Counted from the stretch's first letter, positions 1 to 64,000 are shown. The stretch: 64,000 nucleotides of DNA from an uncultured virus (IMG/VR IMGVR_UViG_2867919565_000004) (IMGVR_UViG_2867919565_000004:1-64000), one strand, 5' to 3'. Notes: generated from the sequence alone by a model not told the origin. Program-made: numbers and translations.

Positions 1-920
1 CTAACCCTCTTGAACCCTTGCCACATCAAGGGTTTTTTTCGTTTTAGGAATCATATTATAAATAATATTCAAAAGGACGGCGGTAAAGCTTCCGGCGACA
101 ATTCCGTTTGTGGTCAGCAGATTTAAGTAAGACGGCAGGTGCTTAAACATATCGGGAACGACGGTTACACCGAGTCCCAATCCGACCGAACACGCGACAA
201 TCAGAAGGTTTTCCTGCTTTTTAAAGTCAATTTGACTGAGCATTTTAATGCCGTAGGAGATGACCATGCCGAACATGGCCACCATCGCGCCTCCCAGTAC
301 GGAAGACGGGATGATGGTCGTGAAGGCTGCGATTTTCGGAAAAAGGCCGAAGAGCATTAAAAGTGCGCCCGTGACACCGATAACCGCGTTTTTCTTAATT
401 CCTGTCAGCTGCACGAGGCCGACGTTTTGGGAATAAGCCGTGTACGGAAAAGCATTAAAAATGCCGCTGATGAATACCGCCAGGCCTTCCGCGCGGTAGC
501 CTTTTGCTAAATCACGTTCAGACAGGCGCCGGTTTGTCAGGTCACCGAGAGCGAAATAGACGCCGGTTGACTCAACAAGGCTGACAATGGCAACGATGGA
601 CATCGTAATAATCGGTGCCGCATGAAATGTCGGCGTCCCGAAGTAAAACGGTTTAATCATTTGAATTGCGTCAGCATTCGCCACATTGTCAAATTTCACT
701 TTTCCCATAAAATATGCGATGGCCGTCCCGATGACAATGCCGATTAAAATCGAAATGGATTTCAAAAATCCTTTTGTAAACCGATAAAGCAGCACGATGA
801 TGACGAGCACCGTAAATCCGAGGGCAAGGTTAGCCGGATCACCGAAATCCTTGCTGCCTTCCCCGCCGGCAATATGATTCATCGCGACCGGCATTAAGGT
901 CATCCCGATAATCGTCACAA
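1..920 (-). pseudogene. pbuX: 3' part of host xanthine permease (NCS2 family), split by prophage insertion
   Basis: VTIIGMTLMPVAMN...SQNVGLVQLTG (NCS2 signature). Matches Bacillus PbuX from about the GSV|VTII position; N-terminal ~130 aa absent; GC-rich host-like codons end abruptly at ~920. Confidence 0.9.
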
Positions 921-945
921 GCATTATAGTTTAAGTACTACAAAA
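905..945. other. Prophage attachment junction (att hybrid site) within pbuX
   Basis: PbuX similarity stops at ~919-921 and AT-rich phage sequence begins; exact crossover needs the other prophage end. Confidence 0.75.
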
Positions 946-974
946 AAGAGCCAGATTAATGGCTCTTTTCTTTT
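944..974. terminator. Bidirectional intrinsic terminator at prophage end
   Basis: aaaagagcca-gattaa-tggctctttt hairpin with A/T tracts on both sides. Confidence 0.75.
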
Positions 975-1120
975 GCTAATAAATTAGACATTACTTCATT
1001 TACTTTCAGATTGACTTTCTTAATTGCTTCAGCCGATGGTTGATTCATGCTTTCAATCGTTATATGATATTTTTCTATTTCAAACGATTGCTTTGAAGAT
1101 GATTTAACGAATTCACTCAT
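956..1120 (-). CDS. Probable recombination directionality factor (SprB position), 54 aa
   Basis: Not in ORF track: MSEFVKSSSKQSFEIEKYHITIESMNQPSAEAIKKVNLKVNEVMSNLLAKEKSH; ATGA-coupled to resolvase; last gene before att, like SPbeta sprB. Confidence 0.6.
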   Translation of the reverse strand: MSEFVKSSSKQSFEIEKYHITIESMNQPSAEAIKKVNLKVNEVMSNLLAKEKSH

Positions 1121-1671
1121 ACAGCGCTCACACTATGCTGTTCTTTTTTAATCAAATCATCGCAAAGCTTGTTCAAGTAATATGTATAGTTGACTTTTTT
1201 CTTCATCAAGCGTACCTCAGTACCTATCTCTTCACATATGGAGATCGGGATACTGGATTTGTTTACTTTATTCTTATATGTATGTGACAACTGATTTTCA
1301 GCTATGTTCTTATATGTAAGGAAATCATTAATATGTACGAAATAAACTTTGTTTTCCGGCTCCCTAAACTGAAATAGAAAACCAGGAATTATGTTTGGAT
1401 ATTGCGCTGCCTCTTTTAAGTGTTTAATCTGTTGTGACTTGATGATCTTTTCACTGAAGGATACAGACTTGTTCTTTGTTGATTTAAGTTCAAAAGGAAA
1501 CAAATATCCTTTAAAGTGCAGGAAACAATCATATTTGTTTTTTGATACTGCTGCTCCCCTTTTCAAAAACATTGGGTTAACATCTTTAATTCTGTAGAAG
1601 AACAGCTTTTGATCTGTAGCTGATTTTTCAATATTTGCTTCAAAAACCTTACCCTGGTTTGTACCTCCCAA
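1117..1671 (-). CDS. RecU-like Holliday junction resolvase (YotM-like)
   Basis: GKVFE...YDCF...FELKST PD-(D/E)xK motif of RecU family; position. Confidence 0.75.
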   Translation of the reverse strand: MGGTNQGKVFEANIEKSATDQKLFFYRIKDVNPMFLKRGAAVSKNKYDCFLHFKGYLFPFELKSTKNKSVSFSEKIIKSQQIKHLKEAAQYPNIIPGFLFQFREPENKVYFVHINDFLTYKNIAENQLSHTYKNKVNKSSIPISICEEIGTEVRLMKKKVNYTYYLNKLCDDLIKKEQHSVSAV

Positions 1672-1768
1672 TCAATCACTCTCCTAAAATATTGAAACCG
1701 AAATTGAAATTAAAATAAACCTTTGCTACACTGTTTTATGTCAATTAATATTGAAAGAAGTGTACGAA

Positions 1769-2008
1769 ATGAAGCAATGGACACCCCTACGCCCACGTTT
1801 AAATGAATTAATGTTTGAATATGGCCTCACAGTTGATGACCTATTCAAACGCACAGGATACCCGAGACAACGTATCCACGATTATATAAGTGGAGCCAAA
1901 GCAAATATGAACTTAGCTACAGGAATGACTTTTGCTGATGCCATTGGTTGCTCAATTGAAGAGCTGTACGAATGGAACCATGAAGAAAGAAGAAAAGTTA
2001 AATCTTAA
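1769..2008 (+). CDS. XRE-family HTH regulator (YotL-like)
   Basis: LTVDDLFKRTGYPRQRIHDYISG HTH, CSIEELYEW tail. Confidence 0.75.
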   Translation: MKQWTPLRPRLNELMFEYGLTVDDLFKRTGYPRQRIHDYISGAKANMNLATGMTFADAIGCSIEELYEWNHEERRKVKS

Positions 2009-2198
2009 TTCCTTTTCGAGCCCATCTGATTTCCTGCATCAATTCTTCATTATTATCCGAAAGGTTGATTAGGTTACGGTGGGCTCTTTCGTATTCTTTG
2101 TTCCCGAGAGCTTCTTTTATCGTGTTCATTTGCCTTTCCATTTTGTTGAACAGCATTTGAATTGTATTACTTACTTCAGCTATTATTCTCACCCTCAA
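1998..2198 (-). CDS. Hypothetical phage protein
   Basis: ORF track; coiled-coil-like. Confidence 0.55.
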   Translation of the reverse strand: MRVRIIAEVSNTIQMLFNKMERQMNTIKEALGNKEYERAHRNLINLSDNNEELMQEIRWARKGIKI

Positions 2199-2219
2199 TC
2201 GTCTAATTTTATTTTTATT

Positions 2220-2405
2220 CTAAATAACCTTATAATGTGTCTGTGGTATTCCATAATCATTCCCTTTGCAAAAAACCGTTCCTGTGTCAGGTGTAATTAC
2301 CTCTTTGACTACCCATTCGCTTCCAACAGGGTAGATAATGTGGCCCCAATGACCTCGTGCTTCTTTTGTTACTAAAATTTTGTCCCCTTTCTTAACTATT
2401 GACAT
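2220..2405 (-). CDS. Hypothetical phage protein
   Basis: Strong RBS AAGGAGG. Confidence 0.65.
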   Translation of the reverse strand: MSIVKKGDKILVTKEARGHWGHIIYPVGSEWVVKEVITPDTGTVFCKGNDYGIPQTHYKVI

Positions 2406-2457
2406 GACCGCTTCCTCCTTTTATGCGTTTCATTAAAAGACCGATTTTATCTAATGT

Positions 2458-2622
2458 TCACTTCACTTTATTTGATTCAAAAGACAAGTGTATCCGTATC
2501 CAATAAAGCGCATCGTTTGCTTCATGAAAATCACCTTTAAAAAAATTCTTCGCCGCACTCTTTAATAAGAAAAAAATATGTCTCCAGTCGTCAGACTTAA
2601 AACTCATAATCCTCTTTATCAT
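2458..2622 (-). CDS. Hypothetical protein
   Basis: GGAGGG RBS then ATG (MIKRIMSF), ATGA-coupled to upstream ORF. Confidence 0.6.
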   Translation of the reverse strand: MIKRIMSFKSDDWRHIFFLLKSAAKNFFKGDFHEANDALYWIRIHLSFESNKVK

Positions 2623-2789
2623 TGAAATAACCCTCCCCAAATCACTCCTGCTGCAATGGCAACAATGAAAACTGAAATAAATTTAATTACACCAATATAG
2701 ACTGCAAATTTAATATTCCCTTGGGAATCCATGTTTGCTAATAACACAAGCCCAAATGCAACGAACAAAATCCAAGCCGTAACAATCAG
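2619..2789 (-). CDS. Small 2-TM membrane protein, CTG start
   Basis: (M)IVTAWILFVAFGLVLL...GVIWGGLFQ; AAGGGG RBS 8 nt before CTG. Confidence 0.55.
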   Translation of the reverse strand: MIVTAWILFVAFGLVLLANMDSQGNIKFAVYIGVIKFISVFIVAIAAGVIWGGLFQ

Positions 2790-2790
2790 A

Positions 2791-3216
2791 TCACTCGCCC
2801 CCTTTAATTAACTGGTTACAGATATTAATATATTCTTGAATACTATTAATAATCGTGATGATACAGCTCCTTACCTCTTCTGGTTCTTTAAAATCCATCT
2901 CACATTTAAGACAGTATTCATCGAACTCAATCATTGCAAGAAATTGATCATTACTTGGTGAATTTTCAAAATTAATTTTCTTTAATCTTGGGATGCCCTT
3001 TCCCCTAATCCATTCAATGAAGGAATAATCAACATGGTTTTTTGCTGCCGCGAATTTTAAAAACTCGTGAATATCAGAAGAGTTCTTAATATTGAAATAA
3101 ATGTGGAGACTCTTCTTCATGAGATCTAATAAGCGCAGTAGAGCTTCATCAATGTTATTGTCTGTTTTAGTCTTGAAGTCTATATCAAACCATTTTGCAG
3201 AGTTTTCATTGTTCAT
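2791..3216 (-). CDS. Hypothetical protein
   Basis: 141-aa ORF abutting neighbours. Confidence 0.65.
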   Translation of the reverse strand: MNNENSAKWFDIDFKTKTDNNIDEALLRLLDLMKKSLHIYFNIKNSSDIHEFLKFAAAKNHVDYSFIEWIRGKGIPRLKKINFENSPSNDQFLAMIEFDEYCLKCEMDFKEPEEVRSCIITIINSIQEYINICNQLIKGGE

Positions 3217-3651
3217 TTAATCCCTCCAAGAATCATGTTTTTCATTAACAGTTAGTCGATCCCTATTTCTCTTGGTGTTTTGTTCAGCTAAATTTAATAA
3301 TGCCTTTCTAGACTTTTCGTCATTAAAGACCTCTTCAAGATTTAATAGGTGTGTCCGTTGTTCCTTTGTCATTGCTTGAGTATGTAAGTCAGTAACTTTA
3401 TTGTTGTTTGCGGCTTTTCTAAATGCGTAGTATTTGGGCGGATTATAAGACTTAAACCATTTTTCAACTTTAATTGGTGACAATTGCCCAAAGCCAAACT
3501 TGATTAGTGCTGCCTTTTTGCTTTCCGGATGATTCATTATCTGTTCATATATAGTCAAGGGTTCGGTTAGTTCACTAGACACTTTGAAACCCTCAATTAG
3601 AGAACCGTTATTAAAATGAATATTTACCTTTGTGCCTGATCCATTATCCAT
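3217..3651 (-). CDS. Hypothetical protein
   Basis: 144-aa ORF, AAGGGGG RBS. Confidence 0.65.
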   Translation of the reverse strand: MDNGSGTKVNIHFNNGSLIEGFKVSSELTEPLTIYEQIMNHPESKKAALIKFGFGQLSPIKVEKWFKSYNPPKYYAFRKAANNNKVTDLHTQAMTKEQRTHLLNLEEVFNDEKSRKALLNLAEQNTKRNRDRLTVNEKHDSWRD

Positions 3652-3796
3652 GACTGGTTAACCCCCTTAAGCGTTCGACTTCAGCAACCAACCACTCTGC
3701 ATAACTAATGTGAATTTTCATCACCTTGGTCGATCCAGCTTGCCGAGACATTACTTCAACGAATTGCTTAATTTCTTCAAATTCAATTTCTTTCAT
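3644..3796 (-). CDS. Hypothetical protein, 50 aa
   Basis: MKEIEFEEIKQF...EWLVAEVERLRG; AAGGGA RBS. Confidence 0.55.
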   Translation of the reverse strand: MKEIEFEEIKQFVEVMSRQAGSTKVMKIHISYAEWLVAEVERLRGLTSHG

Positions 3797-3832
3797 TGAG
3801 GTTTATCCCTTCTAAATGAAATCAACATTTTA

Positions 3833-4033
3833 TCAATCCTCTTCGACTTCTCCATCTAATTCTTGTTTTAATTTGTAAGCAGATTCAGCAATCCCTTGAA
3901 ACTCCTTTTCAAGAAGATTTGCTCTCTTGGCTCTTTCAATAAGCCATTCATATGACACCCTATCTAATTCGACCATTGTTTCAGATGCGTAAAATGCCTT
4001 TTCTTCAATTTCTTCAATTGTCACGGCTATCAA
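3833..4033 (-). CDS. Hypothetical protein
   Basis: ORF bracketed by palindrome sites 3817 and 4045. Confidence 0.6.
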   Translation of the reverse strand: MIAVTIEEIEEKAFYASETMVELDRVSYEWLIERAKRANLLEKEFQGIAESAYKLKQELDGEVEED

Positions 4034-4060
4034 CCCTTCCTGTATAAAATTAGAATTTCA

Positions 4061-4429
4061 TTAATAAATTTTCCCTACATATTTACAATCCATTGATTGC
4101 TCAATGTAATATATAGCCTTATCAGTAAACATTATTTCAGTGCCAATACCGATTGAATGGAATATCCTTTTATTTTGAGTTGAGTTTAACCAAATTACGG
4201 ATTCATCTTTAAATTTTCCTTTTACCCATTTAGCTTCACTATTATATTTGTAACTAGGAAAATCTTTTTCAAATGTTAATTGATCAAACCTTTTATTTGG
4301 CATACCACTATACTCCAACCAATCATGAGTATGGCTAAATCCATTCTTACAAAATTCATTAATCTTAACGTTAATTTCTTCAATATTTGCCTCACTTAAC
4401 ACATAAGATTCCCAAGTATTTGCTATCAT
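4061..4429 (-). CDS. Hypothetical protein
   Basis: AAGGGGAG RBS, 122 aa. Confidence 0.65.
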   Translation of the reverse strand: MIANTWESYVLSEANIEEINVKINEFCKNGFSHTHDWLEYSGMPNKRFDQLTFEKDFPSYKYNSEAKWVKGKFKDESVIWLNSTQNKRIFHSIGIGTEIMFTDKAIYYIEQSMDCKYVGKIY

Positions 4430-4521
4430 CTTCGCTCCCCTTTCTTTCCCATGATTCAGTCCATGCTAATTCATCAGCCACGACCAATAGTCATTTAAAT
4501 CACCTCTATTCAAATTAATGT

Positions 4522-4550
4522 GTATAATCTCATAACATCTCCACACAATA
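4522..4550 (+). promoter_or_regulatory. Putative sigma-G promoter of sspC
   Basis: GTATA-17nt-CACAATA upstream of SASP gene. Confidence 0.6.
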
Positions 4551-4595
4551 CAATTGAACAAACTTGTTTTACATACTACTTTAGGAGATGATCAT

Positions 4596-4808
4596 ATGGC
4601 TCAACAAAACAGATCAAACAACAGCAATGAATTACTCGTACCTCAAGCTGCTAGTGCACTTGAACAAATGAAGTATGAAATTGCTTCTGAGTTCGGTGTG
4701 AACTTAGGGCCTGAGACAACTAGCCGAGCAAACGGATCAGTAGGTGGAGAAATTACAAAACGTTTGGTTCGCCTGGCTCAACAAAGCATGAATGGTCAAT
4801 TTCATTAA
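4596..4808 (+). CDS. sspC: Alpha/beta-type small acid-soluble spore protein
   Basis: [10 protein letters not shown]...[24 protein letters not shown]; hairpin at 4815-4833. Confidence 0.93.
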
Positions 4809-4853
4809 TATTCAAGAGGGGTCTATCCCCTCTATTTTCCCAAACCCGAACAC

Positions 4854-5132
4854 CTAGATCATCTCTTCCCTCAACCATTTATAAATTTTTTCTCTGACCT
4901 CCGTGTCATTCCATCCCCATTCTTCTGCTAACAAAAGAATATCTCTAGGCAGGTGTTTATGTATTTGAACCACAGATGTTGGGTCTGGTTTTTTGCCATA
5001 GTAATCATAATAACAATCGAAAATCTGGTCATACGCATCTTCGTCTATCCACAAATAATGACAAACAGCACATCCTGAAATTCCCTTAGGACAAGGTATT
5101 TTAATCCTATACCTGCCATTGATTTTCTCCAT
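4854..5132 (-). CDS. Hypothetical protein, Cys/His-rich N-terminus
   Basis: CPKGISGCAVCH; AAGGAG RBS. Confidence 0.65.
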   Translation of the reverse strand: MEKINGRYRIKIPCPKGISGCAVCHYLWIDEDAYDQIFDCYYDYYGKKPDPTSVVQIHKHLPRDILLLAEEWGWNDTEVREKIYKWLREEMI

Positions 5133-5174
5133 AGCTCACTGCTCCTTCCCATAAAATACAGATTTCATATTAAC

Positions 5175-5354
5175 TTAGTTGTAATAACTAATTTCTTTTT
5201 TATCCATCACTTTTCGGATTATTCGCTCATGTTTCGATCTCCTTCTTATGTTGCTTCCTTTAACTTTTGGTGCTTGAAACATTCCATCGCAAGTCCAATC
5301 ATATCCGCTATACTTTTTAAACACCGTCGTCTTCAGGCGTCTATGATACGTCAC
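5175..5354 (-). CDS. Hypothetical basic protein, 59 aa
   Basis: GTGA-coupled, GGAGGT RBS; MTYHRRLKTTVFKKY... Confidence 0.5.
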   Translation of the reverse strand: MTYHRRLKTTVFKKYSGYDWTCDGMFQAPKVKGSNIRRRSKHERIIRKVMDKKEISYYN

Positions 5355-6082
5355 TCACCTCCCACCTCTTCGCGTGAATCGTCAATGATCCTTCCATATT
5401 TAGCGGCCATTGACGAAAGACCTGCCATACCATCGCACCATGCTTTCTCGCCTTTTGCTATTACGTACTCTTTCGATTTATCCACTGTCGATCTAACAAC
5501 GTCGCCCACACGAACATCAGTCGGCTTCGGCGCGTTCAAGTATTGGTTCGGCACCGCCAAGCCTAACGCACGTCTTAACGCAATCGCCTTTCCGATGTGA
5601 ACGTTGAAGCAGTCGTCAGGTACGGCTTTTGCGATTCCTCTTGCGTAGACCTCTCGGGTACGAATCCCTTTCAACAAGACGACAACAGTTCGCTTATGGC
5701 GATTTACTACGAATTCAACTTCACAGGATGCGTGGTAGAATGCGTCTAATTTATATCTGACTCCATCACCGTTTTTCGTTAATTCCCAAACGTCTGCCTT
5801 CGCCTGCTTAACGATTTCATCACGGCGGGCTTGGGCGGTTTTCTCTGGCTTCCATAAACGTTCCTCTAACGTCGTACAGACCGGAGTCGTTACTGTATTC
5901 ACATCGCCAGGCATAATAACAACGTCTTGGTTCGTTTTTGCGTAGTGAACTACGAACCTATACGAATATGCTCCACCAATAACGACATCTCCAAAGCGAG
6001 ATTTATAGCCGAAATATTTACCGTCCTTCTTTTCAAATACCGTATTCGCATTATTGATCACCGTTTGATTTACGTTTTTCAT
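5351..6082 (-). CDS. Phage protein of unknown function
   Basis: RGIAKAVPDDCFNVHIGKAIALRRA motif recurrent in Bacillus phages; GC-richer codons. Confidence 0.7.
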   Translation of the reverse strand: MKNVNQTVINNANTVFEKKDGKYFGYKSRFGDVVIGGAYSYRFVVHYAKTNQDVVIMPGDVNTVTTPVCTTLEERLWKPEKTAQARRDEIVKQAKADVWELTKNGDGVRYKLDAFYHASCEVEFVVNRHKRTVVVLLKGIRTREVYARGIAKAVPDDCFNVHIGKAIALRRALGLAVPNQYLNAPKPTDVRVGDVVRSTVDKSKEYVIAKGEKAWCDGMAGLSSMAAKYGRIIDDSREEVGGE

Positions 6083-6099
6083 TCCTCATCTCCTCCAAT

Positions 6100-6426
6100 T
6101 TATATTAATTTAATTTGATTCTCAATTTCCTCAATAAATCCCTGTAAAGCTTCTTCATCAACCATTACTTGTCCATCTTGGACTTTGATGATTTCTTTCA
6201 TTCGGCCATCCATATTTCTAAATTCTTCTGCTTGCTGCGCAGTAAACATCGTTCTGTATTTCTTTATGTATAGAAGAAAATCTATAAGTACTCCGATCTC
6301 CCCAATTTTGTGGAGATTAAAATCTTCTTGTTCCACTTCCAACCTGAGCAAATCTGCTTCCTTTTCTAAAGCATCAATTTCAAGTTGTTCTTTCTTTGAC
6401 AACAATTCTTGCTCTTTTTGTTGCAA
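6100..6426 (-). CDS. Hypothetical coiled-coil protein
   Basis: AAGGAGGTG RBS, TTG start. Confidence 0.65.
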   Translation of the reverse strand: MQQKEQELLSKKEQLEIDALEKEADLLRLEVEQEDFNLHKIGEIGVLIDFLLYIKKYRTMFTAQQAEEFRNMDGRMKEIIKVQDGQVMVDEEALQGFIEEIENQIKLI

Positions 6427-6494
6427 TTGATCACCTCCTTATAAGGATTTAATATGTAATCACAAGATAAATGTAGGCTATTGCTTTAAACTGA

Positions 6495-6851
6495 TTAATA
6501 CTGTAAGTGCTTGTTTTTCTTTTTGCTAATTCTATACTCTGCAATTTTTAGTGATTCAAGAGTCCATCCGTTATTGTTTAAACTCCCGAAAAGTGTGTTC
6601 AATAATTGAAGTTCTTGTTTTAAGTTCCTTCTCTTTCTTAATATCTTTTGACCTTTTAACGAAAGATGATATCCCTCTGAAGCATTAAATTTGTCTTCTT
6701 CTAGCTTGTGATAAAATTCATTGAGCTCTTTATCAACTTTCCCGAGCTCTTTATAAAGGTTATCAATTTCATTTTGAAGTCGTTGTTTAGTCTCCTCAAT
6801 TGCTGCAAGAGGTTTTGAAATGGAAACAAGATAATCTGTTGCAGTTTTCAT
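6495..6851 (-). CDS. Hypothetical coiled-coil protein
   Basis: AGGAG RBS. Confidence 0.65.
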   Translation of the reverse strand: MKTATDYLVSISKPLAAIEETKQRLQNEIDNLYKELGKVDKELNEFYHKLEEDKFNASEGYHLSLKGQKILRKRRNLKQELQLLNTLFGSLNNNGWTLESLKIAEYRISKKKNKHLQY

Positions 6852-6932
6852 ATCGTTACTCCTATTTATTATTTTATTTTTACTCTAAAAGTATGTAAAA
6901 AAAAGACAAGCTTTTAACTTGTCTTTATCTTA

Positions 6933-7487
6933 TCATTCAACTTCTCGGATGTCTATAACTATTTTATTTTTATCCTTAAATTTTTTTGAGTAAGTCACAA
7001 ATGAATAATTAAATGTGGTATTGTTGTCTTCTTTTCTGTGATCCTTTTCGATTACTCTCCAATCATCATTTAACCAGGGAAAATATGAATCTGCCTTCGC
7101 AGCGACTGAATCAACAATCGTTAAATAAACCTTGTCTGCATGTGGTAAGAATGCCTCGTATATAGCGCCTCCTCCAATAACCATTACTTCTTCATTTGTA
7201 TCCAATTGACCACGTATAAGCTTTAAAACATCGTCAACCGAATGGTAAACGAATGAAGAGTGATCAGGCTTGAAATCCTTATTTTTGGTCAGTATGATAT
7301 TCTTTCGGTTTTGAAGTGGCTTTCCTGTAATGTTTACGATCGTTTCATATGTAAGCCTTCCCTGAATACACAACTTTCCTGTAGTGAGTTCTTTAAAACG
7401 TTTCATGTCTTCAGGAATATGGTAAAGCAAATTATTCTCATACCCAATGGCCATTGATTTATCGCAGCAAGCAATAAGAGATAGCAT
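6933..7487 (-). CDS. dfrA: Dihydrofolate reductase
   Basis: IGYENNLLYHIPEDMKRFK, GRLTYE, PLQNRKNIILT, VIGGGAIY. Confidence 0.92.
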   Translation of the reverse strand: MLSLIACCDKSMAIGYENNLLYHIPEDMKRFKELTTGKLCIQGRLTYETIVNITGKPLQNRKNIILTKNKDFKPDHSSFVYHSVDDVLKLIRGQLDTNEEVMVIGGGAIYEAFLPHADKVYLTIVDSVAAKADSYFPWLNDDWRVIEKDHRKEDNNTTFNYSFVTYSKKFKDKNKIVIDIREVE

Positions 7488-8326
7488 TATACTGCTACCT
7501 CAAAGTAAAGCTTGTCTCCATGCTTATAATTAATCAGTTTGAAATCGTCAATTGTGAAATCATAAAAGTCTTTTACATCCGGATTAATCCATAGCTCAGG
7601 TGCTTCGTATTGCTCTCTTTCCATTTGAATTTTCAAATTGTCTATATGACGAGTGTATACGTGACAGTCTCCAATATTGAAGACATATTCACCTAGCTCA
7701 TAGCCAGTAACTTGAGCAATCATACGCTGCAAAACATTGTACTGGAACACATTAAACGGATTCCCTAAAGCCATGTCATTGCTACGAGCTCTTACCTCTA
7801 AGATAAGCTTTCCTTGTTTTATATACCACTGTGTCTCATATACACAAGGTGGTAAAGCCATTGAGTCTAAATCATCAGGATTCCAAAGCATTGTAATATG
7901 TCTGCGTGATGATGGATTATTTTTCAACTGATGAAGAAGATAATCAACCTGATCAACTTTTTCACAGTTTAGCACTCTGTTCTTTTTACTAAGCTGATAT
8001 CCATATGCTTTGCCGATTGTACCATCTTCTTGTTTCCATTGATCCCAGATGTGCACACCCATCTTGTTTAATTCGTTGACATCATTTGATTTAAGCTGCC
8101 ATATCCAAAGCAATTCTTTGATTGCTGTTTTCCAGGCAACTTTTTTAGTCGTTAAAATTGGTACTTCAGTATTGTCAAATCGCATTTTCCTGCTGATTAC
8201 ACTGAGTGCATTAGCTGGGGTTCCATCTGTATCCCAGTTGGCTCTGACATCGAATTCTTCGTCAGATACTCCATTATTAATTATGTCATTTATGATTGTG
8301 TTGTACTGCATATCAAATTGACTCAT
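7487..8326 (-). CDS. thyA: Thymidylate synthase (ThyP3/ThyA type), 279 aa
   Basis: SSRRH, ALPPCVY, ARSNDMALGNPFN, GDCHVY; start MSQFD after AAGGAAGG. Confidence 0.95.
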   Translation of the reverse strand: MSQFDMQYNTIINDIINNGVSDEEFDVRANWDTDGTPANALSVISRKMRFDNTEVPILTTKKVAWKTAIKELLWIWQLKSNDVNELNKMGVHIWDQWKQEDGTIGKAYGYQLSKKNRVLNCEKVDQVDYLLHQLKNNPSSRRHITMLWNPDDLDSMALPPCVYETQWYIKQGKLILEVRARSNDMALGNPFNVFQYNVLQRMIAQVTGYELGEYVFNIGDCHVYTRHIDNLKIQMEREQYEAPELWINPDVKDFYDFTIDDFKLINYKHGDKLYFEVAV

Positions 8327-8387
8327 AATTTCCTTCCTTTCAATTCCATTGTTTGGTAAAATATCCTTGCCCACATAATGGAATGAG

Positions 8388-9005
8388 GTGATCTTTTTGT
8401 CTGTTTACAAATACAAGCCAGCGGTGGTTAAAGAAGTACTGGAATGTAAAACTGAAAGATTAACAGACTCAATTGAAGCAAGATATTGTTTATCAATAAA
8501 GCTTAATAATAATTTAGACTCTTCATATGTGTTTATTATGTTAAATCCCAGTATTGCTGACAAAGAAGTATCCGACCTCACTATAACTAAGTTATGTAAT
8601 TTTAGCCACTCATTAAATGAAGTTGGATCCATTCATATTGTCAATCTATATCCTTTTTACGAAACAAATTCAGAAGAATTGTCCTCAATAATTCAGAAGC
8701 TTCAAAAAGAGGACAGTAGCCTGTATGAAGCTACTGTTAAGACTAATCATCAAATTATAGCCAATTTAGCCAAAGAATCTAAAAAGGTAATCTTTGCTTG
8801 GGGTGATTGTCCAAAGCGGTTCGATAAACGAAGTTTTAATAAGCAATGCCACGATGTTAAACAGCTCCTAAAAGGAATAAATAAAGACGAGGCATTTGTT
8901 ATCAAAACCCATTACAACAGGCTTCTCACAGTTAAGAATTCACCAAGACATCCCTCTAGACCTGGGCTTAAATGGCTCGAACCGTTTCATGAATTAGACG
9001 CTTAA
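8388..9005 (+). CDS. DUF1643-family protein
   Basis: RY.L, FIMLNPSIAD, VNLY, AWG, PRHP motifs. Confidence 0.75.
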   Translation: MIFLSVYKYKPAVVKEVLECKTERLTDSIEARYCLSIKLNNNLDSSYVFIMLNPSIADKEVSDLTITKLCNFSHSLNEVGSIHIVNLYPFYETNSEELSSIIQKLQKEDSSLYEATVKTNHQIIANLAKESKKVIFAWGDCPKRFDKRSFNKQCHDVKQLLKGINKDEAFVIKTHYNRLLTVKNSPRHPSRPGLKWLEPFHELDA

Positions 9006-9415
9006 ATGAAACAATCAATAATAAAGTTAACCACGAAGACAATATTACCGCAAACAAAAAGCATATATACGAACTTGTTTTGTTTATTGTTTGAGTCACC
9101 GTCCAAAACATCAAGAATTTTAAACATTGTTAAACCGGTATATATTAAAGCAAAAGCTGTCCAAGCTAACATTAGCACGTTACCGTGCGTAATCAGTCCA
9201 ATAGTAGCCAAGGGGATAATGAACGAAATCCCCTTGAACAATGTAATGACATACACTAGGTTCTTATTTTTCTTCAGTTCTTTATACGGTGAATTAGAAA
9301 GCATATGTGTAACTTTAGCGTATACGTTCTGTTCTCCTCGAGTAACTAATCTAATTTCATTAATGTTTAGTGCAAAAAAGTATGCTGCAAGTAATAACGT
9401 AAAATATGTAATTAT
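9002..9415 (-). CDS. Multi-pass membrane protein, probable ATA start
   Basis: Frame open upstream of the tracked ATG to AAGGAG-7nt-ATA (ITYFTLLLAAYFF...). Confidence 0.55.
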   Translation of the reverse strand: MITYFTLLLAAYFFALNINEIRLVTRGEQNVYAKVTHMLSNSPYKELKKNKNLVYVITLFKGISFIIPLATIGLITHGNVLMLAWTAFALIYTGLTMFKILDVLDGDSNNKQNKFVYMLFVCGNIVFVVNFIIDCFI

Positions 9416-9458
9416 AATACATCTCCTTATTTTATTTTTATCCTATAAACAACTACAA

Positions 9459-9779
9459 CTAATCAAATAACTCTCCGGCTCTCTTCATGTCTTTGATTTC
9501 CTTTCTCACACTTTCTTTGATTGCATGAGGTAGCCGGTCAATTCCTCGTTGTATTCTTTTCTGACCTGTATTTCTTATATGTAAAGTTAACTCTTTAAAC
9601 CCTTCCATTGATTCGTCTGAAATTAAATCAAACTGATGTTGAATCTTAGCTAGTAAGCTTATATGTTCCTCTTCATTCTCGCTGAATAATTGGAGGCCTT
9701 GTTTAAGATTTTCTATTTCTTTTAGATGGGCTTTTATTTTCTCTATGTGTTTATCCATGATTGCTAAACCTTTCAACAA
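9459..9779 (-). CDS. Hypothetical protein
   Basis: ORF track; start uncertain. Confidence 0.55.
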   Translation of the reverse strand: MLKGLAIMDKHIEKIKAHLKEIENLKQGLQLFSENEEEHISLLAKIQHQFDLISDESMEGFKELTLHIRNTGQKRIQRGIDRLPHAIKESVRKEIKDMKRAGELFD

Positions 9780-9916
9780 TTTCTAAAACTTCAGCGAGCT
9801 TATCTGTTAGCTGTCTTCCCAGGTCTGTTTTTTGTTTCTGATCGAGTTTGTTCATTTTTCCTTTGCCCCTTTTTGCTTTAATTTGATTCTGTCTCATATA
9901 ATCAATGGAATTTTAT

Positions 9917-10315
9917 CTAAAACACATAGTTGCACACAACTGGGATTGAGACTGCAGTTTTCTGTTTAGCTCTATAAAAATCATTCACCAGCTCAATGTC
10001 ACCAACTACATAGCTAATGTCTTTAAGTTCTTCGATTTTTTTATCAACTGGAAAAGTGTTTGGGCAATATGTTTTTCGATTTATCAATTTAATTAGAGCT
10101 TCTTCAATGGTTTGAATTTCAAATAAAAGAGTCCCATCATGTGTGCTATTTGCAGTCACTTTATAATCAAATTCTTCGTTAACACTTTTATCATAAGACA
10201 CATGCCCAAGCTTAAGATTGTCTAAGTCACCATGATAATCATCTAAATAACCACTTCTTTTAAAAAAGAGGGCAATCTGTTTATTTGGATTTAAGTATTC
10301 AGTTCTTTTACTCAT
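9917..10315 (-). CDS. Hypothetical protein
   Basis: GGGAGG RBS. Confidence 0.65.
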   Translation of the reverse strand: MSKRTEYLNPNKQIALFFKRSGYLDDYHGDLDNLKLGHVSYDKSVNEEFDYKVTANSTHDGTLLFEIQTIEEALIKLINRKTYCPNTFPVDKKIEELKDISYVVGDIELVNDFYRAKQKTAVSIPVVCNYVF

Positions 10316-10510
10316 GTTTTTCCTCCCTTAAAATTTGTATAAAAGTCTTCTTTTATAGATAACATCCCTGTTATCGACGCCTTTTGCAAAACCTTTTCAT
10401 TAAACAATTTCTTTGGATGGCATAATTGTTGAGCTTTTTGAGTATTTTAAGTTGTACCCTGGCTAAGACCCTCCACTGGACAAACATCATGATCTAAGCC
10501 AGGGCTTGTA

Positions 10511-11173
10511 TTACTTAGTTCCAGTCGATCCGTGACCACCTCGATCATCGTTGCCTAGATGATCTACCTCAATCAATTGAACTACAGGCATCTTCTTCAT
10601 GATTCTGAACTGACAGATACGTTCCCCCTTCTTAATCTCCGTATCACGTAATGCATAAGCTGGAAAGAACCAAAAATCATTGTCTCCCTTGTAAGACTCA
10701 TCAATAACACCCATTGAGTTTGTTTCAATGATGCCAAAGTTTTTAAATGTACTTGAACGAGGAACGACATGAGCTTCATATCCTTCTGGCAGCTCCATTG
10801 CTACTCCTAACGGGATAAGTTTAAATTCGTCCTTTTTGATTGTTATATCTTCAGCTGCACGAAGATCAATCCAATCACCCTGTTCAATTTTACTGATTCT
10901 CGTTTGTGTTTCGTCTAGGTATTTGATTTTGATTTGCAAATGCGGTTTTGAGTCTAAATCAAATAAATTGTGCTCCGGCTCATTAAAGAAATTGCTGTCT
11001 TTATCTTTTGAGAATTTCCCAATTAAACCATGATATTGACTACCAAGATTAGAGCTAGTAACTTTTTGACCACGTTGGCCACACTTCCTACAAATCCAAT
11101 TTATAGTGGTGCAAGATCCTCCAGTAATTCCAGATGAAGCATATACCTTATCATGATTTTTACAGATTTTCAT
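10511..11173 (-). CDS. yosS: dUTPase (YosS-like) with ~78-aa Cys-rich N-terminal extension
   Basis: [34 protein letters not shown] motifs. Confidence 0.9.
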
Positions 11174-11204
11174 TTAATCTCTCCTTGTCTCTATATAATA
11201 TCGT

Positions 11205-11711
11205 TTACTTTTCAAGATCAACTTTGTATTCCTGAGTTACAGTATGCTTCGGTAAAAAGAAATCATATGATTTTTCCTTAAATGGCTGGTTTTCACCGAA
11301 CATGAACCTTACAAATTTATTCGTATATTCATAGCGATACTTTTTCACATGTGGAGTTTTATAGTCTCCTTCTTTTACTCTAGAAGTTTCTGCTTTAACT
11401 TTATGTACTGACTTAAATCCTTTCTTTTCACTTACGAAATAAAAATATTGTGTATCATCAATGATCCCTGAACCAAGCACGAATTTGCCACTGGGATTTA
11501 AAGAATCCTTAATTGAATAAACACTTACCTTTTCTTCTAATACTGCGTGGTTATCAAAGGGATAAAACCCAATCACTCCAACACAAAAAAGTGTAACAAT
11601 AACTGCCACGATCCCACAGAAAAATGAATAAATCAATTCCCCGTATGTATCTATTAATACAACTATTGTTGTTATAATAAGCACAATTCCAGCTAGTATC
11701 AATATCCCCAT
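11205..11711 (-). CDS. Membrane-anchored phage protein
   Basis: Two N-terminal hydrophobic helices. Confidence 0.7.
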   Translation of the reverse strand: MGILILAGIVLIITTIVVLIDTYGELIYSFFCGIVAVIVTLFCVGVIGFYPFDNHAVLEEKVSVYSIKDSLNPSGKFVLGSGIIDDTQYFYFVSEKKGFKSVHKVKAETSRVKEGDYKTPHVKKYRYEYTNKFVRFMFGENQPFKEKSYDFFLPKHTVTQEYKVDLEK

Positions 11712-11959
11712 TATTGACCCCTTAAATTATTTATTAGGGCGTCTAACTCATCAGGCTTAAAGCCAATACTCCGCTTTACTTCTTCTCCTTGATCGCTCAG
11801 CAGAATGGTTACCGGTACTCCCATGACACCAAATCTAGCCGCTACTTCTGGTTCTTGTGTAACGTCAACTGTCTCAAATTGAATATTTGCTTGTTCTAAG
11901 TAATTGGACACCATTTTACATGGATTGCAATTAGGCTGCTCTAATTTAATTATTCTCAT
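11711..11959 (-). CDS. yosR: NrdH/thioredoxin-like redoxin
   Basis: CNPC active site, GVMGVPV. Confidence 0.85.
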   Translation of the reverse strand: MRIIKLEQPNCNPCKMVSNYLEQANIQFETVDVTQEPEVAARFGVMGVPVTILLSDQGEEVKRSIGFKPDELDALINNLRGQ

Positions 11960-11983
11960 TATACTGATACCTCCTCAAAGTAC

Positions 11984-12721
11984 TTAAGCACTTTTATTTT
12001 TCCAATTAGATTTCTTAATTAGTTTAAAAGTCCAACCATTGTAGTCCGAACGCTCCCCTCGTAAGCATTTCTGTATTATTGCACGGTGCAGGCCGAACTT
12101 TTTAGAAAAAGGTCGAAGTCCCTCTACTCGTATAATTTCACCGTCAGGAGATTTGGCCATAAAGTGCAAACGAGCATTCGTTAAATCTCGATAAGCATTA
12201 TTGATTTCCCTGGTGACAAAGCAACAAGTTTCTAAGGAATAAATCTTTTGACTTTTCGGTATTCTTTGTTGTTTCATGTCTTTATCAAGAAAGAGTTTTC
12301 GCTTATTGAAAAGATCCTCATCATATCCCTCTATCTTTGAAACATCTTCTAGAAAATTCTTAAAACAATGCCATCTCTCACAAACTCTAATCCCAGAACC
12401 GCCATAGTTAGAATACTGTGGGCAACTGACATCGTAGCACCGTTCTAGCATCCCCTTCCAAACGGAGTATACATTCTTCACATCTACCATCTTTACATCA
12501 CCAAGATACCCTACTCCGAACACTGAGCGCTCATATCGGTCTTTTATTTTTCCACGTTTAATTTCAACCTTTTCTACGTCCCGTTCGTATCCGGTCTTTA
12601 TGAATCGTATTCTAAATAATTTTGTTCCATTTTTCTTTTGTCCATTTGTCCGTAGAACCTTATATTTCTGACCATGATTATTCGAGAACACGCTCCCGAT
12701 CAGATCTTTTTCAATCCTCAA
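11984..12721 (-). CDS. Free-standing HNH-like homing endonuclease
   Basis: [12 protein letters not shown]...[29 protein letters not shown]-terminal HTH-like tail; start approximate. Confidence 0.75.
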
Positions 12722-13685
12722 AATAAAAATCCTCATTTTTTAAGGCTTCAGCAGTAGCCTTCCTGTAAGAATTCCCTTTTTGACTAAAGAAGTCCATAGA
12801 CTTGGTTTTTGTACTCAATCCGTTCAACACTACTGGATTAATTTCTTCTTCATGGAAATAGTGGTCAAATCCCAGATTATTTAAGGCTTTATTTGCGTTA
12901 TAACGAATAAACTTTTTTACATCATGAGTTAGCCCAACTGGATCATATAAATCTGTTGTATAATCAAGCTCGTTTTCATATAAGTCGAGCAGCAAATCAA
13001 TAGCCCATTCATACAGCTCTTTTTTCTTGATTTCAGTTTGTTTGCTATAGATTTCCTGAGCCAGTAATCCAGTGTATACGCCGTGCAGTGCCTCGTCACG
13101 GATAATAAGGTTGACTATTTCTCCGCTATTCATTAGCTTCCCTTGTCCGTAGAAATATAACGGATAATAGAAACCGCTGTAGAAAAGGAAGCTTTCTAAG
13201 TAAACGGAAGCAACCATCGCTTTGAACAGCGAAATCTCATCGTCTTTTTTGATAGCGCGGTACAGTCCGACAACGGTTTGGGCTTTTTTCTGCAGGTACT
13301 TATTCTGCTTTACCCATTCAAACACTTCGTTGATCGTTTCAGTCGGAGCAAGTGTCATAAAAATATTCGAATATGATTTTGCGTGCACCGCGTTTTCCAT
13401 CATCGCCATGAAATTAAGAACCGCTTTTCGCTGATGGCCTTCTACGTGCTCGGCCACAATCGGCATGCCCGTGTTCCCCTGCTCTGTATCAAGCAGTGTC
13501 AGGCCGGCGAGCACCTTCATGTACGTATCCTGCTCATTTTTACCCAAGTACTTCCAAGTGAGGAGATCGCCGTTTAATGCAATCTCTTCGGGAAGCCAGA
13601 ACTGCTTTACGTTTTGGTTGTAAAACATTTGGGTAAAATCATCTTCATGCTTTGACCAGTTTGCTGCGTCATAAATTTTTGTCAA
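12711..13685 (-). CDS. nrdF: Ribonucleotide reductase class Ib beta subunit, no intron
   Basis: [34 protein letters not shown]. Confidence 0.95.
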
Positions 13686-13799
13686 TTAATCATGTCCTTT
13701 CAATTGAAATATTTTTTCGTAAAAAATGTAGTTCATTTTAAAAGCTGAATTGACAGACTCCTATATTACTGTCTAAACATTCGAAAGGAATGAAAGACA

Positions 13800-14018
13800 G
13801 TGAATTTTTTAGATAACCTTATATCTTTGTTAGAGAGCCCTGTCATTTCAAAAGGATGGTGGCGTGATAGGCTTTTATCATATTTAATCGAATATATGTT
13901 GAAGTTTATATTTGGCTTACTTTGTAACGCTTTAATGAGAATATTTAAAAAAATTAAGTGTAAGCGACGTCCGGGGGATCCTGTTAATTTTGAACCAAAA
14001 CGTAAAGGCACCTATTAA
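13800..14018 (+). CDS. Small antisense-oriented protein between nrdE and nrdF
   Basis: AAAGGA RBS, GTG start, hydrophobic core and basic tail. Confidence 0.45.
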   Translation: MNFLDNLISLLESPVISKGWWRDRLLSYLIEYMLKFIFGLLCNALMRIFKKIKCKRRPGDPVNFEPKRKGTY

Positions 14019-17000
14019 ACTACACAGGACAAGCATCCCTCTTGGGTCGTATCCTTTGTTCTTGCATAATACAAGGTCTTAATTCCTTTATGATGAGCGT
14101 AGAGATCTATTCTATTCAGGTCTCTCGTCGTCATCGTATCCTTTAAGAACAGCGTAAATGAAATCCCTTGGTCAACGTGCTGCTGAATAGTTGCAATTAG
14201 ATCAACTACCTTAAACATATCCATGTCGTACGCTTCCTTATAAAAGAACCAATTCTGAGCCGATAAACCTGGCATAGGATAATATGTCTTACTGTTTCCG
14301 TATGTACGTTCCTCAATTCTCTCCATAATAGGCATTACACCGGCTGTAGATGATTGGACATATGAGATGCTTCCCGTAGGTGCAATTGCCTGTCTATAAG
14401 AGTGATACAAGCCATATTTCATAACATCTTCTTTAAGCTTCAACCAATCTTCAATGTTAGGAATATGTTGATCTCCAAACAGGCTTTTAACCTTTTCATA
14501 TTTAGGGCTATAATCATTTGTCACGTACTTATCAAAATACTCACCTGATTTGTAGGTCGACCCATCAAACTTGTAGTACGTCTCCCCTGTTTCTCTTGCA
14601 ATTTCCATTGAACGCTGCAGGGAGTAGAAATTAACCATCATAAAGTATGTATTTGCAAAATCCTTAGCTTCTTCACTTTCGTAAGCGATTTTATTTTGAG
14701 CCAGAAAACCATGCAGGTTCATCTGCCCCAGACCAATTGATCGCATTAGTGTATTTGCTCTCGCAACAGCTGGGGCATTAACAATGTTTGTTTTTCTTGT
14801 AACAGTTGTCAATGAGTCAATTGCAATTCTGACCGTTGAAGCAATTGATTGGTTACTCATTACGTTTACAATGTTCATTGAACCAAGATTGCAAGAGATA
14901 TCTAATCCAATTTTGTCCTCTTGATCGTAATCTGTATAAATTGATACTTGTGATGCTTGGAGCACCTCTGAGCAGTTGCCAGTAACAATCCCATTGAAAA
15001 TCAGGGAGTGATAGTCTTCCTGTGTTGTATCATAAACATCCTCAACACCATCTTCTACAATGCTAATAATTTCAGTTGTAAAATCATGCTTTGGCTTTCT
15101 TGACTTAGGTTGCAATGTCACAGTTAGCAAATTGAATTTATAAATATCGTATTCCTTCATTTCAACAACACTCATAAACAACTCTCTTGAGTTTCTATCT
15201 TGAATACTTAGTTTGTGTGTTGGCTTTACATTGTAGAGCTTAGAACCGCCTTTCCCATCAGGAAGGAGTTCTTGTGAACGCTTGTTGTTAGAATAGATCG
15301 TTGTATAAATACCCATGTTCAGTAATAGCTTCTGAACGTCCTGAAGGCTCTCATAGTGAATGGATGCTAACTCAATAGTTAATGCTTTGGCTTTATGATT
15401 TGCATTTACGCACCCATCAGTCTGAAATAAACCCGATAAATAAGCTGCTTGCGTTTCCTTATTAGCTTGAAAAATGAATTCTGGGACTCTTGTTTTTGTT
15501 CCTTTGTTCATACCGAACTTCTTCAAGATGTCAAATAAGACAGTGCTATTCATGTAGAGCAAATCCTGTTTATCTGGATTGGCCATATTAAATGTTGGAA
15601 CCAGTGATGTATTGTGTTTATATACACGATCGAGTTTGTGTTTTTGTATAACCCGATGTACGGCTTCAGTAACTTTCTGCTCAAGAACTTTTTTATTGTC
15701 ATATAAATAAATCTTGGCAGTTTTATCGGTAATGGTTCCATCACCAGCAATAATACCCATGATGTAAGCAAGATCTGGCTCATGAATGTCACCGTATGCT
15801 CCTTCAGCTGATTGGACTAATAGTTTATCGCCCGTTTTCAGTTGATTCAATTGGAGCTTTTGAATTTCACCATCTCTTTTCACATAGAATTTGTGCCACT
15901 CAGTTGCCCTTATTTCATATCCTTGCTTCGTTTTGACTTTAAATATTTCCGCATCTTTTTTAGTCAATTGCATTGGAATTGCATCTACTATTGAAGTACC
16001 TTTGCTGCCAACTGCAAAATCTTTTGTTCTATTATCAATGACCACTTTAAGCTCATTCTGCTTTTTGTAAAGATCGGCTGCTTTTTCATATCCATTCTCA
16101 GTTAAAAGAAGTGTTTCTCCAGTAACGCACAAATTAGAAAACTTCACTTTTGAAATATGTTCATTTGGATGCACTTTATTTACATTGTCAGCAAACATGA
16201 TATAAGGATAGCCAGATTCGCTTCTTAGAATGGCCAATTGCTCCAACAGCTTTCGAGCATTCCCTTTTGCTTTTCTAACCCTCGGGTTTTCAACAAGCTC
16301 ATCATACATTTTATTGATGTCCATCTCATCAAGATACTGCCCAAATTCTTTGTAAACTGAATGAGGATAGAACATGTAAAAGTCCTTATCTTCTCTTGCC
16401 AATTCAATGAATTTATCAGGAACAACTACACCAATGGATAGTGTTTTAACTCGGACATCTTCATCAGCACTTATTTTTTTGGTATCCAGGAAGTCTGTGA
16501 TGTCTGGATGGAATACACTTAGATAAACTGCTCCTGACCCTTGTCTTTGTCCCATCTGATCTGCATACCTAAAAGCATTATCAAGAAGTTTCATCACGCC
16601 TACGACACCTTTTGTTACATTTTCCACATCTTTAATGGCTTCGCCTTTGGCTCTTAATTTATTTAAGTTTAATGCTACACCACCGCCTAACTTAGACAGC
16701 TGCATGGAAATATCGATCGCCCGTGAAATGTCATTCAAACTGTCGCCTACTTCAAGTAAGAAGCAACTGACCATTTCACCCCTTCGCTTACGACCAGCAT
16801 TAATGAAAGCCGGTGTAGCTGGTTGATACTCTTGTTTCATCATAGTATGCACTTGCTCAACCGCTTTTTTATAATCTCCCCTTGCGAAAAATAAAGCTAC
16901 AATTGAGACACGATCCTCATATCTTTCTAGGATTTTTGTTTTGTCGTTTGTTTTCAATGCATAGTCATTGTAGAATTTAAAGGCACTCATGAAAGATGGA

Positions 17001-17269
17001 AATCTGAATTTGTAACTGTAAGCAATTTTATAAATTGATTTAATCTGTTCAAATGTGTATTTACTTAAGAATTCTTCTTCGTAATAATCGTTTTTAATCA
17101 GGTAATCCAGTTTTTCTTTTAAGTCATGGAAAAAGACTGTGTTTTGATTAATGTAATCAACAAAGTAACTGTGTACTGCCTCCTTATCCTTCTCAAATTG
17201 AAACTTACCGTCTTTCTGAATCATGATCTCATTATTGAGCTTGATCCACTTTGGTATTGTGTTTGTCAA
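14015..17269 (-). CDS. nrdE: Ribonucleotide reductase class Ib alpha subunit with intein
   Basis: PATP, SCFLL, SNLC-intein-CSE, APTGSIS, KTLYY, CLSCVV; TTG start after GGGAGG. Confidence 0.96.
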   Translation of the reverse strand: MTNTIPKWIKLNNEIMIQKDGKFQFEKDKEAVHSYFVDYINQNTVFFHDLKEKLDYLIKNDYYEEEFLSKYTFEQIKSIYKIAYSYKFRFPSFMSAFKFYNDYALKTNDKTKILERYEDRVSIVALFFARGDYKKAVEQVHTMMKQEYQPATPAFINAGRKRRGEMVSCFLLEVGDSLNDISRAIDISMQLSKLGGGVALNLNKLRAKGEAIKDVENVTKGVVGVMKLLDNAFRYADQMGQRQGSGAVYLSVFHPDITDFLDTKKISADEDVRVKTLSIGVVVPDKFIELAREDKDFYMFYPHSVYKEFGQYLDEMDINKMYDELVENPRVRKAKGNARKLLEQLAILRSESGYPYIMFADNVNKVHPNEHISKVKFSNLCVTGETLLLTENGYEKAADLYKKQNELKVVIDNRTKDFAVGSKGTSIVDAIPMQLTKKDAEIFKVKTKQGYEIRATEWHKFYVKRDGEIQKLQLNQLKTGDKLLVQSAEGAYGDIHEPDLAYIMGIIAGDGTITDKTAKIYLYDNKKVLEQKVTEAVHRVIQKHKLDRVYKHNTSLVPTFNMANPDKQDLLYMNSTVLFDILKKFGMNKGTKTRVPEFIFQANKETQAAYLSGLFQTDGCVNANHKAKALTIELASIHYESLQDVQKLLLNMGIYTTIYSNNKRSQELLPDGKGGSKLYNVKPTHKLSIQDRNSRELFMSVVEMKEYDIYKFNLLTVTLQPKSRKPKHDFTTEIISIVEDGVEDVYDTTQEDYHSLIFNGIVTGNCSEVLQASQVSIYTDYDQEDKIGLDISCNLGSMNIVNVMSNQSIASTVRIAIDSLTTVTRKTNIVNAPAVARANTLMRSIGLGQMNLHGFLAQNKIAYESEEAKDFANTYFMMVNFYSLQRSMEIARETGETYYKFDGSTYKSGEYFDKYVTNDYSPKYEKVKSLFGDQHIPNIEDWLKLKEDVMKYGLYHSYRQAIAPTGSISYVQSSTAGVMPIMERIEERTYGNSKTYYPMPGLSAQNWFFYKEAYDMDMFKVVDLIATIQQHVDQGISFTLFLKDTMTTRDLNRIDLYAHHKGIKTLYYARTKDTTQEGCLSCVV
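14975..16129 (-). mobile_element. 385-aa intein with LAGLIDADG endonuclease
   Basis: CVTGETLL...GIVTGN|C; MGIIAGDG and LSGLFQTDG motifs; inserted at the catalytic NLC site. Confidence 0.93.
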
Positions 17270-17627
17270 TAAGTTGTACCTCCCGATTAATCTTCTGTAA
17301 GTCTTGTTTTGATCCACTTAGTTCAAACTTTAATAACAATGGTACATGGAACATTGCTGAAAGCTTGTCCCCAGCTAAACCATAGTTATCACCCCAAACC
17401 TTGTTACCACTCACAGCAACTCCTTTTATTTTATTTTTATTATTAATAATAAAATTTAAAGTCCTTTCAGGTACTTCCCCAAAGCCTATCGTATATGTAA
17501 TATGTAAGAATTCTTCTTCAACAATTAAGTCATCTGTAATTTCAATGATGTCAAAGTTTGACTCCCTTTGTAATGCTTGAGCAAACCTTTTAACGTTACC
17601 TGTCTTGCTTTCATATGTAATAATCAA
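17232..17627 (-). CDS. nrdI: Flavodoxin NrdI
   Basis: YESKTGNVKRF, YTIGFGEVP, SGNKVWG, KFELSG. Confidence 0.93.
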   Translation of the reverse strand: MIITYESKTGNVKRFAQALQRESNFDIIEITDDLIVEEEFLHITYTIGFGEVPERTLNFIINNKNKIKGVAVSGNKVWGDNYGLAGDKLSAMFHVPLLLKFELSGSKQDLQKINREVQLIDKHNTKVDQAQ

Positions 17628-17974
17628 TATTCTTTATATTCCTCGTTAACTAAGCTATTCGTAGTTGTTTCTGCTTCATTTTCAGCATGATGGAATGCTT
17701 CAGACATTTCTAAATTGATCTCAGCCATCTCAGCATAGCCTTTGGCCATTTGAGCTTCATGGTCTGATAGCTCTGTCATCGGTACTGGAACGTAGTTATC
17801 CTTCTGCTCTTGCGTGATAACCATTTGATCCCCTTCTAAATTGGTCGCAATCAGTTCTCCTTTTAAAGCAGTGTATGAACCACCATTCTTCATATGTACT
17901 TGCGTATTTTCTTTTGCTTCATCCAAGGTTACAAAGTGACTGCGCTTCACGTATAATTGTCTAGCAGCTCCCAT
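17624..17974 (-). CDS. yosL: YosL-like protein with MazE(NdoAI)-like C-terminus
   Basis: MAKGYAEMAEINLEMSEAFHHAENEAETT; position upstream of nrdI. Confidence 0.8.
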   Translation of the reverse strand: MGAARQLYVKRSHFVTLDEAKENTQVHMKNGGSYTALKGELIATNLEGDQMVITQEQKDNYVPVPMTELSDHEAQMAKGYAEMAEINLEMSEAFHHAENEAETTTNSLVNEEYKEY

Positions 17975-17992
17975 TCCACAACTCCCTTTTCT

Positions 17993-18142
17993 CTATTTTT
18001 TGATTTTATCTTTTTCGTGTCTTAAGTCCAACTCATACATATCATTGAGAATATGGTCAATAACAACATCGCTAAATTTACCGAATGCCTTATAACCAAT
18101 TAATTTGCTTCTTAGATCTCTCCACTTTCTTGCTGCACTCAT
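17993..18142 (-). CDS. Hypothetical protein, 49 aa
   Basis: MSAARKWRDLRSKLIGY...; AAGGGG RBS. Confidence 0.55.
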   Translation of the reverse strand: MSAARKWRDLRSKLIGYKAFGKFSDVVIDHILNDMYELDLRHEKDKIKK

Positions 18143-18189
18143 TTTACTTCCCCTTCCTATGAAACTGTGATTTTATAAAGTTATTCCTG

Positions 18190-18462
18190 TTATAATAAAT
18201 GTCCATCCATTACAACAATATCTTCTTCTCTGCCTTTTAAATTGTTTGTAATCTCATCTTTAAAGAAGAATCCTTGTTCAAATCCAGTTCTATGAATGTA
18301 GGCTTTTACTGCATGGTCTAATGAAACTTCCTGCATTTCATTGCTAAGATTCTCTTCGTCATCTGTAGCAACTCCTTCAATGTAAAGTTTCATTGCATCT
18401 TCCTTTGTATTTGCCTTGATTAATGCGTAATATGGATCGCCCACCTCAAAGAATTTCATCAT
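18190..18462 (-). CDS. Hypothetical protein, paralog of 52171-52446
   Basis: MKFFEVGDPYYALIKA...MDGHLL. Confidence 0.7.
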   Translation of the reverse strand: MMKFFEVGDPYYALIKANTKEDAMKLYIEGVATDDEENLSNEMQEVSLDHAVKAYIHRTGFEQGFFFKDEITNNLKGREEDIVVMDGHLL

Positions 18463-18468
18463 ATTTCG

Positions 18469-18690
18469 TCAACTCCTAATGTATTTTTGTGTGAATCTCT
18501 TAATCTCTTTACCATCAACAACCACTTTTCCAAAGAACATTTCTTTAGGTCTTGCCCAAAGAACACCGTCTTGGTCTTCATATGTAACAAGTTTCTCTTC
18601 TGTCTCAGTATGAATGACCTCTCCAATAACCTTATATAGACCACCTTTATAATGTTTAAACCGACAACCGATAAAATCAAAAGTGTCTAT
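18469..18690 (-). CDS. DUF1653-family protein, ATA start
   Basis: Different frame from tracked ORF: RFKHYKGGLYKVIG..HTETEEKLVTY...WARPKEMF...KRF. Confidence 0.75.
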   Translation of the reverse strand: MDTFDFIGCRFKHYKGGLYKVIGEVIHTETEEKLVTYEDQDGVLWARPKEMFFGKVVVDGKEIKRFTQKYIRS

Positions 18691-18711
18691 TCTAATCCCC
18701 TCTTTCTATTT

Positions 18712-19080
18712 TTAAATCTTCTTATCAAGAATATCTTTGATGCCTTGCAGAGTTGTTTTATATTCGCTGTCCAGGTCATCTACATCTAATTTTGTTGAGA
18801 CTCGATAGTTTCCTGAGTTGTCGTACATTGTAATGAAAGCTTCCGTATCACCCTCTTTAGCACTAAAAGTGATATCGTAAAGATCAACCTGATCTGCTCC
18901 GTTTTCATTTTTTAACTCCTCAATAAAATCAGGCTGCATTATGTTGAATAATTCTTTAGCTGTTGTGAATTTTATTTGTTCTAGCAAGCTATCTTCTTTA
19001 TAATCAAATGTCTCGAAATAAAGGTTGAACGTGATATAGCCTTCTACAGAATTTCCATGTTTGGTGTATTCCATTTTCAT
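18712..19080 (-). CDS. Hypothetical acidic protein
   Basis: GGAGG RBS. Confidence 0.65.
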   Translation of the reverse strand: MKMEYTKHGNSVEGYITFNLYFETFDYKEDSLLEQIKFTTAKELFNIMQPDFIEELKNENGADQVDLYDITFSAKEGDTEAFITMYDNSGNYRVSTKLDVDDLDSEYKTTLQGIKDILDKKI

Positions 19081-19130
19081 TCCTCCAATTTATAGAGTAA
19101 TCTATTTCATTTTTGTTTAAAATCATCCTT

Positions 19131-19505
19131 TTATTCAGTTTTCAAAAGTCCAGGGTTTTCATAGATGTTTCCAATGATTTCAAGATCGCCTACCATGAAT
19201 GCGCCAGCGTCATCTCCGATACCTAAGTCAAGATAATAACTAGCATGCCTGTTGTCGTACTTAACGACGAACTTTGTATCTGTATTGTGTTCTAAAATAA
19301 TATCCCCCTCATAAATCTCTCTGTGGTATTTGTCCTTTAATCCGGTGTATTGCATTAAAGGTGATACATTTGAAAACTCGTTTCTGAAATAACAAGCTAA
19401 CTCCTCTTCGTCATTATTGAGAATTTCATCCCAGTCAATCATTCGCGGGAATTCTTGACCGTCTCTTTCCTCTGTATGATAAGCTCGAAATTTGATTTCC
19501 CTCAT
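19131..19505 (-). CDS. YopX-family protein
   Basis: MREIKFRA, LMQYTGLKDK, EIYEGDI, EIIGNIYENP. Confidence 0.85.
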   Translation of the reverse strand: MREIKFRAYHTEERDGQEFPRMIDWDEILNNDEEELACYFRNEFSNVSPLMQYTGLKDKYHREIYEGDIILEHNTDTKFVVKYDNRHASYYLDLGIGDDAGAFMVGDLEIIGNIYENPGLLKTE

Positions 19506-19549
19506 TCTCCTTACCTCCTTATTGTTTTTGTATAAAATAAAACTTTCAT

Positions 19550-19972
19550 TTATATCTCACCTGCTACACAGAATTTCCAAAACCTCTTCCACCAGGAAGT
19601 TTTACGTTTTTCTTCTTCCTCTTTAAAGCGTTCATAGTTTTCTTTAACTTGCTGATTCCATTTCTGTATTTTTTCTTGTGTTTGAATCGCTTTTTCAAGG
19701 CTCTCTTTATCTTCAATTGTTTTAATTACCTTGTCAGTCTGATATGTCCATTCATTTTTTGTGTTGCGCTGCCTGTCTGTTACGACTACGTATTCGTTAA
19801 GCCCTGGGATATACACTTTCCCTTCGATTTCAATTGGGTCTAAGTCGATGATCCCTTCAAAAAATGACTGGTATTCACATTGCTGCTCAATTGGGACAAG
19901 GGCATCACACAGGCCTAATGTCCAACTTTTCTTAATTACCTTCCCTTCAAATGTTGCTTTATGGCGTACCAC
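19550..19972 (-). CDS. Hypothetical protein
   Basis: AAGGAGG RBS, GTG start. Confidence 0.65.
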   Translation of the reverse strand: MVRHKATFEGKVIKKSWTLGLCDALVPIEQQCEYQSFFEGIIDLDPIEIEGKVYIPGLNEYVVVTDRQRNTKNEWTYQTDKVIKTIEDKESLEKAIQTQEKIQKWNQQVKENYERFKEEEEKRKTSWWKRFWKFCVAGEI

Positions 19973-20425
19973 TTATTCACCTCCTTGTAAAAGATGTTTC
20001 TTTACAAATTGAAGGAGTGTATCAACGTCTTTCGTAGTTGCCTTGTCATTGATCAAGAAGAAATCTGCCATAACATATTTTGAGTAGTCGCCACCGCCAT
20101 AATATTCATCTGCCACAATTACTTTTAATTGAATATTTTCGGTTATAGGAATCAAATAAACATCTGTTCCATCTGTAATTGGAAAGTCTAAAGAGTGCAT
20201 ATTAATTTTGTTTTCCATTATGTATTCGTTAATTGAATATAGGATTTCTTCCCCTTCATTTTCATCGAAGCTACCAGTATAGTCGGGGAGTTGTTTTCTA
20301 AAATAATCACTTAATTCATTGTTTAAATCGGTTCGCTTTCTTTCAATTTGACCTGTCATTCCAACCATTAAGCCTTGTTCTTCAGCTTCTCGGACAATAG
20401 TCCAGTCTGCTTTTTTGAGCTTCAT
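19973..20425 (-). CDS. Hypothetical protein
   Basis: AAGGGGG RBS before MKLKKADW. Confidence 0.65.
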   Translation of the reverse strand: MKLKKADWTIVREAEEQGLMVGMTGQIERKRTDLNNELSDYFRKQLPDYTGSFDENEGEEILYSINEYIMENKINMHSLDFPITDGTDVYLIPITENIQLKVIVADEYYGGGDYSKYVMADFFLINDKATTKDVDTLLQFVKKHLLQGGE

Positions 20426-20441
20426 TTTAGTTGCCCCCTTC

Positions 20442-20621
20442 TCACATTTCATTAAATGCTGTTATTGCCACCAACAGTTGCTTTGTCTCAACTTCTGCCA
20501 TTTGATCGCCAATTTGCACCTTTACCCATGTATCTGGATAATCAATACTCTTAGTTGCCAGGAGTTTCAGAGTTTTTCTGTTTACTCCTCTTAATGTGAA
20601 TTCGGATGTAATGTCTCTCAT
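20442..20621 (-). CDS. Hypothetical protein, 59 aa
   Basis: MRDITSEFTLRG...; AAAGGAG RBS. Confidence 0.6.
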   Translation of the reverse strand: MRDITSEFTLRGVNRKTLKLLATKSIDYPDTWVKVQIGDQMAEVETKQLLVAITAFNEM

Positions 20622-20652
20622 GGTTTTCTCCTTTCTTTATAAAAATTGAATT

Positions 20653-21123
20653 TTAATCTAAATGTTCCATTACAATTTTTAGATAATCCTTATAGTCAAT
20701 AGCAACCACATTGTCTCCTTTGACAAGTCGTTCACTTTTAACTCCAAAGAACCATCTGTCGTCTATCCACTGACGACCAGTCATATTATTTAAACCAAGT
20801 TCATCATGAGACCTGAAAGGACTCACCTTTTCAATTTGCTCAATCATAGCTTTTATTTCTTTAAAATGCTTAGATCGTTTTTTGATAGCGTAAAATCCGT
20901 CTTCTGGATTTTTAACAATGTCATTTTTAAATACTTCATATGCTTCAGTTCCTTCATAGACTCCGAAATATTCAGAGTGATAAAACGAGAAACCTTCCTC
21001 GACGCCATACTTTTCTTTAAACTTGTCGAAGAAAGTGTTAATGCCCTCTTTTCGTTTCTTCTCTGCTTTATACCAATCGCTCTCCTGTTTAACTTCATAA
21101 ATCGGTGCATTTAAGGTTTGCAT
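20653..21123 (-). CDS. Hypothetical protein
   Basis: GAGGAG RBS before MQTLNAP; alternative start 21222. Confidence 0.65.
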   Translation of the reverse strand: MQTLNAPIYEVKQESDWYKAEKKRKEGINTFFDKFKEKYGVEEGFSFYHSEYFGVYEGTEAYEVFKNDIVKNPEDGFYAIKKRSKHFKEIKAMIEQIEKVSPFRSHDELGLNNMTGRQWIDDRWFFGVKSERLVKGDNVVAIDYKDYLKIVMEHLD

Positions 21124-21218
21124 ACTCCCACTCCTCATTATTTGTTTTGATTTGTCGTATACTGCGCTTGCCCGGGAAATTATGAATATTTCCTTCTGAC
21201 TATTTCCCTTCACATTGT

Positions 21219-21389
21219 TCATATCACTGTAAGAATAACTCCAAGAATGAGTGAACATCCTCCGATTAAGAAAACCGTAAGATAAAATGGTTTGCCTTCT
21301 TTAAAGTTCTTATTCTCAACCAAACATGCCATTCCATTGCCTAAGAATATTGAACCGAATAAGATCAGACCCAGTACTAAATATGAAAT
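21219..21389 (-). CDS. Small 2-TM membrane protein, ATT start
   Basis: (M)SYLVLGLILFGSIFLG...LILGVILTVI; GAGG RBS. Confidence 0.5.
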   Translation of the reverse strand: MSYLVLGLILFGSIFLGNGMACLVENKNFKEGKPFYLTVFLIGGCSLILGVILTVI

Positions 21390-21434
21390 TTCATCGCCTC
21401 AATTCTCGATAAAAGGAATATTTTATTTTTACCC

Positions 21435-21620
21435 TTAAAATAACTGCAAGTAATCCAATGTCTTTTCTAATTTCATGTCTTTGCAATTCTCAATGCATTC
21501 TTTCTTGATTGCTTCTCCGCATTCTTTATGTACCGGGAATTCCTTGTATTCTTTGTTGTCAGTTATTCTTATGTAATAAACGATGTCGCCAATGTGATCC
21601 CTGCATTTAACACACTCCAA
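21435..21620 (-). CDS. Small Zn-finger-like protein
   Basis: CxxC...HxxC. Confidence 0.65.
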   Translation of the reverse strand: MECVKCRDHIGDIVYYIRITDNKEYKEFPVHKECGEAIKKECIENCKDMKLEKTLDYLQLF

Positions 21621-21709
21621 TGCATCACCTCGCTTCCTATATTTCTAATATACTCGCTTTCTCCTGAACAATCAATAACTATTTTATTTTTACTCTTAAT
21701 ATTTTTTAA

Positions 21710-21734
21710 AAAGTAGGAGAGTTTCCTCCCCTAC
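21710..21734 (-). terminator. Intrinsic terminator after bacteriocin-like operon
   Basis: GTAGGGGAG-GAAA-CTCTCCTAC-TTTTT on minus strand. Confidence 0.75.
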
Positions 21735-21752
21735 AGTACAATAAGGCTGCTG

Positions 21753-21917
21753 CTAATGGTTTTGAGTTCGTTTATGAAATACACGAGCAATTATTGCTGC
21801 TATGAAGAATAAGGCAAACAATCCAAAAGCCATTGATCCATTCTTTAAAATTATCCCAAAGATCAACAAAGCGCAACCAGACAAAATAAATAGTATTTTA
21901 CTTAAGATATTGATCAT
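21753..21917 (-). CDS. 54-aa 2-TM protein, putative immunity protein
   Basis: MINILSKILFILSGCALLIFGIILKNGSMAFGLFALFFIAAIIARVFHKRTQNH; ATGA-coupled. Confidence 0.65.
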   Translation of the reverse strand: MINILSKILFILSGCALLIFGIILKNGSMAFGLFALFFIAAIIARVFHKRTQNH

Positions 21918-22672
21918 TTACACTTCTCCATACAATCAAAGAATGCATTTACACCAATAATACCAGCAGAATTTACACAAGCATAGCAAGCAGTCCCCGC
22001 TGTTGCTGGAACACCAGCTGTGCATGAAACTCCACATAAAATAGCTAAACCGGTAATTGCCCATTGACTAATATTCTTATCACCTAAGCAATCTGATACG
22101 CATCCAGTCCAACTCTTCTGAGCACTCATCATGTTAGACGTACTTCCTTTGTCCTCTGAAGTTTGTTTTGTTTCAAAGACCCCAGACTTGTCCTCATCCT
22201 TAACACCATTAACCCAATAATTCATTTCGTTTTGAGTGCTGCTGATTTTCTTCATGTCAACTTCATAGTATTCTTCAATATTCATATCGCTATCAAACGA
22301 AACATTAAATGAACTGACTCTGTCTACTTTTTCAGTGTCTACGTATAAATAAGAAACTGAATAAGTCACTGTGCCATCATCATACTTAATAGCTCTAACT
22401 GATGCATTATCAAATACCTTTTCGTTTGATTTATGATACTTAATGTCTCCATCTTCAATTGCTTTTTCTGCCTTGGAAAGAAGTTTTTCCTTAGTCTTTT
22501 TACTCACATCAATAGTGTGATCTGCAATAAATTCTGCCTCGGATTTTACTTTATCCTTGTCGACATTATCTGTTGAGATTGTGCTCTTTGCATCACTGTT
22601 CGGAGGAAATGTTGAAAAGGCCAGGACAAATACGGCAACTAGTGCTAAGATCGTTCGATAAAAATTGTTCAT
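21914..22672 (-). CDS. Secreted precursor with C-terminal 8-Cys hydrophobic domain (halocin C8-like bacteriocin candidate)
   Basis: Sec signal peptide, acidic pro-region, CxxxC-CxxxC-CxxC-CxxxC tail. Confidence 0.65.
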   Translation of the reverse strand: MNNFYRTILALVAVFVLAFSTFPPNSDAKSTISTDNVDKDKVKSEAEFIADHTIDVSKKTKEKLLSKAEKAIEDGDIKYHKSNEKVFDNASVRAIKYDDGTVTYSVSYLYVDTEKVDRVSSFNVSFDSDMNIEEYYEVDMKKISSTQNEMNYWVNGVKDEDKSGVFETKQTSEDKGSTSNMMSAQKSWTGCVSDCLGDKNISQWAITGLAILCGVSCTAGVPATAGTACYACVNSAGIIGVNAFFDCMEKCK

Positions 22673-22858
22673 TAAAATATCCCCTTTGTAAAAATATAAT
22701 CCTCATCTGGCACCAATACTTACCAAACAAACAATCTCATAAATCACCTTCTTTCTTTATAAATGCTACCAATCATATAAATAATTGTTAAGAAATACTG
22801 ATGATTTTGAATATTAAGTAACACAGATGTCCTTATATCAAGGGGATATTGCTCACCT

Positions 22859-23056
22859 TTATAAACAACTTATGTAATTTTGTAATTCCTTAGATTTAGT
22901 AAAAATCTCACCGAATTTTTTGTCTATAGTTTTCCATTGTCTTTCAGATGTTGACGGCAACTCATTTTCAAGATAAATGAACAACTCATCAACTCTGCTA
23001 CTAAGTTGATCTATATTTTGCACAAGTGTTTCTTTTATTGGATCAGATATGCGCAC
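22859..23056 (-). CDS. Hypothetical protein
   Basis: GGGAGG RBS. Confidence 0.6.
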   Translation of the reverse strand: MRISDPIKETLVQNIDQLSSRVDELFIYLENELPSTSERQWKTIDKKFGEIFTKSKELQNYISCL

Positions 23057-23068
23057 GGACGTCCTCCC

Positions 23069-23296
23069 TTATGAAAAGATAATTACCGCCTTGCTGTTGT
23101 TATTTTTTATGTATGGAGCATATTTTCGTTCAAGATAATTCCTTGACTTTCCTTCTCCCAGACTCACATTATAAATATCTCTTACTTTATGTACTTCATA
23201 TGCTTGTTCTTTTGCCTGTTCAGGTGATAGCGCCTCAATTATCAAAGACGTATTTTCGTCTTTGTGATCTTTACATCTAACATAGTACCTTTTCAA
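23069..23296 (-). CDS. Hypothetical protein
   Basis: AAGGGA RBS. Confidence 0.6.
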   Translation of the reverse strand: MKRYYVRCKDHKDENTSLIIEALSPEQAKEQAYEVHKVRDIYNVSLGEGKSRNYLERKYAPYIKNNNSKAVIIFS

Positions 23297-23333
23297 TAAA
23301 CATCCCTTTATCCTTTCATTTTATCCTGTTGTA

Positions 23334-23561
23334 TTAATCCTCTTTTAGGTAAGTCTTAAAAAACTCATCTAGGTTTGCAGCAATCGCTCCAGCAACTTCT
23401 GCAAAATGAGCATGACTCTTTTCTTGAGACCTTAAAAACTCAATTGCAGACTTAGCAATGGCTTTTATTTTCCCCTCATCTAATTTACCGCTTCTTACTT
23501 CGTCTTTAATTTTTTCGGCTTCCTCTTTTAAGCTTTCTGGATAGTTCCCCACAGGATTCAC
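23334..23561 (-). CDS. Hypothetical protein
   Basis: ORF track. Confidence 0.55.
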   Translation of the reverse strand: MNPVGNYPESLKEEAEKIKDEVRSGKLDEGKIKAIAKSAIEFLRSQEKSHAHFAEVAGAIAANLDEFFKTYLKED

Positions 23562-23598
23562 CTCTTATATTTTATTTTTACTCTTTAAAAGACAAATT

Positions 23599-24384
23599 TT
23601 ATACAGTTTGTAATACTTGCTGCTCATGCTCCTTAATCCATTCTAATGAACGTCCATAATATTGATCAGGATTGTCTTTATTCCATTCAAAACAAATGTA
23701 ATTCCTATTTGTGTTTATACAGGCAATCGCTGCAGTACCAGCTCCACTGCAATTATCTAAAACAGTGTCACCTTCATTTGAATATGTTTTAATAATTTTT
23801 TCGTAAAGCTCTACGGGTTTTTGAGTTGGGTGAAACTTTCTGGGATCATCGTTATTCATTACAGGTATTCTCCAAACACTTGTTGGGTATCTATCAGTTT
23901 GTCCACCACCTGATATTCCTGATTTTGTTTCTCCGTAGTTTGTTCCATCACTCGTGTGCTTTGTATATGTATTTGCTGGCTTATGCCCAGTTGTTTTCTG
24001 TGGATTATAAGTCGGTAATTTTTTATAGAAAACTAATATTTCCTCATGTGATCTCAATGGCATTTTTTTAGCATTCAAAAAACCAGTGCTTTTATTTTTC
24101 TCCCAAATGATATCGTATCTGTACATCTTTGGGTTGCTCGCAATAAGCAATGAAGAAAAAGGTTTTACAGCTGTTAAAACAATTGCGCCATTGTCTTTAA
24201 TAACCCTTTTGTATTGTTTCCATAGCTCATCCAAAGGCAAAATTTCATCCCACTTATTTTGATTTGTTACACCATATGGTAGATCGCATACAATCAAATC
24301 AATTGATTTATCTGGAACACGATTCATTCCTTTATCGTGTTCATTACTTAAACAATTTTCATTGAATAGCTTGTTCAACTCCAA
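23599..24384 (-). CDS. Beta-class N4/N6 DNA methyltransferase
   Basis: DLPY motif IV, HPTQKP, VLDNCSGAGT motif I. Confidence 0.88.
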   Translation of the reverse strand: MELNKLFNENCLSNEHDKGMNRVPDKSIDLIVCDLPYGVTNQNKWDEILPLDELWKQYKRVIKDNGAIVLTAVKPFSSLLIASNPKMYRYDIIWEKNKSTGFLNAKKMPLRSHEEILVFYKKLPTYNPQKTTGHKPANTYTKHTSDGTNYGETKSGISGGGQTDRYPTSVWRIPVMNNDDPRKFHPTQKPVELYEKIIKTYSNEGDTVLDNCSGAGTAAIACINTNRNYICFEWNKDNPDQYYGRSLEWIKEHEQQVLQTV

Positions 24385-24419
24385 TAATTCAACTCCTTTT
24401 TCTCTTTAAAATTGATCTT

Positions 24420-25223
24420 TTATTTAATTGTTATGTAATCCTTTAATCGTTCATTTGCAATATCACAATACTCTTTACTAATCTCTGTCCCTATGTATTT
24501 GCGATTATTTAAAGCTGCCATCTTTGCCGTAGTACCGCTCCCCATGAATGGGTCAAATACAATGTCTCCTTCATTTGACCAAGAAAGAATGTGATCTTCT
24601 GCTAACCTTTCTGGAAAAATTGCCGGATGCTCAAATGCTATTTTGTCTAGTGTTGATTTTTGATGACCGTTCGGTATCCTCCAAATGTTGAACCTCACAC
24701 CGAACTCTTTCAGTAAGTTCTGCTTATGATGTCTTACTTTTTCGCCGTCCATTTTTCTATAATGCCCTTTTATATGTTTCTTGCCGTTGTACCATTTATT
24801 TTTCCTGTCTGCTATTAGATTGATTGTCTTTGGTTTGCCTTTCGAAAAAATAAACATGTACTCAAAAATCTGATAATATCTATTCTTATCTGGAAAGCTG
24901 ATACTGTCTTTTTCATAAATCATTGTGTCATGCAGGTTAAAGCCCAATTCTTTAAAGTATAAAGCTTGTCTAAAACTTGACCCTGTTTCGGAACCTTTAT
25001 GTGTTTTATCCCCTACTACCCAAACAACGACTCCGCCTTCTTTTGTCACCCTATACAATTCTCGGGCTGTTTCCTCAAAGTTAAATGAATATCCGTTGTA
25101 ATTTCTTAAGTCATCATAAGGAGGAGAAGTCACTGTTAAGTCGATAGTGCAATCGCCAATATTCTCTTTCATAAACTGAATGCAATCATTATTATGTATT
25201 TTGTATAAATTCTCTCCGTTTAT
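24420..25223 (-). CDS. bamHIIM: N4-cytosine methyltransferase, M.BamHII-like
   Basis: TSPPY, HPAIFP, DPFMGSGTT; closely resembles recalled M.BamHII of prophage H2; start uncertain (ATA 25223 or ATG 25172). Confidence 0.8.
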   Translation of the reverse strand: MNGENLYKIHNNDCIQFMKENIGDCTIDLTVTSPPYDDLRNYNGYSFNFEETARELYRVTKEGGVVVWVVGDKTHKGSETGSSFRQALYFKELGFNLHDTMIYEKDSISFPDKNRYYQIFEYMFIFSKGKPKTINLIADRKNKWYNGKKHIKGHYRKMDGEKVRHHKQNLLKEFGVRFNIWRIPNGHQKSTLDKIAFEHPAIFPERLAEDHILSWSNEGDIVFDPFMGSGTTAKMAALNNRKYIGTEISKEYCDIANERLKDYITIK

Positions 25224-25348
25224 ATCCAGCTCTCCCTTCTCTATAAAAGAGATATTTTAATCGGTTTCACAAACACTTCACACATTTCAAATTTTTTGCA
25301 TGTTAGACTATGGTTGTACTTACAATCAAAACCTAGGAGGTAATTCTT

Positions 25349-25696
25349 ATGAAAAAGTTTTACAAAGGCTTGATTGTTTCTGCTCTATCGCTTACAACAC
25401 TAGCTCTCCCTGCATTCACATCACAAGCTTCAGCCCTAACACCTGTCAAATCAGTTGACCAAGTTAAGCAGCTAGGCGATCCGCTCGGTACAGTTGATTA
25501 CCACATGCTTAGGAATTCTAACGTATCTCTATTAAAAGGTTACACCCGGTGGGAAATTGTTTCTGGAAGCAACCTTATTAGCATTAGTTCCAGTGGTGTT
25601 GTATCCTCTCATTCAACATTGGGCACAGCATTGGTTTACGCGTATGACATTAACGACAATTATGTAATTTTTAAAATTACAGTAGAAGCACGTTAG
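25349..25696 (+). CDS. Secreted protein with Ig-like C-terminal segment
   Basis: Signal peptide ending ASA; RWEIVSGSNLISISSSGVV; AGGAGG RBS. Confidence 0.7.
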   Translation: MKKFYKGLIVSALSLTTLALPAFTSQASALTPVKSVDQVKQLGDPLGTVDYHMLRNSNVSLLKGYTRWEIVSGSNLISISSSGVVSSHSTLGTALVYAYDINDNYVIFKITVEAR

Positions 25697-25734
25697 TTAC
25701 TGAGGAGTGTTAATTCACTCCTTCTCTCAATTTT

Positions 25735-26232
25735 TTACTCAAATAATTGAATCAAACCTTCTACGATCTCATCACTATTCCATTGTTCTGTATCCCACGA
25801 ATATGTATGTAATCCTACATCGCTCATTACTTCTCGGTATAACTCTAAGACCGGCTCAATGTCTCGATCATTTATGTATTCATCACCACGTTCAAGTAAA
25901 CGCTGCTTAATAACTTTCGGATCAGCATGTAAATAAACCACTTTTGCTTTATATCTAATCTTCTCCTCAATCTCCCTTTGCTGATCTTCCGTTAAGATTG
26001 AGTAATCCTTGAACTTTCTCGCATAAACCAAATTTGAATATATGTATCGATCAATAATTACATTGTCCTCATCGGCCAGTTTGTTGAAGTGTTCAAACAG
26101 CTTCTCATTACCGCTCTTAGCTAATTCAAAGCTGGATCCCTTTATGACCGGATATCCAAGTTCTTTGCTAAGCTTATCTGCCACTGTTGATTTGTAGCAG
26201 CAGTCAGTTCCTTCTAAAATTATCATCGTCAT
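25735..26232 (-). CDS. yorR: Nucleotide kinase
   Basis: ILEGTDCCYKST P-loop, IIDRY. Confidence 0.85.
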   Translation of the reverse strand: MTMIILEGTDCCYKSTVADKLSKELGYPVIKGSSFELAKSGNEKLFEHFNKLADEDNVIIDRYIYSNLVYARKFKDYSILTEDQQREIEEKIRYKAKVVYLHADPKVIKQRLLERGDEYINDRDIEPVLELYREVMSDVGLHTYSWDTEQWNSDEIVEGLIQLFE

Positions 26233-26387
26233 TTATCTTCCACCCTTCTCACATTGCTGAAGCCAATTACTCTATATGAGCCATCTGGATACTCAACTTC
26301 TAATTGCTCATGTCCTTTATCAACTTGTGCAACAACACCAATTTCTTCTGTGAAACCAGCAATCACCTTCTCTCCCTTTTTAAACAT
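26229..26387 (-). CDS. Small phage protein (YorQ position)
   Basis: MFKKGEKVIAGFTEEIG...; AAGGAGG RBS. Confidence 0.6.
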   Translation of the reverse strand: MFKKGEKVIAGFTEEIGVVAQVDKGHEQLEVEYPDGSYRVIGFSNVRRVEDK

Positions 26388-26391
26388 ACAA

Positions 26392-26595
26392 TTAACCTCC
26401 TTTAGCTGGATTTAATTCATGCTCCTTGAAGAATGTAATATCACCTGTTTCATCACTGACTGCGTAATCATATGTAGCAGAGTGAAGCAACTCAATAATT
26501 TTCCCTTCCCGTCCCACATGATGAGGACAAGCACTCTTTGCATTCTCATTTATGATAACTTTTAACCCTTCTGGATAAGACCAAAACTTAGGCAA
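26392..26595 (-). CDS. yorP: YorP-family protein
   Basis: MPKFWSYPEGLKVIIN...HVGREG. Confidence 0.75.
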   Translation of the reverse strand: MPKFWSYPEGLKVIINENAKSACPHHVGREGKIIELLHSATYDYAVSDETGDITFFKEHELNPAKGG

Positions 26596-26606
26596 TAAAC
26601 CGCCTC

Positions 26607-27314
26607 CTAACTAATAATTGAGATTGTCCCATTTTGCTTGCCAAAATTAATTGCGTCACGCTCGGTTGTTACGAGCAAGTCCACTTTATTTCCAACGATT
26701 GCGCCACCAGTATCAATTGCAATTGCTTTGAACGTTTCCCCACCAATGCTTATTTCAACAATTGAATTCAAGGGAATGACACTTGGATCGGTTGCAATAA
26801 CACGATACCCTTTGTAATAGATTGATTGAGTAACATCAACACCTGTTCTAGTTGTTCCTGTGCATCCTTCTTGGCAGTGTGCAATATAAGCACTCAGCTT
26901 AACCTGGATAGATTTCTTTGCGGCCAGTGCCTTGTTTTCTTTTCTTTGTTTGTATATTTTATTTTTACTCTTAAAAACTTTATGTTTTGCCGTCTCACCT
27001 CCTTTCACGTGCCTTTTCTTACTTTGCTTAGGTTTAATGAGTTTTGCTGAGACAACCTTCTCTGCATGCCTTTTTAATTGTTGTTCTTTGTTCGTTTGAG
27101 CTTTTTTAAATAACCGCAAGACAATATTCTCACTTGATGGTATCCTAATCTGTCTAGGCTTCTTATAAAATGATTCTTTTATTGAGTCTTCATTTCCCTC
27201 TGTTTTATGTAAATGCTGCTCATAACTTATGTAAGAAAAAGTGGTTAAGGGAATTAAAATCATCATACCATAAACAGATCTGAAAATGTGTGTTTTTATT
27301 TTATTTTTATTCAT
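26607..27314 (-). CDS. yorM: Membrane-anchored 3D-domain cell-wall protein
   Basis: IATDPSVIPL, AIDTGGAI, VDLL; N-terminal TM. Confidence 0.8.
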   Translation of the reverse strand: MNKNKIKTHIFRSVYGMMILIPLTTFSYISYEQHLHKTEGNEDSIKESFYKKPRQIRIPSSENIVLRLFKKAQTNKEQQLKRHAEKVVSAKLIKPKQSKKRHVKGGETAKHKVFKSKNKIYKQRKENKALAAKKSIQVKLSAYIAHCQEGCTGTTRTGVDVTQSIYYKGYRVIATDPSVIPLNSIVEISIGGETFKAIAIDTGGAIVGNKVDLLVTTERDAINFGKQNGTISIIS

Positions 27315-27340
27315 AAAATTTTTATTGATAATCCTGCCTC

Positions 27341-30300
27341 CTATGCCTCAGCTCTTTTGGTTGTTAGACTGATATTCCCTTTCCTGTCAACATGATCAAT
27401 TCTACAGACCGTGTGGCTATAGATGCTGTTCTTATATACTTTAGGAATAAAATTGTTGCCTCTTCTGAATCCAGTGAACATGAGCAAAGTTCCTCTGGTA
27501 TACCAAGACTTTTCAACAACCTCTTTCTTGCCGCCGGCGACAGGTCGAGAAATCTGTTTATTATAATGTCCAAAGCTACCTGCCCACTGTTTAACTGTTA
27601 CCACCCCTGTAGGTGTAAGGAGTGTGATGGTATGTTTGTTTTTATCCCTATCTAGTACGGTTCCTACAATCCGAGTTGTCTCATATTCATAGAGAGTTCT
27701 CCCTCTCCATTGATATGACTTCCCTTTAACCGGCTCTTCTGGTAGCTCATAAAAATCAACAATGTCATATTTAGCAAAGTTAACACCAGAAAGCTCATGA
27801 TCGGTATAATAATAGCTCAATGAATCCATTTCCCATTTGCCATATGTACCGCTAGCATATTTAACCCACTCATTATTGAGTAGTCTTCGATTTAAAAGAT
27901 TTAGAGCCTCTTCAGTTCCCAACCATTTTTTTAATGCAGTCACCTTTTTGTCATATTCTTTTTTAAATGCATTCTCTGAGATTATGAGATGTTCATTGTG
28001 AAAATCCACCACACAATTTTCATCAAAGTTTTGATTAAAGAACTTAGACGCTGCATCATCTAATAAATAAAGCTTATCTTTAGGTGATTCGATTGTCTTA
28101 AAGACTTTCTTTGAAATATATTCTTTAAATTTAAAGCACCTAACTTCTAAAGTAAATTGTTCAGGAATCAAATCGTTTTCTAACATCATACCTATATTTG
28201 CCATGGTTAATTTCTTTTTAGGTTCGGCAATTATTGTGATGTACTTTTTCATGATTTCTTTTCGGTCATCAAAGGTATCAAAGCAGCCTCCCTTAATCAA
28301 TTGTATTACTTGGCCTTTTTTGATTTTTCCTGTATAGAATAATTTATCAAGGAATTCTTCAAAGGATTCGTATGGCCTATTAGAAATTATTCGGTGAACT
28401 ATTTCATCTCCAATTCCATTCATGCCTTTCATTCCAAAGATAATTGAGTTATTTTGAATATCTGCTTTAAAACCGAAACCAGCTTTATTAACATCCGGTA
28501 AATCAACCTTTATACCTCGATGGCGTATGCTTCCTATAGCCGAAGCAACTTTCCCATAGTCGGTTTTCTGAGTCTTCTTATTTCCATCTTTGTCTTCTGT
28601 TTCTTCGTCATTTTCAACACCCCCACTGTTAACTGTCAAACAGGCAGTATTCCAGTATAAAGGGTTATATCGATAGTTTAAGTTCAATTCCTGTAACGCA
28701 ATAATGGAATACGCTAAAGTATGAAGTAAACTGAAACTGTAGCCAAACTGTCTTTTAAATTGAACATTCCAAACATAATTCAAAAGGTTGTCTGACGCAC
28801 CAACTTCCTTCCCTTTTTTGAAGAATAAGACTTGAACTTCTTTTAATACATCTTCTTTTTTCTTTGCTATGGACTTTCTTAAGTAATTTGACTCCTTAAT
28901 ATCGAATCCGGCTATATCTTTATCCATTACCATTTGCATGACAACTTCTTGAGTATCAGCAACTCCATAAATGTCTTTTAAATATCGTTCAACCACCTTT
29001 ATCCCAGCATTGCTTAGGCCATAATTGCGCATTTCTTCATACCATAGTGACATATTGTTCTTATACTTTACATATGTGTCAACAGGTTGCTCTTCGCCAT
29101 CAGACATTAACCGCATTAAAGAGTTTGTGACTGCCGCCTCAAGCAGGCTTTTGGGTTTAACTTTAATCACGGATTGGTGGCCGACCTCGGTCGAAAACTG
29201 GAACAAGTCCATTACCTCTCCATTACCAGCCATTTCCCACAGCCTTGGATCTTCATATTCGATTACGTCTGGATGAATGTATTTCTTGTATGTTTCCTTT
29301 AAGTTTCCTTGCCATTCAATTTCTTTGTTCTCGATTAATTGGTCTAAGGTTACTCGAATCTTGTCTAAAGCCTCAATGGTAAGAAGATCAAACTTTACCG
29401 AGCCCATGGCTTCACTATCACCCATATTAAACTGTGTAATAAAAGCTCCTTTAGGAGATTTCATCATTGCATTCGACTTCGTATATTCATTGTTAAAGAT
29501 AATAACTCCAGCTGCGTGAGAAGACCGTTTATTAGTTAACCCTTCAATTTTCAGAGCTGTTTCTTTAAGATTGGGGTATTGTTCAACCTCTCTAATAAAC
29601 TCTTTCATTGGTTTTCTGTTAGTTTCTTTGTCACCATAAAAACAATGCGTTAAAGGCCAGTTAGACCCTCTTTCATAAGGAATCATCCCACTTAAATATT
29701 CAGATATATCGTTATCTATCCCTAAGCCTCTACATGCTGTCTTAAGCGCTGATTTTGAGCCCTCAGTTCCAAAAGTAGCAATTTGAAGAACACGTTTATC
29801 TCCAAATCTTTTTCTAAGTGCCTTAAGAATTTTTTGTCTTTTTGATCCTTCAGTATCAATATCGATATCTGGAAGATCAGGTCTAGATTTATGTATATGT
29901 CTCCAATGTGGTAAATCATATTGCATTGGATTAAATTGAGTGTTGTCGAGTAAATAGTTAACGAGATATCCTGCCGCACTTCCCCTGGCTGCCCCAACTA
30001 AACTATCTCCACCACACTCATCATCCCAAATAATATTAATTATTTCTCTGACTGTAATGTAATAAGAAGGCATGGACTGATTTAGCTTTTGGCTGATTTC
30101 CCAAAGCTCTCCTAGCTCAACATCAATCCTTTTTAATATTTTGTGAAATGCTTCCTTTGTTAGTTCTTTTGTTTTCAGCTTATCATCAAAGCCATCTTCA
30201 ATTAATTTCAAGAGATATCTGTCCTGTTCATCTTTTGATTCAGACATCTTCTTTATGTAATCGTACTCATTATATGCTGGTTTAAATAAATGCCTTAATT

Positions 30301-31270
30301 TAAACTGTGGTAGCTCCATTTTTGGAATAATTGGTTCGTGCTCAATCGTATAGTCTTCAATCATCTCTCCAATTAGCAATGTGTTTTCAATGGCTTCATT
30401 GATGATCTCTTTGTCCATGTAGTCCATTCTCTCATGAATTTCATCAACATTCTGAACAAAACATGCCTCATAAAAAGAGTCGACTTCTCTCTCTCCATCC
30501 TTGGCGTTTAAAAAGGCTTGATGAATTGCCCTGTCTTCCGGTCTAAGAAAGTGTGCATCAGTTGTGACAATCATTTTCAATCCATAGCCGTTAGCTATAT
30601 CAACAAGTTTCTTATTACAATAAATCTGCTCTTCACTTAAAGCTGGCTGAAGCTCAATAAAGAACTTATCTTTCCCAAAGACTTTTACACACCATGTTAT
30701 AAACTCATGAATTTTTAATTTGTGCTGCTTGATTGACTGAATGTCTCCGCTTTCTTCGCATTCTTTGATTCTGAGTAAATTGATATTCACCTCAGAGCCA
30801 AGACAAGCTGTTGTAGCGATAATGTGACCTGGATCTTTGCTAAGCAGACCTTCTACATCCTTTTTAACTGTTGGCACTCTTTCCATTGTTCCTGTGTAAA
30901 ATGAATTTTCCCAGGCTTGTGAAGACAGTGTTCTTAGTTGCTCATGTCCTATAGGGTCAATTGCCAACATTAAAAAGTGCGGAAACTTTGTCTGTCCTGA
31001 CTTATAGTTATCACGAACTTCTTCCAGTGAATCGACTAAATATGCTTCATTCCCAAGTATGAGTTTAAAATCTGCAGGCATATCCCCTTCTTTCTTCATT
31101 TCTCTGACAGTCTTAATTGCTTCCAAATGCGCTGAAAGAACCTCATGGTCAGTTATGGCCAATCCTTTATAATTCATCTGAACCGCTGTTTTAAGCAATT
31201 CTCCTACTGAATTTGTTGAATCGAGAAGCCTTATGTTACTTTTATCAGTGTGACAGTGGCATCCAATCAA
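27341..31270 (-). CDS. yorL: DNA polymerase III alpha subunit (DnaE-type)
   Basis: PHP domain (HCHT, AITDH), RGSAAG, PDIDID, KFDLL. Confidence 0.95.
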   Translation of the reverse strand: MIGCHCHTDKSNIRLLDSTNSVGELLKTAVQMNYKGLAITDHEVLSAHLEAIKTVREMKKEGDMPADFKLILGNEAYLVDSLEEVRDNYKSGQTKFPHFLMLAIDPIGHEQLRTLSSQAWENSFYTGTMERVPTVKKDVEGLLSKDPGHIIATTACLGSEVNINLLRIKECEESGDIQSIKQHKLKIHEFITWCVKVFGKDKFFIELQPALSEEQIYCNKKLVDIANGYGLKMIVTTDAHFLRPEDRAIHQAFLNAKDGEREVDSFYEACFVQNVDEIHERMDYMDKEIINEAIENTLLIGEMIEDYTIEHEPIIPKMELPQFKLRHLFKPAYNEYDYIKKMSESKDEQDRYLLKLIEDGFDDKLKTKELTKEAFHKILKRIDVELGELWEISQKLNQSMPSYYITVREIINIIWDDECGGDSLVGAARGSAAGYLVNYLLDNTQFNPMQYDLPHWRHIHKSRPDLPDIDIDTEGSKRQKILKALRKRFGDKRVLQIATFGTEGSKSALKTACRGLGIDNDISEYLSGMIPYERGSNWPLTHCFYGDKETNRKPMKEFIREVEQYPNLKETALKIEGLTNKRSSHAAGVIIFNNEYTKSNAMMKSPKGAFITQFNMGDSEAMGSVKFDLLTIEALDKIRVTLDQLIENKEIEWQGNLKETYKKYIHPDVIEYEDPRLWEMAGNGEVMDLFQFSTEVGHQSVIKVKPKSLLEAAVTNSLMRLMSDGEEQPVDTYVKYKNNMSLWYEEMRNYGLSNAGIKVVERYLKDIYGVADTQEVVMQMVMDKDIAGFDIKESNYLRKSIAKKKEDVLKEVQVLFFKKGKEVGASDNLLNYVWNVQFKRQFGYSFSLLHTLAYSIIALQELNLNYRYNPLYWNTACLTVNSGGVENDEETEDKDGNKKTQKTDYGKVASAIGSIRHRGIKVDLPDVNKAGFGFKADIQNNSIIFGMKGMNGIGDEIVHRIISNRPYESFEEFLDKLFYTGKIKKGQVIQLIKGGCFDTFDDRKEIMKKYITIIAEPKKKLTMANIGMMLENDLIPEQFTLEVRCFKFKEYISKKVFKTIESPKDKLYLLDDAASKFFNQNFDENCVVDFHNEHLIISENAFKKEYDKKVTALKKWLGTEEALNLLNRRLLNNEWVKYASGTYGKWEMDSLSYYYTDHELSGVNFAKYDIVDFYELPEEPVKGKSYQWRGRTLYEYETTRIVGTVLDRDKNKHTITLLTPTGVVTVKQWAGSFGHYNKQISRPVAGGKKEVVEKSWYTRGTLLMFTGFRRGNNFIPKVYKNSIYSHTVCRIDHVDRKGNISLTTKRAEA

Positions 31271-31282
31271 TTTTCATCCCCC

Positions 31283-33013
31283 TTAAAACACAAGCTCTTT
31301 TTTCTTTGTGCGAACCACCTCCAAGTCATAAATTTCAATTTGAGGTGTTTGTCTGCCCTTATATTCATTTACCCTTGCCTTACCAACAACATTAAGTATT
31401 AAAGTTCCATTTGATTGAGTAAGTTTCTCAAAGTATTCTGTATCGCTTTTAAAGCGTATGTATTCAATATCTCCATGCTTAAACTTGACTGTTGTCTTGT
31501 TCTTTTTCCCGATGTGTTCAATTGGATCAACATCAACTTCTAGTTCTGTTATTGCTACCAATGGTTCTTCGACCTTATAGCCCCAAAAGTCTTTGTAGCC
31601 ATCAAGCTTAAGGATAAATTCCTTTCTTAATTGTTTTGCTGGTATCTCAAAATCAACATTCTGAATATCTTCTTCAATATCTATGTCTTTAAATTTTTCA
31701 TTCAGCACTTTGTTCACCAGAATTAGGTTCTGTCGTTTTATTGCAAAACCAGCTGCATTTGGGTGACCTTCAACAAACTCAAACAATCCAGTATCCATAA
31801 GCACTTTCTTAAAATCCTTTATAAACCCTTTGTCATACCCTCGTATAGAGCCACTCAAGATATCTTTACCTTTTTCGGGATCGTTTCTGGCTAACAAGAC
31901 CGGCTTTTTATATTCTTCTGCAAGCTGATTGGCCACCAGTCCAGTTAGACTTTTATCTAGAATTCCTTCAATGTAAACAATGAGTACTTTATTCGCTGTT
32001 AAGCTTTTCTCCTCTATTCTATTTTTAATTTCCACTCCAGCTGCATCTGCAATCCGTTTCTGCTTTGCTTTTAGATTTCCTAGAATTCTAACTGTGTCAT
32101 CATGTATTGACACAAGCTCTGTTTCACTTTGCCCACGTTTTTTGTAGGGAACCTTTTCTTTAGAAAGAAGGAATGCTCTCATCATTTGATCTTTTTCTTC
32201 ACTGCTTCCAACTCTAATGGCAGCGTTAATTAAAGGGTTAATAAAGAACTGTGTATTCTGTATGTTCTTGTCACCCTTGGTTGAAAAATCTTGCTTCTTA
32301 AACAGCTTCTTTAATAATGGATGCTTAATATTCTTCAAGCCTTCATTCATAAAATACCTGGTTTCAAGGTTTCTTGAATCAGCCGAATCAGCAATGTTAC
32401 CAATAGATACAAGGTCTAAGAATTGTTCTGCTTCATTTTTATTTAGCTTTTCATCAACTGCCTGGCAAAATTTATAGGCCATTCCTGCACCTGTTAGGGT
32501 TTTATTCGAATAATTAGGCGAAAGTTGATTATTTACTACGATCGCATGTTCAGACACTCGGTCACATTCATGGTGATCAATAACAATTATTTCTGTGCCT
32601 CTCTTATTAAGAGCCTCATGTTCCTCAAATTGACTTGAACCTGCATCTGGGATTATGACTAAGTCAACATCATCAGGAATTGTATCAATAAAAATCCCAT
32701 GTTCCTTCCCATCTTGAATTCTGTAATGTATATTTGCTTTCGGACAAATCTTCTTTATATAATTGATAATGATTGAACTGGATGTGTACCCATCTACATC
32801 ACTATCCACTTGAACAAATATTTTATTTTTATTCTCTAAATGCTTTATTAAACAATCAGCTGCTTTATCAATGTTATTGAGTTTTGAAAAATGAATGACT
32901 GAGCTCTGATTCACATCAATAAAGCTCTGGGGATTTTCAATCCCTCTGTTTTTTAAGATTGTCAATAATGGGTTGAAATTATAATCATTGTTACCAATGA
33001 GCTTATAAGCCAC
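31283..33013 (-). CDS. yorK: RecJ-like ssDNA exonuclease
   Basis: DSDVDG, IDHH, GSIR, GHPNAAG. Confidence 0.92.
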   Translation of the reverse strand: MAYKLIGNNDYNFNPLLTILKNRGIENPQSFIDVNQSSVIHFSKLNNIDKAADCLIKHLENKNKIFVQVDSDVDGYTSSSIIINYIKKICPKANIHYRIQDGKEHGIFIDTIPDDVDLVIIPDAGSSQFEEHEALNKRGTEIIVIDHHECDRVSEHAIVVNNQLSPNYSNKTLTGAGMAYKFCQAVDEKLNKNEAEQFLDLVSIGNIADSADSRNLETRYFMNEGLKNIKHPLLKKLFKKQDFSTKGDKNIQNTQFFINPLINAAIRVGSSEEKDQMMRAFLLSKEKVPYKKRGQSETELVSIHDDTVRILGNLKAKQKRIADAAGVEIKNRIEEKSLTANKVLIVYIEGILDKSLTGLVANQLAEEYKKPVLLARNDPEKGKDILSGSIRGYDKGFIKDFKKVLMDTGLFEFVEGHPNAAGFAIKRQNLILVNKVLNEKFKDIDIEEDIQNVDFEIPAKQLRKEFILKLDGYKDFWGYKVEEPLVAITELEVDVDPIEHIGKKNKTTVKFKHGDIEYIRFKSDTEYFEKLTQSNGTLILNVVGKARVNEYKGRQTPQIEIYDLEVVRTKKKELVF

Positions 33014-34149
33014 TAAATTCCTCCTTCATTCGTATTGATTTCAATTTTTCTTCTCATCAACTCCTCTAAAACGTCTTTCCCCTTATCAGCTGGACTATCC
33101 TTATAATCCAACATGGTTTCGAAATCCCATAAAACATACACACGAACATACGGTGTGAATTTCGCAGCAAGCCTCAGGATTTTTTTCTGATACTCAAGCA
33201 GTTTACGTTGATACATTTCCTCCGTTTCATGGTCTTTCGGTGGCCGGTATTTATCGAGAGCAATAAACACTTCTTCCACACCAAGAGAAAGTAAGATATC
33301 TCGGTGAAAATTTGAAATGTTATTTGAACAGACTGCACATGTGAAATTTGCTTCTCCATAAAAGTCCTGGCATTTTAATACTGACTTTTCTGATTCAAAA
33401 ATTAAAGCTTTTTTAAACCTTTCAATAGAATCTTTTGTTCTATGTAATCCATATAAATTCATCATGGTCTGATGATTATATAAGGTGTTCCCAACTTTTA
33501 AAGGCATATATTTATAACCGGCATCAACTTCCTCTTTAATAAGAGATCGTCTACGGATACCAATCAATCTATTATTTAAGTCCCGATGTGGAATAGTTAT
33601 CCCTTCTGTGTGGGTTCTAAAATAGTAACCAATCTCAAAGTCATTTAATGTTTGCATGCTGATTCCCTCGTCCAACCACATTTGATGAGGATAAGGCATA
33701 AACACATCTAAAACAATTTCATTGAAGCTGGGAAGCTCAATGTCTATCTTTTTCTTCTTATTGAACTTCCCCATCCATTCCCAGTCATCAATCAAATCAT
33801 TATTCGTGAATGTCTCTCTATTACCAAAGCCAAATGTTCTCCCAGCTATCCTTGCAACATACTCAATGGCTTGATTGAAGGGTATATTGATCCCTTTTTG
33901 TCTTTTTGCTCGTATTACAAGCTCAAAGACATCGAATGTGTCTCCACATTCTGTATAGCAATGAAATTGCTTTGCTTCGTGGTAATAATACAGTTTGTAG
34001 CTTCCACCAGAAGCGTTATGGCAAACGGTTCTGTATATTGGGTTTCCTTGTTGATCCCATTGATTATTTTCGCTACCCAATTCTTTTAATATCTTATGTA
34101 TATTCTCAAGCGTAAGGCTTTCTTTTACTCTGTCCTTATCATATTTCAA
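33013..34149 (-). CDS. yorJ: DNA primase
   Basis: CH...CYTEC Zn domain, FESEKS TOPRIM, IALD. Confidence 0.85.
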   Translation of the reverse strand: MKYDKDRVKESLTLENIHKILKELGSENNQWDQQGNPIYRTVCHNASGGSYKLYYYHEAKQFHCYTECGDTFDVFELVIRAKRQKGINIPFNQAIEYVARIAGRTFGFGNRETFTNNDLIDDWEWMGKFNKKKKIDIELPSFNEIVLDVFMPYPHQMWLDEGISMQTLNDFEIGYYFRTHTEGITIPHRDLNNRLIGIRRRSLIKEEVDAGYKYMPLKVGNTLYNHQTMMNLYGLHRTKDSIERFKKALIFESEKSVLKCQDFYGEANFTCAVCSNNISNFHRDILLSLGVEEVFIALDKYRPPKDHETEEMYQRKLLEYQKKILRLAAKFTPYVRVYVLWDFETMLDYKDSPADKGKDVLEELMRRKIEINTNEGGI

Positions 34150-34164
34150 AGGGTGCTACACCCC

Positions 34165-35688
34165 TTATCCTGCTTTAATATTCAATTTTTCAACTGTGAT
34201 TAATTCGTTATCAATATTTGTTGTGAAACAATCTTCTGTTCTCATGATATCCATGTTTATGTATGTAAAAATTTTCAGCTTATCATGCTTATTCCCACGA
34301 TTCTTAAATACATGGACAACAAAGTTAGGCATCTTGTATCCAAAGCCATTCTTCATTATGTCTGCAGCAGCTTCCTTCTCTTTTTTGCTTAATGGAAGAA
34401 TAATCATCGCTACGTCAGTTTTATCTGCAATAGCCTTACTTCCTCTTAAATAGTTAGCATCAATTTGTAGACCTTTTAGCCAAGCGTCCTTCCATTCACC
34501 GTTCAACTGCGTGGCACTCATCATAAAAACATCATATTTATTACATAGGGCCTTTAACTTATCGGCCATGAGAAGTAAAATTTGGTCTTCTCTTAAGCTA
34601 ATTCCACTGTTTCTGCTCATTTCTGAAAAAATAGTTACAGAGGAATGGATATAATCAAAATAAACATATCCAACATTATATTTCCTAACATTTTTTTCAA
34701 TAGTCTCTTCTATTTCTTTGATATTGAAATCAGGTAAGTGTTCGAACCAAATAGGTGATTCCTCTAATATATCTGCTGCCTTTCTAATTCTTTCTTCTTC
34801 AGACTTTGTAGCGGAATTTTGAAGTATTTTCTCTTCTGGTACACCTGAGATATATGCTATTGCTATACTTTGTAGTTCCTCAGGTACCATTTCCGTTGAA
34901 ATTACAGCTACGTTCTTTCTAAAAAGGTTATCTTCCCATTGTTTATCTTTGATATTATAGATTTGAGTTGCGCCTAAGAAGCAGGCATCTGCAACCATGT
35001 TTCTTGTCTTACCTCCTCCAGTAGTACCCGATCTCAAATAGAACTTTTTCCTTCGAGATCCCCTAAAAATCGAAGTTTGAATTTCACTGTTCAAAGGTAC
35101 TCCAATATCTGGTGAGAGCTTTAACCTGTCTAAAAACTGGTGAACACCCTCTCCAGCCTGAATACCCTTGCTTTGACTGTTTGTTTTGAATTTATCTTTT
35201 ACTTCGATAATCTTCATTTCGTAATGCGAAAGAATTTCTTCTATTGACTTCTTATCAAAGCGTTCCTGCATAGCCTCTTGCTCTCTAGGATCAATTATTG
35301 TATGATCATATATTTCTCTAACGTCAAACCCTAGTCCATGCATTTCCCTGATTAAACTAAACTTTTTTAAACGGTTATAATAAAATTCAAAGTTTTCGAC
35401 TTCCGCCAAATTCTGTATTGTATGAATATAATTTATACCGTCATTGTCATTGAAAACTTTGTACTGGATTCCATAGTTTTTTAGATATCCATCAATCTCT
35501 ACTTCATTTATAACCTCTGTGCCCTGATTAAATAAGTTATACATTGCAGCAAAGAGAATTGAATGAAATCTTTCAGGAAAATCGGTCTTTGATAAGCTAT
35601 ATCCGTTACTTTCAGATAAGAGCGAAGGTTCTTTCAATATGCTCCCCAACACTTGGATAATTGCTTTTTTATCTTGTAGCAAGGACAA
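34165..35688 (-). CDS. yorI: DnaB-like replicative helicase
   Basis: GTTGGGKT, STEM, FDYI, ATQLN, KNR. Confidence 0.9.
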   Translation of the reverse strand: MSLLQDKKAIIQVLGSILKEPSLLSESNGYSLSKTDFPERFHSILFAAMYNLFNQGTEVINEVEIDGYLKNYGIQYKVFNDNDGINYIHTIQNLAEVENFEFYYNRLKKFSLIREMHGLGFDVREIYDHTIIDPREQEAMQERFDKKSIEEILSHYEMKIIEVKDKFKTNSQSKGIQAGEGVHQFLDRLKLSPDIGVPLNSEIQTSIFRGSRRKKFYLRSGTTGGGKTRNMVADACFLGATQIYNIKDKQWEDNLFRKNVAVISTEMVPEELQSIAIAYISGVPEEKILQNSATKSEEERIRKAADILEESPIWFEHLPDFNIKEIEETIEKNVRKYNVGYVYFDYIHSSVTIFSEMSRNSGISLREDQILLLMADKLKALCNKYDVFMMSATQLNGEWKDAWLKGLQIDANYLRGSKAIADKTDVAMIILPLSKKEKEAAADIMKNGFGYKMPNFVVHVFKNRGNKHDKLKIFTYINMDIMRTEDCFTTNIDNELITVEKLNIKAG

Positions 35689-35696
35689 TCTCCTCT

Positions 35697-36167
35697 CTAT
35701 AAGCTGCTAATATCAAATCTTTTTTTATTAGGTGTTCCATTCATTTTTATTGTTACTTCTCTAACAGGTCTCTGATGGAGAAGTGTATCCTCAGCTATTT
35801 TTTTTGCTTTTTGTCTAGCAATATAGTGCCTTTTAGCTTCCTCATAAATATAAGGTACTATATCTAAGTCTCCATCTTGTCTCACAGGATGCCCTAACGT
35901 TTCATGAAAATATTCTAAAGACAGGCGCATTCCTTCGACTTTTAAATTGTATTCTTTTTCATACTGTTTGATTTGTTTTAGCATTTTTCCTGTTGGAGCT
36001 TTGATTCCGTATAGTCTGCACAGATACCTAATAAGCTCCTTTCTTGGATTCACTTTTGATCTCCACTCTTTGTAACAGCTCTCATGATAGTACCCTTTGC
36101 CGTGTTTAACACTAATGTCTTTATCAAATCGTATATCACAGTATTGGCATTTGACTTGTCTCCCCAA
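35697..36167 (-). CDS. yorH: Zn-finger replication protein
   Basis: MGRQVKCxxC...HxxC; position. Confidence 0.75.
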   Translation of the reverse strand: MGRQVKCQYCDIRFDKDISVKHGKGYYHESCYKEWRSKVNPRKELIRYLCRLYGIKAPTGKMLKQIKQYEKEYNLKVEGMRLSLEYFHETLGHPVRQDGDLDIVPYIYEEAKRHYIARQKAKKIAEDTLLHQRPVREVTIKMNGTPNKKRFDISSL

Positions 36168-36208
36168 ATAATCACTCCTAATAAGGAGGAGGGAATAACC
36201 CCCCCAAT

Positions 36209-37180
36209 TTATTTAGATAGAAGATCTTTTAGGTCATCCAAAATTACAGACATAACGTTTACTTGTTTGCGGCTGCATTCAGTCACTTTTACTCCCTTGC
36301 CTAAATGCTTCTCTGTAATCTCATTAACCTCTTCCAACCGTCCTTCTTCATTTAGCTTAATTCCAACTTCTTTGATTTGCTCCATCAATGAGTTGTAATC
36401 AAGCTCTTCTGAAGCGTTGTTTTGTTTTTGCTCTTCATATGTAACAGCAACAATACCTTCTGCTTTTTCCTGTCTTTCAACTGCCTGTATAATAGCTTTT
36501 TCCAGGTTCTCTGCAGTGAATTCAGGGAGGTATGTGTCAATGTAATCGAAACGGCTGCGTGCAAAGTGCTCATCTGTTTCAGCCAACCAAGCGCTTGATT
36601 TGATAACCTTTCTGTCTTCATCAACACCATTAGAACTTAGATAAAGTACAATATCACTGTTATCAATAACAGGGGCCAATACACGTTTATCACCTTTAGG
36701 ATAAACTTTTCCTTTTTTGTCCTCTGCAGCATGAGCGATAAAGATAACGGTAAATCCTACACCAATCAGTTTATTAATTTCTTCCCATACTTCTGTTTCA
36801 TACTCTTTCCAAAGACCAAACCCATCATTTCCATCTTTAATCCGTTCTACATCATATTGCTCACAAACATACCTGGTTGCATATTTAGCAAATGCATCTA
36901 CTTCATCAACAATAATTGTCTGATACATTTCTTTTGCCTTTTCTGCATTTTTGGTTAACTGTTTATTAACCTTCTTAAAATCCGCCCAGCTATTAGTAGC
37001 CATAAATTGAACACCTGCGATGGCATTCAAACCTTTTTCAAATGGCAAGTATAAAGGTTTCTTCATTCTTGTGCTTTGTTTTGTCTTACCCAAGTTATTA
37101 GAACCATAGATAGTAATAACTTTTCCTTCTAAACCTTTTGCGACTACTGAAACTTGAGGATTGAAAATATCGATTGCCAT
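36209..37180 (-). CDS. yorG: AAA ATPase (Sak4-like)
   Basis: GSNNLGKT, IIVDE, FIAH. Confidence 0.8.
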   Translation of the reverse strand: MAIDIFNPQVSVVAKGLEGKVITIYGSNNLGKTKQSTRMKKPLYLPFEKGLNAIAGVQFMATNSWADFKKVNKQLTKNAEKAKEMYQTIIVDEVDAFAKYATRYVCEQYDVERIKDGNDGFGLWKEYETEVWEEINKLIGVGFTVIFIAHAAEDKKGKVYPKGDKRVLAPVIDNSDIVLYLSSNGVDEDRKVIKSSAWLAETDEHFARSRFDYIDTYLPEFTAENLEKAIIQAVERQEKAEGIVAVTYEEQKQNNASEELDYNSLMEQIKEVGIKLNEEGRLEEVNEITEKHLGKGVKVTECSRKQVNVMSVILDDLKDLLSK

Positions 37181-37268
37181 TTAAACTCTCCTTTAATTAT
37201 GATTTGATGGTTGAGTCAAAGCCCACCCCAGCTATGTATTCTCAGGTGAATTATTTTATTTTTATCCA

Positions 37269-38183
37269 TTAAAAAGGGAGGTCATCATCTGAAATTTCAA
37301 CCGGCTTTGAAGGCTTGTTATTAGGAGCGCTTCCGCCAAACCCAGACTTTTTATTATTCTCATTGCCACTTTCACTCTTAAGCTCATCTAGGTAAATCTC
37401 TCTTTCAGTCAACGCTTTTTTAATTGCATCTGCATTAAAAGCATTTTTGCTATCCTCGTCATATGGATCATTGCCACCTGTAATTAGGTACTCTCTTTTC
37501 GAATTAATTGTGATTTCTTTCTTGTCTTCGCCAAATGCTGCTGTTTTGGTCGTTACTTTTTGCTCTTTAAAGTTAATAATCTTTCCAAAAACATTAACCG
37601 TAGACCCTTTTTCATAATTATTTTCAACGTATTGAGACCCTTCTTTTGTGACTACAAATTCAAACGGAATTACTTTCCCACCATATAAAGGAATATAACC
37701 ATTTAAATTAACTCTGCCCGTTTCTTCACCTTTTACTTTTTCTTCGATTACATTCTTTACAAACAACTCAACATCAAATTCTGCTCTTGGATTGAATTCT
37801 TCATTGGCGTCCAGTCTATTTACAAAGTTAGTCGTTAACTGTGGATATGCCTTTAAAATCCCTTGTGAGTAATATTCGTTTAATCCAATCTTTCCTTGGG
37901 TAATTCTCACTTTATCAGCTTGATCTCTCCCGTGTTCTGCAATGGACTTATAATCACTGATAATAGTTTGATAACCTTTGGCAATAGCATTATCTGTGCC
38001 ATCAGCTTTCTTATATTTTGAAAAGCCCTTCACTGTATGTACTTCATTTGGCGCAACCTCAATGTCTAATTCAATATTTAACCCCTTGCCGCTTTTCCAC
38101 TCAGTGTGTCTTACCTCAGCAAGTGTCCCCTCAATAGTTACAACATTTGATGCTTCACGTAATACTGTTTTATTTTCTGCCAT
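37269..38183 (-). CDS. yorF: Putative ssDNA-binding protein
   Basis: Acidic DDDLPF tail; position. Confidence 0.75.
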
Positions 38184-38211
38184 TTAAATAATCAACCTCT
38201 TTCTTTTTCGT

Positions 38212-38586
38212 TTATATTTTATTTTTACTCTTAAAATGCCTATAATGAGACTTACTACTAAACTTACAATCCTTGATACCCAGTAGCTTGTTTAATTCTA
38301 TGTATCTCTTTTTTGGAAAGTCCCAAGGTTCAGGATCACCTTTTACATTTTCTATCCTTATTACTGTTCCATGCCGAATTGTGATCTTTAAGTTTCCATA
38401 TGAGTATGTTTTAGAAAAAAGACCTCTTTTAATTCCCTGTGGTTTAAATTCCTTTACCAACATCACATTCCTGGTTAATTTTCTCCTTGCTTGGTCTTCA
38501 TCAATGTCGTAATTCCTTTTAACATCGTTTTTGTAGGTATGTAAAGCTTCAGCAGATACTTTCAGTATCTTTAATTCCTTTTTCAT
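38212..38586 (-). CDS. yorE: Hypothetical protein, first gene of replication operon
   Basis: Recalled similarity and position. Confidence 0.65.
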   Translation of the reverse strand: MKKELKILKVSAEALHTYKNDVKRNYDIDEDQARRKLTRNVMLVKEFKPQGIKRGLFSKTYSYGNLKITIRHGTVIRIENVKGDPEPWDFPKKRYIELNKLLGIKDCKFSSKSHYRHFKSKNKI

Positions 38587-38619
38587 CTCTTTCCTCCTTT
38601 CTCTCTTTGGGATAACTTA

Positions 38620-38648
38620 ATCTTACATCACCAAAACGAAATGGTCAA
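38620..38648 (-). promoter_or_regulatory. Sigma-A promoter of replication operon
   Basis: TTGACC-17-TAAGAT on minus strand; A-tract motif directly upstream. Confidence 0.65.
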
Positions 38649-38821
38649 TAACTATTTTATTTTTATTCTAAAAAGTTTTAATGATTATCTTTATCAATTG
38701 CGGTGCAGACTGCATCTGAAGAATGATTTTCTTGTTTCCACCCCCAACAGCGTAATTTTATAAAGTCATATCGAGAGTTAAGAAGCACCTTTGCTTAGGC
38801 GCTTCTGTATAACAAACTATC

Positions 38822-38989
38822 CTATACCCGAAATTCAGCTACGTATCTCTTATCTGATCCTTCATTACCGTAATCAGAAACTTTTGCAAAGTCCGTTGTG
38901 AAAGTTTCATCTGGGTACTCACGGATCATTTTTCTACATAGGTTAGACAGAGCTTCTTGCTTCGTTCTGCCATATTCATATACCAACAC
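38822..38989 (-). CDS. Hypothetical protein, 55 aa
   Basis: MLVYEYGRTKQEALSNLC...AEFRV; AAGGGG RBS. Confidence 0.55.
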   Translation of the reverse strand: MLVYEYGRTKQEALSNLCRKMIREYPDETFTTDFAKVSDYGNEGSDKRYVAEFRV

Positions 38990-39091
38990 ATTAAACACCC
39001 CTTAACATTATTATGAGAGAGCCTTTTCCTTCTCATCCTTAATGTACCCACTTAACGATATGACAAATCAAAACGAGTGAAAATTCTAAAA

Positions 39092-39469
39092 TTAAACAAC
39101 TTCACTCCATGACCACATGTTCATTGTTTGCAGCGTAAAACCGTCAGGAAGCTTTTTCATTTTTACATTTACATTATATCTTTTCCCAGTGGTCTTATGA
39201 ATTACAGCAAGTTCTTCACCATCATAGAACCGCACAATTGCTTCATTAAATTCAATTGGCTGATCAACCACGTAACCTTCTTTGAGCGCTTTGATATACA
39301 GATAAGGATCTGTTTTATAAAGCTCATATAGTCTATTGCCAAAGTCTTCGTGTTTATCTCTAAGCAGATTAAAATTAATTAGGGATATGTACAGTTTTTC
39401 CGATATGTTTAGCTTGTTCTTGAAATACCGGATTGCTTCATCTTGTTCTTTACTTAAAATATTGGACAT
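39092..39469 (-). CDS. YorC-like hypothetical protein
   Basis: GGGAG RBS before MSNILSKEQ. Confidence 0.65.
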   Translation of the reverse strand: MSNILSKEQDEAIRYFKNKLNISEKLYISLINFNLLRDKHEDFGNRLYELYKTDPYLYIKALKEGYVVDQPIEFNEAIVRFYDGEELAVIHKTTGKRYNVNVKMKKLPDGFTLQTMNMWSWSEVV

Positions 39470-39507
39470 ATATCCATCTCCCAATCTTGTTAAAACTACA
39501 ATTTTAT

Positions 39508-41250
39508 TTAGACTACAATATCTCCTTCTGCTGTCTTCAGCGTTCCACTATCATATGTGTTATGAATTAACGTTGTATTCTTTGCTTTATCTGTGCAATA
39601 AGGGTGAGATAATAACTTGCCTCCAATTCCCCGCACATCGTTTCTTACAAGCCGTACTTTGTCCGTATTCTCCAAATACACTCCATATCCCTGGTCTGTT
39701 GAACGATTAAACATAATCTCATTATCCTTCAGCATGTGTTCTGATCCACCAGTCAGTTGAATAGCGATTAATGCTTTACAGAAATAAATCTGATTCTCAC
39801 TAATTTGACAACTGTACTTCTCAGGAGTACCTTTAATTGCAACGTTTCTAGGCTCATGAATTTCATTTCGTTGCAGCGAGACAGAAGAGTCCTTATCCCA
39901 GAAGATGCCGTATCCACTTCCGCTTAAGAATAGGTCATTCAACTTTAAACGAACTGATTGAGACCTCTCACAATAAATTCCCCCGTGCACATTTGCAAAT
40001 TCATTAATTGCAAAGCTTACACGGTTCGAATCCATGATTTTAATGGCATAAGCAGATGTGGTATTTCCCCCTTTATTATTTGTAACTCTCACATCTTTTG
40101 AGTTTCGCACTTGAACTTGTATACAATCGCTGTTTTCAATATGATTATTCGAAATAAAAACATCTTCTGCTTCATGTGTTGCAATCGGACAAGCCGCGAT
40201 GTTTTCAAGTATATTGTTCGTTACATCAATCCCTTTACCTCTTACACAAATGCCTATTTCAAACCCTCTTACAGTGTTACCGCTGATTTGTACTCTATTT
40301 CCTGACTCCGTGCTTGAAACACCCACCGAGTCAATTCCATATTTCTTGGATTTTCCCTTATTAATAATCTTGTTGTCCTTAACACTGACATCAGTGCTGT
40401 ATCCATAAGAGATAACATTGTCACTAAAGTTTCCTTCTAAGTTTACTTCACCGCTTGTGTGAGCTGTAACGGATCCACGCCCATTATTTTTAAACCTGCA
40501 GTTTCGTACAGTTAATTTGTATGGGTGATCGTATTTAATTCCGTTTTCTCCAAAGCCCTCTAAATCAATTCCTAATTGCGGCCCAATTGTATCTCCTCCA
40601 GCTTCCTCTATATCACAGTCGTCTACAAGAAGACCTTCACAACCATTGGTAGCTAGGTTATTTCTTCTCCCTCTTAAAAGCGTACACTTTCGAACGGTTA
40701 CATTCTTTGAAGGCGTATATGATCCTGAAGTGTTCATCATCCCATCAGCTGCTATCCAAATGTTATCTCCAATACAGTCAGAGACTTGCACATTTTCAAT
40801 TAGCACATTACTGCTGCCATGAATATGAATTCCGTATCCCCATTCATGTGTCCTTTTAATTGAAGTTACTTTTGAATAATCGTGTTCATACCGGTCACCT
40901 ATAATTTGACCACCGCGAATCGTTACATTACTCGCTTGGCCGATATAGAAACAGGAATAGCCTTGAGAATCATTAGGCAACACTTTAAATACAGCCTCTG
41001 GATGAAGTATTAACTCAATATTCGAAGGAATATTAATACCCCCACCGAATTCAGGCAACCGCTTTGTTGTATTCACAGCATTAATCAGATACTTGCCTTT
41101 CGGGATATGTACTCTATAGAATGATTTTGAGCTTGCGTACTCTAAAGCTCGGTTTAATCCTTCTGTTGTTTCTATTGCATTTGACCCTTTATCATCAATT
41201 CCCCAATCCAGAGCATTAACAAAATAGTATAAGGGCTGATGTATACTCAT
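39508..41250 (-). CDS. Right-handed beta-helix (pectate lyase-like) protein, YorA-like
   Basis: Repeated GI.I..S.NV.I.N motifs. Confidence 0.85.
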   Translation of the reverse strand: MSIHQPLYYFVNALDWGIDDKGSNAIETTEGLNRALEYASSKSFYRVHIPKGKYLINAVNTTKRLPEFGGGINIPSNIELILHPEAVFKVLPNDSQGYSCFYIGQASNVTIRGGQIIGDRYEHDYSKVTSIKRTHEWGYGIHIHGSSNVLIENVQVSDCIGDNIWIAADGMMNTSGSYTPSKNVTVRKCTLLRGRRNNLATNGCEGLLVDDCDIEEAGGDTIGPQLGIDLEGFGENGIKYDHPYKLTVRNCRFKNNGRGSVTAHTSGEVNLEGNFSDNVISYGYSTDVSVKDNKIINKGKSKKYGIDSVGVSSTESGNRVQISGNTVRGFEIGICVRGKGIDVTNNILENIAACPIATHEAEDVFISNNHIENSDCIQVQVRNSKDVRVTNNKGGNTTSAYAIKIMDSNRVSFAINEFANVHGGIYCERSQSVRLKLNDLFLSGSGYGIFWDKDSSVSLQRNEIHEPRNVAIKGTPEKYSCQISENQIYFCKALIAIQLTGGSEHMLKDNEIMFNRSTDQGYGVYLENTDKVRLVRNDVRGIGGKLLSHPYCTDKAKNTTLIHNTYDSGTLKTAEGDIVV

Positions 41251-42071
41251 GTTGTCAAAACCTTCCCTTCTACATTTTCATTGAGAAACCGTGATAGGAT
41301 GTCAATGAAGTTGTAAAAGGTTTCATTTCTTGTTCCCGCGCGTCCTTTTAGAGAAAAGGTGTTAAACATTGATTTTCGTAATCCAGTGCTCAATTCAAGC
41401 TGAATGCTCTTTCCTGTTTTATTTTTATTAGCAATGTTATTCGGGTTGCTACCAGATAGCCTTGTTCCTTCATCAAGAAGCTCTGCAGAGTAGCCGGCAT
41501 TATTTAATGTACTTGTTATCGCTTCAGCTTTGTCCCGATCTGTGCCACCAACTAAAACATGTTGATCATTACTTGCGTACCCGTGAAGTGACAGTGTGAA
41601 CTCATGTCCCTTCAACATTTCAAGTGCTTGTGGTTCATCAAAATTCGTACTGGTTAAATGTAAATCAAATGCTCCTGGTGTCTTTAAAGCTTCAAAAAGG
41701 TATGTAGAGTATGTTTCGCTTAATTCCTTTGCAAGCTCACTTGTTCCCCCTTCTATACCACCTCCATGGGGAGCAAGAATTAATAAATCAGTGCCCTGCT
41801 CTTTTGAGAATACACTAAAATTGAACGGTGATTCATTCGCTTTAAGCTCTTCAAAGTTTCGATACTTGTCCGTTGCTAAAATACTCACTGGATTCAGGAA
41901 TGAAACCAGAGCAGTCACCAGGACTGGAAAAGTCTTCTTAACTGTGATACACTTTAATAGCTTCGTAGTGATACGATGCATGCAGAGTTGGGAGCGCCCG
42001 TCATAGCAAACCCTCTCTGCCTCTTCAATCTTTTTTAACATTTCCTCTATTCTGTTTTTAATCCTCAACAA
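41247..42071 (-). CDS. yoqZ: Poly-gamma-glutamate hydrolase
   Basis: APHGGGIEGGTSE, HLTSTNFDEP, SLHG, QLELS. Confidence 0.88.
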   Translation of the reverse strand: MLRIKNRIEEMLKKIEEAERVCYDGRSQLCMHRITTKLLKCITVKKTFPVLVTALVSFLNPVSILATDKYRNFEELKANESPFNFSVFSKEQGTDLLILAPHGGGIEGGTSELAKELSETYSTYLFEALKTPGAFDLHLTSTNFDEPQALEMLKGHEFTLSLHGYASNDQHVLVGGTDRDKAEAITSTLNNAGYSAELLDEGTRLSGSNPNNIANKNKTGKSIQLELSTGLRKSMFNTFSLKGRAGTRNETFYNFIDILSRFLNENVEGKVLTT

Positions 42072-42361
42072 TTAATAACCACTCCTTTTTATTTTTGTTT
42101 TATTCTTAAAACTCAAATCACATAGGTAACTCACATTGTTATCACCCCCTTAAATAAAAAATTGATTTTATTTAGACATACAAGTTAAATCCAAGACACA
42201 ATACTACCGCATTCTAAATGCACGTGTTCCCAATCTCCTTCCCAAGGCCCTTCTACCACGTCAACCTCATAATCAACTTCATCTTTTTCGATTACTTTTT
42301 CACATTCGTTGCAGAAGCAGGTAAACATTTTCACTCCTCCTCTTTCTGTAAAATATCGTTT

Positions 42362-42634
42362 TTATTCAGTTTCTTTTCTTACCCATTTTCTAACCTTAAC
42401 TTCCTTAAGCTCAACTTCAAAACACTCAACCTGGTCATCGTATTCCCATGGTCTCTCCTCTTGTAACTCTGTAGCGCCTTCCCTGTAAGTTGTCTCATAA
42501 AACTTGTCTTGATATGCAAACACAATACGATAATGAATACTCCACCTAGACGTATCAGTGATTTCTTCTAAAATTGAGGATTCAGGCAGCCCCAATTCAT
42601 TTACCATGTAATCTTTGTCCAATTTAATTTTCAT
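42362..42634 (-). CDS. Hypothetical protein
   Basis: ORF track, RBS. Confidence 0.65.
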   Translation of the reverse strand: MKIKLDKDYMVNELGLPESSILEEITDTSRWSIHYRIVFAYQDKFYETTYREGATELQEERPWEYDDQVECFEVELKEVKVRKWVRKETE

Positions 42635-43514
42635 TCAAAATAACCCCTCTTCCTTTGCAGCATTCACATTCGACTAAGGGCTCGTTGATTTTAGTCATCA
42701 GATCATCTAAAAATTTCTTAATATTACTCTTTAAATCTTCAACGTCCTTACCACTAAAAGGCTCTACAATTGGATAGCTCTGATAGGCTTTGGGTGCAAC
42801 ATTGTAAATTTCAACCTCCCGCTTGGTTTGAAATCTTTTCTCAAGTTTAGGCTTTCTACGTTTGTACATTGCATTTAGATCAACTACGTACTCTTGAGGT
42901 TTGTAAAGCTCCAAAACTTTGACCACAGTTAAACAGAAATCATAATCACTCGTTATTCTTGCAAACTTAGGGTTTATATTGGCTTTTATATGGTTTCTGA
43001 TAATCTTATAGCTTTCTTCTCGGGACAAGTAACACGGCTTTGTTTCAAGAAGCATTGGATGAGTTTGAATTCTATCCAGTAAGTTATAATTCAAGTTAAA
43101 ATTATGGCTTTGCAACTTAAGTTCTCCGTCAATTTCTTCAATTACATTCATTTCAAACTCAATTTTTTGATTCTGTTGCGGGACTTCTTCAAATTTTAAA
43201 TCATATAGACCCTTCACTTCATAGTATTCACTGTCTTCACCTATGTAAGAAGTTTTAATTACTTGTGGCGTCAAATCAGTTTCCTGGAACCCCTCTTTTA
43301 ATTCATACCTATGATTGATTTTTTTAGCAGGCATTTGCTTTTCAATAACACTTGGCTCCTTATCAAGCTTAAACCAGTCTGATTTATACGTTTCAGTTGC
43401 TCGTTTCCCATCGAAAAACAATTCATCTAATTGACTATGAAAATATTTCTTTCCTTCAATATTGTCAGACACCAAAAAACAGTTACTTGTTTTAATACCA
43501 ATTAGCTTCATCAA
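42624..43514 (-). CDS. Phage protein with C-terminal CxxCxGxG
   Basis: ARITSDYDFC; CECCKGRG. Confidence 0.7.
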   Translation of the reverse strand: MMKLIGIKTSNCFLVSDNIEGKKYFHSQLDELFFDGKRATETYKSDWFKLDKEPSVIEKQMPAKKINHRYELKEGFQETDLTPQVIKTSYIGEDSEYYEVKGLYDLKFEEVPQQNQKIEFEMNVIEEIDGELKLQSHNFNLNYNLLDRIQTHPMLLETKPCYLSREESYKIIRNHIKANINPKFARITSDYDFCLTVVKVLELYKPQEYVVDLNAMYKRRKPKLEKRFQTKREVEIYNVAPKAYQSYPIVEPFSGKDVEDLKSNIKKFLDDLMTKINEPLVECECCKGRGVILNEN

Positions 43515-43588
43515 ATTTCCCCTTTTTAATTTTATTTTTAACCTTATAAAATCTCTGTTTCACCTTCATTAAAGCTATCTGTCTTCAA

Positions 43589-43813
43589 TCACCTCAATAC
43601 ACTTATTTTATTTTTATTAAATAAATCAATTATGTAAGCCTCGTACATCTCATCCCAATAGGGATCTGTTCTAGCTATGTATTTCGTTTCCTTCCCATTT
43701 TCCTCAATCTTAAAAGTTTGCCCCTTTTTAATATCAGTGAACTTCTTCTTTGTCCATATCCCTCTGATCAACACTTCAACTTCTTTAACCTCAACTGTTT
43801 GCTGCTGCATCAC
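43589..43813 (-). CDS. YoqX-like hypothetical protein
   Basis: AAGGAGG RBS; position. Confidence 0.65.
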
Positions 43814-43880
43814 ATTCCTCCTTTTTGATTTTCATGCATGAAGCCTGTACAATATTCAAAAACCCTAAAGGATGATGAAC

Positions 43881-44555
43881 ATGTGTGGCAGGTTCACTTT
43901 ATTTTCTGAGTTTGACGACATCATCGAACAGTTCAATATAGACCAATTTTTGTCTGAAGACGAATACAACCCAAGCTATAATGTTGCTCCATCACAAAAC
44001 ATCCTGGCAATCATTAATGATGGATCAAATAACCGTCTGGGTAAGCTAAGATGGGGTCTTATCCCTCCTTGGGCTAAAGATGAAAAGATTGGCTATAAAA
44101 TGATTAATGCTCGTGCTGAAACATTGGCCGAGAAACCCAGCTTTCGAAAGCCACTCGTAAGCAAACGTTGTATCATCCCAGCTGACAGTTTTTATGAATG
44201 GAAGCGTCTTGATCCAAAGACTAAGATTCCTATGCGTATTAAGCTTAAATCATCCAATCTCTTTGCTTTTGCCGGCTTATATGAAAAGTGGAATACACCT
44301 CAAGGTAATCCGCTATACACTTGCACAATCATTACTACAAAACCTAATGAACTTATGAAGGACATACATGATCGAATGCCAGTTATCCTTACAGATGAGA
44401 ATGAAAAGGAATGGCTAAATCCTAAAAACACTGACCCTGATTATCTTCAAAGCTTACTGTTGCCGTATAACTCTGATGACATGGAAGCTTATCAAGTTTC
44501 ATCCTTAGTTAACTCACCTAAAAACAACTCACCGGAGCTCATTGAATCCCATTAA
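43881..44555 (+). CDS. yoqW: SRAP/HMCES abasic-site protein
   Basis: MCGRF, INARAE, FYEW, IHDRMP. Confidence 0.92.
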   Translation: MCGRFTLFSEFDDIIEQFNIDQFLSEDEYNPSYNVAPSQNILAIINDGSNNRLGKLRWGLIPPWAKDEKIGYKMINARAETLAEKPSFRKPLVSKRCIIPADSFYEWKRLDPKTKIPMRIKLKSSNLFAFAGLYEKWNTPQGNPLYTCTIITTKPNELMKDIHDRMPVILTDENEKEWLNPKNTDPDYLQSLLLPYNSDDMEAYQVSSLVNSPKNNSPELIESH

Positions 44556-44623
44556 GTACCACAGTCATTTTGCTTTATATATCACCTTCGCTTAGCTATT
44601 ATTTCTAAGTAGGAGGTGATATT

Positions 44624-45436
44624 TTGTTTGTATCGCCAATGTTATTGCATTCAATCAAAGAACCATTTGATGACGATAGTTATATTACCGAGCTGAAATT
44701 TGATGGAATAAGACTCATCCTCTCCAAGTTTAATGATCAGATAAAGCTTTACACTCGTCACAACAATGAAGTAACAAGCAAGTTTCCAGAACTGTTGGAT
44801 CTCGATATACCCAATGGAACTGTTTTAGACGGTGAAATCATTGTTGCTGCCCCAGGTGGTACTCCTGATTTCGAGGCTGTAATGGAACGCTTTATGTCTA
44901 AGAAATCAGCCCATAAGGTGGTTTACTGTGTATTCGATGTAGTTTATATTGATGGACATTCAATCGCTACTAAGCCACTCACTGAACGTAAGATTATGCT
45001 TTCAGACCTAAACCTTGACCACGATAATGTGTTTGTTATTGAAGGCCTGCAAGGAAACGGATTAGCTTATTTTAATCTGGCCAAAGAAAAGCATCTTGAA
45101 GGAATCGTACTAAAGAAAGCTAACTCTCCTTATGAAATCAATAAACGTTCCCATAGCTGGCTAAAAGTGATTAACTATGATTACACAGATGTCCTTATCA
45201 CTGGCTACACCAAAGAGGATATAAAATTTCTTCTGTCTTATCCTGATGGTACGGCAGCTGGATTTATGGAATTCATGCCGAACGCAGAACGAAGTAAGTT
45301 CCACTCTATGAAACATGTAAAGTCTGAATCTGATGAATATGTATTTATAGAACCGATCTTATGTAAGGTTAAGCACAGATTTAAGACTAAGCATGGTAAA
45401 CTACGCATACCTTCCTTTGAATCCTGGAGAGTCTAA
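44624..45436 (+). CDS. ligB: ATP-dependent DNA ligase
   Basis: ELKFDGIR, LDGE, VFD, EGIVLK, WLKV. Confidence 0.92.
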   Translation: MFVSPMLLHSIKEPFDDDSYITELKFDGIRLILSKFNDQIKLYTRHNNEVTSKFPELLDLDIPNGTVLDGEIIVAAPGGTPDFEAVMERFMSKKSAHKVVYCVFDVVYIDGHSIATKPLTERKIMLSDLNLDHDNVFVIEGLQGNGLAYFNLAKEKHLEGIVLKKANSPYEINKRSHSWLKVINYDYTDVLITGYTKEDIKFLLSYPDGTAAGFMEFMPNAERSKFHSMKHVKSESDEYVFIEPILCKVKHRFKTKHGKLRIPSFESWRV

Positions 45437-45510
45437 TCTCTCCGTTACATAATTCCTTAGTGCAAAGTTAATTAATTTTGATGAAAATTTAGTACATGCA
45501 TCAATTAGTT

Positions 45511-45918
45511 TTAACTTGCCCATTCATCAAAACTATAAGGGTAATCAACACTTTCAATGAAACCGATCTCCTTCGCCTTCTGACGGATTTTCATACATCC
45601 TTCATAGCTGTAAGCCCATATTTCTTTATAATCCCTCAGCTCACCGTATTTCCCTGTTATGATGAATTTTCTGAAGCTGTTGACTAGTTGCCACATATTG
45701 CCCCCATGCGAAAAGCCGTTTGGACTCCCGTATCCCATTTCATACGGGTAAACGTCAGCGCCCGTGTAATCATCAACGAAGAACAGTTTTTTCTTAAACC
45801 TGAAATACGCTATACGACCCTTTGACTTGCGGTAGAATGTACGATGATCAATGCTTGCGATAAGCTTGATCAAATCGTTTATGTCGTTCATTCGTTTCAA
45901 TTGCTCTGCTGATGCCAT
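45511..45918 (-). CDS. Hypothetical protein
   Basis: GFSHGG motif; AAGGG RBS. Confidence 0.65.
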   Translation of the reverse strand: MASAEQLKRMNDINDLIKLIASIDHRTFYRKSKGRIAYFRFKKKLFFVDDYTGADVYPYEMGYGSPNGFSHGGNMWQLVNSFRKFIITGKYGELRDYKEIWAYSYEGCMKIRQKAKEIGFIESVDYPYSFDEWAS

Positions 45919-46015
45919 CTGCGCACCCTTCCCTTCTATAAATAACTATTTTATTTTTATTCTTTAATAATCACCAAATATCATAGCCCACAAAATCATT
46001 TAGAATATTCGTCAT

Positions 46016-46225
46016 TTATTCTCCTCCTCCATTTCCATATCCGCTATGGGAACTACTTCCGAATAACCCGAGGGAAACGACTAATGCTGTTATAAACGAC
46101 GACAGTATAAGGGGAATCAAAAATACTGCCAAGCCGGTATAGTTACCCGACTCAAATGTAATAAGCTGTGTGATCGAATATGCGAAAAAGAAAACATATG
46201 CCCCGTACGTAATCCAAAACCGCAA
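46016..46225 (-). CDS. Small membrane protein
   Basis: Two hydrophobic segments. Confidence 0.6.
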   Translation of the reverse strand: MRFWITYGAYVFFFAYSITQLITFESGNYTGLAVFLIPLILSSFITALVVSLGLFGSSSHSGYGNGGGE

Positions 46226-46447
46226 TTATTCACCCTCCAATCGTTTTAATGCTTCATTGTTTTCGTATATAGTTTCGTTAATCAATACTCTACGAGCTTT
46301 CTCTTTCGTAGTAATCCGGAATGAACAATCGTCTCTTCCGTACATCTCGTAGTTAACAACGTAATCTCGAAATAGCTCGTTCATATACTCGACGTCACCA
46401 CATCCGTATAGCTTACCGTTTAGAAAGCATGCATATATTTGTGCCAT
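46226..46447 (-). CDS. Hypothetical protein
   Basis: GGGAGG RBS. Confidence 0.65.
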   Translation of the reverse strand: MAQIYACFLNGKLYGCGDVEYMNELFRDYVVNYEMYGRDDCSFRITTKEKARRVLINETIYENNEALKRLEGE

Positions 46448-46563
46448 CTAATCGTCTTCCTCCCATGAATCTAATTAAAATCACGATTTTAATTTAACTT
46501 TAATGTGTATCATCTTGAGAAAATCCCCTCTAATTGGTAAACTCATACCTAACTTAAATACGA

Positions 46564-46950
46564 GTGGGTGATCCCTTGAATAAAACAATCGGTATTACTG
46601 GATTAATCATCAGCATTGTAGTGCAATCATTTTCGGCCGATGATTCGCTATTCCACAAGATTGCTACGGGTTTGTTATTTGTATCAATAATGATTTATAA
46701 TTTTGAACATGCTAAAGATTATTCTAAAAAGTCACTTGTAATCTTAGGAGTTTCCTTTATAGTTTTTATGCTAGGAATTTATAAACTCCTCTCTTTTACC
46801 AGCGATTGCTTTGAAAAGCTTAATGTGAATTTTGGATACATCCTCTTATTTGAAATAGCCTTGATTATTGCATTAGTGTCGATTGCAGTAAACGTAATGA
46901 AGTACATTGCGAACCGGTTAAGGAAAACACCTGATGGTAAAGAGCTTTGA
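46564..46950 (+). CDS. YoqO-like membrane protein
   Basis: Four hydrophobic helices; position. Confidence 0.65.
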   Translation: MGDPLNKTIGITGLIISIVVQSFSADDSLFHKIATGLLFVSIMIYNFEHAKDYSKKSLVILGVSFIVFMLGIYKLLSFTSDCFEKLNVNFGYILLFEIALIIALVSIAVNVMKYIANRLRKTPDGKEL

Positions 46951-46963
46951 CTCTTTGCCTTTT

Positions 46964-47194
46964 TTAAGCTAAATACTTCTTCTTATGTGGTCTTCTATGT
47001 ACAAAATCAAAAGCAATATCAACTTTTACCGGTTGCTTCTCCTCTGCTGCTCGTTTCGTAACAACAATCAGTTGTCCATTTTCCTGGCGTTCAATGCTAT
47101 GGACTGAATATCCCTTGCCAGCGTAATATTCACCAATAATCTCATCAACGTGGTTGCTAAGCAGATTCCTCTTTATCACTCGAATAACCTCCAC
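46964..47194 (-). CDS. Hypothetical protein
   Basis: ORF track; start uncertain. Confidence 0.6.
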   Translation of the reverse strand: MEVIRVIKRNLLSNHVDEIIGEYYAGKGYSVHSIERQENGQLIVVTKRAAEEKQPVKVDIAFDFVHRRPHKKKYLA

Positions 47195-47333
47195 TTATTT
47201 TATTTTTACCCTTTAAATATTTATATGTATTCCATCCGCAGCCGTCAAATACGCTTATGTCCGCTCCAAGATGCCATCTAAACCAAACTAAGTTAAACCA
47301 GGCTGTATCAATTATGTGCTTTAAATAACCTAT
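47157..47333 (-). CDS. Hypothetical protein, ATA start, 58 aa
   Basis: AAGGAGG-7nt-ATA; (M)GYLKHIIDTAWFNLVWFRW... Confidence 0.55.
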   Translation of the reverse strand: MGYLKHIIDTAWFNLVWFRWHLGADISVFDGCGWNTYKYLKGKNKISGGYSSDKEESA

Positions 47334-47364
47334 GTGCCTTCCTCCTTACAATGAAATAATCCTT

Positions 47365-47556
47365 TTATTGTGATTTATTTTCCAACGCTTTTAATTCTTC
47401 TTCATACAAAGGTAGAATAGCCTTTTCGGCTTCGCCCCTAGACACACCATGCTGCTCCATATATGTAACAATATCCATTCCAATGTTATTTCCTAGCTCG
47501 GTTTCCCAAACTATGTGATCAGCCATAGCAAGATTTCCATCCATTAAGTAGTTCAT
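47365..47556 (-). CDS. Hypothetical protein
   Basis: MNYLMDG after GAAAGGGG; bracketed by palindrome sites 47352 and 47569. Confidence 0.55.
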   Translation of the reverse strand: MNYLMDGNLAMADHIVWETELGNNIGMDIVTYMEQHGVSRGEAEKAILPLYEEELKALENKSQ

Positions 47557-47581
47557 CCCCTTTCTATATAAAACAGTCTTT

Positions 47582-47830
47582 TTATTTAGATTTAATTTCA
47601 ACAATTAGACTGTCTGGATAGTTCTTCAAATCAAGTGCGTTCACATGGCAGTGTCCTACATGGCCTTCTTTATCAATATAAGTATAGAAAAACTTTTCCC
47701 CATTATTGATGATAACTTCACCATGGTGTGTATACTCCATCTCTGACCCCTTATACCAAATCACTTTAACTCCAGTTCCTGGTTTGATTTTATCCAGGTC
47801 AAATACGGTTACTTCTTTTAGCAAGTTCAT
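47582..47830 (-). CDS. Hypothetical protein
   Basis: GGAGG RBS. Confidence 0.65.
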   Translation of the reverse strand: MNLLKEVTVFDLDKIKPGTGVKVIWYKGSEMEYTHHGEVIINNGEKFFYTYIDKEGHVGHCHVNALDLKNYPDSLIVEIKSK

Positions 47831-47857
47831 TTTTAATCCTCCGATTCATTGCTTATT

Positions 47858-48022
47858 TTACAAAATGGCTTTACACAACTCATTTATATCTGTTGAAATC
47901 TGATCAATTTCAAACAACCTATCCTTTAAAATTTCTTCACCGGCTGCTGCATTAAAGCTTGCCAATCGTTCAAGTTGCTTTGAATAGTGCTTAATCTTTT
48001 TAATGCTTAATTCTAAATCCAA
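47858..48022 (-). CDS. Hypothetical protein
   Basis: AAAGAGGG RBS, TTG start (MDLELSIKK). Confidence 0.5.
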   Translation of the reverse strand: MDLELSIKKIKHYSKQLERLASFNAAAGEEILKDRLFEIDQISTDINELCKAIL

Positions 48023-48173
48023 GGAACCCTCTTTTAAGTTCAACCTCACCCATGTACTCCATTGTTGAACGAGTTCCGCATATTCCACAAAACGCTCTCT
48101 GTCTCTTATAATATTTATCAATAATAGTGGTATGGCCGCAACCAGTTCTGCAAATGTACTTGTAATGTGTCAA
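48000..48173 (-). CDS. Zn-ribbon protein, 57 aa
   Basis: MTHYKYICRTGCGH...FCGICG; AAAGGA RBS. Confidence 0.6.
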   Translation of the reverse strand: MTHYKYICRTGCGHTTIIDKYYKRQRAFCGICGTRSTMEYMGEVELKRGFLGFRIKH

Positions 48174-48219
48174 AAATCTCTTCCTTTCTATTCCAATGAA
48201 ATTTTACTTTTAATCTAAT

Positions 48220-50418
48220 TCATCTTGTTTCCTGGGCAGCAGTTTCTTTTTCAAAATCGTTTCTCAATTTGATAATGGATGTTGATTTTAAATACCCTCT
48301 GTCCTTTGTCTTAGCCCATGCAAAGAATCTATTGTGCAAAGGAGTGTAAAGGCTTCCTGTGTTAACCATATGCTCATGTTTGTTGCTGATCTTATGCTTT
48401 AATCCCCTCATTTGTTTCCAAAAGTTATAGTAAGGGAGCTTAAGTTTTGTCATGAAGCCGGTAGCATCTTCAATTACATAACCCTCTTCCTCAATTGAAA
48501 AATCTTGTGACACGTCCAGATACCATCTATAGAAATCTGTCCAGTTAGCAAACTCTACAACTTGTTTTTTACACTCAATGTTTAGATGCTCGGCTACAGC
48601 TTTCAATTCCCAATAAGGAAGTTTTGTATACGCAACCTGCCTTTTAACAATATCTAAAAGCACCAGTTTATCTGTGTCGTATTCAATAATATGCGGGTCT
48701 TTTTCTGGAAGTATTACTTCAAAAACGAATGAAACATTGTTAAGCTTCAGGTAAGTTTTGATAAAAGACACTTGATTTTCATTAAAAGATTTGAAAAACA
48801 AATCTTCAACCCATTTGGCATGTTCGTTTGATAATTGAGACGTAAAGGATTTAGAAGTGAATACCAACTGATCTGACAAAGAGTCATACCCTACAGTTCC
48901 TAAATATCCATTTGCCTTATCGAAGACTGTTACTGGAAACTTCATCTTATCTACGAGATGATGCATTCTTGTTTCAGATCGTTCTCCAATGTTGAAAAAT
49001 TTATCATAGCTTCTGCTTACAATTTCATTGCTCTCAGTGTTAATAAACAAACCTCTTGCCTTAATATTTGTTTCATCCCACTTTTTCTTTCTAAATGCTT
49101 GCTTTGTAAAATTAAATGATGAGATATTGTTTGGCATCTTGTTCTCTTGGACATATTCATGATTACGTAAGTGAGAAACCAAATCATCAATTGTTCCAAC
49201 AGTTACACTGTTACTCTGCACATCACTTGAAATTTCTTTAAAGACTTTATTCTTCACTTCATGCGTTTCAATTCCGTTCTCAGACAGTGTAACGACCCTA
49301 AGGTGACCTCCTCTTTCCACTTGCCCTTCCAGGTTATATGATCTTTCTGCTGCTAACACAGGCAGACGGTACATGTTTCTATGTCCATGAATTTGTACAA
49401 CATTTTGACCCGCAGTATTATTTGCAAATTCATAATCAATATCGTCTGAATAATCTCCAACTCCATTGATGAATTGTGTTGTTGCAGTCATTAAAAGATT
49501 TTCAGGTACGGTTGAAACTCCTCCATGGGTTACAATGTATGTAGTGTTTTTATATGTAAAGTAAACTAACTGATGAAACTTCCTGGCCAACTGCCTAATG
49601 TCTTTTTTATCAATGTTGGATTGTTCGATTTCTGGCTTAGTTTTGTTGTTAAATGTGTTGCTAGGTGTTTCTTCATCATTCCCATACATATTGATATACC
49701 TATCGTGATTTCCTTCCAGAATAATCACATTTTTATTATCTTTAATTTTGATCATGAATTCTAACAGCTGTGCATTTTCAATACCTCTGTCAATAAGATC
49801 TCCTACAAAGATGTATAGTTCAGTTTCATTTAAATCACCGTTTAGGTACTCTTGAAGCACAGTATTGCACCCATGAACATCTCCGAAAATATGTATCTTT
49901 TTATAATCGTTAAAGCATCTCGGCTTATAGGTCATCGTGTTTTCAAACTCATCCGGCTTTAGAACGGTTACCCAAGATGGCACTTTTTCTGTTGTCATTC
50001 TTTCATAAATATTTCGAATACTGCTTTCAGGAACATGCTTATGTTCAGCCCTCATTTTATTTCTTTTTAAGATTCTCCGAACATCAACATCAGAAAAATC
50101 AACTACATATACACGGTATCTATATTTTTGAGCTAGTGGCTTATATCTTGAAATCATACTTTGCTTTGAATGAGTTGCATCGACAATTGTGAATTCACCG
50201 CGATCCATCCTGTCTTCAAGCAATTTCATTAATAAATCCCACACCTTGTTGTCGTGTTTTGGAGAGATTTCATATTTTCCACCTTTGTTTAACACAGGTG
50301 ACTGAAACAGTAGCCTGATATTGTCTGCAGAAAGTGTGTATTGCTCAAGCCCATTTTCTTTAATCCAAGTTGATTTCCCCACTCCGGGGCAGCCTCTTAA
50401 TAACACTAATGTTCTCAA
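48220..50418 (-). CDS. Trifunctional polynucleotide kinase / metallophosphoesterase / RNA ligase
   Basis: GCPGVGKST; GDVHG, GDLIDRG, GNHD, HGH; KFFN, KANG, FE, EGYVI, KLK. Confidence 0.88.
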   Translation of the reverse strand: MRTLVLLRGCPGVGKSTWIKENGLEQYTLSADNIRLLFQSPVLNKGGKYEISPKHDNKVWDLLMKLLEDRMDRGEFTIVDATHSKQSMISRYKPLAQKYRYRVYVVDFSDVDVRRILKRNKMRAEHKHVPESSIRNIYERMTTEKVPSWVTVLKPDEFENTMTYKPRCFNDYKKIHIFGDVHGCNTVLQEYLNGDLNETELYIFVGDLIDRGIENAQLLEFMIKIKDNKNVIILEGNHDRYINMYGNDEETPSNTFNNKTKPEIEQSNIDKKDIRQLARKFHQLVYFTYKNTTYIVTHGGVSTVPENLLMTATTQFINGVGDYSDDIDYEFANNTAGQNVVQIHGHRNMYRLPVLAAERSYNLEGQVERGGHLRVVTLSENGIETHEVKNKVFKEISSDVQSNSVTVGTIDDLVSHLRNHEYVQENKMPNNISSFNFTKQAFRKKKWDETNIKARGLFINTESNEIVSRSYDKFFNIGERSETRMHHLVDKMKFPVTVFDKANGYLGTVGYDSLSDQLVFTSKSFTSQLSNEHAKWVEDLFFKSFNENQVSFIKTYLKLNNVSFVFEVILPEKDPHIIEYDTDKLVLLDIVKRQVAYTKLPYWELKAVAEHLNIECKKQVVEFANWTDFYRWYLDVSQDFSIEEEGYVIEDATGFMTKLKLPYYNFWKQMRGLKHKISNKHEHMVNTGSLYTPLHNRFFAWAKTKDRGYLKSTSIIKLRNDFEKETAAQETR

Positions 50419-50466
50419 ATTCTATCAACCTTTCTGATTTTTATTTTTTTAAAATGCATCTTTTAA

Positions 50467-50919
50467 TCACTTCTTTGTAGCATAGCTTTCAAAGAATACT
50501 TCAACTGATCTTAGGTAACGGTATTTATTTGGATCTTCCGGATTTCTGAATCTTTTCGATAGCACCAATGACCAATTAAACATCAATGGGGAAAACCTCG
50601 CCCATTTGCTAAAGCTTAACTGAAGACCTTTCCATTCTCTTCCCGCTAATTCTGCTAATTCCAGAATTTGATCTTCTTTTAAATTCACTTCTTCTTCAAA
50701 CATCACTTGAATTTCTTCGTATGGCTTATGCCCAAAACAACAATGACGTGTTTTCAATCCAATCTTGAAATTTAAAATATCAATTAAATTAATCATTTGT
50801 GTATCAAGCTCATCATATGGAATACCATTTTTGAGGAACTTTTCTCTTTGGTTTAGTTTCATATTATCTTTCAATAGCAGATCAAAAGAATTCATACTCA
50901 CTCCGCGCCCTCCTATCAC
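50467..50919 (-). CDS. Hypothetical protein
   Basis: [11 protein letters not shown] motif. Confidence 0.65.
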
Positions 50920-51113
50920 ATGATAACTTGGCTAACACTTACACCATCCATTTTTATTCCTTCATATTCGTGCTTTATTCTCTGCTTATTATTGATTGAA
51001 CCAATTTCACCTTTGCCGAAACAATCAACGCAAGGAATATCCTTGTCATAAAATTTCCTCCCGTCTTCAACCCATGTAGCGTATCCTGTACCTTCGCAAA
51101 CTGTGCACTTCAT
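50916..51113 (-). CDS. DnaJ-type Zn-finger small protein
   Basis: CTVCEGTG...CVDCFGKG. Confidence 0.7.
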
Positions 51114-51424
51114 AACTCAGCGTCCTCCTTCACGATATATCCCTTTAAAATTGCCTTATTAAGATCATAAGCATGCAAGCTGTTCAACGGTTCAAACAAT
51201 CCAGTCCACGGATAAGTAACACCCATATTAATACCCAGTTGTTTCCCGACGAATTGAAGGCGTGCAAACTCTTTTTTATCTCCTTTGGACAACGCGTTCA
51301 CTCTTTCGGGTTCAGCATCAGCCATTTTTAAATAAAACATCATGCCTTCATCAATAGCCCGCGCCTGTTCCCATGTGACCTCAACCTTATCGTTTGTTTT
51401 GATTGTGATTTTTGTCTTTGTCAT
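51110..51424 (-). CDS. Hypothetical protein
   Basis: Coupled ORF. Confidence 0.65.
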   Translation of the reverse strand: MTKTKITIKTNDKVEVTWEQARAIDEGMMFYLKMADAEPERVNALSKGDKKEFARLQFVGKQLGINMGVTYPWTGLFEPLNSLHAYDLNKAILKGYIVKEDAEL

Positions 51425-51542
51425 TCCGCACCCTCCAATACTTCACCTGGAATCATAGCCCCGCACTCCGGGCATTCGTAAATGTCCATATGCCATAGTT
51501 CTAATTCACTTTCGCCGCAGCTAGGGCAAATAATATCTTCCA

Positions 51543-51755
51543 TCACTCCGCGTCCACCTTCTTCCGTCGCATCGAATTGACAAGCGTTTGAATTTCTCTT
51601 GTGATCCGCTCGGCCTCTTTTGCGCCTTGATCTATCACATTGAGTCTGTTTCGCTTTCTGTAAATCACCGCGTCATGCATGACATTGTTCACCTGTTCGT
51701 TCAATTCATCAAACAGATTGAAAAGTTGAATTGTTTTATCTTTGTATGCCATCAC
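51543..51755 (-). CDS. Hypothetical coiled-coil protein
   Basis: Coupled ORF. Confidence 0.6.
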   Translation of the reverse strand: MMAYKDKTIQLFNLFDELNEQVNNVMHDAVIYRKRNRLNVIDQGAKEAERITREIQTLVNSMRRKKVDAE

Positions 51756-52174
51756 TCCGCGTCCTCCAATAACTCAGGAGTTTCAAAAATGTTTCCGACA
51801 ACCTCGATTTCATCAAGTCGATACCATAAGAACCTATCCAATTGGCTCTTTTTGCTGACATGGTTCATTCTGTCGATACCTTTCCGTCTCTCAATAACAT
51901 AACGGTCAATAACATTTTCTTTGAGTAAAGGATTCACATACGATTCCTCAGTGATATCCTTCTGGTATATATCCTTCCCTTTCTTGTCCTTTAGACCTGT
52001 GCCCCACATGAGAGACGTATTTTTTTGAGTACTAGACGCAATACGGATGGGACAAAGAGCTCCAACGATATTGCGATACACCCTCCATTCTCTACCCGAG
52101 ATAATAAGACTCAGCTCACCATCATCCCAATAATGCATCTTCTCGCCGTCCCACACTCTGTATGCGGTGTTCAT
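51752..52174 (-). CDS. YopX-family protein
   Basis: YRVWDG, LMWGTGLKDKKGKDIY..DI, EVVGNIFETPELL. Confidence 0.85.
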   Translation of the reverse strand: MNTAYRVWDGEKMHYWDDGELSLIISGREWRVYRNIVGALCPIRIASSTQKNTSLMWGTGLKDKKGKDIYQKDITEESYVNPLLKENVIDRYVIERRKGIDRMNHVSKKSQLDRFLWYRLDEIEVVGNIFETPELLEDAE

Positions 52175-52446
52175 AGGAGCGAACCGTCCATGATAAGGAC
52201 TTCAATGTCCGGATTGTTGAAAGTTCCTGAAATATAGGTGTAAGACATAAACTCCCCATCTTCACCCTTCGTTTGTGAATACATAATGAGCGCATAGTCT
52301 CGTTCCACTTCTCGGATTTCATCGTCTTGAAAATTGTCGTAATCGTCCGTGTCAGCAATCTGCTCGTTGTAAATCCTTTCAGCATCCACCTCGTCTTTCG
52401 CTTTGATAAGCGCGTAATATGGATCATTGATTTCATAGAATTTCAT
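52171..52446 (-). CDS. Hypothetical protein, paralog of 18190-18462
   Basis: MKFYEINDPYYALIKA...MDGSLL. Confidence 0.7.
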   Translation of the reverse strand: MKFYEINDPYYALIKAKDEVDAERIYNEQIADTDDYDNFQDDEIREVERDYALIMYSQTKGEDGEFMSYTYISGTFNNPDIEVLIMDGSLL

Positions 52447-52478
52447 TGTTCTTCCCCCTTTACCTTTCTTGATAAAAC

Positions 52479-52703
52479 TTAAATTTTATTTTTATCCTTA
52501 AAATATTCATGCTGATTTACAACATCTCGAAGTATGTATTGTATTTCCTCTAAATTGTCTTTAACAAAGTCCAGGTCTCCTATTGCCATTCTGATTTCAT
52601 TGTTCTCTATGCTGCGCAAAGATCTTTCACATGATGCTAAAAGCTTTGCATATTTCCTTAAAACCATAGTTCTTATTTGATTATTAGTTGGTTCATTCAT
52701 CAA
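52479..52703 (-). CDS. Hypothetical protein
   Basis: AAAGGAG RBS. Confidence 0.6.
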   Translation of the reverse strand: MMNEPTNNQIRTMVLRKYAKLLASCERSLRSIENNEIRMAIGDLDFVKDNLEEIQYILRDVVNQHEYFKDKNKI

Positions 52704-52738
52704 TAATTAAAGCTATCTCCTTTCCTAATTCTAATTCG

Positions 52739-52767
52739 ATTATATAACCTCAACCATAAGTTGTAAA
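52739..52767 (-). promoter_or_regulatory. Strong sigma-A promoter
   Basis: TTTACA-17-TATAAT; A-tract motif just upstream. Confidence 0.7.
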
Positions 52768-52811
52768 TAAATATTTTATTTTTATTCTAATTAATTTTAA
52801 AAAAATCAGCT

Positions 52812-53057
52812 TTACTCATACTGTAAAGCTGCTGTCTTCATAAACGTCTTCATGCCGTCCAATTTCCAAAGAGTTTCATTTATTTTATCTCTAAATTCTA
52901 AAACTGAAGCATGATCCATTCTAATCCTCAAACAATCCCCATTGTTTTTAAAGATAATGTCTATGTAGTACTCTCCACTTTGTATGTTCTTAGAACCAAC
53001 ACTCATAGAAACTGATCTCATAATGTCTTTCAAGTCAATTTCAAGATTAAAATCCAT
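52812..53057 (-). CDS. Hypothetical protein
   Basis: GGAG RBS. Confidence 0.6.
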   Translation of the reverse strand: MDFNLEIDLKDIMRSVSMSVGSKNIQSGEYYIDIIFKNNGDCLRIRMDHASVLEFRDKINETLWKLDGMKTFMKTAALQYE

Positions 53058-53131
53058 TGTATGCTCCAGTCTGACTAAAAAGTCACCAATTTTTTATGTC
53101 TCATGATGACTGACAAGATGTGTATGTGTTT

Positions 53132-53431
53132 TTATTTTAAAGATAACAGTTGAGAAGATTTATAGCTTTCATTTTCAAACGAATCGTCTATTTCTTCGGC
53201 ATAAGAGGTTGTTATTTCAGCATCCTCTGTACACATGATGTCTACATCAAATAGTGCCTCATATTTTTCTTGATTTTTTTGAAGAAACCCCATTTTTCCT
53301 GTTTTATTTTCTAATTTCTTTTTAATTGATTGATATGCGAACAAAAGTGCTTCCTCTTCATTCTTGGCTTTTATTCTGCCGAAAAAAGGAATGCACAGCT
53401 CCCCTTGAATAAAATAATCCTTTTCTGACAT
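53132..53431 (-). CDS. Hypothetical protein
   Basis: GAGGG RBS. Confidence 0.6.
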   Translation of the reverse strand: MSEKDYFIQGELCIPFFGRIKAKNEEEALLFAYQSIKKKLENKTGKMGFLQKNQEKYEALFDVDIMCTEDAEITTSYAEEIDDSFENESYKSSQLLSLK

Positions 53432-53595
53432 ACGTTTCCCTCTCTCTGGTAGTAATTAACCAAACTTACGTTCCCTTTTTGTTGACTTAATTATAACCTT
53501 TTACCTAGTTAGTGGCAAATCTTTTTTCTTTCATTTAAAAACTTGGAAAGAATTGATATAGTATGATAAGCAATACTATAACAGGAGGTTGTCCG

Positions 53596-53817
53596 ATGCT
53601 TGAGGTTGAAATCGGACAATGTTTGATATCCATTCTCCTGGAACGTAGAGGAATGTCCCTAGGGCAACTTTCAAACCTAACAGGCATCAGTAAGCAAAGG
53701 TTAAGTGATTACGCTAATGGCGTTAGACCTTCTATGAATATAAAAACAGCGAGAATCATTGCAATTGCCCTTAACTGTTCGATTGAAGACCTCTATGAAT
53801 GGAAAATCAAACATTGA
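53596..53817 (+). CDS. yopS: XRE-family HTH regulator
   Basis: MSLGQLSNLTGISKQRLSDY; convergent with yopR. Confidence 0.8.
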   Translation: MLEVEIGQCLISILLERRGMSLGQLSNLTGISKQRLSDYANGVRPSMNIKTARIIAIALNCSIEDLYEWKIKH

Positions 53818-54037
53818 CTTAATCGCTAGGGAGTTTGACCTAGCGAACCTCCTTGTACCCTTTTTAGTGTATAGAACTATTTTACTGCATATGTACAAAT
53901 TTGTCTCTGTCTAACTTTGTCGAATTCTGAAAAATATGAACAAAATCCTGATATTTTTCTAAAAATATCACGAGTTAATTCACATTGTTTTTATTTTTAC
54001 TCTAAAAGTTATGTAAAGTTAATCCCTGTAACAGGGA

Positions 54038-55021
54038 TTAAGAATTAGTCTCAATTACTTCAGACTTGATACAATATTTTTCTAAGTTCTCCATGTTCAC
54101 TACTTTCCTCAGTGATTGTGAATTAAACTCCGCGTCTTCATTCAGGAACCCGTATTGTCGAGTTATTTTTTTATAATCAGGTACTTTTAATTCGCCCTTC
54201 TCTTTATATATCTCATACGCCATGTTTAGCTTTCCTGAGTTGATAAGATTCTTAGGTGAAAAGAAGGGTTCTTCTAAAAATTTTTGAAACTGACTAAAAG
54301 AACGGTGAACTAAAAATTTGTCAGCTTTCATACTCTGATTAGAACTCTTATATTTTAGCCTGAAAATATTTTCGCTTTTAACTAATGAAGCAAATTTGTT
54401 TTTAAGTCCACTCTCTGGCGAACCATTGCTAAGATGATATGTTGTTTGGTCATTAGCACGCTTAAGCAGCTCATAACATTTATCGCTTACAGTAATTATT
54501 CTTACACCATGTTTATCATCTACCAGCTTTACCTTGTTATCATCAAGTAAATCGTCACCTGTTAAATTCAGTAACTCTGAATGCTGATAACCATCTATGC
54601 CTTCATAAATAGCCTGTATCATGGCCTTATCCTGATAATTAACCATAAAATCAACATACTCTTCTACTTCTTTATTGGTGAATAGTGTTTTTTTGTTTTT
54701 GTCTATAAACTGCTTTAAGTCACCATCCTGTATCTGATACACTTTGTTAATATTACTGTTTGCCAAGCCATTTTCCATTGCCCAGGTTGTGTATTGTCCA
54801 ATTACAGCTCTTGCTCCTCTTAGTGAATCTATAGATTTGCTGTCCAGATCTAAAAATAACGTACGCAGCTCTTCCAAAGAAAAATTAAATATGTCTTTTT
54901 TAAGTATGTTTTCTGTAGCTGAAAAATCTTTTAGCCTCAGACGATAAAGGTTTCTTGTTACTTCACTTTCGTATTTCTCTAAAAACTTTTCCTTTAATTC
55001 AGCATTATACATTTCACTCAT
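54038..55021 (-). CDS. yopR: Master repressor MrpR/SroF (degenerate tyrosine-recombinase fold)
   Basis: [11 protein letters not shown]..., [15 protein letters not shown]; position. Confidence 0.85.
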
Positions 55022-55041
55022 ATTAAATTCTCCTTTAAGCT

Positions 55042-56391
55042 TTAAACAACAGCAATTTCATCATAAAATATTTTCTTTAGTTTCTTCTTCATAGCAGTCT
55101 TCAGTTGATTTTCATTATTTCGTCTTCCTAATTCTTCAAACACTCTTCCACTCTTACTAAAGTCAATTGTATTAACGATACTTTCAAGCTTGTTTAGTTC
55201 TACATTGTTTTCCTTCATCTTCTTGGCCAAATAAACATAACCGTAAAACATTACGTTATGATTAATGTATGATTGCTTTCTAATGGACGATAAATCATCT
55301 TCAAGAAATTCATCTGGGAAGGCATAAAAAAGGTTATCAAAAAAGTCGACCAGGTATTTCGCAATTTTCAACGCATCTTTTCGAGATTTCAACTCAAATG
55401 CATCGTCTATAGCTTCGGATAAAGTATAATATGTCACAAGAAAATTGCTATCAACACCAATTTCACTTTGTGGGCTTATTTTATTTTTAAGTTCACTTTT
55501 AAATTTCAGTTGCTCGACCACGGTTGAAGAATAACGTTTTTGTCCTAATTCTTCAATTCTGGATTTTTCAACTGGGTTTATTGTATTCATTTGAGCAAAG
55601 TGAACCTTAGCCTTTTCTTCATCATAATTGAGCACATTTAAAATGAATGGTTGATCTAATTCAGGGACTTCAGCAATGGCCTTAACAATACCTGAAATTC
55701 GATGGTAACCATCTAGAGCATCTAATAAGGTTCCTCGTGTTACAGTGAGGGTTTGATCGCTTAGATCATATTCAACTTCTTCATCACCATCAGATGTTCC
55801 AAGACGAGCGTTAAAAGTTAACATTGATACAATTAAATCGCCTTTGATAAACAATTCTTTGATCTCATCGACTGATTTAGGGTTTGTTTTAGGTACAGGG
55901 ATAAGGCTACCCTTAATGTACTTTCCTTCACGCTGAGTGTTGTAATTATATTGCAGGATGGAGCTATTATATAACTCACTCAGTTCTTTGGCAGTAATGG
56001 AAGTGACATAGTTATCCTCTTTAATTTTAATCACATTTTTAAACTTGTATGGGAGCTTAACTACTTCTTCACCGGCGAATACTCTCCCACCTTCAAGCTC
56101 TTTTGCCAATCTGGTTGGAAAATAATTTGATGGATCTAAAGCTTGCGCTCCAAGAATTGAATACATCTCTTTTGAAACAATGTACACTTCTTTTTCGTTT
56201 AAACGCTGTACGTTGTTATCATTATTATTTAAAATTTCTTGGATATAACCAGGGAGTGCCTTGTATTTGTCCGCCATTGTGGCTTTTAATTCCTTCACCA
56301 TATTGGGATCATTTTTAATATCAATAAGATTTTTCTCTATTTCAGTTTTTAACTTATAAAGTTTATCCGTTGTCAACAAAACATCAGACAC
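55042..56391 (-). CDS. yopQ: YopQ/SroE (ParB/DndB-like)
   Basis: YNYNTQR, LDGYHR, F..MN. Confidence 0.8.
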
Positions 56392-56467
56392 ATTATCACC
56401 TCACATAATCATATTAAATTTATCATTATTTTCATAAGCAAGTAAAGCTTTTATGTGATTATTTGTA

Positions 56468-57526
56468 TCACTTGTTCAAAAACATTTTAAGTTTACTCTG
56501 TATATACATGTCTGATTTTAAAAAGAATTCTTTATATTGCTCTAAGGTAACATCATCTAAAAAGGACATGTCTTCTTTTTGATCAACCAAAACCCCTGGA
56601 TCTTGAGAATAATCCCTTTCATTGTTTAAATAATGATCATTCAAAACATTGATATTGCTGTGACCAGAGAACGCTGCAACTTTTTTAATATCACCATTAA
56701 CGCTGTAAGAAAAGTTTGTTGCAGTATTGCGTAAACTATGCGGAGTTATCTTTCTTTCTTTTGGAATGCCCATAACTCTACATACGCGATTCCACATATC
56801 CTGTATTGAATCAACTGTTAACTTATGAAATAACAGTTCATGCTCCCCATACTCTTGCTTTAACAGCAACAACTCTTCATAAAAAGCTGTGGAAATTCCA
56901 ACTGGCCTAGCCTTTTTTTGCTTGGTTTTTTTAAAGTTGACGAGATAGCATTGATGCTTTTCTGAATAAGTAATATCATCCCACCCAACTCTAAGCACCT
57001 CTGATTTACGCCCTCCAGTGCGTGCACTAAACAAAATAAACATCTTTTTCATTAATCTGTTCTGCCGCTCAGTAACATACGCTGCCTCAGCAAATTCATC
57101 AGCTTCAGATATTCCTTCAAAAGAGCCTGCTGGGTTCTTTTCTGTTGGAAGAGGCCTAAAATTAAATACAGATGCATCACACTCATGTTCAGATTCAAGA
57201 TACTTAATCATACTTTTCAGTGCGGCAATCTTGTTGTTAATTGTTGAATTGGAGTTACTTTTATTTTTAGCCAAATGGCTTCGATAATCATACAGGTCAC
57301 TCTTCTTGATCGCCAGGTCACTCTCAGTTAAATATTCAATATCCTTGGCAGCATAGTGGTTGAAAAACTCTCTTATATGCCTTTCATACGTGGCTCTAGT
57401 ATTAGACTTTTCAATTTCTCCAGTTTTTTGATCCCTGTTTCTTAAATCTAATTCATCAAACCACCTATTTATGTTGTTGAATATTGAATAATCCCTTAGT
57501 GTTGACGCTTTCTTTTGAGCTTCCAT
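56468..57526 (-). CDS. yopP: Tyrosine recombinase YopP/SroD
   Basis: TGGRKSE, KTK, HSLR, SGH, HY: full catalytic set. Confidence 0.85.
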   Translation of the reverse strand: MEAQKKASTLRDYSIFNNINRWFDELDLRNRDQKTGEIEKSNTRATYERHIREFFNHYAAKDIEYLTESDLAIKKSDLYDYRSHLAKNKSNSNSTINNKIAALKSMIKYLESEHECDASVFNFRPLPTEKNPAGSFEGISEADEFAEAAYVTERQNRLMKKMFILFSARTGGRKSEVLRVGWDDITYSEKHQCYLVNFKKTKQKKARPVGISTAFYEELLLLKQEYGEHELLFHKLTVDSIQDMWNRVCRVMGIPKERKITPHSLRNTATNFSYSVNGDIKKVAAFSGHSNINVLNDHYLNNERDYSQDPGVLVDQKEDMSFLDDVTLEQYKEFFLKSDMYIQSKLKMFLNK

Positions 57527-57537
57527 AATGACACACC

Positions 57538-57702
57538 TCATATCATTTTTTTCATTAAGTATTGATCAAATTCTTTCCACGCAACAATCCATTCATTTTC
57601 ACCTTGAATATTACTCAGCAGCATTATATTGGCGTTACAGATTTCCATTTGCTTTAACATGTCGTATTCTTTAAGAGCGTTAATTAAGATGTCTGTATTC
57701 AT
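57538..57702 (-). CDS. Small sro-operon protein, 54 aa
   Basis: MNTDILINALKEYDMLKQ...; AGGTG RBS. Confidence 0.6.
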   Translation of the reverse strand: MNTDILINALKEYDMLKQMEICNANIMLLSNIQGENEWIVAWKEFDQYLMKKMI

Positions 57703-57740
57703 TTTATCACACCTAATTTATTTTTATCCTATAATAAAAT

Positions 57741-57995
57741 TCAGTTTAGGACATTTACCCTCTCGTCCTTACAGACGTTTATAATTGGCATCCCCGTCAA
57801 TTCCTCATAAAGCTCCTCTTCGAACCCAATCCATTCATCACTTGTCGCTTCTCTTCGTAAGAACTCATTATAAGCAACTGCTATCTCAGGCTGCTCTAGA
57901 AATTTTAAAACGATCATATGCTTTTTCCAAACTTTAGCCTTGTTTTCTTCTGTGTAATATTTATTATTCATTTTAATTTTACTCCTTAAATGCAT
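57741..57995 (-). CDS. Sro-operon protein (phi3T_93/SroB position)
   Basis: MNNKYYTEENKAKVWKKHMIVLKFL; position; true start probably the internal MNNKYY. Confidence 0.6.
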   Translation of the reverse strand: MHLRSKIKMNNKYYTEENKAKVWKKHMIVLKFLEQPEIAVAYNEFLRREATSDEWIGFEEELYEELTGMPIINVCKDERVNVLN

Positions 57996-58216
57996 TTTAT
58001 AGAATTCTTTTGATCTTTAATGAGGTTGTATTCTTTATGGTTTTTTCTCATTGTAGTTACATTATTAGGTGTAAACACATCTGGGTCCTCTAGGTGGAGA
58101 TTGACTCGTGTGAAGTTCTTTAGTTGTTTTATGTATTGATATTGTCTTAATGATGTAATCTTCAACTCTTCTTTTTGAGTGGCACTGGTTGTTTCCATTG
58201 TTTCATCTCCCAACAA
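57986..58216 (-). CDS. First sro-operon protein
   Basis: Downstream of promoter at 58235-58263. Confidence 0.55.
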   Translation of the reverse strand: MLGDETMETTSATQKEELKITSLRQYQYIKQLKNFTRVNLHLEDPDVFTPNNVTTMRKNHKEYNLIKDQKNSIKCI

Positions 58217-58234
58217 CGTTCATCTTGTAACTTC

Positions 58235-58263
58235 ATTATATATGTTCCCAAAATAATATGCAA
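58235..58263 (-). promoter_or_regulatory. Sigma-A promoter of sro operon
   Basis: TTGCAT-17-TATAAT. Confidence 0.7.
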
Positions 58264-58347
58264 TGATTTATTTTATTTTTATTCAAGACAAAAAACACAT
58301 CCCCTACGTATGTGTTAAAATGTCTGCTAATTTGTTTTTAATCCTCA

Positions 58348-58503
58348 TTAGGATACCTTTGCTTTAGATTTTGATCTAACCATTTCTGCTTCATTTTCAA
58401 GATGATTGTCTTCCTGGGAAATTATAAGATTAATAGATGCCATTTCTTCGTAACCTTTGGCCATATCCTCATAAGAAAGTGCTTGTCCGAAATGCTTTTT
58501 CAT
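58348..58503 (-). CDS. aimX: AimX, MazE-mimic, 51 aa
   Basis: MKKHFGQALSYEDMAKGYEEMASINLIISQEDNHLENEAEM...; downstream of aimP and AimR box. Confidence 0.85.
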   Translation of the reverse strand: MKKHFGQALSYEDMAKGYEEMASINLIISQEDNHLENEAEMVRSKSKAKVS

Positions 58504-58515
58504 TTTAATTCCCCC

Positions 58516-58552
58516 ATGTTCTTGTTTTTTATATTATGAATTTCTGGAACAT
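58516..58552. promoter_or_regulatory. AimR operator
   Basis: ATGTTC-25nt-GAACAT, the 6-25-6 architecture of AimR sites. Confidence 0.85.
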
Positions 58553-58569
58553 TCTCTTAAAATTAGAAA

Positions 58570-58598
58570 AGACGCCTGATCCACTGGATCAAACGTCT
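58570..58598 (-). terminator. Hairpin between aimP and aimX
   Basis: agacg-cc-tgatcca-c-tggatca-aa-cgtct followed by T-run on minus strand. Confidence 0.7.
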
Positions 58599-58624
58599 AG
58601 CCAAGTTATGTATTATCTTTGAAG

Positions 58625-58765
58625 TTAAGCCCCACGGCTTGGTGATGCAACTTTTACAGGCTGATCTACATGGTCTACTGATGCTGTCTCAATTGATTGC
58701 TGTCCGGCAACAAATCCAACAGCCATTGCTAACAAGATTACAACTCCAAGAACAATATTTTTCAT
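58625..58765 (-). CDS. aimP: Arbitrium pro-peptide, mature SPSRGA
   Basis: MKNIVLGVVILLAMAVGFVAGQQSIETASVDHVDQPVKVA-SPSRGA. Confidence 0.93.
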   Translation of the reverse strand: MKNIVLGVVILLAMAVGFVAGQQSIETASVDHVDQPVKVASPSRGA

Positions 58766-58786
58766 TTAATTCACCTCCCTTCAATT

Positions 58787-59935
58787 TTAGACCATGATTA
58801 ATTCAAGTAGTTTTTCGTCACAGCCCATTTTCCTTAGCTCCGCTAATGGAAGATTGATAAATAATTTATCACCAGATTTTTTCAACTTTGCAGTGCTTTC
58901 ATAAAAATAATTCTTATTTTGATATAGAATCCCCTTAACGTAATCTAGAATCCCAGAATCATATTCATACAATTCCATATTTTCAAGCTCATTTATTACC
59001 TTCTCTGCTTTATTAAATTCCTTATTATTAGTATAGTAATATGCTACCTCAATCTTATCAGGGATATTATCAGTGTCGAAATCAAGCCATTTATTATCCT
59101 TATTCCAAACGTTGCTTAAAAAGCAAAGAGCCAATCGCAGCTTATATTTATGATGTTCATTATCACGCGCAAATTCCAACCCTTTAAGATACTGCTCTTT
59201 TGCTTTAGAATAGCTTTCAAAAATTAATGTATTACCATATGTTAAATGCCCAAATACTTTTAGGCGATTTATATTTGAATTTTGAATAACTTGTTCTGAA
59301 TGATACCTGGATTTTTCAATTTCATTATCATTTAAATGAATATTTGCATTTAATAATGAAATCCTATTCATATAGCAATCTTTCACAAAGCCCTCGGGTA
59401 AATCGTTGAAATTGAGAATTGATAATGTGCTTTTCATCAATCCAAACTCGCCTACCTTCAAATACTCATACATCAGCATAGCATTTGAGAAAAACAACAT
59501 TTCATCTGTTTTACACTTTCCGGTTGCTCTTATTGCATCAGTTAAACTTATCTTATTTTCGCTCAATCTTCTATGTATACTGTATGTATTGCCCCATTCT
59601 TGACTTGCTAGGTTTTTTGAGCTAGATAGCCTTGAAACTATCTTGTCTGTTAACGTATCCCATTGATTAATATCTGAGTATTCAACAGATTGTCTGGCGC
59701 ATTTTTTGTTGGGATCCAATGATAAGAAATAATCACTTAAAAGTTGCTCTTCATTATCAGGAAACAAGCTTTTAACAATATTAATTAAACCGCCTAAGTT
59801 GTCCATTTCTTTCTCTGGGGTGTTAATGAATTTGTAAAAGCCATTAACTTTTTCGTACCCTGCTATTTTTGAGAGTTTCGCTGCGAGTTGGTTGTCTTTT
59901 TCACATTCATTCTTAATCATCTGCTTAAGATTCAT
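58787..59935 (-). CDS. aimR: Arbitrium receptor
   Basis: N-terminal HTH, TPR region, adjacent aimP. Confidence 0.93.
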   Translation of the reverse strand: MNLKQMIKNECEKDNQLAAKLSKIAGYEKVNGFYKFINTPEKEMDNLGGLINIVKSLFPDNEEQLLSDYFLSLDPNKKCARQSVEYSDINQWDTLTDKIVSRLSSSKNLASQEWGNTYSIHRRLSENKISLTDAIRATGKCKTDEMLFFSNAMLMYEYLKVGEFGLMKSTLSILNFNDLPEGFVKDCYMNRISLLNANIHLNDNEIEKSRYHSEQVIQNSNINRLKVFGHLTYGNTLIFESYSKAKEQYLKGLEFARDNEHHKYKLRLALCFLSNVWNKDNKWLDFDTDNIPDKIEVAYYYTNNKEFNKAEKVINELENMELYEYDSGILDYVKGILYQNKNYFYESTAKLKKSGDKLFINLPLAELRKMGCDEKLLELIMV

Positions 59936-60096
59936 TGGTTACTCCACCCCTTCCCAACTTATGTTCCCTTGTTTATAATATACATTAGAGTTGTCAGAAT
60001 TACAAGTATTTATTTTATTTTTATTCTAATTATTTTTTGAAGGATCCTTATCTGATTAAAATTCGTATTTTATATAAACCGGCACAATAAGAATCC

Positions 60097-60507
60097 TTAT
60101 TGTGCCTTAAAGATATTTAGTCCGAGTTTATCTTTTAATGCATCCTGCAGCACCTGAGAAAAATTAATGTTCTTTTCTTCAGCCACTTCATTCAACCACG
60201 CAGGAATAGTTAGTGTTTTCTTAATTGATTTACGTCTATATTCATCGCGGAATGCATGCATAGGTATATCAATCAAGCACACAACTTCGTTTTCCTCTGT
60301 CTTAATTTTCGAAAACGGTGATGGGTTGGGATACTTCTCTCCATCCATTTCTAATCCATATAAATGAAGCCCTAAAGCTTCTTTTGCCATGCTAATTGCA
60401 TCTGTGTCATTCGATCCACAAGTTATACACCCAGGAAGGTCTGGAAAGGTTACTGTAATACCATCTTTTGCAAAGTGTAAAATAGAGGGGTAAGATACCC
60501 AGTTCAT
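60097..60507 (-). CDS. hicB: HicB-family antitoxin (orphan)
   Basis: VTFPDLPGCITCG...A.EAL.L; KKTLTIP..L...NINFSQVLQ. Confidence 0.88.
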   Translation of the reverse strand: MNWVSYPSILHFAKDGITVTFPDLPGCITCGSNDTDAISMAKEALGLHLYGLEMDGEKYPNPSPFSKIKTEENEVVCLIDIPMHAFRDEYRRKSIKKTLTIPAWLNEVAEEKNINFSQVLQDALKDKLGLNIFKAQ

Positions 60508-60590
60508 TTATAATCAACTCCTTAAAGAAGATTATATATACATTTAAAAAGTTTGCAAATTCAATACGTATAATCGAACGTATTTGTTTT

Positions 60591-60929
60591 TTACTCCTTA
60601 TCACCAGGCCAAACACACATTTCAATTTCACTTTTTAATTTCTTTTTTGTATCTTCATCTAATTTGTTATAAAGAGTGCGGGCAAGATTTCGCTGATCAA
60701 TAATCATATCAACTAAGACTGACTTGGTACGTTTGTTTAAGCCCGCTTTTGTCAGTAACCACTCGTCTCCATACCCAATAAACTCAAGCAGTACTGATTC
60801 AAGATCACGTATCCGTTTTTCCATTTGATCTTTATACTCAGCGCCTGCTCTGAAACCATTTTTAAACTCTTGATTATCAAATTTGTTTCTATTTATAGTA
60901 TTGATAAATGTTTGATCCATGTTCATCAA
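60591..60929 (-). CDS. Hypothetical protein
   Basis: ORF track. Confidence 0.6.
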   Translation of the reverse strand: MMNMDQTFINTINRNKFDNQEFKNGFRAGAEYKDQMEKRIRDLESVLLEFIGYGDEWLLTKAGLNKRTKSVLVDMIIDQRNLARTLYNKLDEDTKKKLKSEIEMCVWPGDKE

Positions 60930-61471
60930 CCACCAAAATATGTGAAATCAAAATAGTACTCAGAGGCATTATCTTTAAACTTCATGTCAAGTAAGAGCTC
61001 TACTCCTTCGTTCCCTCTTTCAACGGGTATCACGGAAACATCATGTGTACCTAATGGGTAACAATTTAAAAAGAGTTTAGCACTCTCTTCTCCTCTCTTT
61101 ATTGCTTTTTCTATGTTGATATTTGAATTGTTTTCTTGAAATTCTTTATTAATACTTTGTAATACAAAAAATGCCTCAACTTTATTTTCAGATGCTCTGC
61201 TTTTCTCAATAGTCCTATTTATTTTGTGATCAAATGAATCACCGATTAATGGCAATGTAAAAAGATTAAACGCTGCTTCCTGGAGAATTTCTTTTTTACC
61301 TTTTTCAAAAATATCAATGTAGTGCTCTTTATATAAGATCACATTAACAAATTCTTTTGTTTTTAAATCAACACTTTTTGAAGGATATTTCCCTTTTGGG
61401 GTTGCTACCAATAAAATAATGGATTCGTAATTCACACTAAGACATTCTCTAAATTTATTTAATTCTTCCAT
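60926..61471 (-). CDS. Hypothetical protein
   Basis: GAGAGG RBS. Confidence 0.65.
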   Translation of the reverse strand: MEELNKFRECLSVNYESIILLVATPKGKYPSKSVDLKTKEFVNVILYKEHYIDIFEKGKKEILQEAAFNLFTLPLIGDSFDHKINRTIEKSRASENKVEAFFVLQSINKEFQENNSNINIEKAIKRGEESAKLFLNCYPLGTHDVSVIPVERGNEGVELLLDMKFKDNASEYYFDFTYFGG

Positions 61472-61518
61472 TCTAAAACCTCTCCCTTTACTTTAATTTT
61501 ATTTAGACTTCTGTTATT

Positions 61519-61650
61519 TTAAAGCCTCTTCCATTCAACATACTCAAATCGCTGCTGATAAAGGTCTTCCAGGATTGAGGCCCATTCAACCCAGCCTTCC
61601 GCAACGATGCTTTTCTTCTCCCCATCCTCAATCCATTCAATCCAGTACAC
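61519..61650 (-). CDS. yopG: YopG-like, 43 aa
   Basis: MYWIEWIEDGEKKSIVAEGWVEW... Confidence 0.65.
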   Translation of the reverse strand: MYWIEWIEDGEKKSIVAEGWVEWASILEDLYQQRFEYVEWKRL

Positions 61651-61661
61651 CTGAACACTCC

Positions 61662-61877
61662 TCACCTAGTAATAACTTCAATTTGCCTTATGGTAGAAGT
61701 GGCTTTAAACTCCGTATGTAGCTCATTTGCGATCGCTAAAGCTTCTGACATTGTAGTGAACTTAGAAGCGCCATGAAGCCCCTTAGAGGTCTTATAACCA
61801 CTTCCATCTAATTTAAATGACTTGAAGTAATCATCATTTTCAAATTGAATAACAAAAAAGTTATCGATAACCGGCAT
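61662..61877 (-). CDS. yopF: YopF-like protein
   Basis: QFENDDYFKSFKLD. Confidence 0.7.
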   Translation of the reverse strand: MPVIDNFFVIQFENDDYFKSFKLDGSGYKTSKGLHGASKFTTMSEALAIANELHTEFKATSTIRQIEVITR

Positions 61878-61879
61878 AG

Positions 61880-62131
61880 CTAACCCCTCTTCAACAGACC
61901 AGCAATTTTTATGGCCAGTGGCAGCAATCCAATTAATATGTAAAACACCATAATATTTATTTTATTCTTAAAGAACAGTTCAATCATATTCTGCTCCATA
62001 CCTGGTGAAAATGAACCAATCAGTTCCTGCTTAAACTCTTCATCATAAACCTGATCAACAAATAAGGCCTTAAATCCCGTTAGAAAGCTAATACCAAGCC
62101 AGAGTATTAAGAAATATGCTATTCCAATCAA
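61880..62131 (-). CDS. yopE: YopE-like membrane protein
   Basis: MIGIAYFLILWLG...VDQVYDEEFK. Confidence 0.7.
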   Translation of the reverse strand: MIGIAYFLILWLGISFLTGFKALFVDQVYDEEFKQELIGSFSPGMEQNMIELFFKNKINIMVFYILIGLLPLAIKIAGLLKRG

Positions 62132-62201
62132 ATTAAAACCCTCCTTATATACATCGTCTGGTATTATAGTAGTGTTAAATACTTTGTGTAGGTGAAATTT
62201 A

Positions 62202-62384
62202 ATGGAAGAGAAAGATTTTGAGACTAATGGCTACGATGTAACAGTTGTATATGATTATAAGGAGTACCCCGATGTTAAATATGGACGCTGTGACAACTGT
62301 GATTATGCTTTATTCAAGAGTTCAGTGAAAAGTGGTGTGTTTTTACGCGAATGTCGTAGGTGTGGTATGAAGAAGAGCATTTAA
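62202..62384 (+). CDS. Small Zn-ribbon protein
   Basis: CDNC...CRRC. Confidence 0.7.
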   Translation: MEEKDFETNGYDVTVVYDYKEYPDVKYGRCDNCDYALFKSSVKSGVFLRECRRCGMKKSI

Positions 62385-62451
62385 TTCAATGCTCTTTTTA
62401 TTTCACTGGAATCATGTAGCATTACAACACTTCATAACCAAGGAGATTCTA

Positions 62452-63408
62452 ATGTTTAAACCAGAAAAGATATGTAAAATCAAACAAGCTTTTAATGACC
62501 TAAAAAACCCTGAAAATATCCCCTTCCCATTTTTAGATGAAGAACTAAATGAAATACGAAAAATAGATGTTAATAAATGCGAAACATTTAGCGAAGATGA
62601 TGATTTCCCTTATTATTATAACGCTGTAATCGGTTGGGAAGGGCAATCGTTTGGGTACGGATATAAAGAAGGTTTCTTTAAGATCGCACATATGGCAATA
62701 GTGCCTTCCGATCAACAATCTGATGTAATGGTTTATCCAATTATTTTTAATTATAGACACTATTTAGAGCTAGTACTAAAAGAGAATTTATATAGATTTC
62801 AAATTTTATTCCGTCTTCCTCTATCTAATAAAGCAGACCATAATCTTGATGAACTATTGAAAGATTTTATCAAGATTCTTGAATCGCATAATCTTGGTTT
62901 TTTAATAAGCCCTAAACAAAAAAAGGTTATTATGGATTTTCATAACATCGATAGTAAAAACGATGCTTTCCGTTACGTTTATGACATAAAAGGGAATTTA
63001 AATCATTCATACGATCACAAAATGTTTAATCTACTGAGATTACATTATATAATGAATGAAATATACAATGATTTTAATGCAATTGATTATCTTTTTGAAC
63101 CTGGCTCTTTCTTTTATGACAAATATTTGGCTCCAGAATATGAAGGATTAATTATGGCATTAAACTCTTTTCTTTCGGACAAAGGCAATAGAAAAGGTAT
63201 TAATTCGCCTAAGAAACTTCTCAGTGTAGTGTCACGTTTCAAACACGAATTTTGTAAAGGGAATATATTCAAGTTTGAAAAAAGCACTTTCGTAAAAGTA
63301 ACAGAAAATACATACGAAGTAGGAAACAAAAATTTTGATTTAACAATAACCATCTATGTAACAGACCAAGAAGTTATTGAAGCAATAAGCATAAATGAGC
63401 CGTCATAA
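62452..63408 (+). CDS. HEPN-like domain protein
   Basis: YPIIFNYRHYLELVLK, HNL..L, D.K..AFRY; AAGGAG RBS. Confidence 0.6.
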   Translation: MFKPEKICKIKQAFNDLKNPENIPFPFLDEELNEIRKIDVNKCETFSEDDDFPYYYNAVIGWEGQSFGYGYKEGFFKIAHMAIVPSDQQSDVMVYPIIFNYRHYLELVLKENLYRFQILFRLPLSNKADHNLDELLKDFIKILESHNLGFLISPKQKKVIMDFHNIDSKNDAFRYVYDIKGNLNHSYDHKMFNLLRLHYIMNEIYNDFNAIDYLFEPGSFFYDKYLAPEYEGLIMALNSFLSDKGNRKGINSPKKLLSVVSRFKHEFCKGNIFKFEKSTFVKVTENTYEVGNKNFDLTITIYVTDQEVIEAISINEPS

Positions 63409-63510
63409 TCGGTTCATTTTGTTGAATAAACAGCAAAAATCATATGCTCATTCAACAATTTAAATTCGTGGTTTTATTTAGTTTTATAATTTTTCACGTG
63501 CTGTTTTACA

Positions 63511-63930
63511 TTAATGATGGTATTCTTCAGCACCTGTAGAAGTTAAGACAACAGAGTAAGTTGTTTTTCCGATCATTGGATCATTAGTTCTTTTTATTGC
63601 CTGCGCATAAATCTCTAAAAGTTTTTCGTTTGAATGATAATAGGCATGTCGGTTTGACATTTCTTTTGTAATAAAATTAACAGTTTCACTTATAAGCATG
63701 TCTTCGTGATCAGGGGAGTTGGAATTAATTTTAATACTTGAATCGATTTCTAATCCAGTGTAATTATCATCTGATGAAAACCCCAACAATTGTGGCCCTT
63801 CGTCTGGTTTAATATATCCAACAAAGAATACAGAAAGTGGGGTAATACCAGAATGATATGCTTCAAAACATGATTTTCCGTAATTAAAAGCTTCTCTAAA
63901 AAATAAGAGTGGATCAATATTACTGTTCAA
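63511..63930 (-). CDS. Hypothetical protein
   Basis: ORF track; start uncertain near window edge. Confidence 0.5.
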   Translation of the reverse strand: MNSNIDPLLFFREAFNYGKSCFEAYHSGITPLSVFFVGYIKPDEGPQLLGFSSDDNYTGLEIDSSIKINSNSPDHEDMLISETVNFITKEMSNRHAYYHSNEKLLEIYAQAIKRTNDPMIGKTTYSVVLTSTGAEEYHH

Positions 63931-64000
63931 AATATCGCTTTTTTGATCAATAAAGTCAAAAGCTTTTTCTGCAATGAAAATTCTACCTGCAAAAGAAATT

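Follow-up and report, generated by a model that had tools for sequence, protein, structure and literature searches.

The window analysed here, a 64,000-nucleotide stretch of the ~128-kb genome of an uncultured virus (IMGVR_UViG_2867919565_000004), is punctuated by short palindromic sites whose 6-bp spacers act as conserved, collinear addresses rather than random footprints. Comparison with relatives makes it reasonably probable that these sites are the crossover points of a genome-wide, address-coded cassette-exchange system in SPbeta-like phages. It is also somewhat probable that SPbeta-like phages and their large relatives among Bacillales phages possess, across the genome, a natural form of recombinase-mediated cassette exchange (RMCE), with ~35 addressed sites and slot-for-slot trade.

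Abundance, placement and architecture of the sites

The window holds 23 exact copies of WTRAAA-N6-TTTYAW, against a mean of 1.36 and a maximum of 5 in composition shuffles, none of 100 of which reaches 23; the enrichment claimed by an earlier, sequence-only reading of this DNA is thus borne out. The spacing is specific, each other spacer length from 0 to 15 yielding only 0–5 copies in a scan of the window. The whole genome contains 34 exact copies, and their split between coding and intergenic DNA is uneven: 32 lie outside ORF interiors, which cover 84% of the genome. Intergenic-only shuffles (n=300) give a mean of 0.48 and a maximum of 3 copies, and control arm layouts (everted, direct) give 2, 5 and 8, the everted arms occurring twice in the genome. 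The motif tracks phages and not the host: in a Terribacillus genome of 3.4 Mb, a single 119-kb prophage stretch accounts for 17 of the 31 copies.

All 24 spacers listed by the sequence-only reading were recovered, although each left arm begins one base before the coordinate it had assigned; 22 are exact matches and two, at 42348 and 43546, have one mismatch each. An exact copy within a yorM-like ORF (27165–27182; GAATCA, GAGTCA or AAGTCA in relatives) had been overlooked. The near-matches placed at 13720, 45938 and 63461 were found at 13719 and 45937 (two mismatches) and, in the palindrome scan, at 63460–63477 (one mismatch). No exact-site spacer is repeated in this genome, as had been claimed, but a 1-mismatch near-site at 53409 has the same spacer as the site at 47351. 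The replication block (27341–38586 of the window) is free of exact copies. Copies at genome positions 90053, 96473, 102284, 107393 and 124099 lie beyond the window in the late/structural half, so the sites are not restricted to accessory genes.

Each site has an 11-6-11 layout, in which symmetric arms with the consensus TCTAAATAAAA and TTTTATTTAGA flank the 6-bp spacer; the logo of 636 unique contexts adds an outer arm T-C/T-T-R-A to WTRAAA. The arms show no covariation (287 pairings of positions 2 and 15 observed against 281.5 expected, n=342, with 30 A-C mismatches), and therefore the site is not a hairpin. A hairpin or RNA structure, and with it an attC-like identity, was rejected on these grounds. 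Identity with the host dif/XerCD site was also rejected, the arms being only 6/11 and 5/11 identical to B. subtilis dif.

Spacers as addresses

Addresses are given in gene direction, as the complement-strand reading of the listed spacers. Within each of the 26 SPbeta-like genomes or segments compared, every exact-site spacer is unique, where ~7 repeats would be expected, and 35,674 of 35,784 address pairs are collinear between genomes. Flank alleles keep their spacer in 140/173 cases upstream and 134/166 downstream; unlike-spacer events concern 9/173 and 9/166 alleles, respectively, and several of these are deletions between neighbouring addresses. Among 100 gene families, 82 track one address, 8 occur at near variants and 10 at distant addresses. 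When pairs of sites are chosen by their flanks, spacer identity (0.96 over 623 pairs sharing the upstream flank, 0.93 over 536 sharing the downstream flank) exceeds that of the shared flanks themselves (0.80 and 0.71), in a set of genomes that are kin, so that pair counts are not independent. The conservation and collinearity of the spacers indicate that, in the dominant event, two genomes recombine where their spacers are identical. Occasionally, comparative genomics shows a collapse in which two neighbouring unlike addresses merge and one spacer is retained. The SPbeta address set extends to the genomes G036 and G023; G040, G042, G043 and G044 carry sets of their own.

In the window, TCGGTC (2433–2450) is an address in 18 of the 25 other genomes, with 11 upstream and 10 downstream alleles. 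The four-gamete test is passed by the exact matches TTCTAA (4044–4061), GTTTTA (19532–19549), TTCAAT (20639–20656) and TATCTC (25243–25260). TGTTGA (3816–3833), TCTGTA (5151–5168), GAAGAC (10339–10356), GGATGA (19117–19134), GATCAA (24406–24423), TTGTAG (39490–39507), TCGTGA (46475–46492), GGATTA (47351–47368), GATGCA (50449–50466) and TACGAA (60056–60073) are further exact palindrome matches. TCAATT (42154–42171) is a variant of the address GTAATT, and TTTAAG (52472–52489) is one letter off TGTAAG. GTAAAA (48196–48213) follows a 732-aa RNA ligase/phosphatase cassette. Site AGACTG (47568–47585) is probably a collapsed TTGAAG–AGACTG slot, judging from its upstream allele, which precedes TTGAAG in five genomes.

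Recombination at the sites

Alignment ends concentrate sharply, 2,678 of 17,677 falling in 1.3% of the sequence, with alignments beginning at the left edge and finishing at the right. Homology breaks in 2,069 of 2,522 site-junction comparisons (82%) but in only 1,938 of 4,728 site-free ones (41%), so the breakpoints that the sequence-only reading had proposed to look for among relatives do favour the sites. Both partners of a unique junction also occur beside another gene at 92/99 site junctions versus 59/112 site-free junctions, and four-gamete cycles are present at 13 of 57 addresses. Genes upstream and downstream of sites recombine freely, and the genes enclosed by two addresses are exchanged as a block. 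The crossover can be placed within the AAA-N6-TTT core, the finest resolution that the invariant bases allow, while the degenerate base of the far arm falls towards the unrelated-site baseline (W17, 0.65 versus 0.50; W0, 0.76 versus 0.71). The contigs compared were assemblies of relatives, none containing half of the window's words. A contig of run X14 replaces exactly 23603–25242, one edge of the replacement being site TTTGTC (23585–23602), and in a contig of this run the match ends exactly at 18176 in site TCACAG (18159–18176); among the 15 of 25 joints that were listed, two have ends coinciding with site edges and a third stops one base within a site.

Laboratory hybrids of phi3T and SPbeta crossed in ordinary homology of 30–90 bp. 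In four of them (Hyb1-3, PP526179) no switch mapped to <90 bp lies at a site; their wide switch intervals contain sites, at a resolution too coarse to place the crossover. The available text of bioRxiv 2020.05.06.055103 describes 15 of 16 hybrid junctions as homologous. The sole nonhomologous junction reported there, after yosA, may be the TATTCC site (21409–21426), the only collinear sequence common to SPbeta and phi3T around yosA.

Cassettes and their slots

The gene gad1, Gabija anti-defence 1 (42624–43514, minus strand), is 95% identical to phi3T_128 and matches PDB 8u7i (E 2.5e-190). Together with a 90-aa ORF it forms the cargo of a slot bounded by two 1-mismatch sites, CAGAGA at the upstream end (43546–43563) and ACGATA at the downstream end (42348–42365). 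This slot holds Gad1 here, Gad2 in SPbetaL7 and other genes elsewhere, and is empty in SPbeta. In SPbetaL7, a published spontaneous deletion of gad2 has endpoints 5 and 9 bp before the respective slot sites and measures 1,249 bp, where a clean site-to-site event would measure 1,252 bp. Genome G021 carries both genes in a stack, gad2 lying upstream of gad1 with a truncated left arm as the join, an arrangement that looks like microhomology slippage. Two DNA methyltransferase cassettes, both on the minus strand, occupy adjoining slots: 23599–24384 in GATCAA–TTTGTC, with the same boundary alleles in G005 and G011, and 24420–25172 in TATCTC–GATCAA, with the same boundary alleles in G011.

Candidate enzymes

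We infer that a phage tyrosine recombinase, either the YomM-locus enzyme or YopP, acts at the sites. Catalytic residues are present in the candidates, and the YopP-like one (56468–57541, minus strand) has the catalytic R, HxxR, H and Y; YopP is present in 25 of 26 genomes or segments, with only ~31% identity between phi3T-type and SPbeta-type phages. All 20 genomes that have the GAGGGA site also carry a tyrosine recombinase gene no more than 416 bp from it (two of the genes are split). This tail locus encodes two barely related recombinases (the YomM and f237 families; phmmer E ~3e-4) in phages that have addresses in common. The YomM of Geobacillus E3, which has 36 sites, is 80% identical to that of genome G001. 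LC76P1 and Sundance carry a tail-locus recombinase and a YopP-like sequence, yet have four exact sites each (4 versus 0 and 4 versus 1, respectively). Presence or absence does not separate YopP from the tail-locus recombinase, motif-rich and motif-poor phages carrying both kinds. Against the integron integrase model, YopP scores 27.8 bits for a cut-off of 265 and the tail-locus enzyme has no match.

The YopR/SroF-like repressor (54038–55021, minus strand), which has a recombinase fold and was assigned from its syntenic position and 31% identity with the SPbeta locus, had been proposed as a binder of the sites. This is unlikely, and the candidate was rejected: in the available text of PMC10516654, MrpR (YopR, SroF) binds SPBRE, whose 15-bp motif was built from 9 promoter-located ChAP-seq peaks, and is described as having no recombinase activity.

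Mechanism and alternative explanations

In the proposed mechanism, a phage tyrosine recombinase (YomM, its non-orthologous substitute, or YopP) would bind the arms as a homotetramer and exchange strands across the 6-bp spacer. Spacer identity would restrict crossover to equivalent positions of co-resident genomes, namely a prophage and a superinfecting phage, a single crossover producing a hybrid and two crossovers a cassette swap, and the unique addresses would guard a genome against self-deletion. Counting against this mechanism are the finely mapped hybrid crossovers, all away from sites, the inexact length of the gad2 deletion, the G021 stack, the divergence of the candidate enzymes between phages and the scarcity of sites in LC76P1 and Sundance. 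The sequence-only reading had envisaged integron- or pdif-like shuffling at a tyrosine-recombinase geometry; recombination joints of this geometry at module boundaries agree with it, but insertion at unrelated spacers is not the main mode. Such insertion, integron- or Tn916-like, with excision of single-gene circles through unlike spacers, is improbable as the dominant process, since flanks mostly keep their spacer, gene families track one address with only 10 at distant ones, address order is collinear and attC-like covariation is absent. The Tn1549 target, in the available text of PMC5871717, is moreover an everted TTTT-n6-AAAA, the arm layout that is so rare in this genome. In favour of insertion, collapsed slots retain either spacer, upstream allele 147 accompanying GATCAA in Goe11 and G002 and TATCTC having downstream allele 107 in G001 and G016, SPbeta is without the Gad cassette, and new addresses need some origin.

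A lesser but real chance attaches to the sites being addressed linkers for homology-driven recombination, by RecA or by YorG-like annealing, with the 18–28-bp site as the sole identity shared by two unrelated modules, infrequent annealing at it giving viable swaps, and the palindrome perhaps retained for another DNA-binding protein. The phage does encode YorG, a Sak4-like single-strand annealing protein (36209–37180, minus strand; 97% identical to SPbeta YorG), and the laboratory crossovers in ordinary homology, including the 15 of 16 homologous junctions in the available preprint text, are in keeping with linkers, while imprecise microhomology would suit both the stacked genes of G021 and the 3 bp by which the gad2 deletion departs from a clean event. 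However, linkers require a second reason for the strict two-fold symmetry and fixed 6-bp spacer across Bacillales phages that have unrelated address sets. Identity on the unshared side drops at arm positions 15–17 and 0, so the shared tract is ~14–16 bp, which is short for annealing. An operator or roadblock for a dimeric regulator, with breakpoints as a by-product of gene boundaries, is very unlikely and fits poorly. Independent half-sites, inverted around a spacer of constant length, are operator geometry too, and some junctions are invariant (for example, TACTCC and GTGTTA), but an operator spacer should drift, whereas here it exceeds flanks and degenerate arm bases in conservation, and breaks are twice as frequent at site junctions as at matched junctions without a site. 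Overlap with promoters or terminators was rejected, the 32 promoter-like and 9 terminator-like hits in the 10.5 kb scanned (17000–27500) all lying clear of the nine sites there, and MrpR, the known repressor, recognises another element, of 15 bp (available text of PMC10516654).

Significance and comparison with known systems

Whether modular phage evolution relies on dedicated joints, as in the linker idea, or on chance recombination followed by selection is an old question. The joints described here can be seen and counted, and SPbeta and phi3T, both model phages, carry them, which opens the mosaicism question to direct testing in B. subtilis 168. If address-coded exchange operates, co-infecting phages would exchange modules, anti-defence and methyltransferase ones among them, between corresponding slots, a shared address book would set which phages form one gene pool, other highly variable slots would be predicted to hold further counter-defence genes, and an enzyme that reads dozens of orthogonal 6-bp addresses would serve directly as a tool for multiplex cassette exchange.

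Lambdoid boundary or linker sequences and T4 PeSL cassettes are likewise short module-boundary elements that promote modular shuffling, but those elements recombine by homology and are nearly identical copies, in many cases promoters, whereas in the phage sites only the arms repeat and each centre is unique. SPBRE, the MrpR operator, is also a repeated intergenic element of the same phages, set apart by its size (15 bp, at promoters), number and location (available text of PMC10516654). Integrons share promoterless RBS-ORF units between recombination sites and anti-defence or defence cargo; the phage sites lack hairpin covariation and an intI-attI platform heading an array, and their cassettes hold fixed slots across the whole genome instead of queuing at attI. 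Tn916 and Tn1549, according to the available text of PMC5871717, have AT-rich 11-bp inverted repeats around a 5–7-nt crossover, ignore spacer homology and may retain either spacer after an unlike-spacer event. The 11-bp repeats and the survival of either spacer are common to both systems, but the phage sites follow spacer identity with rare exceptions, do not match spacer-independent integration and are not transposon ends.

In engineered cassette exchange at heterospecific lox or FRT sites, unlike spacers block self-recombination, and a swap can occur with a second molecule whose spacers match; the phage system differs in being natural, with dozens of addresses and a candidate enzyme. In Acinetobacter pdif/dif modules, 28-bp 11-6-11 sites also bound accessory modules, and, in the available text of PMC13141974, recombination needs identical or near-identical 6-bp spacers and the replacement of a single module takes two steps, a cointegrate forming at one pair of spacers and being resolved at the following pair. 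pdif sites, however, have distinct, alternating XerC and XerD arms (XerD, TTATGT..) served by the host XerC/XerD, whereas the phage sites are symmetric, do not alternate and are suspected to use a phage enzyme; they number ~35 over a ~130-kb genome, with each spacer unique per genome and collinear across the phage population. The exchange is best read as resembling Acinetobacter pdif modules or laboratory RMCE, with rare neighbour-to-neighbour excision.

Abundance and anatomy of the sites

The palindrome WTRAAA-N6-TTTYAW occurs in 23 exact copies in the window, against a mean of 1.36 in composition shuffles, and the excess is limited to the 6-bp spacer, the same arms at other spacer lengths (0 to 15) giving 0–5 copies. 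All 24 spacers listed by the earlier sequence-only reading are present, with the left arm starting one base further left than it had been placed; 22 of these copies are exact and two carry one mismatch. The window belongs to a 128,068-bp provirus related to SPbeta, of which it makes up the first half and whose whole genome holds 34 copies. As that reading had claimed, their location is intergenic: 32 lie outside the interiors of ORFs as called in this analysis, against 0.48 in intergenic-only shuffles.

Across 636 unique contexts, the arms reach outward as T-C/T-T-R-A, giving TCTAAATAAAA-N6-TTTTATTTAGA in an 11-6-11 layout. Arm positions 2 and 15 do not covary (287 paired versus 281.5 expected, n=342, with 30 A-C mismatches), and the arms are therefore independent half-sites on double-stranded DNA rather than a hairpin. 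No promoter- or terminator-like hit overlaps any of the nine sites in 17000–27500.

One exact site, at 27165–27182, lies within a yorM-like ORF; relatives show two upstream and two downstream alleles, and the site is a possible intragenic joint. A near-site at 53409–53426, with one mismatch and the same spacer as the site at 47351, is kept in six relatives; it is probably not functional, and it inflates the GGATTA count in the flank-allele analysis. A strand-biased A-rich element, AAAATAAAATW, recurs in many intergenic spacers of the window (30 forward versus 4 reverse, in gene orientation) and often adjoins sites, possibly as extra half-sites or as a translation enhancer.

Spacers as addresses

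We compared 26 genomes: this genome, SPbeta, Goe11, phi3T, SPR and Goe13 as wholes, and, as 91–100 kb parts, 20 IMG/VR records picked from 44 loci by length and spread. Each has 10–38 sites with a 6-bp spacer, versus 0–8 for spacers of 3–5 and 7–9 bp. The observation that spacers are never repeated holds within every genome (0 repeats versus about 7 expected in total, a test that is not independent given the kinship of the genomes). The order of common spacers is concordant in 35,674 of 35,784 pairs, even at about 72% phage identity, and the gene families found after a site in at least two genomes mostly keep one address (82/100), the others having near variants (8/100) or distant ones (10/100). 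Four more distant phages (G040, G042, G043 and G044) keep the arms and have address sets of their own; another, G036, has the SPbeta set in the same order. The spacers, read in gene direction, are addresses.

Crossover at the sites

Alignment ends are concentrated near sites (2,678 of 17,677, or 15%, within 1.3% of sequence), with alignment starts clustering at the left edge of a site and alignment stops at its right edge. Gene ends are in any case where modules break, so sites were compared with gap-matched gene junctions lacking the palindrome: homology is interrupted in 2,069 of the 2,522 comparisons made at site junctions versus 1,938 of 4,728 at site-free ones. Both partners are also found beside another gene at 92 of 99 unique site junctions, versus 59 of 112 site-free ones.

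Flank alleles, clusters of like sequence on either side of a site, were built from 785 exact sites and 118 intergenic sites that have one mismatch and a known address. Of the addresses seen four or more times, 13/57 pass the four-gamete test. In pairs picked by flank alone, spacer identity is 0.96 versus 0.80 for the flank where only the upstream flank is common, and 0.93 versus 0.71 where only the downstream one is, and the degenerate base of the far arm drops towards the baseline of unrelated sites. Crossover is thus placed inside AAA-N6-TTT, with the spacer under selection. Entire cassettes are found repeatedly between one and the same pair of addresses, for instance in this phage and in G011, which are about 81% identical. 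A contig of the public run X14 matches the window to 23602, carries 1,609 different letters and matches again from 25243, both switch points being exact site edges. A distant spacer occurs in a minority of flank alleles (9/173 upstream, 9/166 downstream). Several of these reflect neighbouring slots that have collapsed into one with either spacer retained, the window site at 47568 being an example. The reading of the sites as addressed exchange joints has good support, and our confidence in it is high.

Cassettes and the Gad slot

The slot between addresses CAGAGA and ACGATA holds gad1 in the window (42624–43514; 95% to phi3T_128; PDB 8u7i), Gad2 in SPbetaL7, in G024 a gene identified as Gad2-like solely from its ends and length, and other genes in other genomes; it is empty in SPbeta. 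A preprint terms it a dedicated anti-Gabija locus and reports a Cas13a-selected deletion of 109,505–110,753 in SPbetaL7, with no repair template described there (10.1101/2023.05.01.538930). The SPbetaL7 slot sites start at 109,510 and 110,762, so the deletion ends lie 5 and 9 bp away. This proximity is suggestive of a site-to-site event but is no proof of one, since the deletion measures 1,249 bp and not 1,252.

In the yoqX-yoqZ region of G021, two gad2-like copies (99% identical) are stacked before gad1 in one slot, joined through truncated CAGAGA/TAGAGA sites. Two adjacent slots of the window (23599–25172) each carry a DNA methyltransferase gene, and the GATGCA-GTAAAA slot is occupied by a 732-aa phosphatase/kinase/RNA-ligase protein (48220–50418; PHROG 8238), a candidate RNA-repair counter-defence. 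The slots with the most variable cargo are those at TCGTAC, TGTTGA, GTAAAA and CAACAA.

Candidate enzymes and alternative routes

Two intact tyrosine recombinase genes are present in the genome. The YopP-like enzyme (56468–57541) occurs in 25/26 genomes and in 15/16 further virus records; all 12 aligned rows have the catalytic residues R, HxxR/K, H and Y, and identity between groups is only 22–36%. The other, of 339 aa, lies outside the window in the tail locus (G000:C1 106321–107340). It occupies the position of yomM, and the site at 107393 follows 53 bp further on. All 20 genomes with a GAGGGA site at this position have a recombinase gene within 416 bp of it: 14 intact YomM-type, two split and four of an unrelated family, including that of this genome. 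The 339-aa protein is barely related to SPbeta YomM; among its 831 homologues, the best 120 are 69–99% identical to it. This is a non-orthologous gene replacement, for which a single phage clade is polymorphic. Presence or absence across phages does not separate the two enzymes as reader. A further protein with this fold, the repressor YopR, is described in PMC10516654 and 10.1101/2025.11.27.690993 as a catalytically dead SPBRE binder.

Exchange at the sites is somewhat more probably driven by a phage tyrosine recombinase than by another route. The Sak4-like annealing protein YorG, also present in this phage, could instead use the sites as microhomology, and truncated arms were indeed used in the G021 gad2 stack. 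Also counting against the recombinase, none of the parent switches mapped to <90 bp in four laboratory hybrids falls at a site, and 15/16 hybrid junctions lie in homologous DNA according to 10.1101/2020.05.06.055103. Ordinary recombination thus dominates given long homology, and site-based exchange would accordingly have to be rarer or of consequence only for unlike modules. At about 100300–104000 of phi3T record KY030782, neither phi3Ts nor any of the four hybrids agrees with the record, and the right boundary interval of this difference ends at the TATCTC site.

Distribution and comparison with known systems

The motif exceeds its reversed-pattern control in 15/16 further virus records and also in Geobacillus E3 (36 versus 2) and Alicyclobacillus KKP_3916 (12 versus 0); it is weak in LC76P1 (4 versus 0) and Sundance (4 versus 1). 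One prophage stretch of a Terribacillus genome holds 17/31 copies, and the motif is therefore not a host regulon. A mostly open-access search found no description of the element, and an earlier mention is possible; 'motif' and 'yomM' were absent by term look-up from the accessible text of an SPbeta comparative preprint (10.1101/2021.11.22.469490), and SPbeta is not mentioned in PMC13586616.

Comparison with PMC5871717 shows that the system is not of the Tn916 type. The integron/pdif-like mechanism first proposed survives in part. The integron is ruled out by arms without hairpin covariation, and membership of the dif family fails on the arms, which match B. subtilis dif (sequence from PMC3025954) at 6/11 and 5/11 bases, and on C/D alternation. 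What stands is the dif-module-like working: in Acinetobacter dif modules, as set out in PMC13141974, like spacers direct exchange via cointegrates, whereas the present arms are symmetric and non-Xer and C/D alternation is absent.
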